From assembly GCA_965656495.1 (NCBI GenBank), contig CBFHKU010000001.1, positions 178,781 through 242,780 on the forward strand: a DNA stretch of 64,000 bases. The letters run 5' to 3'. A model generated the notes under the pieces. That model searched no databases. It saw only the letters and a program-made list of their open reading frames with translations, and had not been told where the DNA came from. The position numbers and the translations under genes are program-made. Origin of the DNA: Coraliomargaritaceae bacterium (GTDB taxonomy: Bacteria > Verrucomicrobiota > Verrucomicrobiia > Opitutales > Coraliomargaritaceae). Positions 1 to 64,000 of the stretch are shown one piece after another. How positions within the stretch are numbered: the first letter of the stretch is position 1; every line of letters starts with the position of its first letter.

Positions 1-439
1 TTGGAGCCTGGTCGAGTTTACGACGTGCCTGCGCGTCACCTTCAATCCAGCGTTCAATTCGCCGAAAGACTTGGTCGAGGAAGACCGTTTGAGGGCAGGC
101 CCAACCGCACCAAAGCCGTCCGAAAAGTGCGGTTAGGAAGAAAAGGGAAAAGCCGAGGCCGGTGATGACAAAGTAGGTCATCCAGAAATCCTGCGCGGCA
201 AAGGTCAGTCCCAAAATGTGGAAACGCCGGTGTGCGATGTCGAGAAAGAGTGCGGGGTGCCCCTGGATGGGAATCCATGGAAGCACCACAAAGAAAATGA
301 TCAGGAGTAGTCCGACGACGCGTCGCCAAAGGGTATAGGGGCCACGGACATCGGCGGGGTGCAGGAAGAAGCGGGAACCGTCTTGGTTGATTGTGGTGAC
401 GGATTCGCGGATGGGGGACAGCTTCTTGTTATCTTGCAT
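1..439 (-). CDS. ccoG: Cytochrome c oxidase accessory Fe-S protein CcoG (partial, runs off window start)
   Basis: Manual translation from ATG at 439: MQDNKKLSPIRESVTTINQDGSRFFLHPADVRG...LFGRLWCGWACPQTVF. It has the CcoG GRxWCGWACPQT motif and lies directly downstream of ccoP. Not in the ORF track because it is open at the edge. Confidence 0.93.
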   Translation of the reverse strand, partial: MQDNKKLSPIRESVTTINQDGSRFFLHPADVRGPYTLWRRVVGLLLIIFFVVLPWIPIQGHPALFLDIAHRRFHILGLTFAAQDFWMTYFVITGLGFSLFFLTALFGRLWCGWACPQTVFLDQVFRRIERWIEGDAQARRKLDQAP

Positions 440-456
440 GTAGCGCTTGCTTGCGG

Positions 457-1041
457 CTATTGGTTGGGCGCCGCTTCCATGGTTTTGCGGTCATTCTTGC
501 TCAGGATATAGCTGACGACTTCGGCAATGCGCTTTTGTCCAAGGAGACTGCCCCATGCCTGCATACCCTTTTCGGGGACCCCGTTGAAGACGGTCTGATA
601 GATGCTCGCGGGTGCGGCACCATGGACCCATTCGGCATCGACGAGGTTGAATCCGATGCCGCCGGTGAGGTCGGCGTTATGGCAGGCAACGCAATTGGTT
701 TGGTAGGTTGCTTCGCCGGATTGCACAATGCTCTTACTGCTGGCCATTTCCCAGAAGCGGTCGTTGTCCGTGACATCAATTGAATTGGCGAGCCGGAGGG
801 ATTGAATGGCTGCCATGCGCGCTTCCATTTCCTGATGGGTCTCACCTTCATAGCTCTTGATATCGAGCATGAGCCAGTAGATCGCAGAAAAGAGCACCGC
901 CCCGAAAAGTGTTAGCAACCACCAACGTGGGAGGCGTTGGTCATATTCGTAAATGCCGTCATGGCTGTGGGGTTTTAAAACGACGCCCTTGGGGAGTGCT
1001 TCCTTGTGGAAATCGGTTTTTTGGTGTTCGTCTTCCTTCAT
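457..1041 (-). CDS. ccoP: cbb3-type cytochrome c oxidase subunit III (single-haem CcoP)
   Basis: HxxDGIYEYDQRLPRWW FixP N-terminal motif, TM helix, one CVACH haem motif, KGMQAW ligand. Start chosen at MKEDEH (1041), just after ccoQ. Confidence 0.9.
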   Translation of the reverse strand: MKEDEHQKTDFHKEALPKGVVLKPHSHDGIYEYDQRLPRWWLLTLFGAVLFSAIYWLMLDIKSYEGETHQEMEARMAAIQSLRLANSIDVTDNDRFWEMASSKSIVQSGEATYQTNCVACHNADLTGGIGFNLVDAEWVHGAAPASIYQTVFNGVPEKGMQAWGSLLGQKRIAEVVSYILSKNDRKTMEAAPNQ

Positions 1042-1043
1042 TG

Positions 1044-1226
1044 CTACTTGTGTTTTGAGTTGGTTGGGGCTTGGTCCTCGAGGGGAAGATTTTCCAGATG
1101 TTTGAGCTTCTCCTTTTTCATGAAGCAGGCTCGCAGAATGATCGCGAGAAAGACAGCGAAGGTGAGCCAAAAGGAAAGTTCCGGGATCGCTTCGGTCCAG
1201 TTTTCAAAGATGACGCGTTTGAACAT
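1044..1226 (-). CDS. ccoQ: cbb3-type oxidase small subunit CcoQ-like
   Basis: 60 aa, single TM helix followed by LENLPLED, located between ccoNO and ccoP. Confidence 0.8.
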   Translation of the reverse strand: MFKRVIFENWTEAIPELSFWLTFAVFLAIILRACFMKKEKLKHLENLPLEDQAPTNSKHK

Positions 1227-1255
1227 AATGGTGAGCTTAGTGAGTGGATGTGGTG

Positions 1256-3616
1256 CTATTGATCGTTGATTTTGGCGACTTTGAGGTCTTGGTAGGTTCC
1301 GAGTTTTTGAAGGTAAGCGATGAGTGCTACGATCTGCTTGTCGGGTTCGACCACCGCGCCTTTTTCGGCGAGTCGCTGGACGATTGCTGCGGCCTGAGCG
1401 TCAACCTGAGCTTGAATCTCTTCTTCTACGGGTTTGTCGTAGCGGACACCAAGACGGCGCATGGCGTTGATCTTGGGAACGAGTTGCTCGACCTTGGTGC
1501 GTTTGGTAAAGAGCCAGGGATAATTCGGCATGTTTGACCCGGGCGAGATATCGCGCGGGTTGAGCATATGGAAGTAGTGCCAGTCATCGGAACGGAGGCC
1601 ACCCTCGCGGGCAAGGTCGGGGCCGGTGCGCCGGGAGCCCCACTGGAAGGGGTGGTCATAGATCGACTCGCCTAGACGGGAGTAGTCGCCGTAACGCATG
1701 ACGTCCGGCACCATGGTTCGGATCATCTGGGAATGGCAATTGTAGCAGCCTTCGGTCACATAGATATCACGACCGGCGAGTTCGAGCGGAGTGTAGGGGA
1801 CTTGTAGGCGATCCTCGACGTTGTGGGCGCGCTGCATCGTAACGGTCGGGATAATCTGAATCGCGCCTCCAATCGCAGCGGCGATAATCACGAGAACGGT
1901 AAAGCCGAAGCTGTGTTCAAGGAGTTGGTCGTGCCAGGTGCTCCACTTGATTTTGCCAATATCAAAATGGGCGTAGGCAATGACGCAGACCGTAATGCTG
2001 GCGGCGACGCTTATTATGAAGCCCAGATCATTATTGCCTCTCGTGAAGATTGCGCAAATGACAGTGAGAATGAGGGCGCTAGCATAGATGATAGGGGCAT
2101 TGAAAAAGCTGCTGTAGTTCTTGTGCGGCTCCCATTCTTTGGAGGGATCGACCTCGACCGTCCCGTTGACCGGCGAGCCTTTCATAGCGGTGCGGGCAAC
2201 ATTGTATGCGAGGAGGACAAAGCCCGTGAAATAAAGGAGGCCGCCGAAGAAGCGGAAAAGCATCATGGGCCGAATCGACTGGAGGGTCTCCAAAAAGTTG
2301 GGGTATTGCAGGAGGGTGCCGTCGGCGTTGGTGCCGTTGAGCATGAGGCCCTGCGTGATTCCGGAGACCCACATGGAGGCGATGTAAAGCAGGATGCCAA
2401 CCATCCCGAGCCAGAAGTGCAGGTTGGCGAGGCCCTGGGAGAAGAGTTTGGTATTCCAGAGTCGCGGGGCGAGCCAGTAGAACAAGCCCGCCGCCATAAA
2501 GCCGTTCCAGCCGAGGGTGCCGCCGTGGACGTGTCCAATTGTCCAGTCGGTGTAATGCGAGAGGGCGTTGACGGATTTGATCGACATGAGGGGACCCTCG
2601 AAGGTGGCCATCCCGTAGAAGGTAACGCCCGCTGCAAAGAATTTAATAACGGGGTCGGTGCGGAGTTTATCCCAAGCGCCGCGAAGGGTGAGGAGGCCGT
2701 TTAGCATGCCACCCCAAGAGGGCGCCCAGAGCATGAGGGAGAAGAGCATCCCGAGGGACTGCAGCCAGTTGGGGAGGGCGGTATTGAGTAGGTGGTGCGG
2801 GCCGGCCCAGATATAGATAAAGACGAGCGACCAAAAGTGAATTACTGAGAGCCGGTAGGAATAGACCGGCCGGTTGGCGGCCTTTGGCACGAAATAATAC
2901 ATGATCCCGAGAATCGGGGTGGTCAGGAAGAACGCCACGGCGTTGTGACCATACCACCATTGAACGAGGGCATCCTGCACACCGCCAAAGAGGGAGTAGC
3001 TGTGGGTAAAGCTCGTGGGGAGCGAGAGGTGGTTGACCACGTAGAGCATGGTAACCGTGACGATGGTAGCGATGTAGAACCAGATCGCGACATAGATGCT
3101 GCGCTCGTTACGCTTCGCGAGGGTCCAGAAAAAGTTTGCGGCGAAGACGAGCCAGATGACCGCGACCATTAAATTGATGGGCCAGATGAGTTCGGCGTAT
3201 TCTTTGCCCCGGGTGAAGCCGCATGGAAGGGTGATGGCGGCGCAAATGATAATAAACTGCCAACCCCAGAAATGGATGCGGGTTAGGAGGTCGCTGGCAA
3301 GACGGGCCCGGCACAGGCGTTGGAGGGAATAGTAAACCCCCGCAAACATCATGTTGCCGACAAAGGCAAAAATGGCAGCGTTGGTGTGCAGGGGCCTCAA
3401 GCGGCCAAATGTCAGGAACTCCACCCCCTCGCTTTTAAAGGCTCCAAAGCTGATCCATTCCAGAAACTTCCCGTTCATCTGCCAGAAGTTCAACTGGGAG
3501 GCGATCACAACCCCCACCAGTAAACCCACAATGGAGAAGATAATGGACGCGATCATGAAATGGCGCACGCAGGCATCATTGTATTCGATCGTTTCGGTTT
3601 GGTTCTCGGTATTCAT
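1256..3616 (-). CDS. ccoN: Fused cbb3-type cytochrome c oxidase subunits I and II (CcoN-CcoO)
   Basis: TFGRLRPLHTNA, QWWYGHNAV, WAGPHHL, GHVHGG (CcoN), then EGCYNCHSQMIR and QWGSRRTGPDLAR (CcoO), all in one 786-aa frame. Confidence 0.96.
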   Translation of the reverse strand: MNTENQTETIEYNDACVRHFMIASIIFSIVGLLVGVVIASQLNFWQMNGKFLEWISFGAFKSEGVEFLTFGRLRPLHTNAAIFAFVGNMMFAGVYYSLQRLCRARLASDLLTRIHFWGWQFIIICAAITLPCGFTRGKEYAELIWPINLMVAVIWLVFAANFFWTLAKRNERSIYVAIWFYIATIVTVTMLYVVNHLSLPTSFTHSYSLFGGVQDALVQWWYGHNAVAFFLTTPILGIMYYFVPKAANRPVYSYRLSVIHFWSLVFIYIWAGPHHLLNTALPNWLQSLGMLFSLMLWAPSWGGMLNGLLTLRGAWDKLRTDPVIKFFAAGVTFYGMATFEGPLMSIKSVNALSHYTDWTIGHVHGGTLGWNGFMAAGLFYWLAPRLWNTKLFSQGLANLHFWLGMVGILLYIASMWVSGITQGLMLNGTNADGTLLQYPNFLETLQSIRPMMLFRFFGGLLYFTGFVLLAYNVARTAMKGSPVNGTVEVDPSKEWEPHKNYSSFFNAPIIYASALILTVICAIFTRGNNDLGFIISVAASITVCVIAYAHFDIGKIKWSTWHDQLLEHSFGFTVLVIIAAAIGGAIQIIPTVTMQRAHNVEDRLQVPYTPLELAGRDIYVTEGCYNCHSQMIRTMVPDVMRYGDYSRLGESIYDHPFQWGSRRTGPDLAREGGLRSDDWHYFHMLNPRDISPGSNMPNYPWLFTKRTKVEQLVPKINAMRRLGVRYDKPVEEEIQAQVDAQAAAIVQRLAEKGAVVEPDKQIVALIAYLQKLGTYQDLKVAKINDQ

Positions 3617-4017
3617 TTTATTGATACATGTTTGGGGGTTTCATCCCGGAGGGGTTGAAGGGCATCTTGTTCCGCGTAGCGCTGCTTGGACTTGCGTTGC
3701 TGGTACACAAAACTGAGTAGGAAAAGCCCCGCTAAAAGTAGGCTCAAATACACCGTTAAATGCAGAATATGCATAATTTTATAGTTATATAGTGATTAAT
3801 AAATCTAATATACCCTACATTGTAGTGGGTAAATAACCGAATCAACTGCCATTTTATATTTTTAATAATGATAAATTATGCTTATTTTAGCATTACCTTT
3901 TCTAATGCATGCCTCAAAAAGCTGACCGAGACGCAAAATTCGGAGCTATATGAGAGGGAGTTTAGAAATAGGCTTGCAGTGTGGGCGTGTACTTGCACTG
4001 TTAGCAAATTCTGAAAT

Positions 4018-4094
<77 letters not shown>

Positions 4095-4451
4095 TTTCAA
4101 CTGGAGGCCGTTCGGTGCAGGCTGGCACTGTTCCACCGGTAACGTTCCGCATCCAGCGCTGCCACCCCCGTTCCATTTGCACCGGGGCGGTCGCAGCCCT
4201 CAAAATAAACCCGCTGCCCAGATTTGCCCGCACTTGCCGAGCGTTCATCCCTCCGGCTCAAATACCGCTTCGTAAATGACGGCTTGCATTTTTTAAATTT
4301 CTCTTATTTACTCCCCGTCCTTATCAACTGTAATTATTCCGCGCGTGGGTAAAAATCGCTTTTAAATCAAAAATTTTAAAATTGGATACCGTTCAATTCT
4401 GAACGCTCAGGGCAAGGAAGCAGGCCGATAGAAATAAGATAGAGTTAAAGT

Positions 4452-4829
4452 ATGAATACCAAAATGTATGTAGGGAATCTCTCATTTGATGCGGGGTTCG
4501 AAGATATCAAAAGCCTGTTTGAGCCTCATGGAGGCGTGGAAGACGTGTTTATTGTTAAAGATCGTGAATCAGGCCGCCCCCGCGGTTTTGCATTCGTAAC
4601 CATGGACACGAAAGAGTCGATGGAAGCAGCGATCAATGCCCTGAACGGCGAAGAATTCATGGGTCGTCCGCTCGTTATCAACGAGGCGCGTCCCCGTGAA
4701 GAGCGTCCCCCGCGCAGCGGCGGTGGCGGTGGCGGCGGTCGTGGCTTCGGCGGTGATCGTCGTGGCGGCGGCGGTGGTGGCCGTCGTGACTTCGGCGGCG
4801 GTCGTGACCGCGGTGGCCGGGATTACTAG
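4452..4829 (+). CDS. RRM (RNP-1) RNA-binding protein with Gly/Arg-rich tail
   Basis: RNP2 MYVGNL, RNP1 [16 protein letters not shown], followed by a GGGG/RGG tail. Confidence 0.93.
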
Positions 4830-4862
4830 TCTCGGTCTCAGTTTATAGAAACAAACCTTTTC

Positions 4863-4893
4863 AAAGGAAGCCCCAAACGGGCTTCCTTTTTTT
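4863..4893 (+). terminator. Intrinsic terminator of RRM gene
   Basis: AAAGGAAGCCC-caaac-GGGCTTCCTTT followed by a T run. Confidence 0.85.
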
Positions 4894-4915
4894 ATGCCCG
4901 GTGAACAGGAGACAT

Positions 4916-4950
4916 AAAAAAAGCCCCCGCCGGTAAACCGGTCGGGGGCT
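4916..4950 (-). terminator. Intrinsic terminator of stand-alone fusA
   Basis: A7 run then AGCCCCCG-CCGG...CCGG-TCGGGGGCT hairpin, giving a T run on the minus strand. Confidence 0.85.
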
Positions 4951-4978
4951 GGAGTAAAAAGGGCTTAAACCCGAGGTG

Positions 4979-7090
<2,112 letters not shown>

Positions 7091-7316
7091 GGTGCGTTTT
7101 TCGGTTTAGTGATAAATTGTAGTTTTAAGAGATCCAAAATACCGGATCCCCTTTAATGTTTCAGGTGCAAAAAGAGGCGGAGATTAGGGCTGAATTCAAA
7201 TTCTGCAAGTCCGGAAAATGAGAGATTTTCAAATCGCCGGGTAGGGATTGGGCTGCGCTTTTGGTTTGCCCCCATCCCATAGAAGCCTTCTTCTGGCAGA
7301 CTTAGCAAATTCAAGC

Positions 7317-8903
7317 ATGGCTCAGGCAATTAAAATTTATGACACCACCCTCCGTGACGGCACGCAGGGTGAAGGCGTTTCCTTCACCGTGGCGGCGAAA
7401 TTGCGCGTCGCGGAAAAACTCGATCAATTCGGGGTGGATTACATTGAAGGCGGTTGGCCCGGTTCCAATCCGCGCGACATGGCTTTTTTCGAGGAAGCCC
7501 GAAAGCTCCAGCTCAAACACGCAAAAATCGCGGCTTTTGGATCGACCTGCCGCGCGAAGGTGGACGCCGCCGAGGATCCCCAGCTGAAACTCCTTCTGGA
7601 TGCCGAAACTCCGGTGGTTACGATCTTCGGTAAATCCTGGCTCCTGCACGTTACCGAGATCCTCCGCACCACCGCGGAGGAAAACCTGCGCATGATTGAA
7701 GACTCGGTCCGTTTTCTCACCGAGAGCGGGCGCGAAGTCATCTACGACGCGGAACATTTCTTCGACGGTTATTGCGACAACCCCGAATACGCCCTGCAGA
7801 CGCTTGAGGCGGCGCAACGCGGCGGCGCGGTGAACCTCACGCTCTGCGATACCAACGGCGGCAAGCTCGTCGGCGAGGTGCAAACCATCGTGGCGGCGGT
7901 CGTGGCACATTTTCCCGATACCCCGGTGGGAGTGCATTGCCACAACGACTCCGGCCTTGGGGTCGCGGTTTCGTTGGCGGGAATCGAGGCGGGCGCGACC
8001 CTCGTGCAGGGAACCGTCAACGGTGTGGGCGAGCGCAATGGAAATGCCAACCTTACCACCATCATTCCAAACCTCGCCCTCAAGATGGGCCGCACCCTCA
8101 ACTGCGGTTCGCAACTCCAGAAAATCCGCGACCTGTCCCTCTTTATCGATGCGATGGCAAATCGATCCTCCGACACCAAGGCGCCCTTCGTGGGAGCGAG
8201 TGCCTTTGCGCACAAGGGAGGCGTGCACGCCGATGCCGCCGCGAAGGTCAAGCGCAGCTACGAACACATCGAGCCGGAGCTCGTGGGCAACCGTACCCGT
8301 ATCCTGGTCTCCGATATGTCCGGACGCAGCAGCATCATGATGAAGGCGAAGGAAATCGGGGTGGAGGTCGATCCCCGCGCGCCGGAAATGAAGGACTTCC
8401 TCGCGCAACTCAAGGAGCTCGAATTTAAGGGTTACGAATACGAGGCCGCCGATGCCTCCTTTAAGCTGCTCCTCGCCCGTTTCCTCAAGGGCAAGCAAAC
8501 CGATTTTGATCTCGTCAGTTACCGCGTCATGGTGAGCCGTGCCAGCGGCAAGGGCGAGGTTTCTTCTGAGGCGACCGTGCATTTGCGGATCAATGGCGAA
8601 GATCACCACACTGTGAGCGAAGCCAGCGGCCCGGTGGATGCCCTTGGGCACTCGCTCAGCAAGGCCCTTGCTCCGGTCTTCCCTACAATTTCCGACATCG
8701 AACTGGTGGACTACAAGGTCCGTATTCTTGAGAGCCAACACGGGACCGATGCGATCATCCGCGTGCAAATCGAGACCCGTGACAACAAATCGGGCGAGAC
8801 CTGGGGGACGGTTGGAGCGAGCGACAATATCATCGAGGCGACCTGGCAGGCGCTGGTCGATGCGGTCGAGTTCAAACTCCTGCGCGACCGCGAGGGCGCC
8901 TAA
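7317..8903 (+). CDS. cimA: Citramalate synthase (LeuA/CimA family)
   Basis: YDTTLRDGTQGEG, YIEGGWPGSNP, YDAEHFFDG, LCDTNGG, HCHND, SAFAHKGGVH, C-terminal regulatory domain. Start taken at MAQAIKIY. Confidence 0.9.
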   Translation: MAQAIKIYDTTLRDGTQGEGVSFTVAAKLRVAEKLDQFGVDYIEGGWPGSNPRDMAFFEEARKLQLKHAKIAAFGSTCRAKVDAAEDPQLKLLLDAETPVVTIFGKSWLLHVTEILRTTAEENLRMIEDSVRFLTESGREVIYDAEHFFDGYCDNPEYALQTLEAAQRGGAVNLTLCDTNGGKLVGEVQTIVAAVVAHFPDTPVGVHCHNDSGLGVAVSLAGIEAGATLVQGTVNGVGERNGNANLTTIIPNLALKMGRTLNCGSQLQKIRDLSLFIDAMANRSSDTKAPFVGASAFAHKGGVHADAAAKVKRSYEHIEPELVGNRTRILVSDMSGRSSIMMKAKEIGVEVDPRAPEMKDFLAQLKELEFKGYEYEAADASFKLLLARFLKGKQTDFDLVSYRVMVSRASGKGEVSSEATVHLRINGEDHHTVSEASGPVDALGHSLSKALAPVFPTISDIELVDYKVRILESQHGTDAIIRVQIETRDNKSGETWGTVGASDNIIEATWQALVDAVEFKLLRDREGA

Positions 8904-8957
8904 GCGGCTCACTCCGGGCCGCGTATACGCTCCCTGTGGCAGGGTTTCGCAGGGCAC

Positions 8958-8985
8958 AAAAAAGCCCCTCTGTTTGAGAGGAGCT
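8958..8985 (-). terminator. Probable intrinsic terminator downstream of tatA
   Basis: AAAAAA-GCCCCTC...GAGGAGC imperfect hairpin with T run on the minus strand. Confidence 0.6.
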
Positions 8986-9028
8986 GTAATTCATCCGGGC
9001 GCGGTGTCGAATCGCGCGATGCCCTTGG

Positions 9029-9355
9029 CTAGGCTTCGGGTTTCTTTTCTCCAGCCTCGGAAGGAGCGGGCTCATCGGCGGCTTCGCTGGGGAGGCTTTG
9101 CTCGACCTCGGGAGTGGATGCGGTGACTTGACCGGCGGCAGGTTTGGCTTCCACGGTGGGCTCTTCATCCATGGCGGTGCGGATGTCGTCTTCGATTTCG
9201 GAAGTGGCTTTTTTGAATTCGCGGATGGATTTTCCGAAGGAGCGGAACAGTTCGGGGAGTCGTTTCGCTCCGAACAGCAGGAGGACGACGAGGAAGATGA
9301 GAATAATCTCAGGTGCGCGGAGATTCTGCAAGAAGGCAAATGTAGAGAGATTCAT
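9029..9355 (-). CDS. tatA: Twin-arginine translocase TatA/TatE
   Basis: EIILIFLVVLLLFGAKRLPELFRSFGKSIREFKK signature. Confidence 0.93.
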   Translation of the reverse strand: MNLSTFAFLQNLRAPEIILIFLVVLLLFGAKRLPELFRSFGKSIREFKKATSEIEDDIRTAMDEEPTVEAKPAAGQVTASTPEVEQSLPSEAADEPAPSEAGEKKPEA

Positions 9356-9373
9356 GATGGGATGGGTTTTGGA

Positions 9374-9769
9374 TTAGTTCTCTTCGGGAGCTTCGGGGTA
9401 AATTTTTTGATAGGCCTCGTTTTGCTCGGCGCTGGCAGGCTCAACGCGCTGGTTGATCCTGGGGTTGCCTTCGAGGATGTCGGCGGTTCGCAAACTACCG
9501 GGTCGCAGGGGGAGGCTTTTGAGGAGGGCGGCTTGAGTGCCGTCGGCATCGGTCACGACCAAGAAGCCGTCGCCCAGTTCGTGGCCATAGCGGATCGTTG
9601 CAATGCGTTCAATCATGTCGGCATGTACGATGGTGGGGCCTTTGTAGGCCGGTCCTGCGGGTCGGGCGAGTTCAACTTCCGCACCTTCGGGAATCTTGTT
9701 ATACTGGCTGCAGGCAGACATTGCCAAAATGCAAAGGCCGCAGAGGAAAATGTTTAATTTTTGATACAT
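9374..9769 (-). CDS. Hypothetical lipoprotein
   Basis: Signal peptide with lipobox AMSAC. Tightly packed between rpoD and tatA. Confidence 0.7.
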   Translation of the reverse strand: MYQKLNIFLCGLCILAMSACSQYNKIPEGAEVELARPAGPAYKGPTIVHADMIERIATIRYGHELGDGFLVVTDADGTQAALLKSLPLRPGSLRTADILEGNPRINQRVEPASAEQNEAYQKIYPEAPEEN

Positions 9770-9786
9770 ATGCTGATTGCTTGTCT

Positions 9787-11853
<2,067 letters not shown>

Positions 11854-11877
11854 GACGTGAATTAAATAAGTTGGAGA

Positions 11878-13710
11878 TTATTGAATTTTAAAGTCGAGTG
11901 GTTTGCTGAGGGTATCGCGGAGGGTGCGAACTTCACGCATGAGTTGGAGGCGGGTTTCTTCTGAAAGGTCAGTATTGGCTACTTTTTGTTCCAAATCCTG
12001 CTTTAGCTTTTGCAAGTGATTACGGCAAAGTGTCTTAAGGCAATCGTTAATTTGTCGTGCGGGGTGCTCGACTTCGAGATCGCGGAGGCTGATCTCGGCA
12101 AGGATTTGGCGGTCTTCGTCTGTTTCGAGGAGGCTTTCTATGGCTTGGTTGTTTTCGAGGAGGCCTTCTTGGATTTCGGCCAGGATGCGAGCTAGAATGC
12201 GGCCGTCGGGTGAATGGGTGTCAAGCCATTCAAAATCAGTGACGTTTGCTGTGGCTGTCGCATATTCAGGATGATGGTAAACGAGCCAAAGTAAGTCCCA
12301 TGTGGCTTGTGTCAATAGTCCGTCAGTTGAATTTGAGGGAGCGGCTGGGGTGGTTTTTTTGGGGCTGGAGTCGCGGCGAGGGGCGAATTGTCGGAATTCG
12401 CGGAGGGCGAGCTCGGGATCGACGCGAAGGAGGCGGGCGGCTTGGGTGAGGTAGTCCTCGCGGGCGACAAGGGAGGGGATGTGTTGCAGGAGCTCGAAGA
12501 CTTGACGGAGGGCGGCGGTCTTTTCGTGCGGGTTGGGCGCCCGATCGGGGGGGAGGGATTCGCTGACGCTGAGTTGGATGCCGTTGAGGGCATTGTTGCG
12601 AAGGGGTTCAAGGGCTTCGGCACCCTGTTCGCGGAGGAGGTCGTCGGGGTCGGTTTTTTCCGGGAGGAGGAGAAAGCGGAAGTCGAGCTCGGCCTTGAGG
12701 GCGAGGGGGACATAACGGAGGGCGGCTTTGCGACCCGCGCGGTCACCGTCGAGGAGGCACTCGACGGATTTGGGATCGTAGCGTCGGAGGAGGTGGAGTT
12801 GATCCTCGGTGAGTGCGGTGCCCTGAGGTGCGATAGCGGTGTGGAGCCCTACGGACCAGCAGCGGATGGCGTCGAGTTGACCCTCCACGAGGAGGAAACT
12901 GTCGCCGTCCTTGAGGTGGGTGCGGGCATGATCCATGCCGAAGAGGATGCGTCCTTTGTGGAAAATGGGGGTTTCGGGGGAGTTGACGTATTTGGCTTCG
13001 CGGGCGGGGTCGTCGTCGGGGGTCTGGGGGAGTTGTCGGGCGGTGAAGGCGACAACGCGGCCCTGGACGTCGCGGATTGGGATCATGAGGCGGCCCCGGA
13101 AGCGTGATTTGAAGCGGGTATGATCGCTTTCGTTATCGTAGGCGTAGAAGAGGCCGGACTGGTGCATCGCCTGGGTGCTGATCTCGCGTTTTTGGCAGAG
13201 CAGGGCGAGGGCGTTGAGGGCGGCGGGGGCGTAGCCGATTTTGTGCGCCTCGGCGGTGGCGGTATCGAAACCGCGTGTCTTGTTCCAGTATTGGCGCACG
13301 GGGGCGGCTTCCTCGCTCTTCATGAACTGGTGGTGAAACCAGTTGGCGGCGAGTTCGTTGACGGCGAAGATTTGTTTGCGCAGGGAGAGGTCGCTCTTGG
13401 AGGGGCCACCGGCTTCGTATTCGAGGTTGATATTGAATTTACGGGCGATGAATTCGACGGACTCGATAAATTCGAGGTTTTCCATCTTCATAACAAAGCT
13501 GAAGAGGTCGCCGCCTTCGCCGGTGCTGAAGCATTTAAAGAAGCCGCGGTCCGGATGGACGTAGAAGGAGGGCGTTTTTTCCTGAGTGAAGGGGCTGAGT
13601 CCTTTCCAGGAGCGTCCGGCGCGTTTGAGTTGCACGTACGGGGAGACCACGTCCACCAAATTGACTTGGTGTTTCATGGCGTCGATGGAGCGTTGGGCGA
13701 CTCGCGGCAC
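11878..13710 (-). CDS. dnaG: DNA primase
   Basis: N-terminal region LSPFTQEKTPSF...FFKCFSTGEGGD, RFRGRLMIPIRD, KYVNSPET, TOPRIM VEGQLD...DGDRAG, DPDD. GTG start. Confidence 0.95.
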   Translation of the reverse strand: MPRVAQRSIDAMKHQVNLVDVVSPYVQLKRAGRSWKGLSPFTQEKTPSFYVHPDRGFFKCFSTGEGGDLFSFVMKMENLEFIESVEFIARKFNINLEYEAGGPSKSDLSLRKQIFAVNELAANWFHHQFMKSEEAAPVRQYWNKTRGFDTATAEAHKIGYAPAALNALALLCQKREISTQAMHQSGLFYAYDNESDHTRFKSRFRGRLMIPIRDVQGRVVAFTARQLPQTPDDDPAREAKYVNSPETPIFHKGRILFGMDHARTHLKDGDSFLLVEGQLDAIRCWSVGLHTAIAPQGTALTEDQLHLLRRYDPKSVECLLDGDRAGRKAALRYVPLALKAELDFRFLLLPEKTDPDDLLREQGAEALEPLRNNALNGIQLSVSESLPPDRAPNPHEKTAALRQVFELLQHIPSLVAREDYLTQAARLLRVDPELALREFRQFAPRRDSSPKKTTPAAPSNSTDGLLTQATWDLLWLVYHHPEYATATANVTDFEWLDTHSPDGRILARILAEIQEGLLENNQAIESLLETDEDRQILAEISLRDLEVEHPARQINDCLKTLCRNHLQKLKQDLEQKVANTDLSEETRLQLMREVRTLRDTLSKPLDFKIQ

Positions 13711-13736
13711 GTGCGTGATGAAGCGGTTGTTAGGGG

Positions 13737-15359
13737 CTAGGGCGCGGGTTGGGCGAGGGTCGCGAGGGCGGCTTCGGCCTCAGGGCGAAGGGGGTGTCGG
13801 GGGAATTGTTGGATAAATTGCTGGTAAAGGGCAGCGGCGGCGGGGCGGTCCTCGCTGATGCGTTGGAGGGCGCGGGCCAGCGAGAGGGTGATCTCGGGGT
13901 TATTTGGGAAACGATCGAAGGCGATTTTTAGCTCGGCGAGGAATGCCCGTGGGGATTTGCTGCGCTGTGCGATGCGAAGGTAGTCAAGGGTGTAGGGAAC
14001 TTCGGTGGGTGCGAGCCGAACGGCCTCGAGGGCGGTGGTCTCGGCGTTGCGGGTTTCGCCGCTGAGGGTGTAGGCCTGCGAGAGTTGGCTCCAGGTTTCG
14101 GGAGTGGTGTTATCGAGACCCAGGGCTTGCCAGTAGAGACGGATGGCGCTTTTGAAATCGCGTTGAAGTTTGGCCTCTTCGGCCTCGCTCAGGAGTTGTT
14201 TACGACTGGGGGAGAGTGGCTCCGGGGTCGCAACGGTCTCAGGGCTATCGCTGACGGTTGGGGGTGCGGGGTCGGGGTCGGGGTCGATTGCGGGGATTTC
14301 GGCGGCGGGTGCGTCGTTGTCGAGGCTGGGGTCTGCGGGCTGGATTGCGATGCTGGGGTTGTACTGGATATCGTTGATGCCCGTTTCAGTCGATTCGATG
14401 GCGGGTTTGTTGGCGAGGGCTTCCATGGCATCAAATTCTTCAGCAGCGATGCTTTTGGTGGAAGTGGGTGCGTCGGGCTTGGCTTCGGGCTGGGGTTCGG
14501 CGGGTGGGTTGTCGGAGCTTGCGGCGGTTTCGGTTTGTGTGTTTTTGAGGGTCTCGGATAATTCCTGTTGAGCGGTGCGCCATGTTTGGAGCTCGCTGCG
14601 GGCGGTGGTCGCCCAGTCGCTGGCGTCGACCGCTCCGGGGAAGCGTTGGTCGAGTTGCGCGATGAGGGTTTCGGCGGCGGGCCAATCGGCGGCGGCGAGT
14701 TTGATTTCAAGGAGTCCGAGGAGGGCGGTGAGGGCTTCGGGGCCGCTATCCTGGGCGGCGATTTTAAACCATCGCTCTGCGAGGGCTTTGTTATCGAGTT
14801 GGAGGAAAAGGGTGGCGATGGCGTTGGCGGTTTCCGGCGCGATGAGGGCGGGGTCATTGGGGATGCCTTTGAGGTAGGCATCGAGCGCGGCTTGGGTTTC
14901 GTTGGCGGCTGCGAGGCTGGAACCGAGCCTGAACCAAAGTTCAGGTTTCATGGCGTCGGGTGCGCGGGTGGCGAGTTGACGGAGGATGGGGAGGCTGTCT
15001 TCGCCGGCGGCCTCGAGCGCGAGATATGCCTGATATAAAAGCTCGATGTTTTCCGGGGCATTCAGCGCGGCTTGTTCCAGGTAGAGGGCGGCGAGGTTGA
15101 GGTCGTTGGTCTTTTGGTAAATTTCGCCGATAAGCTGAAGGATCTCGGGATCCTGTTGATTTGTTTCGAGGAGGGATTGCAGGATGGTGAGGGCTTCCTG
15201 GCTTTGACCATTCGCCTGGAGATTGATGGCATTGTCGATTTGATTGCGGCGGGCGGTTTCCGGATCGGTGCAGGCCGTCACTGCGAGCAAGGCGGCCAAA
15301 AGCATGATGAGACCGTGGAAATGGATGCGGTTATTTTTTTTATTTTTCATGGTCGGCAT
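13737..15359 (-). CDS. TPR-repeat lipoprotein with acidic Pro-rich central linker
   Basis: Lipobox VTAC, helical TPR-like repeats, C-terminal YQQFIQQFPRHPLRPEAE. Start could be 15350. Confidence 0.75.
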   Translation of the reverse strand: MPTMKNKKNNRIHFHGLIMLLAALLAVTACTDPETARRNQIDNAINLQANGQSQEALTILQSLLETNQQDPEILQLIGEIYQKTNDLNLAALYLEQAALNAPENIELLYQAYLALEAAGEDSLPILRQLATRAPDAMKPELWFRLGSSLAAANETQAALDAYLKGIPNDPALIAPETANAIATLFLQLDNKALAERWFKIAAQDSGPEALTALLGLLEIKLAAADWPAAETLIAQLDQRFPGAVDASDWATTARSELQTWRTAQQELSETLKNTQTETAASSDNPPAEPQPEAKPDAPTSTKSIAAEEFDAMEALANKPAIESTETGINDIQYNPSIAIQPADPSLDNDAPAAEIPAIDPDPDPAPPTVSDSPETVATPEPLSPSRKQLLSEAEEAKLQRDFKSAIRLYWQALGLDNTTPETWSQLSQAYTLSGETRNAETTALEAVRLAPTEVPYTLDYLRIAQRSKSPRAFLAELKIAFDRFPNNPEITLSLARALQRISEDRPAAAALYQQFIQQFPRHPLRPEAEAALATLAQPAP

Positions 15360-15447
15360 CTCTTTTTTATACTATGCGGTGAGAATGTGGAGAAAACTTT
15401 ACAAAGAACACTTGTGCGGCGCTTGTAAGAGTCAAGGTGATTGGTGT

Positions 15448-16455
15448 ATGCGCGGGTGTTTAAGATGGGTGCAAATTTGTTTGGCTGCTTTAGTTTTTGC
15501 TTCCGGGGGCTTGTCGGGATCGGGTCTGGTATGGGAGGCCGCGACGCCCGAGGGGTCGGATTACGTGGCGGCGGTGGAATCGTTGTTGTCAGAATACGAA
15601 TCGGAGACGGGGCGTGAACTGAAGCCGGGCGCGCTGGGGAAGGCGGGTTTGAAGGTGAATACGCGGAGTGGTCTGGGTTTATCGACGCCGCGTCCTTTGT
15701 TGCGGGCATTGATTGCTTCGTTGGAAAGCCGTGGCTTTGCGCGGGCGGATATTTTGATTGTGGATGCGGATGCCTACAATTTGCGGCAGGCGGGGATTTT
15801 GCCGTCGCTGGCGGAACCGGAACTGAAGTTTGAGGGCTGTCCGGTGTTGGCGTTAAATGAGGGGGGTTTTTATGACGAGGCGTGGTATTACGATAGTCCA
15901 CTGCCACCGGCGATGCGGGTCTTGGATGCGATGGGCCGCGACGAGGCAGAAGCCGAGGGGGTGGCGCGGAAGAGTTTTTTGCCGCGTCCGCTCTTATTTG
16001 AGGTGGATTACTGGATTAATCTGCCGGTGGGATGCGATGACCCGGCGTTAGGGGTGGACGGGGCCTTGGTCAACATGACGCTCTGGAACGTGAGCAATAG
16101 CCGTCGTTTTTTGGTGAATCAGGCGACCGCTTCGGCGGCGGTGGCGGAGATTGCGGCGATACCGGAATTGGTGGATAAGGCGGTCCTGCATTTTATGCCG
16201 ATGGATTTGTATCAATTCATCGGGGGGCCGTTTTTCAATTCACTCTACACGCACGGGGAGGGGGTCTTGCGGATGAGCGCGGATCCGGTGGCCTTGGATC
16301 GTTTGTTGTATGATGCGATCAATGAGCGCCGCCGTCTGGCGGGATTTCCGGAGATTTTGCCGATGCCACAACAGTTGCCCTTTGCGGCAAGTTTGGGGTT
16401 GGGGGTTTATGAGCGGGAGGCGATTGAGCGCCGCGCGGTGGATTTGAGTGAATAA
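15448..16455 (+). CDS. Exported DUF362-like protein
   Basis: Signal peptide. GLKVN...ST...ILIVD and DYWINLPV...GVDGALVN resemble degenerate DUF362 motifs. Start at MRGCLRW avoids overlap with the upstream gene. Confidence 0.55.
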   Translation: MRGCLRWVQICLAALVFASGGLSGSGLVWEAATPEGSDYVAAVESLLSEYESETGRELKPGALGKAGLKVNTRSGLGLSTPRPLLRALIASLESRGFARADILIVDADAYNLRQAGILPSLAEPELKFEGCPVLALNEGGFYDEAWYYDSPLPPAMRVLDAMGRDEAEAEGVARKSFLPRPLLFEVDYWINLPVGCDDPALGVDGALVNMTLWNVSNSRRFLVNQATASAAVAEIAAIPELVDKAVLHFMPMDLYQFIGGPFFNSLYTHGEGVLRMSADPVALDRLLYDAINERRRLAGFPEILPMPQQLPFAASLGLGVYEREAIERRAVDLSE

Positions 16456-16514
16456 ATGCGCTTCTTTTGGAGAAACACCTTGAATAAAAAGCAAAAGCAA
16501 TTCTTTACTAGGGG

Positions 16515-16889
16515 ATGCAATTAGCGGATTTCTACCCAATTTTGGTGCAGCTCGTTCTCGTTTTGGGAATCGCGGTCACGATTCTGGTGGCTTCGCATAT
16601 TTTTGGGCAACGCTCGGTGGGTTCCGCGATCAAGAATTCGCCGTATGAATGCGGTATGTTGGCGGAGGGTTCCGGGAGTGCGCGCTTTGCGGTTAAGTTC
16701 TACGTGACTGCGATGTTGTTCATCCTTTTTGATATCGAGGTTGTTTTCCTAATTCCCTGGGTGATGGTGTTCCGTGAATTTTTAGCGGCGCAGTTGCCGA
16801 TCCTCCTGCCGGTTTTCTTTTTCCTATTTGTCCTGGTCTTGGGCTTGATCTACGAGTTGCGAAAGGGCGCGATCGAGTGGGAAAAATAG
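16515..16889 (+). CDS. nuoA: NADH-quinone oxidoreductase subunit A
   Basis: KNSPYECG, KFYVTAMLFILFDIEVVFLIPW, YELRKGAIEW. Confidence 0.95.
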   Translation: MQLADFYPILVQLVLVLGIAVTILVASHIFGQRSVGSAIKNSPYECGMLAEGSGSARFAVKFYVTAMLFILFDIEVVFLIPWVMVFREFLAAQLPILLPVFFFLFVLVLGLIYELRKGAIEWEK

Positions 16890-17015
16890 ATTGCATTTGG
16901 AATTTTGATTCAGCACCCCGGCTTCGCTCAAGGAAGCCCGGAACTTTTCTCCAACGCCTCGTTCTTATCTGTAAGGACGTCGCACCATTTGTCCACGAAC
17001 GACCCCTTGTACCCG

Positions 17016-18374
17016 ATGCGCATTGACCGTTACATTTCCCGTAGTCGTGTCATCGATTTGAAGAGCACCGATTTCAAGGGTGCCTTGTCGGAATTGCTGG
17101 AGGTCTGCGATTTTTCGGGAGAAAGCAAGATCAGCAAGGGCGGCCTGCTGAAGAAATTAATGGAGGGGGAACGCTTGATGACGACCTATTTGGGTGGCGG
17201 TATATCCCTCCCGCATGCGCGCGTTAAAATGAAGCGCAACTATTTGCTCGCGGTGGGGCGCTGTCCGGAAGGGCTCAACTACGAGGGGCAAAAAGAATAC
17301 GGCGAGATTCGTTACGTCTTTCTCCTCTTGGCGTCTGAGAAAGCGCGGAATTATTTATACAGTCTGGCGTCCTTGGCGCGGGTCTTTCAGGACAAGGCGC
17401 TGATGGAGCAACTGAGCGCGGCGACGAGCCTGGAGGCGTTTCAGGTTGCCTTGAAATCGGTCTTTAGCGGAGAGGGGGATCGCCTGCCGCGTCAGCACAA
17501 TCGCTTCAATAAGTTGATCCTTAAGGAAGCCGCAAAAATCGCGCGCGGGGCGAAATGCGGGGCGGTCTTGGTCTTTGGTGACACTTTTGGGGGCCGGGTG
17601 GAAATTGGCGAGACCTTCAAGGATTTCAAGACGGTGCTCATTGCGCAGGGCACCTCCGAGGTGGTCAGCGAGCGCGATGAGATCGAGGCGGTGTTGCCCT
17701 TGCGCGCTTACAGTAATCACCGGTTCTCGCAGTTGCGCAGTGCGGTGCTGATCGGTTTGACGCGGGGGATTTTTTCCAGCACGGATCGTCTGTGTTGCGT
17801 GGGTGGGGTGCCGCAAAGCAATCAGTTTGACAGTATTACGGTGGTGGACGTGGAGCGTGAATTCCACACGATGCTGTTTCACAATTCCCAGATGCTGCCG
17901 TCGTCGGTGAAGCCGGAGGTGATCGAGCGGGTGCTGGCGATTGCGACCGAGTTGGCGGTGGAAGGCCGCGAGGGGCACCCGGTTGGTTGTCTCTTTGCAC
18001 TGGGCAACGCCGAGCGCATTCTTGAATACACCAAGCCGCTGATCCTGAATCCCTTTTACGGTTACAAGGACGAGGAGCGCAATATTTTGAATCCTTTCAT
18101 GGATGAAACCGTGAAGGAATTGTCGTCGATTGACGGTGCGTTTATCATTCGCGGGGACGGCGTTTTGGCAGCGGCGGGTACTTTGATTCATGTGCCGGAC
18201 TACGCGCACAGTTTGCCGGGGGGGTTGGGGAGCCGTCACGCCGCGGCCTCCGCGATTTCGCAGGCGGAGGACTGCCTCTGCATCGTGGTATCGGGAAGCA
18301 CCGGGCAGGTGACGCTTTTCCGGCGCGGCGAGATGTTGCCGCTCATTGAGAAGGCGCTGGTGCGGAATTCCTAG
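17016..18374 (+). CDS. Diadenylate cyclase with N-terminal PTS EIIA domain and DacZ-type middle domain
   Basis: TTYLGGGISLPHAR (EIIA phospho-His motif). DisA_N domain ELAVEGREGHPVG...KELSSIDGAFII...GLGSRHAAASAIS...IVVSGSTGQVTLF. Confidence 0.85.
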   Translation: MRIDRYISRSRVIDLKSTDFKGALSELLEVCDFSGESKISKGGLLKKLMEGERLMTTYLGGGISLPHARVKMKRNYLLAVGRCPEGLNYEGQKEYGEIRYVFLLLASEKARNYLYSLASLARVFQDKALMEQLSAATSLEAFQVALKSVFSGEGDRLPRQHNRFNKLILKEAAKIARGAKCGAVLVFGDTFGGRVEIGETFKDFKTVLIAQGTSEVVSERDEIEAVLPLRAYSNHRFSQLRSAVLIGLTRGIFSSTDRLCCVGGVPQSNQFDSITVVDVEREFHTMLFHNSQMLPSSVKPEVIERVLAIATELAVEGREGHPVGCLFALGNAERILEYTKPLILNPFYGYKDEERNILNPFMDETVKELSSIDGAFIIRGDGVLAAAGTLIHVPDYAHSLPGGLGSRHAAASAISQAEDCLCIVVSGSTGQVTLFRRGEMLPLIEKALVRNS

Positions 18375-18393
18375 CTGACGCAAGGCTGGGTTT

Positions 18394-18502
18394 GAAGGTG
18401 GGAAAGTAAAAAGTTTGAAGGTATTTGCCGTAAGGATACTTTAACGACTTTGTAGTAAATTATACATCAGGACCACTTTTACCTTCCCACTTTCCCACCT
18501 TC
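18394..18502. repeat. Intergenic inverted repeat built of short ~8-nt repeats
   Basis: GAAGGTGGGAAAGT (18394-18407) and its exact complement ACTTTCCCACCTTC (18489-18502). Confidence 0.8.
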
Positions 18503-18519
18503 GTACTTTTGTACATCCC

Positions 18520-19338
18520 ATGACCGACCGAATTGCTCAAGTCTTTGCCAAAACCCGCGAGGAGAAGCGGGCCTGCTTTGTGGCGTATTTATGCGCGGGC
18601 GATCCGGACTTCGAGACTTCTCTGGCAGCGTGCCGCGCGGTCATTGAATCGGGAGCGGATATTCTGGAATTGGGGGTGCCGTTCTCGGATCCCCTCGCGG
18701 ACGGTTTGACGAATCAACTCGCGGCACAGCGTGCCATCGAGAGTGGGATGACCGCAGCGCGGGTGCTGGATTTGGTTCGGGCGGTGCGGGAATTCAGCGA
18801 GGTGCCGATTGTTTTCTACACCTACTATAATCTGGTCTTTGCGCAGGGCAGCGCCGCCTATGCGAAAGCCGTGAAGGCGGCGGGAGTGGATGCGCTGCTA
18901 ACGCTGGATTTGCCACCCGAGGAAGCGGAATCGCACCTCGCGGCCTGTGCGGCGGAGGGTTTGCAGACGGTTTTCATTGTGGCACCCACCACCCCGGACG
19001 AACGCCTGCCGCTCATTTGCAAGGCGACTACCGGATTCGTGTATTACGTTTCGCGTGAGGGCGTGACCGGGGAACAGGCTTCGATGTCGGAGGGGATCGC
19101 CACGCGCGTGGCGGCGATCAAAGCACACACCGACCTCCCGGTGGTGGTCGGTTTTGGCATTTCCACCGCCGAGCATGTGCGCACCGTCGGGCAATCCGCC
19201 GACGGCGTGGTAGTGGGCAGTGCCATCGTGAACTGTATCGCCGCCAACCCGGATGATGCGGAAGCCGTCACCACCGCCCTGAAGGAAAAGATGCAAGACC
19301 TCTGCGCGGGGAATGCGCCGGCGGGTGGAACGGTTTGA
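18520..19338 (+). CDS. trpA: Tryptophan synthase alpha chain
   Basis: AGDP, ELGVPFSDPLADG, DLPPEE, YYVSREGVTG, VGFGIS, DGVVVGSA. Confidence 0.96.
   Translation: MTDRIAQVFAKTREEKRACFVAYLCAGDPDFETSLAACRAVIESGADILELGVPFSDPLADGLTNQLAAQRAIESGMTAARVLDLVRAVREFSEVPIVFYTYYNLVFAQGSAAYAKAVKAAGVDALLTLDLPPEEAESHLAACAAEGLQTVFIVAPTTPDERLPLICKATTGFVYYVSREGVTGEQASMSEGIATRVAAIKAHTDLPVVVGFGISTAEHVRTVGQSADGVVVGSAIVNCIAANPDDAEAVTTALKEKMQDLCAGNAPAGGTV
19268..19317 (+). repeat. 50-bp direct repeat, copy 1 (inside trpA 3' end)
   Basis: TCACCACCGCCCTGAAGGAAAAGATGCAAGACCTCTGCGCGGGGAATGCG, identical to 20087-20136. Confidence 0.95.
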
Positions 19339-19371
19339 CAGAAAAGAATAAATGTTCTCTACTGGGAACAT
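19335..19371 (+). promoter_or_regulatory. Putative vapBC promoter and palindromic operator
   Basis: TTGACA (19335-40), 17-nt spacer, TCTACT. Inverted repeat ATGTTC...GAACAT (19352-19371) spans the -10 and start codon. Confidence 0.6.
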
Positions 19372-19639
19372 GAAAACCACCCTCGAGGTTCCTGAGGATT
19401 TATACCTCAAAGTCAAAGCGCAGGCCGCTTTGCGTCGGCGTAAAATCAAGGATTATGTGGCGGAGGGATTGAGGTTGGCGTTGAAAGCCGATGTGGCGCG
19501 TGAGGCGGCATCTCACGATCCCCTCACGGTCTTTGAGGAGATTCGCAAGGAACCGTATCATGATGCGGACAAAGTGCAGGCTATGATTGAGGAGGCCCGA
19601 GCCGGGCGGAAAGCGTCGTGGCTCGAGGAGGCGTCGTGA
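19370..19639 (+). CDS. vapB: Antitoxin, ribbon-helix-helix type (VapB-like)
   Basis: MKTTLEVPEDLYLKVKAQAA...IKDYVAEGLRLAL RHH pattern. Overlaps the PIN gene via GTGA. Confidence 0.8.
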   Translation: MKTTLEVPEDLYLKVKAQAALRRRKIKDYVAEGLRLALKADVAREAASHDPLTVFEEIRKEPYHDADKVQAMIEEARAGRKASWLEEAS

Positions 19640-20028
19640 GCAACCTGCTTTTGCTGGACACCAACGCACTGATTGCACTGAGCGCACCGGGTCACCCGCT
19701 TTTTCAATGGATTGAGGCAGCCCTGAGGGTAGGCGGACAGGCCTTTACCTGCTCGGTAGCCTGGCACGAATATGTGCGGGGGCCGCTTGAAAAGCGCGAC
19801 CAGCAGCGGGCGCTACGCATCATTAAGCAGCGAATTGAGCCCCTGGGGCGAGAAGCTGCTGAAATCGCGGCGGTTCTGTTTAACGCTACGGGTCGGTGCC
19901 GGGGATCGACTGCGGACTGCCTGATTGCCGCGGTGGCACTTTGCAAAAACGCACAGTTGGTCACATGGAATACCGATGATTTCCGGGTGTTTGTGCCGCA
20001 CGGCCTCAAACTCGCCGAGATGGACTAG
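19636..20028 (+). CDS. vapC: PIN-domain toxin (VapC-like)
   Basis: LLDTNALI, WHEY, ADCLIAAVAL, LVTWNTDDF acidic active-site set. GAGGAGG RBS before the GTG. Confidence 0.9.
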   Translation: MSNLLLLDTNALIALSAPGHPLFQWIEAALRVGGQAFTCSVAWHEYVRGPLEKRDQQRALRIIKQRIEPLGREAAEIAAVLFNATGRCRGSTADCLIAAVALCKNAQLVTWNTDDFRVFVPHGLKLAEMD

Positions 20029-20086
20029 TTCCAAGCTCTCACCTGGGCGGGTAATTCAAGGTTTCATGGTAGCTTCGAAACCGGCA

Positions 20087-20136
20087 TCACCACCGCCCTG
20101 AAGGAAAAGATGCAAGACCTCTGCGCGGGGAATGCG
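20087..20136 (+). repeat. 50-bp direct repeat, copy 2 (detached trpA 3' end followed by in-frame TAA)
   Basis: Identical to 19268-19317. Next codon is TAA (20137-20139). Confidence 0.95.
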
Positions 20137-20162
20137 TAACCTTACTGTAACAATACCGTAAT
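20134..20162 (+). promoter_or_regulatory. Pho-box-like tandem repeat upstream of TonB-dependent receptor
   Basis: GCGTAAC-CTTA-CTGTAAC-AATA-CCGTAAT: GTAA(C/T) at 20136, 20147 and 20158 (11-bp period). Confidence 0.55.
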
Positions 20163-20297
20163 CTTTGTTACGCGCGGGTAATATTCCCAGCGCCAAAGGC
20201 TTAAATGTTTGTCCTGTGGCGGTTATTGATCAGCTAAGTTAGACTATAGTTATGATCACGTATTACGTAATGATACGTAGTATAAAGTTGTAGCTGT

Positions 20298-23200
20298 ATG
20301 AACACTATGAACGCTGCCTCTACGACAAAATTCTACTTAATTTTATTGGTATCCATCGCTCCCAGTTGCCTCTGGGCGCTGAAGTTTGAGATCCCGAAGG
20401 AACTTCGCGAGGAGGTAGCCGAGCAAAAGGCGGCCGAAGCCGCGGAGCTGGAGGCAGAGGTTGAAGCCCTGCAGTCGGGTGAGGCGGACGCCGTTGAGCC
20501 CGCTGAAGCAACCATGGAATTTGTGGTGGAAGCCCCTGCAGATGAAGCGGAGGCAGTCGACGCCGCACCAGCTGAGGTCGAGAGCGTCGAGGCCGCACCA
20601 GCGGAAGCCGCACCGGAAGAAGCCGCAGCCGTGGGTCGCATCGCGGGGCAGGTATTTGACAAAGAGACCGGCCAGCCCCTGCGTGGCGTTGCAATTGTGG
20701 TGGCCGACACCGACTTTGGAACTATCACGGACTCGCAGGGTCGCTATCGTTTGTCTGAAATTCCGGTCGGAAATTACACCTTGAACTTCATTAAGAGCGG
20801 TTTTCTTGAAGCGAACATTACCGACACGGTGGTTGTCGCCGGGGAGGTGAAGCAACTGGACTTTGCGATGCCGCCCCGCCCGGTGGATATGTCGGACGAG
20901 GTCTATGAACTACAGGACTTTACAGTGAGCGCCGATGAAGTAGTCAGTCAGAATGTGGCACTGCTCGCCTTGCGCCAGCAGTCGATCGCCTCGATTGACG
21001 CGCTGAGCTCAGAGGATTTTTCAAAGTTTGCAGCCAGCGATGTGGCGGAAGCGGTCACAAAAATGAGTGGGGCATCTTTGAGTGACGGCAAATACGTCGT
21101 AATGCGGGGGTTGAATGACCGCTACAACACGGTGCTCATCAATGGGGTGCGCTTGCCAAGCCCGGATCCCGACCGCAAAGCGATCGCATTGGATATTTTT
21201 CCCACAAGTATGATTCGTAGTGTAATAGCGCGAAAGACCTACACCTCAGACTTGCCTGGCGACTCTTCGGGTGGCTCAGTGGAGTTGCTGACAAAATCAA
21301 TTCCTGAGGAATCATTCTTTAAATTGTCGTACGGGATCGGCCGACAAGAGTCAAAAGGTGCAAGCAGTACTTTTCTGGCAGATCCGGAACAGGTTGATTT
21401 GGAGGGTTGGTTGAAAGGAGAGGACACGCGCGGATATTCCAATGCTGGGAGAAGCCTCATATCCGGCTATGGGCAGTCCGTGAGGGCGGTCAATTTCCCA
21501 TCGATGATTCCAATTGAAAGAAAACTACCCAATTGGGGTGATCGCAGTCTAAGCTTTTCGATGGGAGGATCCAAGGCATTGAATAACCAAGTCACTGCAG
21601 GTGCGATTTTTGGCACGAAAATTTCCACTAAGAGACGCTCCTCCTTCAAGGAATTTCACAAGAGTGTTATCAAGGACGGCCTGTTGGAACCGGACGTTTT
21701 TGCCTATAAAGAGGATGGTAAGGGGACGTTGAAGTCGGAGGAGGAATACAGCTACTCAACCCTCCTTGGTTTTGGTTTTGGGATCTCGGACCACACGAAT
21801 CTAAATTACAACTTTCTGCACACCAAAACTTTAAGCTCTACGGTCGAACGATCCGATTATGAAAAGTTATATACCAGTGAGCCTGTATTTGGCAACGGAC
21901 CCGGCAATTATGACTTAATAGATGTGGAACTTGCCAGCGAAGACCGGGAGTTGCGGGCACATCAGTTTTCCGGGGAGCACAAGTTTACTTTGGTGCGAGG
22001 TATCGAGTCGGATCTCAATTGGTACCACACGAAGGCTTTTATGGGGCAACTCGAGCCCGACCGCCGGATTATCGGAGAATTCATACCGACCCAATCCGCA
22101 GTAAATCCCGGTGACGCCGGGTTCAGTACCGACCCTGGCTTGCCGCCTGTGGCGCGCTTTCAACGCGAGACGCAACAAAACAGCATTATGTTTGGTGGGC
22201 AAGTAGAAAGCAGTGCTCGTGTAGGAGCTTGGACACTGAATTGGTCATTGGGTTTCGACTCAGAAGAATCCAGTCGTGATTTCCTGCAATTGGAATCGCT
22301 CATCGATGACAACAAAGTTTCTATCTACGATCAGGACTTCAGTAAGCTTCAATACGCCGCGATGCCAGTTGCTCAAATCTCAGCCTCGGGTCAGGCTTAT
22401 CAGATCAGCACCGGAGCGGGTGCCCTCCCTGGAGATACTTATGAAAACAGTGGACTGGAGTGGTATGCTGATGATTTTACCGAGGCCGATCAACTCATCC
22501 GTCATTTGTACACTGAAAATATCGCAAATATACAACCGGAAATTGATACTCTTCAGCTGGCGATAACGGGGCTCACGAATCAATACAACGCTGCTGTAGA
22601 CAATTTTGACACGAAAATTGACTTCTTGGACTTAAGATTACAGCGATACGAGCCAACATTGAATGTGAATCAGTTTGATCCGTCGGATCCTAGTTATGAC
22701 CCTTCCTTGAAGGATTCTGTGGATCCCTCGGTAAGAACTGCCGCCATTTCACTGGAACAGGCACATAGTACATTGTTGGGTGCCCAAAATGCTTTAAATT
22801 CCGATCCTGCTGTTTTGAAAGAGTCCGCACTAAAGCAGGACAAGACAAGCCTTGAGACTGAGCTGGCGAACTACGTTACGGAAGCGGACAATTTTCTGGC
22901 ATTAATCTCCCAAGCTCCTGCTCTGGCGATTGATCCCACGCAATTCCCAACATTCAACTTATTTGGAGATGAGCAATACATCCTCGAAACGCCGGCGGGC
23001 TTCACTTTGCACGGCGACAGTTCCCCGACGGTAAACACGCTGCAGTTTCCTTTGGTTGACGGTAAATTTCAGGCAAGGGGTATTGAAGAGGTGCGCAGTT
23101 TTTTCGCCTCGGGTGATATTAAGCGGGAAGATGTCCTGTTTTTTGACAGCATCCGTTTCGCCCTCGGCTTGCGCCAAGAGAGTAATTACCTCAATTACGA

Positions 23201-24377
23201 ATTGCTGGAAAATGATCCCGGGGAGCCAAACCCGGTATCGCGGGTGGGCGGCGGTACCTCGCCTAAGGTGGTCGCTGCCAAACCCATTGAGCAGGACGAT
23301 CAGCAATACTATTTTAATTTTTCATTTGAACTTCTCGAGAACCTGAAGCTCTCTGTTTCACACTCAAAAACCATTGCCAAGCCCACTTTTCGGGAAATTG
23401 CTCCCTTCCCGATCTTTAATTTGAGTGATCGCAGTTTTGAGATTGGCAATTCCGGTCTGACCCTGCGTTCGGATGGACAATACGATGATTGGTTGAATCG
23501 TACCGGGGATTTTGACCCCATCAGTGCCCCGCTTGGGGACGCTGATCCCTCGGTTCAAAAGCGCTTTGTTTTGCCTCTGGACTTTGCCGGTCTTGAAATT
23601 ACGGATGTTGAGAGTCATGACTTGCGCCTCGAGTTCTTTACGCCCCTCGACGGGCTGGTTTCAGTCGGTTACTTCAAAAAGACTATCGAAGCGCCTATTG
23701 AGCGGACTTTTGCCTATGATGTGAATGGTGTCCCGGTCAATACATTCATTAACAACAATAACGATGCCAGTCTCAACGGCGTGGAGTTTGAGCTTCAGCA
23801 AAACCTTGGATTTTTGGAGGAACATTTAATGTTTATTGCACCGCTTTCGTGGATTACTTTGGGTGGTAATTATACGCTGATTGATGCCGAAGTTGAGCGC
23901 TCAGACTTTGAGAAATCAGGTCTCACTTCCAGTAACGCTTTTGTCAACAACCTCATTGACCCGAAAGTCTTTACGGAGGGGAGTTACTCAATCAGGCCTC
24001 TGTATGACCAACCGGAATACACTGCCAACGCATTCATCAAATTCGATATTGAGCCAACCGGAACTAGCCTGACGTTATCTCAAAATTGGATAGGACGCCA
24101 ATTGGATCGGGTTGGCGGTCTTGACTCAGCAGGGAAAGGTGCGCCTGATTTATTTTGGGATCCTTTTAACTCCCTGAATTTTGTACTCGAACAAAAGCTT
24201 CGCGAGCACTGGAAGCTTCGTTTAAGTATAAAAAATCTAGGATCACCCACCCGGAAAATGTCGGAAAATGAGGACTTTTTCGATGCCCTCAATGTCGCTG
24301 AGGCGGATCGGCCTCCATTTCGGAGCAGTGTCTCCATTGATCCGAGTTACTCCATTACTTTATCGGGCTCATTTTAG
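20298..24377 (+). CDS. TonB-dependent outer-membrane receptor (carboxypeptidase-regulatory-like N domain, plug, barrel with large insertions)
   Basis: Signal peptide, GRIAGQVFDKETGQPLRG...TITDSQGRYRL, plug VVMRGLNDRYNTVLING...ALDIFP, SKTIAKPTFREIAP, C-terminal YSITLSGSF. Start could be 20307. Confidence 0.93.
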   Translation: MNTMNAASTTKFYLILLVSIAPSCLWALKFEIPKELREEVAEQKAAEAAELEAEVEALQSGEADAVEPAEATMEFVVEAPADEAEAVDAAPAEVESVEAAPAEAAPEEAAAVGRIAGQVFDKETGQPLRGVAIVVADTDFGTITDSQGRYRLSEIPVGNYTLNFIKSGFLEANITDTVVVAGEVKQLDFAMPPRPVDMSDEVYELQDFTVSADEVVSQNVALLALRQQSIASIDALSSEDFSKFAASDVAEAVTKMSGASLSDGKYVVMRGLNDRYNTVLINGVRLPSPDPDRKAIALDIFPTSMIRSVIARKTYTSDLPGDSSGGSVELLTKSIPEESFFKLSYGIGRQESKGASSTFLADPEQVDLEGWLKGEDTRGYSNAGRSLISGYGQSVRAVNFPSMIPIERKLPNWGDRSLSFSMGGSKALNNQVTAGAIFGTKISTKRRSSFKEFHKSVIKDGLLEPDVFAYKEDGKGTLKSEEEYSYSTLLGFGFGISDHTNLNYNFLHTKTLSSTVERSDYEKLYTSEPVFGNGPGNYDLIDVELASEDRELRAHQFSGEHKFTLVRGIESDLNWYHTKAFMGQLEPDRRIIGEFIPTQSAVNPGDAGFSTDPGLPPVARFQRETQQNSIMFGGQVESSARVGAWTLNWSLGFDSEESSRDFLQLESLIDDNKVSIYDQDFSKLQYAAMPVAQISASGQAYQISTGAGALPGDTYENSGLEWYADDFTEADQLIRHLYTENIANIQPEIDTLQLAITGLTNQYNAAVDNFDTKIDFLDLRLQRYEPTLNVNQFDPSDPSYDPSLKDSVDPSVRTAAISLEQAHSTLLGAQNALNSDPAVLKESALKQDKTSLETELANYVTEADNFLALISQAPALAIDPTQFPTFNLFGDEQYILETPAGFTLHGDSSPTVNTLQFPLVDGKFQARGIEEVRSFFASGDIKREDVLFFDSIRFALGLRQESNYLNYELLENDPGEPNPVSRVGGGTSPKVVAAKPIEQDDQQYYFNFSFELLENLKLSVSHSKTIAKPTFREIAPFPIFNLSDRSFEIGNSGLTLRSDGQYDDWLNRTGDFDPISAPLGDADPSVQKRFVLPLDFAGLEITDVESHDLRLEFFTPLDGLVSVGYFKKTIEAPIERTFAYDVNGVPVNTFINNNNDASLNGVEFELQQNLGFLEEHLMFIAPLSWITLGGNYTLIDAEVERSDFEKSGLTSSNAFVNNLIDPKVFTEGSYSIRPLYDQPEYTANAFIKFDIEPTGTSLTLSQNWIGRQLDRVGGLDSAGKGAPDLFWDPFNSLNFVLEQKLREHWKLRLSIKNLGSPTRKMSENEDFFDALNVAEADRPPFRSSVSIDPSYSITLSGSF

Positions 24378-24394
24378 TAACATTTTTGTTACAT
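24375..24394 (+). promoter_or_regulatory. Second Pho-box-like repeat, upstream of the secreted beta-helix-type gene
   Basis: GTAACAT (24377) and GTTACAT (24388) at 11-bp period. Also a palindrome GTAACA-N4-TGTTAC. Confidence 0.45.
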
Positions 24395-24482
24395 AAAGGA
24401 CGCCGACCCGTGACGTCATTCGCCTATTTTGGGTTTCGATTTGCGATCGCAGATCAATCAAACGTAAATACAAACTACTCAA

Positions 24483-26237
24483 ATGAATAAAATTATAACA
24501 TCCCTAGTTGGTGTTGCTGCAATGGCTTCTGTAGCCTCTGCTGCTATCATCAAAAAGTCCGGTGATATCACCGAGTCCGAAACATGGACCAAAGACAACC
24601 AGTATATTCTAACTGATCTTACCTTCGTTAAAGACGGTGCGGTGCTTACCATTGAGGAAGGTACTATCATTCGTGCTGAGCCCAAGTCTGGTTCATCCGC
24701 TTATGACCCCGGTGCCCTCGTCATCACACGTACTGGTCAAATCGAAGCTGAAGGTACTCCATCCGAACCTATCATCTTCACCACTGCTGTGATCGACCAA
24801 GACCAAGATGGCCAGTATTCTGATGAATCCGTGGATTATGCTTCTGACATCGACTACAGCTCTGCCAACTTCCTTGACTCAGATCCTGCGGGTGATCCGC
24901 TTTCTCCCGGTTTCGGTTTCCTTACCACTGGCACCGGTGACGAGCACGTTGGTGTTGATGAATACCGCGGTCTTTGGGGTGGTGTGATCATTCTTGGTAA
25001 TGCTCCTACCAGCATCATTGAGATCTCTGGCGACACAGTCGTGAATACCAACAAGACTGCTCGTAACGACCTTGATGACATCTTTGAAGGGTTCATCGAA
25101 GGTCTCGATCCGGACGACACCCTTAATGACAACGGTATCTATGGTGGCTCCAATCCTAACGATAGCTCTGGTACTTTTAAGTACGCTTCGATCCGTCACG
25201 GCGGTACAAACATTGCAGCTGACAATGAAATCAATGGTCTTACCATGGGTGGCGTAGGTAACGGTACACTCATCGAATTCGTTGAGGTTTACTGTAATGA
25301 TGACGACGGCTTCGAATGGTTCGGTGGTACAGCTAACTCCCGCTACCTTGTTTCCCTTTACAACAATGACGACTCTTTCGACATTGACGAAGGTTTCACT
25401 GGTCTCGGCCAATTCTGGTTCTCCCTCCAGCTCAACGACGATGCCAATGGTGACCACGGTGGTGAGCACGACGCCACACACGGCGCTTTCGACTCCATCG
25501 ACGTTGCTTTCCTCAACGGTACCGACGTACTCGCTGCCGGTGTAGGTTACTTCACCGATGACAATGACGCAACGGGTGACGGTTACAATGGTCAATCAGA
25601 TCGTACTGGTTCTGGTATTTATGCTAACTACATTAATGCACAAGACCCAGATGCTGAAAAGCGTTACACTGCCGGTTCCGGTGCTGACCAAGGTCTTGGT
25701 CTTCCCATTGCTTATCCCACCATTTTCAACGCCACATATGTTGGTAGCTGGGATGCTGATGAGATGATCAAGTGTGATGACTCCTTTGGTGGTGATTACT
25801 TCAACTCCATCTTTGTTGGAACTGGTAACGATCTCGTTGACGTAAGCAATGACGCCCGCACCCGCGTGGAAGTTGGCGATTGCTCCTACATCAACAATTC
25901 CATCGCTTACGATATCAAGGGTTCTACTGGTGCACTTTCCGGCAGCCAACTCTCCAACTATGGCACCATGCAAACCATCCTCGCAAGCGCTGCAAACAAT
26001 AATGTCCTCGATGGCACCAACCCGTTTGCAACACTTACCAAGGATAACAGTCGCGCCAACGTTGATCCCCGCATTACCGATGCCGCTAATGCCAAGATCA
26101 CACCCGCTCCTGCGACTGCTACCTACTTCATTAGCGCTCCGTACCTCGGTGCCTTCGATCCTTCCCTCAACACCTTCTGGACTGATGGTTGGACCGTATT
26201 CTCCGCCAACTTCGACCTCGACGCTGGTAGCCGCTAA
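24483..26237 (+). CDS. Secreted acidic beta-helix-type protein of a family often found beside TonB-dependent receptors
   Basis: SPI signal (VASA). Motifs LTIEEGT, IEAEGT...PIIFT, GLWGGVIILGNA, YGGxxxNDSSGTFKY, NEINGLTMGGVG, DDDGFEWFGGT, YLGAF...WTDGWT. Confidence 0.75.
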   Translation: MNKIITSLVGVAAMASVASAAIIKKSGDITESETWTKDNQYILTDLTFVKDGAVLTIEEGTIIRAEPKSGSSAYDPGALVITRTGQIEAEGTPSEPIIFTTAVIDQDQDGQYSDESVDYASDIDYSSANFLDSDPAGDPLSPGFGFLTTGTGDEHVGVDEYRGLWGGVIILGNAPTSIIEISGDTVVNTNKTARNDLDDIFEGFIEGLDPDDTLNDNGIYGGSNPNDSSGTFKYASIRHGGTNIAADNEINGLTMGGVGNGTLIEFVEVYCNDDDGFEWFGGTANSRYLVSLYNNDDSFDIDEGFTGLGQFWFSLQLNDDANGDHGGEHDATHGAFDSIDVAFLNGTDVLAAGVGYFTDDNDATGDGYNGQSDRTGSGIYANYINAQDPDAEKRYTAGSGADQGLGLPIAYPTIFNATYVGSWDADEMIKCDDSFGGDYFNSIFVGTGNDLVDVSNDARTRVEVGDCSYINNSIAYDIKGSTGALSGSQLSNYGTMQTILASAANNNVLDGTNPFATLTKDNSRANVDPRITDAANAKITPAPATATYFISAPYLGAFDPSLNTFWTDGWTVFSANFDLDAGSR

Positions 26238-26252
26238 TTGCTGAATTCCACA

Positions 26253-26284
26253 GGGGCATCCTCGAAACATTTTGGGGATGCCCC
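26253..26284 (+). terminator. Strong intergenic hairpin (terminator or mRNA stabiliser)
   Basis: GGGGCATCCTCGAAA...TTTGGGGATGCCCC, with a weak U tail. Confidence 0.6.
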
Positions 26285-26319
26285 ACTTTCAACTTCATTC
26301 TTTTAGAATACTTCATAGT

Positions 26320-27165
26320 ATGAAAAAACTTTCTCTCATCGCCCTTACGGGCTCAATCCTCACTGGCACTGCCTTCGCTGATTTGACATCGGGTCAAGTC
26401 TCAGGTGGTTTGCTTGCCGGTTGGGATTTCTCCGGAGTATCCAATGTATCGAATGCGGTAAACGCCTATACAAATGATGTTTCCGGCATTTCTGGCTACA
26501 GTGGCACCATCAACACCAACGGAAGCCTGGGTTCTGACTCTTTGACTCAAATGCCCAGCAGTTCCGCAAATGTTCGTTTTGCTTCACTCGGACGTGCTGT
26601 TTCCATTAGCTCCTTCCGTGGACAAAAAGGTTTCGACCAAAGCTCCACTGTAACTCCTGGTACTGCCGCCTCTGGTCAGGTAGCGCTTAAGCTTAACAGT
26701 GGCTCTGCCTTCTCCTTCACTATCGCACTCAACCAAGCAGCTACGAATGTAGCTGTTGAGTTTGACTGGTTGATGGATGGAGCAGCAAACTTTGGTGATG
26801 GTGATGGCGACTGGCTTGATATTGAATACAGTGCTGGCGGCACTACAGAATCTAACTTTGTTTCTTTGAACAGCACAGATTCTGCAAGTGGAGTTGGTAC
26901 CGACTACTACGCTTTAGTATCAAATGAAGATAGCTGGTCTGTGTCCTCTTCTGGTGTAATCCGTACTGTTGATGACCAAGTTATTGATCTCACCAATGTT
27001 GGAAACGTGAAGTATGTCCGTTTCACCATCGACACTAGTGATATCGGTTCTAGTCTATATCTTGACAATATCTCTGTAACAGGTGTGGTTCCAGAACCAT
27101 CAACCTATGCGTTGCTTGCAGGTGTTATCGCTCTTTCCTTCTGTATCGTACGCAGAAAGAAATAA
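26320..27165 (+). CDS. PEP-CTERM surface protein, paralogue 1
   Basis: Signal peptide (TAFA), Ser/Thr/Gly-rich domain, C-terminal VVPEPSTYALLAGVIALSFCIVRRKK. Confidence 0.92.
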   Translation: MKKLSLIALTGSILTGTAFADLTSGQVSGGLLAGWDFSGVSNVSNAVNAYTNDVSGISGYSGTINTNGSLGSDSLTQMPSSSANVRFASLGRAVSISSFRGQKGFDQSSTVTPGTAASGQVALKLNSGSAFSFTIALNQAATNVAVEFDWLMDGAANFGDGDGDWLDIEYSAGGTTESNFVSLNSTDSASGVGTDYYALVSNEDSWSVSSSGVIRTVDDQVIDLTNVGNVKYVRFTIDTSDIGSSLYLDNISVTGVVPEPSTYALLAGVIALSFCIVRRKK

Positions 27166-27178
27166 TTAAAATAAATCT

Positions 27179-27211
27179 TGACCACAACTGGCTTTAAGCC
27201 AGTTGTGGTCA
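27179..27211. repeat. Perfect 33-bp palindrome between the two PEP-CTERM genes
   Basis: TGACCACAACTGGCTT-T-AAGCCAGTTGTGGTCA. Confidence 0.9.
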
Positions 27212-27224
27212 TTACCTTATAAAA

Positions 27225-28088
27225 ATGAAAACTAAAATATTTGCTCTAAGTTTCTTAATTTCTTCAACAACTGCTTTTGCCGACCTGACCAGTGCTGCAA
27301 TCGCAGGCGATTTAATTGCAGGGTTTGATTTTTCGGAAATCGGCTCTGTGTCAAATGATGTGGATGGCTTTGCTTCCTCCAGTGATGGACTAGGTAGTGA
27401 TATTGCTACAATCTACACCGATGGTACATTTGGTTCTAATTCATTTAATCAAGTTAGTGATGGTAGCGCTCAGGTTCGCTTCGCAACCTTTGGTCGTGCT
27501 GCACGGACAGGAACTTATCGCTTTGACAAAGGCTTCGACACTACCACTGATGCGACACCTGGCGGTGCTGCAACTGGTCAAAACAGTCTGTTATTCAAAA
27601 ATCTCGCTTCAACTACTTCATTTGTGATTGGACTCAATCAAGGCGTAGACAATACCAAGGACCTAGTCATAGAGTTTGATTATATGACCAAAAATGTTGC
27701 TGGTTTTGATTTGTTCGACATCTATTACAGTGCAGATGGTTCATCTTACACTGAACTCGTTCCGAGTAGCGTGGGAAACAGATTTGGCGATGGTCCAGAA
27801 TACACTTTGTTCCCTCCCAGTGCTGACAATACTTGGGCAACTACTTCTTCTGGTAATCGTTTTTATGATGATTTGGATGGACAAGACACCGGTGTAATTA
27901 CCATAGAACAAGAGGATTTTACTACTATTAAGTACGTAAGATTCGATCTTCTTGCCACAAACACTTCAGAAGAATTTTATCTTGATAATATCTCCATCAC
28001 TGGATCTCAGGTGCCGGAAGCATCGACTTATGCGCTCATCGCCGGTGCACTTGCACTTGGATTTGCTGTAATTCGTCGCCGTAAATAA
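27225..28088 (+). CDS. PEP-CTERM surface protein, paralogue 2
   Basis: Signal peptide (TAFA-DLTS, as in paralogue 1), C-terminal QVPEASTYALIAGALALGFAVIRRRK. Confidence 0.92.
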   Translation: MKTKIFALSFLISSTTAFADLTSAAIAGDLIAGFDFSEIGSVSNDVDGFASSSDGLGSDIATIYTDGTFGSNSFNQVSDGSAQVRFATFGRAARTGTYRFDKGFDTTTDATPGGAATGQNSLLFKNLASTTSFVIGLNQGVDNTKDLVIEFDYMTKNVAGFDLFDIYYSADGSSYTELVPSSVGNRFGDGPEYTLFPPSADNTWATTSSGNRFYDDLDGQDTGVITIEQEDFTTIKYVRFDLLATNTSEEFYLDNISITGSQVPEASTYALIAGALALGFAVIRRRK

Positions 28089-28108
28089 GTATAGTAATGC
28101 TTTTTCTG

Positions 28109-28141
28109 AAGTCGACAGGCGATATGCCTGTCGGCTTTTTT
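28109..28141 (+). terminator. Intrinsic terminator after PEP-CTERM pair
   Basis: AAGTCGACAGGC-gatat-GCCTGTCGGCTTTTTT. Confidence 0.85.
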
Positions 28142-28168
28142 GTCTAAAAATACAAAAGCTGGAATTGG

Positions 28169-30331
28169 ATGTTAGTCATAATAAATATGATTCGTAGTGG
28201 GCTTTTCATTCTATTGGGAGCATGTTTTTTTGCATTGGGTACATATCATGTTGTCCAATCACATCCATCCTTCAATTTTTGGGGAGTTGCCTTTGCGCTG
28301 CTTTGCTTGGCCGATTTTGCGATAAAAAGTCGTGCACGTTTACAAATCAGTTTGCCGGTTTTCTTAATTACCCTCGCTTATTGCATTACGCTTGGGACCA
28401 GTATTTTTTCAACCGACAACTACGAGAGCGCTTCCTATTCTTGGCAATATCTCTCGGTTTTGACTCTACTATTGGTTTGGTCGCAACCGGGGTTTAATTT
28501 TGGATACAGGCATGTAGTCAATTTTTTTAAGGCCCTGATATTTGTCTTTAGCCTATATTTATTAAGCCATCACTGTTTTGGTCTTAAATTTGGTTGGGGC
28601 TATCTTTGGTTAGGGGATCGTCTCATCCTAACTTTTGGAAATGCCAATTATCTGGCATCTTTTTTGGTGCTTACTTTGCCCTTACTTGTAGTTGAGGCGA
28701 ACCGATATCGTGTGAGCGACAAGGCATCATTCTTCATGGTGCTACTGCAATGGTTTTTTCCGGTAGCAAACTATCTCATGCTCTTGATGACAGGCTCGCG
28801 GAACGGTATAATGGTAGGTAGCTTTGTCTTGGTCTTGAGTTATCTCGGCTGTGAAAGGATTCGCTCAGGCAAATGGATTAGCCTGAAGGCCGTGGCTGCT
28901 TTATTTTTAATGATCATGACTGCGGGAACCTGGATGGCAGTTAGTAAATTTCAGGTACTTGACAAATTCATGTTATTGTTAAGCGGAGGAGGAAACAGTG
29001 CTTTTGGGCGCTTATCGATTTGGCAGGTAACTCTTGAAAAGGTTAGCAGCAGTCTTTCGAGCTTCCTTTTTGGTAGTGGCTTTGGCGCCCTGTATCCACT
29101 GAGTATGAGCTATAAGAGCGAAAACCTTCGCTACGACCTGGATGCCAGCGGATATCGTCATTGCCACTCAGAATACCTGGAAATCCTTTTGGAGGGAGGC
29201 GTTCTAAGCTTAGGCCTAATCCTATGCGCCATCGGCTTTTTCATTTGGACTTTCTATCGACAGCTTAGCAATTTAAAGGACGAGGAGGTGCACTACACCT
29301 TTCTGGCGCTGGCAGTCAGTCTTTTGGGTATAGCGCTCTTTGCGATGGTAACAGTTGCCTTGCGCTATATGGTGGTCTTAGTGCCCCTGGCTGTTTGTGC
29401 GGGGCTATATCTGGCAGGAATGGCACCCGCCTTTAAATTTGGCAAAAAATTATCTTTGATTTTGGTGGGGACTCTCTTGGTGCTCAATTTTTTCAGCCTT
29501 AAGGACAAGTATAATCACTATCGTTCAGACCTTTACCTTTATGATCACATTCTGGCTAACAGAAAGTTTGTCGCCGGAGTGGATGCATATTTGGAAAACC
29601 ACATAGATGATAGTCAGCAAATGACCAAGCCTCAGTCTCTGCGTGATCAAGAGGAAGTTTCTATTGAGTTTATCCGGAAGGCAATCCGGCAAAGCCCTGA
29701 GCGAATCGAACCCTATTACCATCTAATGCTGGCTTCTGCTTCTGCCGGAGAGTCCTTCCGTATGCAGGAAGTAGAAAAGACCTATGAAAAAATCGAGTCT
29801 TTGATTCCGTTCTTTAAAAACAACGCCACAATCTATGCGTACTTCCTTGCTAAAACAGGCGATTTTCAGGGTGCTCTATCAGTCATGGAATCTTTTTGTG
29901 AGCGTCGTTATTACAACATGGATTACCTCAGTGAGCTAATGTTTTATCAGAATCTGTGCGGCGATAAAGATGGATTATTAGAAACCTGCCAGGAGATGAT
30001 TTACCGAGTTGGTAAAGCTGAGTTAACCCGCCCGGGGACACATATTAAAGCAGTTACGAAAGCAGCGAATTATAATGTTATCTTCCACGTCTCTAAAGGA
30101 GAGAATACACAAGTGGCGCGACCCATCGCGATAAATGCCAAAAAGTTCGCACTAGGTATGCCTCCGAAGGTACTTTATAACCGGACCAAGTGTAGGGATT
30201 TCTGCGTGGCGGCATTGCAACGAGTGCTGAGCGATTATGTGGAAGTCTCTGGGGAGCCACGCTTTACTCACGCCCTCCGCTCGATTAATCAGGATTTTGT
30301 CCATCAGTTGCTTACCGGACAATTAAGGTAG
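28169..30331 (+). CDS. O-antigen ligase / O-oligosaccharyltransferase family (Wzy_C) membrane protein with helical C-terminal domain
   Basis: Many TM helices. TFGNANYLASFL, MTGSRNG, GRLSIW, FGSGFG, HCHSEYLEILLEGG. Start may be 28187. Confidence 0.82.
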   Translation: MLVIINMIRSGLFILLGACFFALGTYHVVQSHPSFNFWGVAFALLCLADFAIKSRARLQISLPVFLITLAYCITLGTSIFSTDNYESASYSWQYLSVLTLLLVWSQPGFNFGYRHVVNFFKALIFVFSLYLLSHHCFGLKFGWGYLWLGDRLILTFGNANYLASFLVLTLPLLVVEANRYRVSDKASFFMVLLQWFFPVANYLMLLMTGSRNGIMVGSFVLVLSYLGCERIRSGKWISLKAVAALFLMIMTAGTWMAVSKFQVLDKFMLLLSGGGNSAFGRLSIWQVTLEKVSSSLSSFLFGSGFGALYPLSMSYKSENLRYDLDASGYRHCHSEYLEILLEGGVLSLGLILCAIGFFIWTFYRQLSNLKDEEVHYTFLALAVSLLGIALFAMVTVALRYMVVLVPLAVCAGLYLAGMAPAFKFGKKLSLILVGTLLVLNFFSLKDKYNHYRSDLYLYDHILANRKFVAGVDAYLENHIDDSQQMTKPQSLRDQEEVSIEFIRKAIRQSPERIEPYYHLMLASASAGESFRMQEVEKTYEKIESLIPFFKNNATIYAYFLAKTGDFQGALSVMESFCERRYYNMDYLSELMFYQNLCGDKDGLLETCQEMIYRVGKAELTRPGTHIKAVTKAANYNVIFHVSKGENTQVARPIAINAKKFALGMPPKVLYNRTKCRDFCVAALQRVLSDYVEVSGEPRFTHALRSINQDFVHQLLTGQLR

Positions 30332-31228
30332 GGAAGCGTCTGTGGCGTCATCTGCCGTTTCGGGCAAAGTTGACATTTCGCGGGGCTTATAAGACCAATC
30401 AATGCCAAGCTCGCGCAGTGCCGTCTCAAGTTCCAGCGCCAGGCTTGCCTCCTCAGAAATGTCATCACGGCGGCCAAGGATTTTTCCTTCAGAATCAACC
30501 AGAACAAGGCTGGTGGCATCATTCGTGCGGTGAGCAAGACTCTCAATATATCCGGCGCAGAGATAGGGCGCAATGAAAGGAACCGGCAGTATGACGGTGT
30601 AGGCAAAATCGTAGTACATTTTGCTTTTAGGAAGAATGACGCACTTGATTTGGGGAATCTGGATTAAAAGTTGGAAATGTGCGCGGCCCAGATCCAAGAG
30701 CTGGGAGGCAGTTGCTTCGGTATAATCACCCAAGTAAACCAAGGCGTAAAGGCGGGTATCGACCATTTGCTCTAATTTCACCGGACCGACTCCATGAGGA
30801 GGTCCAAAAGCCATGAGTTTGTTGCCGATTTGTGCGGTGAGATTTGGATGCTCTTTCCGTGCCTCTCCCTTTAACAGATCCATTACTTGCATGTAAAAGT
30901 TGGTTTTTTCCGGAGATATGGTGCGGACTCCAAACCTGCCGAAGTCAACCACCAGATGCCTGCCTTCGCAGCGTTGTAGAACGCCCCGGACATTAGTCGG
31001 AACTTTTTCTCCTGTTCTGAAACAGGCGGTGTCAGCTTCGACTGAAATATAAGTGGGCCACAGGATGGATGGGATTCTCTCGATTAAGTTCTTATGGGGA
31101 TCAAAAATTGAAGGCGGAAGGATGGGGCTGGTGTCGGAATTTGCCAAGGTTTCGGCAGCGATAGAAGGCGATGCCGAGATGGCGACAATTAGTAAACCGA
31201 TAGCTAGATGCTTTAGGCCAAGAATCAT
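30323..31228 (-). CDS. Hypothetical exported protein, possible C-terminal thioredoxin-like fold lacking CxxC
   Basis: Signal peptide (SIAA). RLYALVYLG...LVLVDSEGKIL pattern. Tightly linked to the upstream gene. Confidence 0.6.
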   Translation of the reverse strand: MILGLKHLAIGLLIVAISASPSIAAETLANSDTSPILPPSIFDPHKNLIERIPSILWPTYISVEADTACFRTGEKVPTNVRGVLQRCEGRHLVVDFGRFGVRTISPEKTNFYMQVMDLLKGEARKEHPNLTAQIGNKLMAFGPPHGVGPVKLEQMVDTRLYALVYLGDYTEATASQLLDLGRAHFQLLIQIPQIKCVILPKSKMYYDFAYTVILPVPFIAPYLCAGYIESLAHRTNDATSLVLVDSEGKILGRRDDISEEASLALELETALRELGIDWSYKPREMSTLPETADDATDASLP

Positions 31229-31230
31229 TT

Positions 31231-31995
31231 TTAGCGAAGGAATTGTGGAAGTTTTCCGGATGGATTATGAACTTTATTGCTGCGGCGGATCTTTAAGGGC
31301 ACGTATTTTTTGTCGGTGGCATTGGAAGCCCCTGACCCAGAGGTATTTTCAATTAGGTTATTTTCGGTTCCTGATGGGGTGTTTGAAGCGAATGCAGTCG
31401 TGCCTCGGTAGAGAAAGTTTAGGGTCGACCTATTAGAATGCGGAGATTCGTTTGTGTTTGCTGTACGAGTGGTATTGTTGATGGTGGCAGAATAATCACT
31501 AATGATTACCTGCCCCCGATTCGAAGCCCCATCCGACAAGTCAACATTCTCAGTATTGGCGTCCTGTATTCGAACTCCTGAAGGAGTGCTGCCATTTTGT
31601 CGCCCACCTGCCAATGGGAGATTGTAGCTTTTTGTTCGGGATACAATTAGAGTATCGTATTTGTGCCCCTTGTAATCATAGGTGATGGTTTCGCTGAGGG
31701 GATCAAAACCGACTATGGTGAAACCATTAATATTTTCACCCAATGAAAGCCAAAGTGATTTTTTTGATTTCTTATCATAAATGCTGAACTTGTAGTCGTC
31801 ATTAAGAACGATGAATCCCTTGAGTTCAAACTGTTGCTTTTGGGGATCTACTGAAGGTTTGGGGGCTGGGGGTTTGGCCAGCGGAATGGGTTCTTTATAC
31901 GGTACAAATGGAGAGAATTGCGCGATGCCACCATTGCTACTCAAGACTGCCATCGCTACCGCACCCGCACAAGCATATGTAAAAATTTTGGACAT
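31231..31995 (-). CDS. Hypothetical exported protein with GspC/PilP-HR-like small beta domain
   Basis: SPF...Pro-rich...FELKGFIV...FSIYD...WLSLGENINGFTIVGFD pattern, then a disordered tail. Confidence 0.5.
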   Translation of the reverse strand: MSKIFTYACAGAVAMAVLSSNGGIAQFSPFVPYKEPIPLAKPPAPKPSVDPQKQQFELKGFIVLNDDYKFSIYDKKSKKSLWLSLGENINGFTIVGFDPLSETITYDYKGHKYDTLIVSRTKSYNLPLAGGRQNGSTPSGVRIQDANTENVDLSDGASNRGQVIISDYSATINNTTRTANTNESPHSNRSTLNFLYRGTTAFASNTPSGTENNLIENTSGSGASNATDKKYVPLKIRRSNKVHNPSGKLPQFLR

Positions 31996-32012
31996 GATAC
32001 GAATTCTTGGTA

Positions 32013-32798
32013 CTATCCCTCTAGTGATTGGTTTTTGGGTTTATTTTGCTCAAAGTACTCATCGTATATACCTACACCTTTTGTAATATTTTCAATCCGC
32101 AAAATTGAATCTCGTGCTTTCGCAGAACTGGTACGGATCTTTGTAGGATGTTTTATACCATCTACATCCGTATAATCTTCAAGCCATTTCGTCGCTACCA
32201 TTGAGCCATCCTTTATTGTTTCTATTGATGATACAAAGAAATCCTTGTCGTTCAAAGAAACTACATAGTAATTATCCTTCGTTTTCCTTTCAGGGAAAAC
32301 CGCAATCTTGTATTGGTAAGTGTTGTCAGGTCTCTTAACCGCTTCAGTGATCTCCAGTTTGTCGGCTGTCTGCATATAGTGCATGAGTTCGGGCAGGATG
32401 ATTGACTCCGCAATTAAATCGTCGCGAGCACTATCATCCAGAGGCTTTTTGATGAGAGGCATGGTTCCGCTTGGGCGAATCGCCATCCAGGCATTCTCAT
32501 TGTCCAAAGCGCGTATAAACTGCAATGTCTCATCTTCCTTTCCATATGGGACCGGCACAGTTAACGTTACGCGTATTTGTTTGGGTATTTTTTTGACCAT
32601 TACGAAGTCGACCGGGCTATCGTCGCCCTGAGCGATAGTGCCGGAAAGCTTAATGCTGGCAACTTCATTCCACGAGCGCCAACCACCCATCGCAGTTACG
32701 TGCCCTTGAAGGATTTTTCTCAGCTCCAATGCCTCACTGCGTCCGGTTGTAACCGTTACCGTGGCAAGAAAAGATAGTATTAATAATGATATCTTCAT
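32013..32798 (-). CDS. Exported LolA-like / outer-membrane lipoprotein-sorting-family protein
   Basis: Signal peptide. ILQGHVTAMGG...W..VASIKLSGT...KKIPKQIRV...DYTDVDGIKHPTKI...IYDEYF pattern. Confidence 0.6.
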   Translation of the reverse strand: MKISLLILSFLATVTVTTGRSEALELRKILQGHVTAMGGWRSWNEVASIKLSGTIAQGDDSPVDFVMVKKIPKQIRVTLTVPVPYGKEDETLQFIRALDNENAWMAIRPSGTMPLIKKPLDDSARDDLIAESIILPELMHYMQTADKLEITEAVKRPDNTYQYKIAVFPERKTKDNYYVVSLNDKDFFVSSIETIKDGSMVATKWLEDYTDVDGIKHPTKIRTSSAKARDSILRIENITKGVGIYDEYFEQNKPKNQSLEG

Positions 32799-32936
32799 TT
32801 TAAAATGCCTACATCAAAGTGAAGGCATAAATGTTTATCCAGTGTAATAATGTAAATTTAAGGTTACGCATGAACGATAAAATTTGCCTAAAGAAGCCTT
32901 CCATTTTAGCTTTATTGGTAATTAAATATCTAGCTT

Positions 32937-33719
32937 ATGATAAAGTATATAACAGTGTTAATGGCCTTAGGCGTACAGGTAGCTCACTCCTCGGAGACGT
33001 TCAAAGAGCGAATCCTTCTTGCAGGTTGGGACTTTGCATCTCCATCCTCTATTTCTGTTGCTACTGTCAATTTCCACGCTGAGCGTGGAACGGGTGCTGG
33101 CGCCGCCACTTTGGAGACTACGGGTCGATTTGGATCAACGCCAATGCGGCAGATTGGTGAACCCAAGCCTCAAGTAAGATTTATTGGTCACGGTCGAAAA
33201 GCGACCGCACCGCAGGCAAATGCAAACTTTGATAAATCCTGGACTTCCTTTCCCCCGGCGGTCGGTAACGGGCAACAATGCTTAGCTTTCTTGAATTTTT
33301 CTGAAGACTTTAGTTTTGTTTTAAAATTGGCAAGCTTGCCGGAACTGTACAGTCGTCATCAGTTGCTGGTTATGTTTGATTGGTTTAATTCGGTAAGCAC
33401 AGGTGCTCCTCTCGGTGACTTTCTAAATATTTCCTACAGCAGCGATGGCGTAAGTTGGACGGCTTACAAGCCCAATGGAGTCAATTCTTTACTGGCGCCG
33501 GAAACTTACTTTGCCTTTGAAAGTACCGATCGTTGGGCCTCATCCAATGAGAAAAGCGCGATACACAAAATGCTTGATGGACAGGAAAACAGTAACCTTG
33601 TTTTGCCCGCGAAAGTTAACAATCAGCCGATCACTTTTATTCGTTTTGAAGTCACTGCGCCGGAAACTCCCAAGGGGATGACGTGCTTTGACAACCTTGC
33701 GGTTTACCTCGTTAAGTAA
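32937..33719 (+). CDS. Secreted paralogue 3 of the PEP-CTERM passenger domain, without sorting signal
   Basis: Shares LLAGWDF, TxGxxGS, QVRFxxxGR, FD, GQ, FDW, YSSDG, LDGQ, IRF and DN motifs with 26320-28088. Ends at YLVK with no PEP/TM/basic tail. Confidence 0.8.
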   Translation: MIKYITVLMALGVQVAHSSETFKERILLAGWDFASPSSISVATVNFHAERGTGAGAATLETTGRFGSTPMRQIGEPKPQVRFIGHGRKATAPQANANFDKSWTSFPPAVGNGQQCLAFLNFSEDFSFVLKLASLPELYSRHQLLVMFDWFNSVSTGAPLGDFLNISYSSDGVSWTAYKPNGVNSLLAPETYFAFESTDRWASSNEKSAIHKMLDGQENSNLVLPAKVNNQPITFIRFEVTAPETPKGMTCFDNLAVYLVK

Positions 33720-33756
33720 GCGCCGCAGGGTTTAATTCTGACTCTTGGCGGCGCGT
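33720..33756. repeat. 37-bp imperfect direct repeat, detached copy of TPR gene 3' end
   Basis: Matches 33812-33848 with 4 mismatches. Exact 19-bp core CTGACTCTTGGCGGCGCGT. Minus strand reads RAAKSQN-stop. Confidence 0.85.
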
Positions 33757-33811
33757 GATCCGGTTCCCGTGTAGCGGGCCCGGTCATGTCGCTTCGTTCG
33801 GAACACCGAAC

Positions 33812-33848
33812 GCGCCGGAGGGGTTAACCCTGACTCTTGGCGGCGCGT
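33812..33848. repeat. 37-bp imperfect direct repeat, copy overlapping the TPR gene stop
   Basis: Minus strand reads RAAKSQG-stop plus 12 nt. Period is 92 bp to the other copy. Confidence 0.85.
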
Positions 33849-35197
33849 TCCACGCGGGCGGTGTAGTCCTCGAGGTTCTGCTCGGGTTTAAGTTGGAGGG
33901 CGCGTTTGAGGAGGGGGAGGGCATCGCGGTATTTGGCGTTGCGGACGAGGGTTTGACCGTGGGCGATGAGGGCCTGGCGTTCGAAGGCGTTGATCTTGGC
34001 GGCTTGTTCGTAGCGGTTGATGGCCTCGGGAAGCATGTCCTTGTCGGCGTAGTAGTTTGCGAGCTCGATGATTGCTTCGCCGTTGAGGGCGTCGCGTTCG
34101 ACGATCTTGTTGAGGATCACCACGGCGGCATCATCATTGCCCTCGGCGCGGGCAATCTTGGCTTCCTGATTGAGGAGTTCAAGGTCCTGCTCAGGGCTCA
34201 GAGTAAGCGCGTTATTTTTGCGGATGTCTTTAATGAGGTTGGCGGCCTGCTCGAAGTTGGTGGAGCGGGTGAGGATGTTGGTGGCGCGGAGGAGGGCATC
34301 GACATCCTGCGGTTGTGCCATCTCGACCGCGCTGAGGTAGGCGTCAAGGGCAAGGTCGGGAATGGTGTTGTTCATGTAGATGTCGCCGAGAAGGGTGAGG
34401 GTGGAGAGCTCGGCTTTGCCCATGCGGCGGACGACTTCAAGGTTTTGCGCGGCGCGGAGGGATTGTTCGTTGCCGATGAAGGCGTTGCTCTGGAGGAGCC
34501 AGAAGTCGCTGTTGTCGGGCTCGTCTTGTAGGAGGGTGTCAAAAAGGCTGATGGCTTCGTTGTAGCGTTCGGTTTCGAGGAGGCAACGGGCGAGGCCGAT
34601 TTTCCAGTCTTTCTGGTCGGGTTGAATGAGGATGGCCTGGCGGTAGGCTGCTTCGGCGGGGTAGTATTTGCCTTCGGTGAGGTATCCGTAAGCGAGGAGG
34701 CCGTAGGCGCGTCCGTCGACTTCACCGAGTTCGAGGGCTTTGGCGATGCTGGGGATGGCGTCCTTGAAGTTGCCGCCTTGAACCTGCACGAGGCCGAGGT
34801 TTTTGTAGGCGCGGCGGAAGTTGGGGTATTTTTTGACGGCGGTTTTGTAGAATTGTTCAGCCTCTTTGAGGTTGCCTTCCTGGAAGTAGAGGTTGGCGAG
34901 GATGAAATCGAAGGCGGCGCTGCTGCTGGTCTTAACCTGAGGGCGGAGCTGGGCGATCGCGGCCTTGGGGCTGGCTTTGATGAGGTCGATCAAAGCGCGG
35001 AGGGCTTCCTTTTCCTCGTCGGAAATTTTCGGCTCGTATCCGATGAGGAAGGCATAGCTGCCGATGAAGGTTTTGACGAATTCGGGATCATTCCAAAGTT
35101 CGGCGCCGGGATTTGTGGCGGAGCGCTGGGCGTGGAGGCTGGAGGCGTTGAGCGCCAGTCCGAGGACCAGAAGGAGGAGGCAGTGGATCGTTTTCAT
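33824..35197 (-). CDS. Periplasmic TPR protein (TtpD-like position in TonB operon)
   Basis: Signal peptide (SLHA), many TPR motifs, last gene after tonB. Confidence 0.85.
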
Positions 35198-35226
35198 GCT
35201 GTTCTTGGATTTGTGGAAATTAATAT

Positions 35227-35886
35227 TTAACTAATGGTGTAAGGGATGGTGACGCGGGTACGGGTCTTGACTTTGCGTCCGTCTTTTTCGCCGGGGGTGA
35301 ATTTCCAGCCGCGGATCGCGTCGATGGTGGGTTTCTCAAAGACGGGGTCGGAGGAGCGGGTGATGGTCACCTGCATGACGTCGCCTTTTTCGTCGATAAT
35401 GAACTCAGCGGTAACGCGGCCCTGCAGGCCTTGGCGGCGGGCGGCGGGCGGGTAGCGGGGGGAGCCCTGGCGGCGGGGCATCGGTTTGTTTTCGAGGTCA
35501 TTGATGTCAAAGATATCGAGTCCGCCGAGATCCTTGGCATTTACGTCAAAAGTGGGGAGGGCAAAGTCTCCGGCGAGGGAACCACCGGTGCCGGGTTCAA
35601 GCGCCATGTCGAGTTGCTCAAGGGAAATGGGTGGCGGTGGGGTTTCGAGCTCAGGGGGCGGCTCTTCCTCTTCCGGTTCCGGCGGCGGGGGTGGTTCCTC
35701 GGGCGGCGGTGGTGGAGGCGGCGGCGCGATCTCTAGTCCTTCGATGGATTCAGGCGCCTTCTCGTACTCCATGAAGAGCTGCGTCAAGGGAATCGCCAGA
35801 AAGAGGAGAAAGCTGATGGCAATGCCAAACTGAGCACTCTTTCGGAGTGTGTCTTTACCTTTGGGCGGGTGGTAAACTTTGGCCAT
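35227..35886 (-). CDS. tonB: Energy transducer TonB
   Basis: TM anchor, poly-Pro/Glu linker, [16 protein letters not shown]...WKFTPG TonB_C domain. Confidence 0.93.
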
Positions 35887-35909
35887 GAAAAGAGGAGCAG
35901 CGCTGGGAT

Positions 35910-36308
35910 CTAGCGTTTGGTGGAGAAATTGATGGATTTGGCGCCGGCGAGTTTGGCTTCGCCATAGACGCGGGCAAAGATGCCGTGGTTGGCGCCTTCA
36001 TCCGCTTGGATGATGACGGGGAGGTCTTCGTTGAGGGTGAGGCGTTTCACGATGGGGGAGACGCCGCTGATGCCGATATCGCGCCCGCCATAAATGACTT
36101 TGTTGTCTTTTGTGACGGCGATGAGGATGCTGTTTTTCTCGAGTTGGACAGCTGCGGCGGCTTCGGGTTTGTTGACCTCGACCCCGGTTTCCTCGACGAA
36201 GACGGTGGTCACGATGAAAAAGATGAGGAGGATGAAGACCATGTCGATCATGGGCGAGAGGTTGATCTCGACATTATCGTTGTCGTCGGAGGCAAGGTTG
36301 CGGCGCAT
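35910..36308 (-). CDS. exbD: Biopolymer transporter ExbD
   Basis: [33 protein letters not shown]. Confidence 0.95.
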
Positions 36309-36351
36309 GGTATTGGAGTTTGAAGTTTGTCGTTTGGAAGACCTCGATTGA

Positions 36352-36954
36352 TTAATCGAGTTTTAATTTGGTAAGGCTGATGGATTCGATGCGGGCAAGG
36401 GCGGCTTCAACGGCGTGCTTGCGGCGGCGAATGATGAGCGTCAGGAAGATGCCCGGGAGGGCTATAAAGAGTCCGGTTTGGGTGGTTATGAGGGCCTCGG
36501 AAATACCTTCGGCAACTTTGGCAGCGGTTTCGGAGCCACCGCCACTGGAGATTGCGGCAAAGGTCCCCAGCATACCGATGACGGTCCCGAGGAGCCCCAT
36601 GAGCGGTGCGGCGGCGACGAGGGTGGTGAGAAAGATGAGGCGGCGCTCGATGTTATGGAGCATGGACTGCCGGATTTCCTCGAAGCGGTTGCGCACATGC
36701 TTGGAGCTGGAGACGTTGTCCTGGGTATAGCGGATGATTTCGCCGACGCGCCCGGAAGCCTTTTGCGGTTGGTCGACCCAATTGTTCCATTCATCTTCAC
36801 GGCCGAGCTGGATATTTCCTTTGCTCAGGAACAGGAGGAGTTGGATGCCATTGGTGTAGATAAGGAGCGCCAGCAGGAAGAGGGGCACCATGACCCATCC
36901 GCCGCTTTTCCAGATGTCAGCGCATTTAAAGAATATATCTAAGATGGAATCCAT
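36352..36954 (-). CDS. exbB: ExbB proton channel
   Basis: [39 protein letters not shown]. Confidence 0.92.
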
Positions 36955-36981
36955 AGAACCCGTAGGTTGAAGGCCGGAGCG

Positions 36982-38385
<1,404 letters not shown>

Positions 38386-38406
38386 GGTGCTGCTTAAAGT
38401 TGGGCG

Positions 38407-39168
38407 TTATTGGATGCTGGCAGGGATTTCAACAAACTGGATTTCTTCGATTCCTTCGTAGATATCGAGGAGTCGCTTGATTTCTGGTCCGACACCTTCG
38501 ATTTGTGTCCATTCCCAGGAATCGGCGCCGGGCTTGCCAACACCGGCGTAGGAACCAGAGTTGTCAACGAAGTAGGCTTGGGCGAGGCCCCAGTAGAGGG
38601 TCGTGACTTGCACGACTTTGCCCTCGGCGATTTCGCGGGATTCGTTGCTTAGGGTGATGGTCGAGTTGAATTTATCTGCCTGGCTCAGGATGCCGACGAC
38701 ATTTTGAACGCGCTCACCGAGGGAGAGTTTGGTGTTATTCGAATCGTTGGGGAGGCGGCGAATGAGGGGTTTGATTTTTTCCACAAGCGGCTCGGGGAGG
38801 GTCGCGAGGATCGCTTTAACCTTTGTTTCGAGCGCTCCAATATTTGCTTTAACCACCGAGGCGGCGGCGGTTTGTCTATCCTTTTCCTCTGAAAGGGCAG
38901 CGCGGTCCGCGTCGGCGGCGGTCGCGGATGCTTCGAGGTCGTCAATCGCGGCATTCATCCGGTCCAACTCTCTTTGAAGCAGCACTTGGGTGTCTTCCAG
39001 GATGGACTTTTCCAGACGCCAGTCGCTTTTTTCCTCGGAGAGGATTTGCTTGGTTTCAACCCACTGGTCGAGGACATTACGGGTTTCCCCGATGGGGTCA
39101 TCGCCATATGCCGGAAGGATGCAAACTGCGGCTGCAATTGCACAGATGAATTTGTTTTTAGTTTTCAT
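38407..39168 (-). CDS. DUF3450-like (TtpB-like) periplasmic coiled-coil protein
   Basis: Signal peptide, long heptad region, LYWGLAQAYF...W motif, first position in the ttp-type TonB operon. Confidence 0.75.
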   Translation of the reverse strand: MKTKNKFICAIAAAVCILPAYGDDPIGETRNVLDQWVETKQILSEEKSDWRLEKSILEDTQVLLQRELDRMNAAIDDLEASATAADADRAALSEEKDRQTAAASVVKANIGALETKVKAILATLPEPLVEKIKPLIRRLPNDSNNTKLSLGERVQNVVGILSQADKFNSTITLSNESREIAEGKVVQVTTLYWGLAQAYFVDNSGSYAGVGKPGADSWEWTQIEGVGPEIKRLLDIYEGIEEIQFVEIPASIQ

Positions 39169-39240
39169 GAATTTTGTTTTGGGCTCAAATTTGTGCTTTA
39201 GAGGGGTGCTGAGTCTAAATCGCTTAATTAAAATGGGTTA

Positions 39241-40095
39241 CTAATCCTCATCTGTTTCCTCGTCTTCTTCCACGGGCAACAGTTCGGGTGTAGTAATTTT
39301 TGCATCCGAATTTTTCAAGTTTCTTTTTTCTTTCTCGTCGAGCAGTTGGCAAAATTGCTTGTAGTCGATGATTTCGATCTGCTCGTCTTCATGCTCCACA
39401 ATGGCGGTTAGTGATTCCACCCAGTCGCCGGAGTTGAGGTAATGGATTCCCTCAATCATTTTGTCATCGGGGGTATGGATATGCCCGCATATAATGCCTT
39501 GGCAATCGCGGCGCTGAGCGAAGTTTTGAAGTTGGTCCTCATATTTGCCAACAAAGCTGACCGCGCTCTTCACTTTGGCTTTGATGACTTTGCTGAGGGA
39601 AAAATACTCTTTGCCGCGCCAGGAACGGTAATGGTTGTAAAGTCGGTTGATCTTGAGGAGGGTCTGGTAGCCGATGTCGCCCAAGACTGCCAGCCACTTG
39701 TGATTGACGGTCACGGCGTCAAAGCCGTCGCCGTGGACGACCAAATATTTGCGGTCCCGGCTCTCGAAAAAATATTCGTCTACAATGCGGAGTTTGCCGA
39801 AGTACAGCGGCAGGAAGCGGGAGAGGACGTCGTCATGATTGCCGCGCACGTAGATGACCTCGGTGCCGTATTTCTCGATTTTCTTGAGGATGAGTCGAAC
39901 AAAGCGGGTGTGTTTCTTGGTCCAGCCCCCTTTGCGGGCGAGGCTCCAGCCGTCAATGATATCGCCATTGAGGATGAGTCGCTCGCAATGGGTGTGTTTC
40001 ATGAAATGATTCACTTCATCAATTTTGCAATCCAGGGTGCCCAAATGAACATCCGAGAGAATAATTGTTTTGAAGCTGAGTGTGGTTCGTTTCAC
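39241..40095 (-). CDS. Metallophosphoesterase, PlcP-like phospholipase C / LpxH-like family
   Basis: LSDVHLG, NGDIIDGW, GNHD, HGDGFD, CGHIH, YLNSGDWVESLTAIVEH. GTG start. Confidence 0.82.
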   Translation of the reverse strand: MKRTTLSFKTIILSDVHLGTLDCKIDEVNHFMKHTHCERLILNGDIIDGWSLARKGGWTKKHTRFVRLILKKIEKYGTEVIYVRGNHDDVLSRFLPLYFGKLRIVDEYFFESRDRKYLVVHGDGFDAVTVNHKWLAVLGDIGYQTLLKINRLYNHYRSWRGKEYFSLSKVIKAKVKSAVSFVGKYEDQLQNFAQRRDCQGIICGHIHTPDDKMIEGIHYLNSGDWVESLTAIVEHEDEQIEIIDYKQFCQLLDEKEKRNLKNSDAKITTPELLPVEEDEETDED

Positions 40096-40127
40096 AAGAT
40101 TTGCAGTGCGAGGGAGTGTTTCTATCG

Positions 40128-40156
40128 GTGACGAGATTGAGGCAAAATTGTGAGGA
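40128..40156 (-). promoter_or_regulatory. Third Pho-box-like repeat upstream of the phosphoesterase-TonB operon
   Basis: Minus strand TCCTCAC-AATT-TTGCCTC-AATC-TCGTCAC. 11-bp period, degenerate. Confidence 0.4.
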
Positions 40157-40265
40157 GACCAAGCGGTTTGTTGGGTTTATAAGAAAATTTCGCACAATAG
40201 TAACAATTGCGGGGTGAATAAACTGCTGCCTTGCGGTTGAGCGGGCTTTCCGCAGTAAGTGAGGC

Positions 40266-41012
40266 ATGGCAATTTTATGGCAGCATCATACCGGGACGGA
40301 TTATTACGAGGTCCGGCAGGCCGGTTCGAGCGTGCGGCTGTATCGAAACGGCGTGCACCATTCGCAATGGAATCCGCGGCGTCCTTTGGCGGGCAGTGTG
40401 TGGGATTTGTTGGCCTTACCGGCGCTGCACCGGGCGGCGGGGGCGGTGGATTCTTGCTGCGTGCTGGGTTTTGGTGCCGGGGCGGTAGCGGGGGTTTTGC
40501 GTGCCGCCGCCGGGGTAGAGTCAATCCTGGGAGTGGAGCTGGACCCGATGCATTTATCGGTGGCAGATGGATTTTTTGAATGCGCGGAGGGCTGTGAATT
40601 GGTGGCGGGTGACGCGGTTGAATGGGTGCGAGCGCACGAGGGGATGGGCCGCTTTGATATGGTGATTGATGATTTATACGGGGAACTGGAGGGTGAGCCG
40701 GTGCGCTATGCGGCGATGGATTTAGAATGGTTTAACGGTCTTGCGGGTTTGCTGCGCTCGGGCGGGATGCTCGTTTTGAATTTGGTGGAACCTGATAAAG
40801 TGCCGTATTTGCCGCCCATGCGGGATGCGGCGCTCGGGGCGCGTTTCCCGCATCGCAAGGTCTTTTGGCTCGAGGGTTACGAGAACCGGGTGGTGGTTTT
40901 CAGTGAAAGCCCCTTGGAGGAGGATATTTTTAAGGCGCGTTTAAAAGACTTGTGCCGGGCTTTCCCGGGATGTCATGGGGTGGGTCGCCGCTACCGGATG
41001 AAGGATTTGTAG
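40266..41012 (+). CDS. Class I SAM-dependent methyltransferase / spermidine-synthase-like
   Basis: VLGFGAGAV, GVELDP, GDAVEWV, FDMVIDDLY, GGMLVLN. Confidence 0.8.
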   Translation: MAILWQHHTGTDYYEVRQAGSSVRLYRNGVHHSQWNPRRPLAGSVWDLLALPALHRAAGAVDSCCVLGFGAGAVAGVLRAAAGVESILGVELDPMHLSVADGFFECAEGCELVAGDAVEWVRAHEGMGRFDMVIDDLYGELEGEPVRYAAMDLEWFNGLAGLLRSGGMLVLNLVEPDKVPYLPPMRDAALGARFPHRKVFWLEGYENRVVVFSESPLEEDIFKARLKDLCRAFPGCHGVGRRYRMKDL

Positions 41013-41023
41013 CGCCGGGAGCT

Positions 41024-42718
41024 CTAGATGTTGCCTTCGTCGCTTTCGATTTCGGCGTAACGCATGACTTCCTCCAGGGTGGTTTGACCGCTTTTAATAT
41101 GTGCCCAGCCGCTGCGCATCAGGGTATTCATGCCTTGCTCGATGGCGGTTTGGCGAATTTTTCGGGCAGAGGCGCGTTGGACAATATGTTCATGGATTTC
41201 TTCTGTTACGCGGAGGATTTCGAAGATCCCGATGCGGCCGCGGAAGCCGAGTTTGCGGCAACGCTCGCAACCGACGGCGGTTTTGGCGAGGTGGCCAAAG
41301 CGTGCTTCGGATGGATCAATCTGCATGGTGGCGAGGCAGCTTTCAAGATGGAGGGCTTCGTAATTGGCGGGCTGCGCGCAATGGGGGCAGAGGCGGCGGA
41401 CGAGGCGCTGGGCAACGATCATTTCGACAGAGGATGCTATCAGGAAGGGCTCGATGTCCATGTCGATGAGGCGGGTGAGGGCGCCGGGGGCATCATTCGT
41501 ATGGAGCGTGCTGAGGACGAGGTGTCCGGTCAGGGAGGCACGGATGGCGATGTCGGCGGTTTCGCGGTCACGGATTTCCCCGACCATGATGACGTCGGGG
41601 TCCTGACGAAGGACGGAGCGGAGTGCTTTAGCGAAGGTGAGGCCGATTTCGGGGTGGACCTGGGTCTGGTTGACGCCGGAGACTTCGTATTCAACGGGAT
41701 CCTCCACGGTAATAATGCGACGCTCGGGTTTGTTGATAAGCCGAATATAGGCGGTCAGGGAAGTGGATTTACCGGAACCGGTGGGGCCGGTAACAAGGAT
41801 GATGCCGTGGGGGGAGGCAAGGGCACGGGTGAGTTTTTGTTCTTCGTCCTGAGCGAGGCCGAGCTCAATCATGGAGAGGGGTTTGGATTTTTGGCTCAGG
41901 AGGCGAAGGCTCACGCTTTCGCCATACATGGTGGGGAAGGTGGAGATACGGATATCGAGCTCGCTGTTGCCTGCGCCAAAGGCGATACGCCCGTCCTGGG
42001 GGCGGCGCTTTTCAGAGATGTTAAGCTTCGCCATGATCTTGAGGCGTGAGATAATGGCGCCCTGAAATTTGATGAGGTTGTCCGGCACGCGCACCGCAAC
42101 CAGTTCGCCGTCGATCCGGTAGCGAATCTGAAGCTCGTCGCGGAGGGGCTCAAAATGAATATCGGTGGCGCGGTCGTTGACGGCTTTTTGTACGACTTCA
42201 TTGACGAAGCGAATAACGGCGGCGTCCTCGTCTTCTTCGGTTTCAAGGTCGGTTTCCTCGGTCAGGATATCGGATTCGTCGAGGGAGTCGGCGCCCACTC
42301 CAAAGTTTTGGGTAATGGTATTGTTGACCATTTCGGGGTTGCCGAGGAGCCATTCGGGTTGCCTGCCGCAGGTCGCGTAAATCCAGCGATCCATGCTGGA
42401 ATCCGGTGGCCAAAGGGTGACGAGGCGGAGGGGTGCCTCGGGATCTTCCTGCGCGTCGTCGGAATCATTTTGAGCGGCGATAGGGAGGCACTGATAGGCG
42501 TGAATGAGGCGCAGTGGAATGGCGGCGGTCGGGTTGTCGAGCAACTCGATTTCGTTGAGGAGGGGAAGTTTGCAGGATTGGGCAAGTTCTTCCAGTAAGC
42601 GGTTGGTGGGCTGATTGCGGCGGGTGGCAATTTGCTCAAGGCGTTCAGCACGCGGGAGCGCTTCGATTTCCTGACGGTCGCTTTCGCTGAGTTCCGCGTA
42701 TAAATTGCTATAGTCCAT
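41024..42718 (-). CDS. gspE: Type II secretion / type IV pilus assembly ATPase (GspE/PilB family)
   Basis: [59 protein letters not shown], two CxxC. Confidence 0.9.
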
Positions 42719-42777
42719 GTCGGGTTTCCAAGGGTAGTGGATAGGCTAATGTTTCGTTTGGGGCAATAGTTAAAGCG

Positions 42778-43797
<1,020 letters not shown>

Positions 43798-43885
43798 CGG
43801 CAGTCTTTTGATGAAGCAGGTCGGGAGTGGCGGGGCAACGTTGAACATGCTTGCGGTGCACGGTTTTGCATATTTGCTAACTGCT

Positions 43886-44875
43886 ATGCCTAAGAAACGG
43901 AGCACGCAGACAGAGGACGAGGGGCCAAAGGCCAAGACGATGTATACCCTGAAGCTGGACTCGGAGCAATTGGACAAACTGGGGGACTATCTGGAGGCGG
44001 GTCATCAAGGGCCTTGGTTTCATTACGACGTGGCTTACTCGCTTTTTGCTTTTAAGGGAGAGAAGGTGAATGTGGTGGGTTACCAGAGCGGTAAGTTGGT
44101 GGTTTCGGGCAAGAAGACGGAGGATTTCGTGCGTGACATATTGGAGGCTGAGATCACGGGTGAGGCGCGGTTGGGATACGAGGCGGTGCACAATCCCGAG
44201 TGGTTTGAATTACATGCGGGCTGTGATGAGAGCGGGAAGGGTGATTTGTTCGGGCCCTTGGTGACGGCCTGCGTTGTGGCGGATGGTGATATGGTGCGGG
44301 CTTGGATGGAGCTTGGGGTGGCGGACAGTAAGAAACTGAGTGATCGCAGTATTTTAAAATTGGATAAGGAGATTCGTAAAACCAAGGGGGTGGTGGTGCA
44401 GACCGCGTTTGCGCGCATGCCGAAATATAACGAGCTCTATAATAAATTCGGGCGCAATTTGAACAAACTGCTAGCTTGGTTTCATGGGAAGTCGCTGAAC
44501 GCGGCGCTGGATGAACGGGCGGCGCCTTGGGGTTTGCTGGACCAATTCACAAAGCAGAAGTTGGTCGATGCCTACGTGAAGGAACGGACGGACTTTCGAT
44601 TGGAGAGCCGCACGAAGGCGGAATCGGATCCGGTGGTAGCGGCGGCATCGATTGTAGCGCGGGCAGTATACGTGCGGGAGATGAAACGCCTTTCGGATGA
44701 AGCGGGGGTCACGCTGGTAAAAGGCGCGAGCGGCAAAGTGTTGGAGCAGGCGAAGTCGATTGTGGCGGACAAGGGTGCCTCCGCGCTTGGAGACTTTGCG
44801 AAAATGCATTTCAAGACGGCCTATGAAGCGCAGGGCCTGGAGCCGCCAGCAAAACCGGCATGGTCGAAGTATTGA
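43886..44875 (+). CDS. rnhC: Ribonuclease HIII
   Basis: N-terminal TBP-like domain (YQSGKLVVSG), GCDESGKGDLFGPLV, DSKKLSD, LDQF, KAES...VAAASIVAR, AKMHFKT. Confidence 0.92.
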   Translation: MPKKRSTQTEDEGPKAKTMYTLKLDSEQLDKLGDYLEAGHQGPWFHYDVAYSLFAFKGEKVNVVGYQSGKLVVSGKKTEDFVRDILEAEITGEARLGYEAVHNPEWFELHAGCDESGKGDLFGPLVTACVVADGDMVRAWMELGVADSKKLSDRSILKLDKEIRKTKGVVVQTAFARMPKYNELYNKFGRNLNKLLAWFHGKSLNAALDERAAPWGLLDQFTKQKLVDAYVKERTDFRLESRTKAESDPVVAAASIVARAVYVREMKRLSDEAGVTLVKGASGKVLEQAKSIVADKGASALGDFAKMHFKTAYEAQGLEPPAKPAWSKY

Positions 44876-45585
44876 TGAATGATCTGCAAAAGCACGACGC
44901 TTGTGAACTGGGGTCGTTGGATCATCTGATTGGGGTGGACGAGGCAGGGCGTGGTTGCCTGGCGGGGCCGGTGGTGGCAGGGGCCTGCGTTGTGGAGCGG
45001 GGGTTCTTTGACTCGGCGGAGCTTTTAAGGCGCACGGCGGGTATCAATGATTCCAAGCAGATGGGAGCGCCGGAAAGGGAAGGGCTGTTTGAGGTAATGG
45101 AGGAGTTGCGGGCGGATGGCTGCTTGGATTTTGCGGTGGCGGAGGGATCGGTTGAATGGATCGAGGAGCGTAATATCTTGGGCGCGACGCGGGCAGCGAT
45201 GCAGGCGGCGCTGGAGGAATTGTCAGCCCGTGCAGGGGAATGGACTTTGCCGCTGGCGGCGGCAGGGCCGCTCTTTGAGAATGGAGACGCGGCGGGGGTA
45301 GGCATTTTGGTGGATGGGCGTCCTTTGAAGCCGTTTCCGTATAAACACACGGCCTTGGTTAAGGGAGACGGTCGGTCCTTGGTCATTGCGATGGCAAGTA
45401 TCGCGGCAAAGGTGAGCCGGGATCGAGCGATGGCGGCGTTGGAGCAGGAATATCCGGGCTATGGCTTTGCGCAGCACAAGGGTTACGGAACCGCGATCCA
45501 CCGTGCTGCTTTAAAGGAACTGGGTCCCTGTGCGGCACACCGGAAACTTTTCCTGCGCAAGGTGCTTTGCGCGGGGGATGATTGA
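44875..45585 (+). CDS. rnhB: Ribonuclease HII
   Basis: IGVDEAGRGCLAGPVV, NDSK, NILGA, VDG, VKGD, IAMASIAAKVSRD, HKGYGT. TGATG overlap with rnhC. Confidence 0.94.
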   Translation: MNDLQKHDACELGSLDHLIGVDEAGRGCLAGPVVAGACVVERGFFDSAELLRRTAGINDSKQMGAPEREGLFEVMEELRADGCLDFAVAEGSVEWIEERNILGATRAAMQAALEELSARAGEWTLPLAAAGPLFENGDAAGVGILVDGRPLKPFPYKHTALVKGDGRSLVIAMASIAAKVSRDRAMAALEQEYPGYGFAQHKGYGTAIHRAALKELGPCAAHRKLFLRKVLCAGDD

Positions 45586-45633
45586 GGCTTGCGCGATTTG
45601 TTATTATTGGAGTTTTAATTATAGCTGCTAATA

Positions 45634-46521
45634 ATGATTGCTTTGTTTAAATTTCTCCCAGCCGTAAAATTTGCTTCGCTGCTTGCGGGGTTATTGGCAT
45701 TGCCCGGTTTGTTGTTGGGTGCTGCGGCGTTGCCGGTCTGGGTCACGATTGAACCACAGGCTTATTTTTTGAATGCGGTCGGGGGCGATGCGGTACAAGT
45801 GCGGGTGCTGGTGCGCCCGGGGCATTGTGTGGAGTTATATGCCCCGAGTCCAAGGGATATGGCAGAGCTCTCGCGGGCAAAGGCTTACTTTCGGATGGCG
45901 GTGCCGGTGGAATCAGTGATCACAAAGCGTTTGGAGGCGCGGGAGGCGGAGCTGCGCTTTTTCGGACCCGAATTTCTTTGGGATACACATCGACATGATC
46001 ACGCGCACTGTGAAATTTGTGGCTCTGCCACGAAGGATCCGCACACCTGGTTGGATCCGTTGCAGATGATTGACTACGTGGATGTGATAAAGTCGGGCTT
46101 GAGTGAATTGCGCCCCGAGCGGGCCGCTTATTTTGAAGCGAATGCAAAACGTCTCAAATCGGAGCTTGCTGACCTCCATACGTCGCTTGAGGCGCGGTTT
46201 TTGAATTATCCGGGCCGTGCTTTCTACATCAACCACCCGTCCTTGCTGCACTTTGCGAAGCGATACGGTCTGGAGCAGCGGTCAATCGAACATGCGGGCA
46301 GTGCCCCGGCGGCGAAACGCATGGCTGCTTTGATCAAGGAGGCGCGGGAGGCCGGTATCGGGGCAGTTTTGGCTCAGCCTGAATTTGGACGCAGCAGCGC
46401 GGCGGTCATGGCGGATGCCCTCGGGGTGCCACTCCTGGAGGTAAATATTTTGGGTCGGGATTATTTTGAAAACATGCGCGGCTTGGCGGCGGCGCTGGAA
46501 AGGAGCTTTGCAAATGACTGA
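45634..46521 (+). CDS. znuA: Zn/Mn ABC transporter substrate-binding protein
   Basis: Signal peptide, His-rich loop HRHDHAHC, DPHTWLDP, HPS..HFA.RYGL.Q..IE. Confidence 0.85.
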   Translation: MIALFKFLPAVKFASLLAGLLALPGLLLGAAALPVWVTIEPQAYFLNAVGGDAVQVRVLVRPGHCVELYAPSPRDMAELSRAKAYFRMAVPVESVITKRLEAREAELRFFGPEFLWDTHRHDHAHCEICGSATKDPHTWLDPLQMIDYVDVIKSGLSELRPERAAYFEANAKRLKSELADLHTSLEARFLNYPGRAFYINHPSLLHFAKRYGLEQRSIEHAGSAPAAKRMAALIKEAREAGIGAVLAQPEFGRSSAAVMADALGVPLLEVNILGRDYFENMRGLAAALERSFAND

Positions 46522-47284
46522 GGCAGCTCAACCCGTGATTTGTCTGGAGGGGGTTCACTTTGCCTATGGCTCGCAATTCGCTCTTGAAGATGCCGATTTC
46601 GACATTCACGCGGGAGAATCGGTTTGCATGGTCGGCCCCAATGGGGGTGGTAAATCAACGCTCATCAAGTTGATGCTGGGGCTTTTAAAGCCGGATGCGG
46701 GGCGGGTGCTGCTCTTTGGTGAATCGCCGCTGCGGACGCGTCAAAAAGTCGGGTATGTGCCACAACAGACCGCATTTGACCCGCTTTTCCCGATTTCGGT
46801 GCTGGAAGTCTGCCTGATGGGTTCTTTAAGCGGGCGTAGTTTCGGGTTCACGAGCCGGGCGGAGCAGGCGAGGGCGCGCGCGTTGTTGGATTCGATGGAA
46901 TTGGGAGGATTGGCACGAGCGCCGTTCGCAAGTCTATCGGGCGGTCAACGGCAAGCGGTTCTCGTGGCGCGGGCCATGATGACTGAGCCGGAGTTGCTCC
47001 TTCTGGATGAACCGACCGCCCATGTGGATGTTGCCTCTGCGGCGCGTCTGATGGAGGGTATTCGTGCGCTGGGTGAGGATATGACGGTTTTGATGGTTTC
47101 TCACGACCTTTCATTTGTGGCGCGAACCGTTCCCAAGGTCATTTGTGTGAATCGTTGCGTGCATGTGCACCCCACTGCGGAATTGAGTAGCGAGGTTTTA
47201 AATCAGCTCTATGGCCATGAATTGCGGATGGTACAGCACGATCATGAACATTTGGACAGTCATGGAGGGCATTGCCATGGTTGA
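46514..47284 (+). CDS. znuC: Zn/Mn ABC transporter ATPase
   Basis: GPNGGGKST, GYVPQ, LSGGQRQ, LLLDEP, SHD, His-rich tail. Confidence 0.88.
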   Translation: MTEAAQPVICLEGVHFAYGSQFALEDADFDIHAGESVCMVGPNGGGKSTLIKLMLGLLKPDAGRVLLFGESPLRTRQKVGYVPQQTAFDPLFPISVLEVCLMGSLSGRSFGFTSRAEQARARALLDSMELGGLARAPFASLSGGQRQAVLVARAMMTEPELLLLDEPTAHVDVASAARLMEGIRALGEDMTVLMVSHDLSFVARTVPKVICVNRCVHVHPTAELSSEVLNQLYGHELRMVQHDHEHLDSHGGHCHG

Positions 47285-48116
47285 ATTTTTCCGCGCATTA
47301 GGGGACCCGGATTTGGTCTTTTTGCGTTACGCGCTGCTGCTGAGCTTGCTTGCAAGCATTCCTTTGGGGGCAGTGGGCACTTTGGTGGTCGCCCGTCGAA
47401 TCAGTTATTTAGCGGCCGCCATTGCGCATTCCGCGCTGGGAGGGATTGGGGTGGCGCTCTACACGAAGGAGGCCCTCGGTTGGTATTGGTTCAGCCCGAT
47501 GTTGGGAGCCTTGCTCTCGGCGGTACTTTCGGCGGCTTTGGTGGGGTGGGTATCGCTCCGCGCCCGGGAGCGGGAAGATGCTGCAATTGGGGCAATTTGG
47601 GTCTCCGGGATGGCGATTGGTCTTTTATCTATATACAATACAACGGGTTACGTCGATCCGATGGGTTATTTATTCGGTGATATACTGCTGGTTCAGGCGC
47701 TGGATCTCAAACTGGCTGCAGTGGTGGGCTCGGTAATCATACTGACCTTGGTGCTGGCGTATCGCCCGGTGGTAGCGGTTTGTTTTGATCCGGAGTTTGC
47801 GGCGATTCGGGGGGTTCACTCGCATTGGATTTACCTGCTCTTGCTGCAAATGACGGCACTTTGCGTTGTTTTGCTGGTTTCTTTGGTCGGTATCGTGCTG
47901 GTTATCGCCCTGCTTACGCTGCCACCGGCAATCGCCTCAATGCGGGCTCGAAGCCTCTGGCAGATGATTCTGGGGTCTATTTTACTCACTGCGCTCTTCC
48001 TGGTTATGGGCTTGGCTTTGAGCTTTACCTGGGATGTGCCGACGGGGCCGGTTGTGGTCCTGCTGGCGGTCTTGGTTTATCTGGCGGGTCTTCTGGCAGG
48101 GCGATTTCGCTCTTAA
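47277..48116 (+). CDS. znuB: Zn/Mn ABC transporter permease
   Basis: AIAHSALGG, ED, YLFGDIL, FDPEFA, VGIVLVIALLTLPPA. Confidence 0.88.
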   Translation: MVEFFRALGDPDLVFLRYALLLSLLASIPLGAVGTLVVARRISYLAAAIAHSALGGIGVALYTKEALGWYWFSPMLGALLSAVLSAALVGWVSLRAREREDAAIGAIWVSGMAIGLLSIYNTTGYVDPMGYLFGDILLVQALDLKLAAVVGSVIILTLVLAYRPVVAVCFDPEFAAIRGVHSHWIYLLLLQMTALCVVLLVSLVGIVLVIALLTLPPAIASMRARSLWQMILGSILLTALFLVMGLALSFTWDVPTGPVVVLLAVLVYLAGLLAGRFRS

Positions 48117-48139
48117 GGGTGATTTTTTTAAAATTAGTG

Positions 48140-48168
48140 TTGACTGCGCTTTTGGCGAAGCGCATTTT
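48140..48168 (+). promoter_or_regulatory. Putative sigma70 promoter of tRNA-Thr/tuf cluster
   Basis: TTGACT-N17-CATTTT with upstream AT-rich tract and GC-rich discriminator. Confidence 0.55.
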
Positions 48169-48239
48169 CGCGGACTTTCTTTTTAAACCTAGAGGCAAGA
48201 TAGAAAGTCGGCTCTTTAAAAATATTCTTCTTATGATGT

Positions 48240-48317
<78 letters not shown>

Positions 48318-48367
48318 AACTCAACCGCCGCAAGGCAATTTTTTCTCAACACTAATCAACTCCAACC

Positions 48368-49558
48368 ATGGCTAAGGAAACATTCGAAAGAACCAAACCG
48401 CACGTTAATGTCGGAACCATCGGTCACATTGACCACGGTAAGACAACCACCACAACTGCTATCCTCAAGGTGCAGGCAGACAAAGGACTCGCTCAGTTCA
48501 AGTCCTATGCTGACATCGCCAAGGGCGGTACTGTTCGTGACGAGACTAAGACCGTTACGATTGCGGTTGCTCACGTGGAATACGAAACAGAGAACCGTCA
48601 CTACGCGCACGTTGACTGCCCGGGTCACGCGGACTTCGTTAAGAACATGATCACCGGTGCTGCCCAAATGGACGGCGCTATTCTCGTGGTTTCCGCTGCA
48701 GACGGCCCGATGCCCCAGACTCGCGAGCACATCCTGCTTGCCCGTCAGGTCGGCGTTCCCACCATCGTTGTATGGTTGAACAAAGTTGACCTTCTTGACG
48801 ACGAGGAGCTCCTTGAGCTCGTTGAAATGGAAGTTCGTGACCTCCTTTCCAAATACGAATACCCCGGCGACGACATCACCATCGTTCGTGGTTCCGCTAC
48901 CGCTGCCCTCGACGGCAAGCCCGAAGGTGTGGAAGCAATCGGTAATCTCATGAACGCGATCGACACCGATATCGCTGAGCCGGCTCGTGAAACCGACAAG
49001 CCTTTCCTTATGTCGGTTGAAGACGTCTTCTCCATCACTGGTCGTGGTACCGTTGCAACCGGTCGTATCGAGCGTGGTATTGTTAAGGTCGGCGAAGAAA
49101 TCGAAATCGTCGGCATGAAAGACACTGTCAAAACAACCGTTACCGGTGTTGAAATGTTCCGCAAGCAACTCGACCAGGGTATGGCGGGTGACAACGTGGG
49201 TCTTCTGCTCCGCGGTGTTGAGCGCGATTCCATCGAGCGCGGTCAAGTGCTTTCCAAGCCCGGATCGATCACTCCGCACACCACTGCCAAAGCCGAGCTT
49301 TACGTCCTCAGCAAGGATGAAGGCGGTCGCCACACTCCTTTCTTTGATGGCTATCGTCCGCAGTTCTTCTTCGGCACTGCCGACGTTACAGGTATCATCA
49401 AGACTCCGGAAGGCGTTGAGATGGTCATGCCCGGTGACAACCTGACGGTTACGGTTGAACTCGGCAAGAACGTCGCGATGGAAGCTGGACAGCGTTTCGC
49501 TATCCGTGAAGGTGGTCGCACCATTGGTGCTGGCCGTATCACGGAGGTTGAGAAATAG
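48368..49558 (+). CDS. tuf: Elongation factor Tu
   Basis: [43 protein letters not shown]. Confidence 0.98.
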
Positions 49559-49645
49559 ATCGTTCTTTTACCTTTACGGTGACTGCCGAGAGCTCTATGT
49601 TGGGCTCTCGGCTTCACTGTCTTTAACTGCACTTCAGTTTTCATT

Positions 49646-49724
<79 letters not shown>

Positions 49725-49730
49725 CCAGAC

Positions 49731-49934
49731 ATGAAAAATCCATTCAGCAGCATCCGTCTCTTTTATAAAGAGACCCTTAACGAGCTTAAAAAGGCAGCCT
49801 GGCCGACCAAAACCGAGCTCCGCGATTCAACGATTGTGGTGCTTTTGGCGACCGCTCTGCTAGGCACCTTTATCGCGCTGACAGATTTTTCTCTGATGAA
49901 TGGCGTGCAGCTACTCACTGAACTGGTGCGCTAA
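49731..49934 (+). CDS. secE: Preprotein translocase SecE
   Basis: ELKKAAWPTKTEL followed by a single TM helix. Located between tRNA-Trp and nusG. Confidence 0.92.
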   Translation: MKNPFSSIRLFYKETLNELKKAAWPTKTELRDSTIVVLLATALLGTFIALTDFSLMNGVQLLTELVR

Positions 49935-49972
49935 CACGTCCTCCTGCTTTTTATCACGCCTCAATAATACGA

Positions 49973-50551
<579 letters not shown>

Positions 50552-50557
50552 CATCTC

Positions 50558-50983
50558 ATGTCTAAGAAAGTCGTAGGAGAAATCCGTTTACAATTGCCCG
50601 CCGGTGCTGCCAATCCGGCGCCTCCCGTAGGTCCCGCCCTCGGTGCGCAAGGCGTCAATATCATGGGCTTCTGTAAAGAGTTCAACGCCAAGACCAAGGA
50701 TCAGGCCGGTATGATTTTGCCGACTGTCATCACGGTTTATGCGGACCGCTCCTTTACCTTCATTCTCAAGTCGCCTCCCGCGGCGGTGCTGCTCAAAAAA
50801 GCAGCCGGGATTGCCAAGGGTTCGGGTGTTCCCAACCGCGACAAAGTCGGCACCGTGACCCGCAAACAGGTTCTGGAAATTTGCGAGACCAAGAAAAATG
50901 ATCTCAATGCCAAAGACGAGGATGCCGCCTTCCATATTATCGCCGGCACCGCCCGTTCGATGGGCCTCGAAGTTGTCGATTAA
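50558..50983 (+). CDS. rplK: 50S ribosomal protein L11
   Basis: [26 protein letters not shown]. Confidence 0.98.
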
Positions 50984-51015
50984 GTCACTTTTTAACCAAC
51001 CAAACCAAACAAATC

Positions 51016-51720
51016 ATGCCAACCCAGCAAATCAAGGGGAGCAAACGCTTTCGTCAGGCCGCCGAAATGGTCGACCTGACCAAGACCTACTCGGTCGCCG
51101 AAGCGTCTGCGTTACTCAACACACTACCCAAGGCGAAGTTCGACGAAACCGTTGAACTCTACGCCCACCTCACCGTCGATCCCCGCAAGAGTGATCAGAT
51201 GGTTCGCGGTACTCTGAAACTGCCCCACGGCAGCGGAAAGTCTGTCCGCGTTATTGTATTCACGGAAAATCCCGATGAAGCCACCGCCGCAGGCGCGGAA
51301 GAAGCCGGACTCGATGACCTCATCGAAAAGGTCACCGGTGGATGGACCGATTTTGACGTCGCGATCGCAACGACCAGCGCGATGAAGAGCGTTCGTAAAG
51401 TCGCGCGGGTTCTGGGACCCAGAGGCCTCATGCCAAACCCGAAATCCGGCACCGTCACCGATGACATTCCCGCCGCGATTCAAGAGGTCAAGGCCGGGCG
51501 CGTGGAATACAAAATGGATAAAACCGCCAATGTCGCCATCGTCATTGGGAAGCGTTCCTTTGAAGCCGATAAAATTGCCGAGAATGCCGAAGCTGCGATT
51601 CGCTCGCTGGTTGAGGCAAAGCCCAAGTCCGCTACCGGTAAATTCATCAAGACGCTTGCAATCAGCGCTACCATGAGTCCCGGGATCGCAGTTGACGCCG
51701 CGTCCTACAATAAAATTTAA
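51016..51720 (+). CDS. rplA: 50S ribosomal protein L1
   Basis: KFDETVE, DQMVRG, LPHGSG, LGPRGLMPNPKSGTVT. Confidence 0.98.
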   Translation: MPTQQIKGSKRFRQAAEMVDLTKTYSVAEASALLNTLPKAKFDETVELYAHLTVDPRKSDQMVRGTLKLPHGSGKSVRVIVFTENPDEATAAGAEEAGLDDLIEKVTGGWTDFDVAIATTSAMKSVRKVARVLGPRGLMPNPKSGTVTDDIPAAIQEVKAGRVEYKMDKTANVAIVIGKRSFEADKIAENAEAAIRSLVEAKPKSATGKFIKTLAISATMSPGIAVDAASYNKI

Positions 51721-51737
51721 CCGAGGAACTGCCAAAA

Positions 51738-52253
51738 ATGAGACCGGAAAAACAATATCTCGTCGAAGAGGTCAGTACACACCTCGCAAAATCCGACTAC
51801 GTATATCTCGCCAACTATGAGCGCATCACCGTCGATGAAATCGCGGAGTTGCGCGCCTCGCTCGCCGAGCACGACGCCGAGTTCCACGTGGTCAAGAACA
51901 CCATCTTTAATGTCGCTGCCCAGGCCAAGGAATTGCCGGATGTCAGCGAACATTTGACTGGCCCCACTGCCATCATCATCGGCGGTAACAACCCCTCGGG
52001 TGTAGCCAAGGCACTGGGCAAGTTCTTCAAGGCCAAGGAAAAAGTCGAACTCAAGGTCGGGATTCTCGACAACAAGACCCTCGATGCCGCTCAAATCGAA
52101 GCCCTCGCCAAGCTGCCGGGCCTCGAATCGCTACGCGCCCAGCTCCTCGGTTTGCTCACGCAACCCGGTACCGGTCTGGTACGCGTCCTCAACGCCGTGC
52201 CGCAAGGCGTCGTCAATGTACTTCAAGCCAAAGTCCGCGAGGAAAACGGCTAA
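51738..52253 (+). CDS. rplJ: 50S ribosomal protein L10
   Basis: LR...VVKNT, LTGPTA, LAKLP. Conserved position. Confidence 0.95.
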   Translation: MRPEKQYLVEEVSTHLAKSDYVYLANYERITVDEIAELRASLAEHDAEFHVVKNTIFNVAAQAKELPDVSEHLTGPTAIIIGGNNPSGVAKALGKFFKAKEKVELKVGILDNKTLDAAQIEALAKLPGLESLRAQLLGLLTQPGTGLVRVLNAVPQGVVNVLQAKVREENG

Positions 52254-52346
52254 ACAACAAAACAAACCAATACATATAATCCAGCTAGGAGGCCTGCCTC
52301 TTAAATGTTCCAGTCGGAACGCTAGCTAATTGAAAGGTAAAACAAC

Positions 52347-52733
52347 ATGTCAGATATCACTAAAGATCAAGTCGTCGAATGGCTCAGCAGTCAGTCCGTT
52401 CTCGAGGTTTCCGAGCTCGTTAAAGAACTCGAAGAAAAATGGGGCGTGAGCGCCGCTGCTCCGGTTGCGGTTGCAGCTGCAGGTGCCCCTGCCGGTGGTG
52501 ATGCCCCCGCAGCCGAGGAAAAGGATGAGTTCGATGTCATCCTCACCGAAGCTGGTGGCAACAAGATCGCCGTCATTAAAGAAGTCCGTGCCCTCACTGG
52601 TCTCGGCCTCAAAGAAGCCAAGGAACTGGTCGAAAGCGCTCCCAAGCCCGTCAAGGAAGGAGCCGCCAAGGACGAAGCTGAAGAAATCAAGAAGAAGCTC
52701 GAAGCCGCCGGCGCGAAAGCAGAACTCAAGTAA
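52347..52733 (+). CDS. rplL: 50S ribosomal protein L7/L12
   Basis: [34 protein letters not shown]. Confidence 0.98.
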
Positions 52734-52772
52734 CTCGTATCACGATTATACGTACTACAGTCACATTTACAT

Positions 52773-52821
52773 GGTTAGGCGAGCTCGCCCCCTTTCGGGC
52801 GGGCCTCGCCTAGCTGTTTTT
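52773..52821 (+). terminator. rplL-rpoB attenuator-like hairpin
   Basis: TAGGCGAG...CGCCC-loop-GGGCG...CTCGCCTAG followed by GTTTTT. Confidence 0.65.
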
Positions 52822-52894
52822 CACTCCTGCCACCTCCGTGGCTATCAAGTCATTTCACCCTCCCTCCATCTCACCGCCATCCCGCACCTCAGTC

Positions 52895-55800
52895 ATGTCA
52901 GAGCGTATTAACTTCGGTCAAATCAAGGAAGTCATCCAGCCACCCAATCTGATTGAAAATCAGATCGATTCCTTTAAGGAATTTTTACAGATAGAGGAGG
53001 CGCCGGGACAGCGCAAGCCTGTCGGTCTGGAGGCGGTCTTCTCAGAAGTCTTTCCCATCGAGAGCTACGACAGTCGCTGTCACCTCGAATACGTCAGCTA
53101 CAACATCACTCCGCCGCGCGAGTCCGAGATCGAAGCGATCCGCGAAGGGGTCACCTATTCCGTCTCGCTCTACGTGAAGCTTCGCCTCCGCGAGGAAGAT
53201 CACATCAAGGACGAGGAAATTTACATGGGCGAGCTGCCCATGATCACCAGTCGCGGTTCCTTTATCATCAATGGCGCGGAGCGTGTTATTGTCAGCCAGC
53301 TCCACCGCTCACCCGGTATTGCCTTTGAGGAAAGCACCCACACCAGTGGTAAGATTCTCCACGCTTTCCGCATTATTCCCGACCGTGGTACATGGCTCGA
53401 GGTTCAGTTTGATCAGAACGACCTCCTCTACGTTTACCTCGACCGCCGCCGCCGTCGTCGCAAGTTCCTCCTCACAACGCTGCTGCGTGCGATGGGCTAC
53501 AGTTCCGACGCCGAGATCCTCGACCTCTTTTACCAGATGGAGGAAATCAAAGTCTCCGATGCCCTCAAGCGCGACAGCGTTTCCAGCCTTGTTTTGACTG
53601 AGGACATTGTGGATGGCGACAAGGGCGTTGTGCTGGCGCGTGCCTTTGAGCCGTTGACCAAGACCATCATCCGTTCCTTCGACAAGGCAGGCCTTAAATC
53701 GGTCACCGCAATCGATACCACTGTCGACGACGGCGCGATCATCCGCTGCCTCAAAAAAGATCCCACTCAAAACGAGGAAGAGGCGCTCAAGGACATCTAC
53801 AAACGCCTGCGTCCCGGTGAACCGCCCACAACCGCAAACGCCAAAGCCTTGCTCAAACGCCTCTTCCAGGATCCGCGCCGCTATGACCTTGGCCGCGTCG
53901 GACGTTACAAGCTCAATCAAAAGCTCAAGATGGACACCGACCTTGAGTTCCGCGTTATCAATGCGGATGACGTGGTCGGTGCGACTAAATACCTCACTCG
54001 CTTGAAGCGGGGCGACGGTACGCTGGACGATATCGACCACTTGGGTAGTCGCCGTGTACGTACGGTGGGTGAATTGCTCGCCAACCAATGCCGCGTGGGC
54101 CTCGCCCGCACCGAGCGTTTGGTCAAGGAACGCATGACTCTTTACGATCAAAGCGTGGATTCGATCACGCCGCAAAAGCTTATCAATCCCAAGGCATTGA
54201 GCACCGTGATTCGCGACTTCTTTGCGCGGAGCCAGCTTTCTCAGTTTATGGATCAGATCAACCCGCTTGCGGAGTTGACCCACAAACGCCGCCTTTCCGC
54301 GCTCGGCCCCGGTGGTCTCAACCGTGAACGTGCCGGCTTTGAGGTGCGCGACGTGCACCCCTCGCACTACGGACGTATCTGCCCCATCGAAACGCCTGAA
54401 GGTCCCAACATTGGTCTGATCAACTCCCTCAGCCTCTATTCGCGCATCAATGAATTCGGATTCATCGAGACGCCTTACCGCAAGGTTGTGAAAGGCAAAG
54501 TGCTCGACGATGTTGAATACCTGAATGCCGACCAGGAGGAAACGCACCTCATCGCGCAGGCAAACTCCGTCATCGATAAAAAAGGTTTCCTGCAAGGTCG
54601 TGTCACCTGTCGTCGTGAAGATGAAGTGCTTGAAGTCAGTGGTGAGGAAGTCGACTACATGGACGTTTCGCCCAAGCAGTTGATTTCGGTTGCGGCGGGT
54701 CTCATTCCCTTCCTGGAACACGACGACGCCAACCGCGCGCTGATGGGTTCCAATATGCAACGCCAGGGTGTGCCGCTCCTTGAGTCGGAGGCTCCGTTTG
54801 TTGGTACCGGTATTGAAAACCGCGTTGCGGTTGACTCCAAGACCGTGGAGGTCGCCGACATGGACGGTATTATTGCGCAAGTGGACGCGCGTCGCATCGT
54901 GTTGACCAAGGACGGCGAATTGCCGGCTCGTACCCGCGATATCAAGACCGATCCCAAGCGCGAAATTTACGTGTACGAACTTCGCAAGTTCATGCGCTCC
55001 AATGCCGGCACCTGCTTCAACCAGAAGCCGGTCGTTACCAAGGGGCAACCCGTCAAGGCGGGGCAGGTCCTTGCAGACGGTGCTTCCACCGACGACGGTG
55101 AACTCGCCATCGGTCGCAACATCCTGGTGGCATTCATGCCCTGGAACGGCTACAATTTCGAAGACGCGATTCTTATCTCAGAGAAAATAGTGAAGGAGGA
55201 TATCTTCACTTCCATCCACGTGGATGAATTTGAAGTTACGGCCCGCGATACCAAGCTCGGTCCCGAGGAAATTACCCGTGACATTCCCAATGTCGGGGAA
55301 GAAGCGCTCAAGGATCTCAATCACGACGGCGTCATTCGCGTCGGTGCGGAAATCAAACCCGGCGATATTCTCGTTGGTAAGATCACTCCCAAGTCCGAAA
55401 CTGAATTGGCACCCGAGGAAAAACTCCTGCGTGCGATTTTCGGTGAGAAGGCCGCTGACGTTAAGGACACCTCTTTGGTTGTTCCTTCCGGAGTTCACGG
55501 TATCGTGATGGACGTAAAGGTCTCTGCTCGTATCGACGGCGAACCCGAGCAAATGTCCGCTTCCGACCGCCGTCGCCAGATCAAGAAGATCAACGAAGAA
55601 TATCGCTCGCAAAACGATCGCATGCGCGACGACCTCACCGAGGCACTCTCCAATATTCTCCTCGGCGAGAAGATTCCCCTCGACGTTAAGAATGGTGAGA
55701 CCGACGAGGTCATCATTCCCGCAAATCGTAAGATCACCAAGACCTTGCTTCGCCGCTTGGCTGCGGTTTCCAAGCACATCGAAATCGACCCCTCTCCGGT

Positions 55801-56689
55801 TCGCATTAAGATCATGGAAATCGTCGACAGCTATCAGGGCAAATTCGACGAGCTTGAGTACGAGCGCGAGCGCAAGATCGAAGCGGTCGAGTCCGGTGAA
55901 GATGCCGATCAAGGCGTGGTCAAGAGCGTTAAGGTTTACATCGCCAAGAAGCGCAAAATGCAGGTCGGTGACAAGATGGCCGGACGCCACGGTAATAAGG
56001 GCGTCGTTGCCAAGATTGTCCCCGAAGAAGACATGCCGTATCTGCCTGATGGCACGCCGGTAGAGATTTGCCTCAACCCGCTCGGGGTTCCTTCGCGCAT
56101 GAACGTGGGTCAGGTTCTGGAAACCCACCTTGGTTGGGCTTGTAAGAAACTGGGCATCACGGTCGCGACTCCGGTCTTTGACGGCATCAGTGAAAGCCGC
56201 GTGCGCGGTTACCTTGAGGAAGCCGGATTGCCATCCACCGGTAAGAGTATGCTCTATGACGGCCTGACCGGCGAGCAATTGCACGAAGAGGTCGTGGTCG
56301 GCTACATGTATATGTTGAAGCTCAACCACCTCGTTGCTTCCAAGATTCACGCCCGCGCGGTTGGTCCCTACAGTCTCATCACCCAGCAACCGCTTGGGGG
56401 TAAGGCCCAGTATGGTGGTCAGCGTTTCGGGGAAATGGAAGTCTGGGCGCTCGAAGCCTACGGAGCTGCCTACACCCTTCAGGAACTGCTCACCGTTAAA
56501 TCGGATGATGTCGCAGGCCGTACCCGCATCTATGAATCGCTCGTCAAGGGTGACAACAGCTTACAGGCCGGTACTCCGCAGTCCTTCAACGTTTTGATGA
56601 AGGAAATTCAAAGCCTCTGCCTCGACGTCAGTCTGGGCTCGGAGGGTAAATTCAACCTCGGCGGGGCCGCTGCGGCCATCGACGTCTAA
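52895..56689 (+). CDS. rpoB: RNA polymerase beta subunit
   Basis: FIINGAERV, SQLSQFMDQINPL, ETPEGPNIGLI, GDKMAGRHGNKG, GGQRFGEME. Start at MSERINF. Confidence 0.98.
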   Translation: MSERINFGQIKEVIQPPNLIENQIDSFKEFLQIEEAPGQRKPVGLEAVFSEVFPIESYDSRCHLEYVSYNITPPRESEIEAIREGVTYSVSLYVKLRLREEDHIKDEEIYMGELPMITSRGSFIINGAERVIVSQLHRSPGIAFEESTHTSGKILHAFRIIPDRGTWLEVQFDQNDLLYVYLDRRRRRRKFLLTTLLRAMGYSSDAEILDLFYQMEEIKVSDALKRDSVSSLVLTEDIVDGDKGVVLARAFEPLTKTIIRSFDKAGLKSVTAIDTTVDDGAIIRCLKKDPTQNEEEALKDIYKRLRPGEPPTTANAKALLKRLFQDPRRYDLGRVGRYKLNQKLKMDTDLEFRVINADDVVGATKYLTRLKRGDGTLDDIDHLGSRRVRTVGELLANQCRVGLARTERLVKERMTLYDQSVDSITPQKLINPKALSTVIRDFFARSQLSQFMDQINPLAELTHKRRLSALGPGGLNRERAGFEVRDVHPSHYGRICPIETPEGPNIGLINSLSLYSRINEFGFIETPYRKVVKGKVLDDVEYLNADQEETHLIAQANSVIDKKGFLQGRVTCRREDEVLEVSGEEVDYMDVSPKQLISVAAGLIPFLEHDDANRALMGSNMQRQGVPLLESEAPFVGTGIENRVAVDSKTVEVADMDGIIAQVDARRIVLTKDGELPARTRDIKTDPKREIYVYELRKFMRSNAGTCFNQKPVVTKGQPVKAGQVLADGASTDDGELAIGRNILVAFMPWNGYNFEDAILISEKIVKEDIFTSIHVDEFEVTARDTKLGPEEITRDIPNVGEEALKDLNHDGVIRVGAEIKPGDILVGKITPKSETELAPEEKLLRAIFGEKAADVKDTSLVVPSGVHGIVMDVKVSARIDGEPEQMSASDRRRQIKKINEEYRSQNDRMRDDLTEALSNILLGEKIPLDVKNGETDEVIIPANRKITKTLLRRLAAVSKHIEIDPSPVRIKIMEIVDSYQGKFDELEYERERKIEAVESGEDADQGVVKSVKVYIAKKRKMQVGDKMAGRHGNKGVVAKIVPEEDMPYLPDGTPVEICLNPLGVPSRMNVGQVLETHLGWACKKLGITVATPVFDGISESRVRGYLEEAGLPSTGKSMLYDGLTGEQLHEEVVVGYMYMLKLNHLVASKIHARAVGPYSLITQQPLGGKAQYGGQRFGEMEVWALEAYGAAYTLQELLTVKSDDVAGRTRIYESLVKGDNSLQAGTPQSFNVLMKEIQSLCLDVSLGSEGKFNLGGAAAAIDV

Positions 56690-56728
56690 GCCTTATTAAC
56701 GGTTAATTTTAAAAAGAAAGTTACACAT

Positions 56729-60979
<4,251 letters not shown>

Positions 60980-61001
60980 TTCGACTCACTCCTTTAATTA
61001 C

Positions 61002-61029
61002 AAAGCCCTCCGGTTTCGGGGGGCTTTTT
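61002..61029 (+). terminator. Intrinsic terminator after rpoC
   Basis: AAAGCCCTCCG-gttt-CGGGGGGCTTTTT. Confidence 0.85.
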
Positions 61030-61158
61030 GTTATTATAGGATTGAAAGAGCGGAGCATTCGTCTAAAGTCTTTTTCAGATCTTTGAAAATTTCCAGTTAT
61101 CTCAAATCGAATTTGAGCGTCCAATTCCGGTCGTTCATATCAAGAAGAAAAACTGAAA

Positions 61159-61506
61159 ATGAAAACACAAGCTATCATGTTAGCTCTGTTGACAACACTC
61201 GTGTCCTTAACCGCACACGCGAACCAAGCAGGCTTAAGGCCTGAATTGGTAGACGCCGTAGCGCCCCATGCCGGGGATGCCGCAGTAGGCACAGTTGTCA
61301 CCGCTCTACTCACAGTCAGTGAGCAGGGCCGCATCGAAAACGTGAAAGTTGGGTATAACAACACCCCTCGCTTCGCCGAATCCGTGGCCGAAGTAGTGAA
61401 GCAATGGCGCTTCACTCCGGCGGTTCGCGATGGCAAAGCAGTGCGGTCCCTTGTTCTCGTGCCCTTTAGGGTAGTACCAGCGGACAGCCAAGTTGCGATG
61501 CGTTAA
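61159..61506 (+). CDS. Small exported TonB C-terminal-domain-like protein
   Basis: Signal peptide (TAHA), GTVV..LTVSEQGRIENVKV...VKQWRFTPAVRDGKAV. Confidence 0.75.
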   Translation: MKTQAIMLALLTTLVSLTAHANQAGLRPELVDAVAPHAGDAAVGTVVTALLTVSEQGRIENVKVGYNNTPRFAESVAEVVKQWRFTPAVRDGKAVRSLVLVPFRVVPADSQVAMR

Positions 61507-61568
61507 ACTGAAAACCGGATCTTGCGGGAAGCCGCAAAATCCACCTGAACTAAAATAGAAAATGAACC

Positions 61569-61605
61569 GGCCGCTCTTCCATTTGTGGGGGAGCGGCCAC
61601 TTTTT
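61569..61605 (+). terminator. Intrinsic terminator before rpsL promoter
   Basis: GGCCGCTCTTCC...GGGGGAGCGGCC-AC-TTTTT. Confidence 0.75.
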
Positions 61606-61650
61606 GCCCGAATTAAGCCCAAGAAGGCTAAAAAAATTACAATAAAATCC

Positions 61651-61678
61651 TTGCACGGTGCAGGGAAGGGGCTACTTT
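61651..61678 (+). promoter_or_regulatory. Putative sigma70 promoter of str operon
   Basis: TTGCAC-N16-TACTTT with upstream A tracts. Confidence 0.55.
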
Positions 61679-61713
61679 CGCCATCTTTCTCTAATTCTAG
61701 CGTCTGAATTTTA

Positions 61714-62088
61714 ATGCCTACCATCAACCAACTTGTCCGCAATCCGCGCGCTGTGCAAAAAGCCCAGTCGAAATCGCGTGCGCTTAAAAACAATCCCTTC
61801 CGCCGCGGCGTCTGTGTGCAGGTCATGACCCGTACGCCCAAGAAGCCGAACTCCGCGATCCGTAAAGTTGCGAAGGTGCGCCTTACCACCGGGATCGAAG
61901 TTATCGCCTACATCCCTGACGAAGGACACAATCTACAGGAACACAGTATCGTCTTGGTACGCGGTGGTCGTGTGAAGGACCTTCCCGGTGTTCGTTACCA
62001 CATCGTGCGTGGCACCCTTGACTGCCAGGGAGTTGAAAAGCGCCGCCGCAGCCGTTCCAAGTATGGCGTTAAGAAGCCCAAGGAATAA
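61714..62088 (+). CDS. rpsL: 30S ribosomal protein S12
   Basis: [31 protein letters not shown]. Confidence 0.98.
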
Positions 62089-62136
62089 ACACAACCGGTC
62101 GCCCATTTTATAAAACAATTTTTGAATCACTGAATT

Positions 62137-62610
62137 ATGTCACGTCGTCGCCAAGCCGTTAAACGTCCCGTCATTCCGGATCCCCGCTACAACAGCACTC
62201 TTGTGACCACCCTGGTCAACATGATCATGGAACGCGGCAAGCGCACCCTCGCGCAGCGCATCGTCTACACTGCTTTCCAGAAGGTCAGTGAAAAACTTGA
62301 AAAAGGTGATCCCGTCGACCTTGTGATGGGTGCTCTCGAAAACACCCGCCCGAAGCTCGAAGTCAAGAGCCGCCGCGTCGGTGGTGCCACCTATCAAGTG
62401 CCCGTAGAAGTTTCTTTTGAGCGCCAACAAAGCCTCGCTTTCCGTTGGATGGTTGCCTCAGCCCGCAAACGCAAAGGCGTTCCCATGGCTGAAGCCCTCG
62501 CCGATGAAATCGTCGACGCCTACAATAACACCGGCGCCGTCGTTAAGAAAAAAGAAGAAATGCACCGCATGGCTCAAGCCAACCGTGCCTTCGCGCATTT
62601 GCGCTGGTAA
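62137..62610 (+). CDS. rpsG: 30S ribosomal protein S7
   Basis: EVKSRRVGGATYQVP, HRMAQANRAFAHLRW. Confidence 0.98.
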   Translation: MSRRRQAVKRPVIPDPRYNSTLVTTLVNMIMERGKRTLAQRIVYTAFQKVSEKLEKGDPVDLVMGALENTRPKLEVKSRRVGGATYQVPVEVSFERQQSLAFRWMVASARKRKGVPMAEALADEIVDAYNNTGAVVKKKEEMHRMAQANRAFAHLRW

Positions 62611-62670
62611 GCACCGCGGCTCAGCCGCCCCTTACCGCCCCCTTGTTCTTTTCCAGTCGTATCGTTTTTT

Positions 62671-64000
62671 ATGTCAGCAGCAGCTACAGCATCCCTCAAT
62701 TCACCGAAGCGTAAGTTCCCCCTGGAGCATACGCGCAATATCGGTATTGCGGCGCATATCGATGCAGGCAAAACGACTACGACGGAAAGAATCCTTTTCT
62801 ACGCAGGGGTCGTCCACAAAATGGGCGAGGTCCACGAGGGCAGCGCCGTCACCGATTGGATGGAGCAGGAACGCGAACGCGGCATCACCATTACCTCCGC
62901 TGCGATTTCCTGTAACTGGACCAATACCGAAGGCCCCTACGCCGGGATCACCCAGCAAATCAATATCATCGATACCCCCGGCCACGTCGATTTTACCGCG
63001 GAGGTGGAGCGTTCCCTGCGCGTCCTCGACGGTGCGGTCGCGGTCTTTTGCGCGGTTGCCGGAGTTCAGCCCCAGTCCGAGACCGTCTGGCGGCAAATGA
63101 ATAAATACGCGGTCCCCCGGATCGCCTTTATCAACAAAATGGATCGCACCGGGGCAGATTTCCCGGCGGCTGTTACCTCCATGCGTGAGCGCCTCGGTGC
63201 CAAGGCTCAACCCATCTTTATCCCCATCGGTGCCGAGGAAGACTTTATTGGTCTCATCGATCTGGCATCCATGCAGGCGCATCTCTACGATTCCACTGAC
63301 GCCAGCGGAATGACTTACCAAACCGGGGAAATTCCAGCCGAGTATCAGGAGGAGGCTGCCGCTGCGCGGGAAGCACTCATCGAGGCGCTCGCCGATTGTG
63401 ATGATGAACTCGCCGATCTTTACCTAGGGGGAGGGGAGCTGACCGCCGATGCGATTCGCGCCGCGATCCGCCGTGCCACCACCAAACTTGAATTCTGCGC
63501 CGTTATTCCCGGAAGCGCCTTTAAGAACAAGGGAGTGCAGTCCGTCCTTGAATCGGTCGTCAACTACCTGCCCGCGCCCCTGGACCTGCCGCCGATGAAG
63601 GGCGAAGACAGCAAGGGCCGCGCCCTTGAAGTTGCGCCGGACGACAACGCCAAAGTCACGGGCCTCGCCTTCAAGCTCATGAACGACCCTTTCGTCGGCA
63701 AGCTCGTCTTTTTCCGCATTTACTCCGGTTCCTTGAAAAAAGGCAGCACCCTCTTCAACGCCCGCACTGGCAAAACCGAGCGCATCTCCCGCCTGCTCGT
63801 TATGAAAGCGGATGCCCGCGACGATATTGATGCGGCGTATTCCGGTGACATCTGCGCCCTTGTCGGTGCCCGCGATGTCATTACGGGTGATACCCTGAGC
63901 ACCAAAGGCTTCGATGTGCGGCTCGAACCGCCCACGTTCCCGGAACCCGTTATTTCCATGTCGATCGAGCCGAAGACCTCCGCCGATCAGGAAAAAATGG
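62671..64000 (+). CDS. fusA: Elongation factor G of the str operon (partial, runs off window end)
   Basis: Manual translation [44 protein letters not shown]...RGITITSAA...DTPGH...NKMD. Follows rpsG. Confidence 0.96.

What the first reader, a model, noticed from the sequence alone, without database searches (positions are those of the whole stretch)
20134..40156. Candidate phosphate-starvation surface-capture and uptake system: giant TonB receptor, secreted beta-helix protein, PEP-CTERM paralogues, glycosyl ligase, dedicated TonB motor and PlcP-like enzyme
Seen: two convergent arms. The left arm is a 1359-aa TonB-dependent receptor, an acidic secreted protein, two PEP-CTERM proteins and a Wzy_C enzyme. 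The right arm is a metallophosphoesterase followed by DUF3450-like, long ExbB, ExbB, ExbD, TonB and TPR. Four exported accessory genes lie between the arms, and 11-bp-period repeats precede both arms. Established: PlcP-type phospholipases remodel membrane lipids under P limitation, PhoB-type regulators bind 11-bp-period repeats, and the ttp-exbB-exbD-tonB-TPR order is the Vibrio TonB2-type layout. Inference: one co-regulated module in which exosortase-anchored, possibly glycosylated surface proteins and a secreted partner capture an organic or mineral P source and deliver it to a receptor with its own motor. It would be a PEP-CTERM-based analogue of SusCD/PUL systems, with no SusD-like gene recognisable here. 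I do not know of this combination being described. The substrate cannot be read from the sequence.
Basis: partly seen in the sequence, partly recalled or inferred. Interest (0 to 1): 0.85.

Follow-up and report, generated by a model that had tools for sequence, protein, structure and literature searches.

The report
Phosphate-starvation uptake cassette, PEP-CTERM variant
This marine bacterium carries a version of a transporter-plus-surface-protein pair that other bacteria switch on when phosphate runs short; here the surface protein has no lipid anchor and travels with a membrane-anchored partner that may tether it, and what the system takes up is still unknown.

Summary
All 16 genes are real. 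The core is known: a non-SusC TonB-dependent transporter (TBDT) plus a PF28492 beta-helix protein, homologous to the phosphate-starvation pairs ElpS/CC0171 (Caulobacter), Fjoh_0545/0546 (Flavobacterium PUSIV) and the BT4055/BT4056 'lid' pair. Pho regulation is well supported: a motif learned from 27 relatives' pstS promoters ranks the sites before the TBDT and the beta-helix gene 3rd and 4th genome-wide, behind only pstS and its porin. The region is not one unit. The left arm is a low-GC, exchangeable cassette, missing from this site in three same-genus genomes. The right arm is a core TonB2/ttp operon with plcP, linked to the cassette in 27 of 60 loci. The Wzy ligase, second PEP-CTERM gene and plcP are sporadic neighbours. 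The Opitutales variant is new in detail: the beta-helix protein has no lipobox, and it travels with a CBM-like PEP-CTERM protein (35 of 60 loci) and a paralogue of the gene beside gspD (32 of 60). Tethering in trans and a dedicated export adaptor are inferred; no complex could be folded. The scan reported this cluster before in another genome (e1-7725876). New variant of a known kind; interest 0.45.

The parts
20134..20155 (+). Pho-box-like direct repeat (11-bp period), distal site of the TBDT promoter
   Evidence: 22.8 bits with the pstS-trained matrix, rank 3 genome-wide; three GTAAC/T half-sites
20164..20185 (+). Second Pho-box-like repeat, conserved before TBDT orthologues
   Evidence: top genome-wide hit (20.2 bits) of a motif learned de novo from 13 relatives' TBDT upstream regions, G000 excluded
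20298..24377 (+). Non-SusC TonB-dependent transporter, 1359 aa, with a ~200-aa lineage-specific insertion at about residues 690-900
   Evidence: Pfam Plug and CarboxypepD_reg; TIGR04056 SusC 29.5 vs cut-off 368; longer than all 57 relatives' ORFs, 894-1311 aa
24375..24396 (+). Pho-box-like repeat before the beta-helix gene
   Evidence: 18.9 bits, rank 4 genome-wide; 13 of 20 orthologous upstream regions score 12 or more
24483..26237 (+). ElpS/FII/BT4056-family right-handed beta-helix protein (PF28492 Beta_helix_4), Sec signal peptide, no lipobox
   Evidence: model pLDDT 88, weak Foldseek hits only to beta-helices; 28-32% identity to homologues in elpS and PUSIV gene layouts
26320..27165 (+). 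PEP-CTERM protein 1, CBM-like beta-sandwich domain
   Evidence: TIGR02595; model pLDDT 69.5, Z about 9 to CBM28 and a gingipain adhesin domain; positional orthologue in 35 of 60 loci
27225..28088 (+). PEP-CTERM protein 2, paralogue (40% identical) of protein 1, variable between strains
   Evidence: only 56% identical in G035, where flanking genes are 90-97% identical; replaced segment in a close strain
28108..28138 (+). Intrinsic-terminator-like hairpin closing the beta-helix/PEP-CTERM unit
   Evidence: 14-bp stem plus T run; two RNA-library contigs end at 28077 and 28141
28169..30331 (+). Wzy_C (O-antigen-ligase-like) membrane protein, sporadic passenger
   Evidence: PF04932; 1 of 60 loci by blastp, plus G006, G266 and a split copy in G028
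30323..31228 (-). Conserved exported accessory protein 'acc301', no known family
   Evidence: 34 of 60 loci; no Pfam hit, no PDB hit at E below 0.2, no named homologue
31231..31995 (-). Accessory protein 'acc254', paralogue of the gene directly after gspD in the type II secretion operon (GspC-HR/PilP-like lead)
   Evidence: 33.7% identity, E 1.5e-12 to C4:149766; operon order; 32 of 60 loci; Atlas leads 0.79-0.82
32013..32798 (-). Accessory protein 'acc261', weak LolA-like match
   Evidence: PF17131 21.4 bits, below cut-off 30; 16 of 60 loci
32937..33719 (+). Anchor-less paralogue of the PEP-CTERM beta-sandwich domain
   Evidence: 28.8% identity to both PEP proteins; alignment A2
33824..39168 (-). 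TonB2/ttp-type energizer operon: DUF3450 (38407-39168), long ExbB/TtpC-like (36982-38385), ExbB, ExbD, TonB, TPR (33824-35197)
   Evidence: Pfam; gene order as in PMC6957404 passages
39241..40095 (-). PlcP-like metallophosphoesterase
   Evidence: 47.7% identity to the P. aeruginosa gene in the plcP-agt layout, GNHD motif; no LpxH hit in PDB
40187..40208 (+). Weak Pho-box-like site about 113 bp upstream of plcP (intergenic, shared with the divergent gene)
   Evidence: 13.4 bits; 5 of 8 orthologous regions score 12 or more, two of them near-identical strains

Best explanation
The left arm is an exchangeable cassette encoding an ElpS-family beta-helix protein and its TonB-dependent transporter, likely switched on by PhoB under phosphate starvation and predicted to import an organic-phosphorus substrate, with energy likely supplied by the neighbouring TonB2-type operon. 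Shown: gene content, homology, fold class, Pho-type repeats, conserved neighbours and compositional foreignness. Inferred: phosphorylated PhoB activates two promoters (before the TBDT and before the beta-helix gene). The beta-helix protein reaches the surface and caps the transporter as a SusD-like lid. The PEP-CTERM beta-sandwich protein is exosortase-processed and sits beside it. The TtpB-TtpC-ExbB-ExbD-TonB-TPR motor energises uptake but probably also serves other receptors. PlcP separately frees phosphate from the cell's own lipids; it shares the stimulus, not the pathway. The Wzy ligase and the second PEP-CTERM gene are passengers. Likeliest substrate class: anionic phosphoester polymers or their fragments (nucleic acid, phospholipid head groups, phosphorylated glycans), by analogy with PUS systems; not determined here.
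For: Homologues in the elpS-TBDT-gspC-gspD layout (Sphingomonas, Indioceanicola) and the phoR-phoB / TBDT-lipoprotein layout (4 Flavobacterium loci, 28-30% identity, E 1e-24 to 1e-27). These match layouts described as phosphate-starvation induced (PMC2996285 abstract, introduction and first results; PMC8115612 passages and Table 1). Lid proposal for the family: bioRxiv 2023.03.17.533168 passages. Alteromonas plasmid: phoB-phoR-pstS-2OG-(beta-helix)-TBDT-DUF3450-ExbB-ExbB-ExbD-TonB-TPR; Pseudoalteromonas: ttp operon-(beta-helix)-TBDT. pstS-trained matrix ranks window sites 3 and 4 after pstS and its porin. phoBR and pstSCAB-phoU are in the genome (best NCBIfam hits, below equivalog cut-offs). 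14 of 60 cassettes lie within the fetched 6-33 kb of pst, porin or phoBR genes; 59 of 60 have the TBDT; 27 of 60 have a ttp arm. RNA-library contigs from 3 studies cover the beta-helix and PEP genes.
Against: No expression data under defined phosphate levels. The named ElpS, BT4056 and Fjoh_0546 sequences were not retrieved, so family assignment rests on homologues in matching gene layouts. No phosphatase or nuclease gene was recognised in the cassette, so the substrate is open. The beta-helix protein lacks the lipobox that ElpS, FII and BT4056 have. The ttp operon has no Pho-type site of its own in this genome, and only 9 of 18 relatives have one. 33 of 60 loci show no ttp arm within the fetched region (some contigs are short). 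Pho half-sites are nearly palindromic and intergenic DNA is AT-rich, so scores near 13 bits are borderline.
Confidence: 0.7

Rival explanations
1. All 16 genes form one co-regulated, functionally coupled module with a dedicated motor, a dedicated glycosylation ligase and PlcP.
For: The convergent TBDT...TPR layout recurs in G004, G009, G010, G012, G017, G028, G183, G330, G397 and G632. There is a weak Pho-type site before plcP. G006, G035, G028 and G266 also carry the ligase.
Against: The ligase is in 1 of 60 loci by blastp and follows a terminator. plcP is in 1 of the 14 loci where DUF3450 was in view (several with under 1 kb visible beyond it), but it is adjacent to DUF3450 in 13 of 61 genomes, most without a linked cassette. 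trpA converges directly on TPR in G001, G002 and G005. The arms differ in GC3.
Confidence: 0.12
2. A carbon-driven glycan-uptake locus (PUL analogue): a pectin-lyase-fold protein and CBM-like surface proteins capture an algal polysaccharide.
For: Beta-helix fold with weak similarity to lyases, GH28 and tailspikes; CBM-like fold of the PEP domain; the genome is rich in sulfatase-like genes (listing, read by eye).
Against: Pho-type boxes at both promoters; neighbours are pst/phoBR in 14 of 60 loci; no CAZyme recognised in the window cassette; homologues in F. johnsoniae were induced by phosphate depletion only (PMC8115612 passages). Fold matches are generic (E at least 1.9e-3; Z about 9).
Confidence: 0.08
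3. A phosphate-induced surface coat or diversifying surface antigen: the beta-helix and PEP-CTERM proteins remodel the cell surface (mineral or polymer binding, phage evasion), and import is secondary.
For: The beta-helix tree does not follow genus: G000, G002/G004 and G005 fall in three clades. PEP domains are hypervariable and swapped between close strains. FI reached 18.7% of the Flavobacterium exoproteome.
Against: The TBDT is adjacent in 59 of 60 loci, and in 621 genera in print; TonB motors are recurrently linked across phyla.
Confidence: 0.1

Closest known systems
ElpS (CC0170) plus TBDT CC0171, Caulobacter crescentus (PMC2996285)
   Same: Homologous beta-helix family next to a same-strand TBDT; phosphate-starvation context; link to type II secretion (there gspC-N follows directly, here a paralogue of the gspD-adjacent gene sits in the cassette).
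   Different: ElpS is a lipoprotein and lies before its TBDT. Here the protein has no lipobox, follows the TBDT, and is followed by PEP-CTERM genes and accessory genes. The T2SS operon is elsewhere.
Flavobacterium johnsoniae PUSIII/PUSIV: Fjoh_3857/3856 (FI) and Fjoh_0545/0546 (FII) (PMC8115612)
   Same: TBDT then pectin-lyase-fold partner, beside phoBR (also beside phoBR in G002, G005, G012, G027, G154 and G452); non-SusC transporter.
   Different: FI and FII are lipoproteins; no PEP-CTERM partner or ttp operon is described there; the TBDT is about 920 aa in the Flavobacterium homologues vs 1359 aa here.
BT4055/BT4056 putative TBDT-lid pair (bioRxiv 10.1101/2023.03.17.533168)
   Same: Same family pair, proposed as a non-SusD lid; conserved adjacency in 621 genera.
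   Different: Lids in that study are lipoproteins; the Opitutales protein would need another surface anchor.
Vibrio TonB2/TonB3 (ttpB-ttpC-exbB-exbD-tonB-ttpD) systems (PMC6957404)
   Same: Same six-gene order, starting with DUF3450.
   Different: Vibrio TonB2 is Fur/iron controlled. Here 9 of 18 relatives have a Pho-type site before DUF3450, and plcP often leads the operon.
PlcP (PA3219; S. meliloti) lipid-remodelling phospholipase (bioRxiv 10.1101/2021.04.14.439775; PMC9239053)
   Same: 42-48% identity over 82-85% of the protein; GNHD-type metallophosphoesterase; weak Pho-type site.
   Different: No adjacent agt glycosyltransferase; it precedes a TonB operon instead.

Membership tests
ElpS/FII/BT4056 lid plus TBDT pair | Homology to the family | tested here: met
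   28-38% identity, E 1e-20 to 1e-36, to proteins in elpS-TBDT-gspC and phoBR-TBDT-lipoprotein layouts. The three named proteins themselves were not retrieved (one search returned no B. thetaiotaomicron, Caulobacter or F. johnsoniae locus).
ElpS/FII/BT4056 lid plus TBDT pair | Adjacent same-strand non-SusC TBDT | tested here: met
   59 of 60 loci
ElpS/FII/BT4056 lid plus TBDT pair | Pectin-lyase-like beta-helix fold | tested here: met
   PF28492 Beta_helix_4, Atlas score 0.98; model
ElpS/FII/BT4056 lid plus TBDT pair | Lipoprotein (lipobox cysteine) | tested here: not met
   No cysteine in the N-terminus. Of 36 orthologues with a PEP partner, 2 matched a loose lipobox pattern, and those look like ordinary signal peptides.
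ElpS/FII/BT4056 lid plus TBDT pair | Induced by phosphate starvation | not testable with these tools
   Only the proxy was tested: Pho-type boxes
ElpS/FII/BT4056 lid plus TBDT pair | [quoted passage not shown] | not testable with these tools
SusCD / PUL | SusC-family TBDT (TIGR04056) with a SusD lipoprotein | tested here: not met
   29.5 bits vs cut-off 368; no SusD Pfam hit
TonB2/ttp system | DUF3450 - long ExbB (TtpC) - ExbB - ExbD - TonB - terminal gene, in one direction | tested here: met
TonB2/ttp system | Fur/iron regulation | not tested
   No Fur-box scan was run
PlcP | Sequence similarity to PlcP rather than LpxH | tested here: met
   47.7% to the P. aeruginosa gene upstream of a glycosyltransferase (PA3219-PA3218 layout; locus tag inferred, not read), 42% to an S. 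meliloti homologue; no PDB LpxH hit. The GNHD vs GNRD distinction is recalled.
PlcP | Adjacent agt glycosyltransferase (usual, not universal) | tested here: not met
   Neighbours are DUF3450 and a spermidine-synthase-like gene
PEP-CTERM / exosortase | C-terminal PEP motif, transmembrane helix, basic tail; exosortase in the genome | tested here: met
   TIGR02595 over cut-off for both proteins; 2 exosortases; about 20 other PEP-CTERM genes among 29 pattern hits
Exosortase-associated O-glycosylation ligase | Match to the dedicated family model (TIGR03097, recalled) and co-occurrence with its targets | tested here: inconclusive
   No such model listed at E up to 0.01; generic Wzy_C only; rare in cassettes
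GspC-HR / PilP secretin partners (for acc254) | Homology to GspC/PilP and position in a secretin operon | tested here: inconclusive
   The paralogue follows gspD in G000 and lies within 1.5 kb of gspD in 9 of 13 non-cassette loci. Atlas named neighbours are HofP, T2SSC, PilP and XpsN at 0.79-0.82 (lead only). No Pfam, PDB or hhalign match.

The most novel reading that the evidence does not exclude
In marine Opitutales an anchor-less ElpS-type lid is tethered to the cell surface in trans by its exosortase-processed PEP-CTERM partner, and the pair is exported through the type II secretion system by a cassette-encoded GspC/PilP-like adaptor. This would give PEP-CTERM proteins a defined job as sortase-anchored scaffolds for TonB-dependent nutrient capture. 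Basis: none of 37 beta-helix proteins with a downstream PEP-CTERM partner has its own C-terminal extension, against 18 of 23 without one. That split maps to only one or two events on the tree, so it is suggestive and not statistical.
Probability: 0.25. Interest if true: 0.72.

Novelty: new variant of a known kind. Interest (0 to 1): 0.45.

Why it matters
The ElpS/FII/BT4056 pair is one of the most widespread phosphate-starvation outer-membrane systems, and no substrate for it was found in the papers seen here. This locus extends it to marine Verrucomicrobiota (73 of 301 Opitutales genomes searched), supplies a usable Opitutales Pho-box matrix, and shows repeated coupling to TonB2-type motors across phyla. 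The PEP-CTERM partner and the secretin-operon paralogue offer a concrete, testable answer to two open points: how a non-lipidated lid is held at the surface, and what some PEP-CTERM proteins do.

Tried and rejected
Complex prediction of the beta-helix protein with PEP-CTERM protein 1: tool not available, so there is no result either way. No PDB sequence relatives for the beta-helix protein, acc254, acc261 or the metallophosphoesterase, and only E of 0.2 or worse for acc301. Foldseek of the beta-helix model gave nothing at E up to 0.001. hhalign of the acc254 alignment against one Sphingomonas GspC: no match. PF28492 is not in the local Pfam copy, so named control genomes could not be tested. 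The genome-contig scan with an N-terminal fragment of a Bacteroides homologue found 11 loci but none of the three model organisms. Sigma-70 promoter and terminator counts were not above shuffles. The TBDT-trained matrix site at 32830 (13.3 bits) was not confirmed by the pstS-trained matrix. RNA contig depth was not used to rank genes. The careful tree did not finish, so the quick tree was used; the G026 and G614 rows were left out as truncated or broken. Literature searches for a Verrucomicrobiota description found none; subscription papers are not covered and supplements were not read. 'Giant receptor' as a family trait was rejected: relatives are 894-1311 aa. LipL48 as a relative was a recalled lead and was not tested.
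Full report
Observation. The genome belongs to a marine organism by its DNA holders; the closest Atlas clusters of the beta-helix protein are mostly Verrucomicrobiota, and placing it in Opitutales is my inference from gene content. It encodes PhoB/PhoR-like proteins and pstSCAB-phoU with an OprO/P porin (best NCBIfam hits PhoB and PstS, below their cut-offs), 10 plug-domain receptors, one DUF3450 operon, further ExbB/ExbD sets and two exosortases.

The core pair is a known kind. The 584-aa protein is PF28492 Beta_helix_4 and folds as a right-handed beta-helix (pLDDT 88). Its homologues lie in the order protein-TBDT-gspC-gspD-gspE in Sphingomonas and Indioceanicola, which is the elpS layout of Caulobacter (PMC2996285; abstract, introduction and first results read). 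In four Flavobacterium genomes they lie as phoR-phoB / TBDT-lipoprotein, the PUSIV layout whose genes are induced by phosphate depletion (PMC8115612; passages and Table 1). A preprint proposes this family (BT4056, Fjoh_0546, ElpS) as a non-SusD lid adjacent to its TBDT in 621 genera (10.1101/2023.03.17.533168; passages). I could not retrieve the three named proteins, so membership rests on 28-38% identity to proteins in those layouts. One feature of the described members is not met: there is no lipobox.

Regulation. A motif learned de novo from 13 relatives' TBDT upstream regions is an 11-bp direct repeat (information content 19.9 vs about 13 for shuffled DNA); its best hit in the whole genome is window 20164. 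An independent motif from 27 relatives' pstS promoters (G000 and its closest relative left out) ranks pstS 25.7, the porin 24.1, window 20134 22.8 and window 24375 18.9 bits; the 99th-percentile background is 8.7, or 13.8 in AT-rich DNA. Some training promoters come from genomes where pstS neighbours the cassette, a small circularity. Sites of 12 bits or more occur before 13 of 20 beta-helix orthologues, 9 of 18 DUF3450 genes (not in G000) and 5 of 8 plcP genes. The window's plcP site (40187-40208, 13.4 bits) is borderline. Independently of motifs, 14 of 60 cassettes lie near pst, porin or phoBR genes, and an Alteromonas plasmid carries phoB-phoR-pstS, the beta-helix gene, the TBDT and the ttp operon in one run.

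Two units, not one. The beta-helix protein was found in 24 of 61 relatives and 73 of 301 order-level genomes. I fetched 60 loci from 57 genomes: 20 from the first search and 40 chosen from the second for score and contig length. The profiles for the accessory genes were built from the first 20, so those counts lean upward. Within 6-33 kb: TBDT 59, PEP-CTERM gene directly downstream 35 (a 36th pattern hit, G154, was in another frame and was dropped), acc301 34, acc254 32, acc261 16, ttp-type arm 27, Wzy 1, plcP 1. In the 40 new loci alone: PEP-CTERM 18, acc301 18, acc254 15. Same-genus G001, G002 and G005 have trpA converging directly on TPR, and G002 and G005 carry the cassette elsewhere, next to phoB. 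GC3 is 0.31-0.51 from the TBDT barrel to 33.7 kb and 0.62-0.78 on both flanks. Same-genus beta-helix proteins fall in three clades (quick tree). The ttp operon is far more common than the cassette (47 of 61 over cut-off), and plcP abuts it in 13 of 61 genomes. The left arm is therefore an exchangeable cassette and the right arm a core operon. Their recurrent linkage, also in Alteromonas and Pseudoalteromonas, suggests functional coupling without exclusivity.

What is particular to this lineage. (a) The beta-helix protein has a plain signal peptide. None of 37 with a PEP-CTERM partner has a C-terminal extension, whereas 18 of 23 without one carry a 56-164-residue extension; many more distant homologues carry PF18962, which some sources name a T9SS sorting domain. 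The split needs only one or two events on the tree, and 5 proteins have neither, so tethering in trans remains a hypothesis. (b) The PEP domain is a CBM-like beta-sandwich (pLDDT 69.5; Z about 9, tied among CBMs and adhesin domains), which gives a fold and no function. It is hypervariable. (c) acc254 is a paralogue of the gene that follows gspD in the genome's type II secretion operon, and such paralogues lie beside gspD in 9 of 13 non-cassette loci. Atlas leads point to HofP, GspC and PilP at 0.79-0.82, but Pfam, PDB and hhalign give no match. This echoes the elpS-T2SS link and the PhoB control of the Caulobacter T2SS (PMC11208175; passages). (d) The TBDT's size comes from a ~200-aa insertion absent from most relatives.

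Passengers. The Wzy_C gene follows a terminator-like hairpin and is found otherwise only in G006 and G035 (near-identical cassettes), G266 and, split, G028. Glycosylation of the PEP-CTERM proteins is possible but untested. The metallophosphoesterase is a PlcP homologue (47.7% to the P. aeruginosa gene in the plcP-agt layout). PlcP acts on the cell's own lipids according to 10.1101/2021.04.14.439775 and PMC9239053 (passages), so it shares the trigger rather than the uptake route.

Expression. Four of five RNA-library runs were laid (3 studies). Their contigs cover the beta-helix and PEP genes at 90-100% identity, and two contigs bridge them (24449-28077 with a replaced segment; 25680-28141). 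Contigs do not show a single transcript, a level or a condition.

Verdict. The system works like ElpS/CC0171 and PUSIII/IV and is a non-lipidated variant of that pair; it is not a SusCD member. Eight literature searches found no description of the PEP-CTERM-linked form; supplements were not read. An earlier scan note (e1-7725876) describes the same cluster in another genome; it agrees but is not independent support. Novelty: new variant of a known kind. Interest 0.45.

Noticed in passing
window 19352-20028 and 20090-20137: A vapBC-type toxin-antitoxin pair sits between trpA and the cassette, followed by an exact copy of about 50 bp of the trpA 3' end that abuts the Pho box. This looks like an insertion at the trpA end with a target duplication. 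It is absent in G004, G010 and G016, where trpA directly precedes the TBDT.
   Followed up: partly
L035 (G035:C9): A genome of another genus carries the cassette at 82-97% protein identity (PEP2 56%), including the start of TPR: recent transfer or a mis-binned contig.
   Followed up: no
L092:2876-3988 (G000:C6:45775-46887): A 370-aa membrane protein with no Pfam hit lies after the phosphate porin. Its orthologue sits between the TBDT and beta-helix genes in G027 and beside the cassette in G009 and G026: a candidate unannotated phosphate-related transporter.
   Followed up: partly
L039, L171, L172, L177: The PEP-partner beta-sandwich domain also occurs with other C-terminal tails (a Trp/Tyr-rich tail; a tail ending in FFR...) that resemble the extensions fused to beta-helix proteins in other families: possible undescribed verrucomicrobial sorting domains.
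   Followed up: no
window 16905-18374: PTS EIIA - DacZ_P - DAC fusion (diadenylate-cyclase-like) upstream of trpA, conserved in same-genus relatives.
   Followed up: no
window 41024-42718: A stand-alone gspE/pilB-type ATPase lies next to the locus; the genome's gspG-to-gspD run on C4 showed no ATPase in the stretch examined.
   Followed up: no
L062 (G005:C28) and L056 (G001:C81): plcP is split or stop-interrupted in two same-genus genomes and missing beside the ttp operon in G002 and G004, which have a more distant copy elsewhere.
   Followed up: no
L081 and L078: The Bacteroides finegoldii homologue of the beta-helix gene is split into two frames in both records seen.
   Followed up: no
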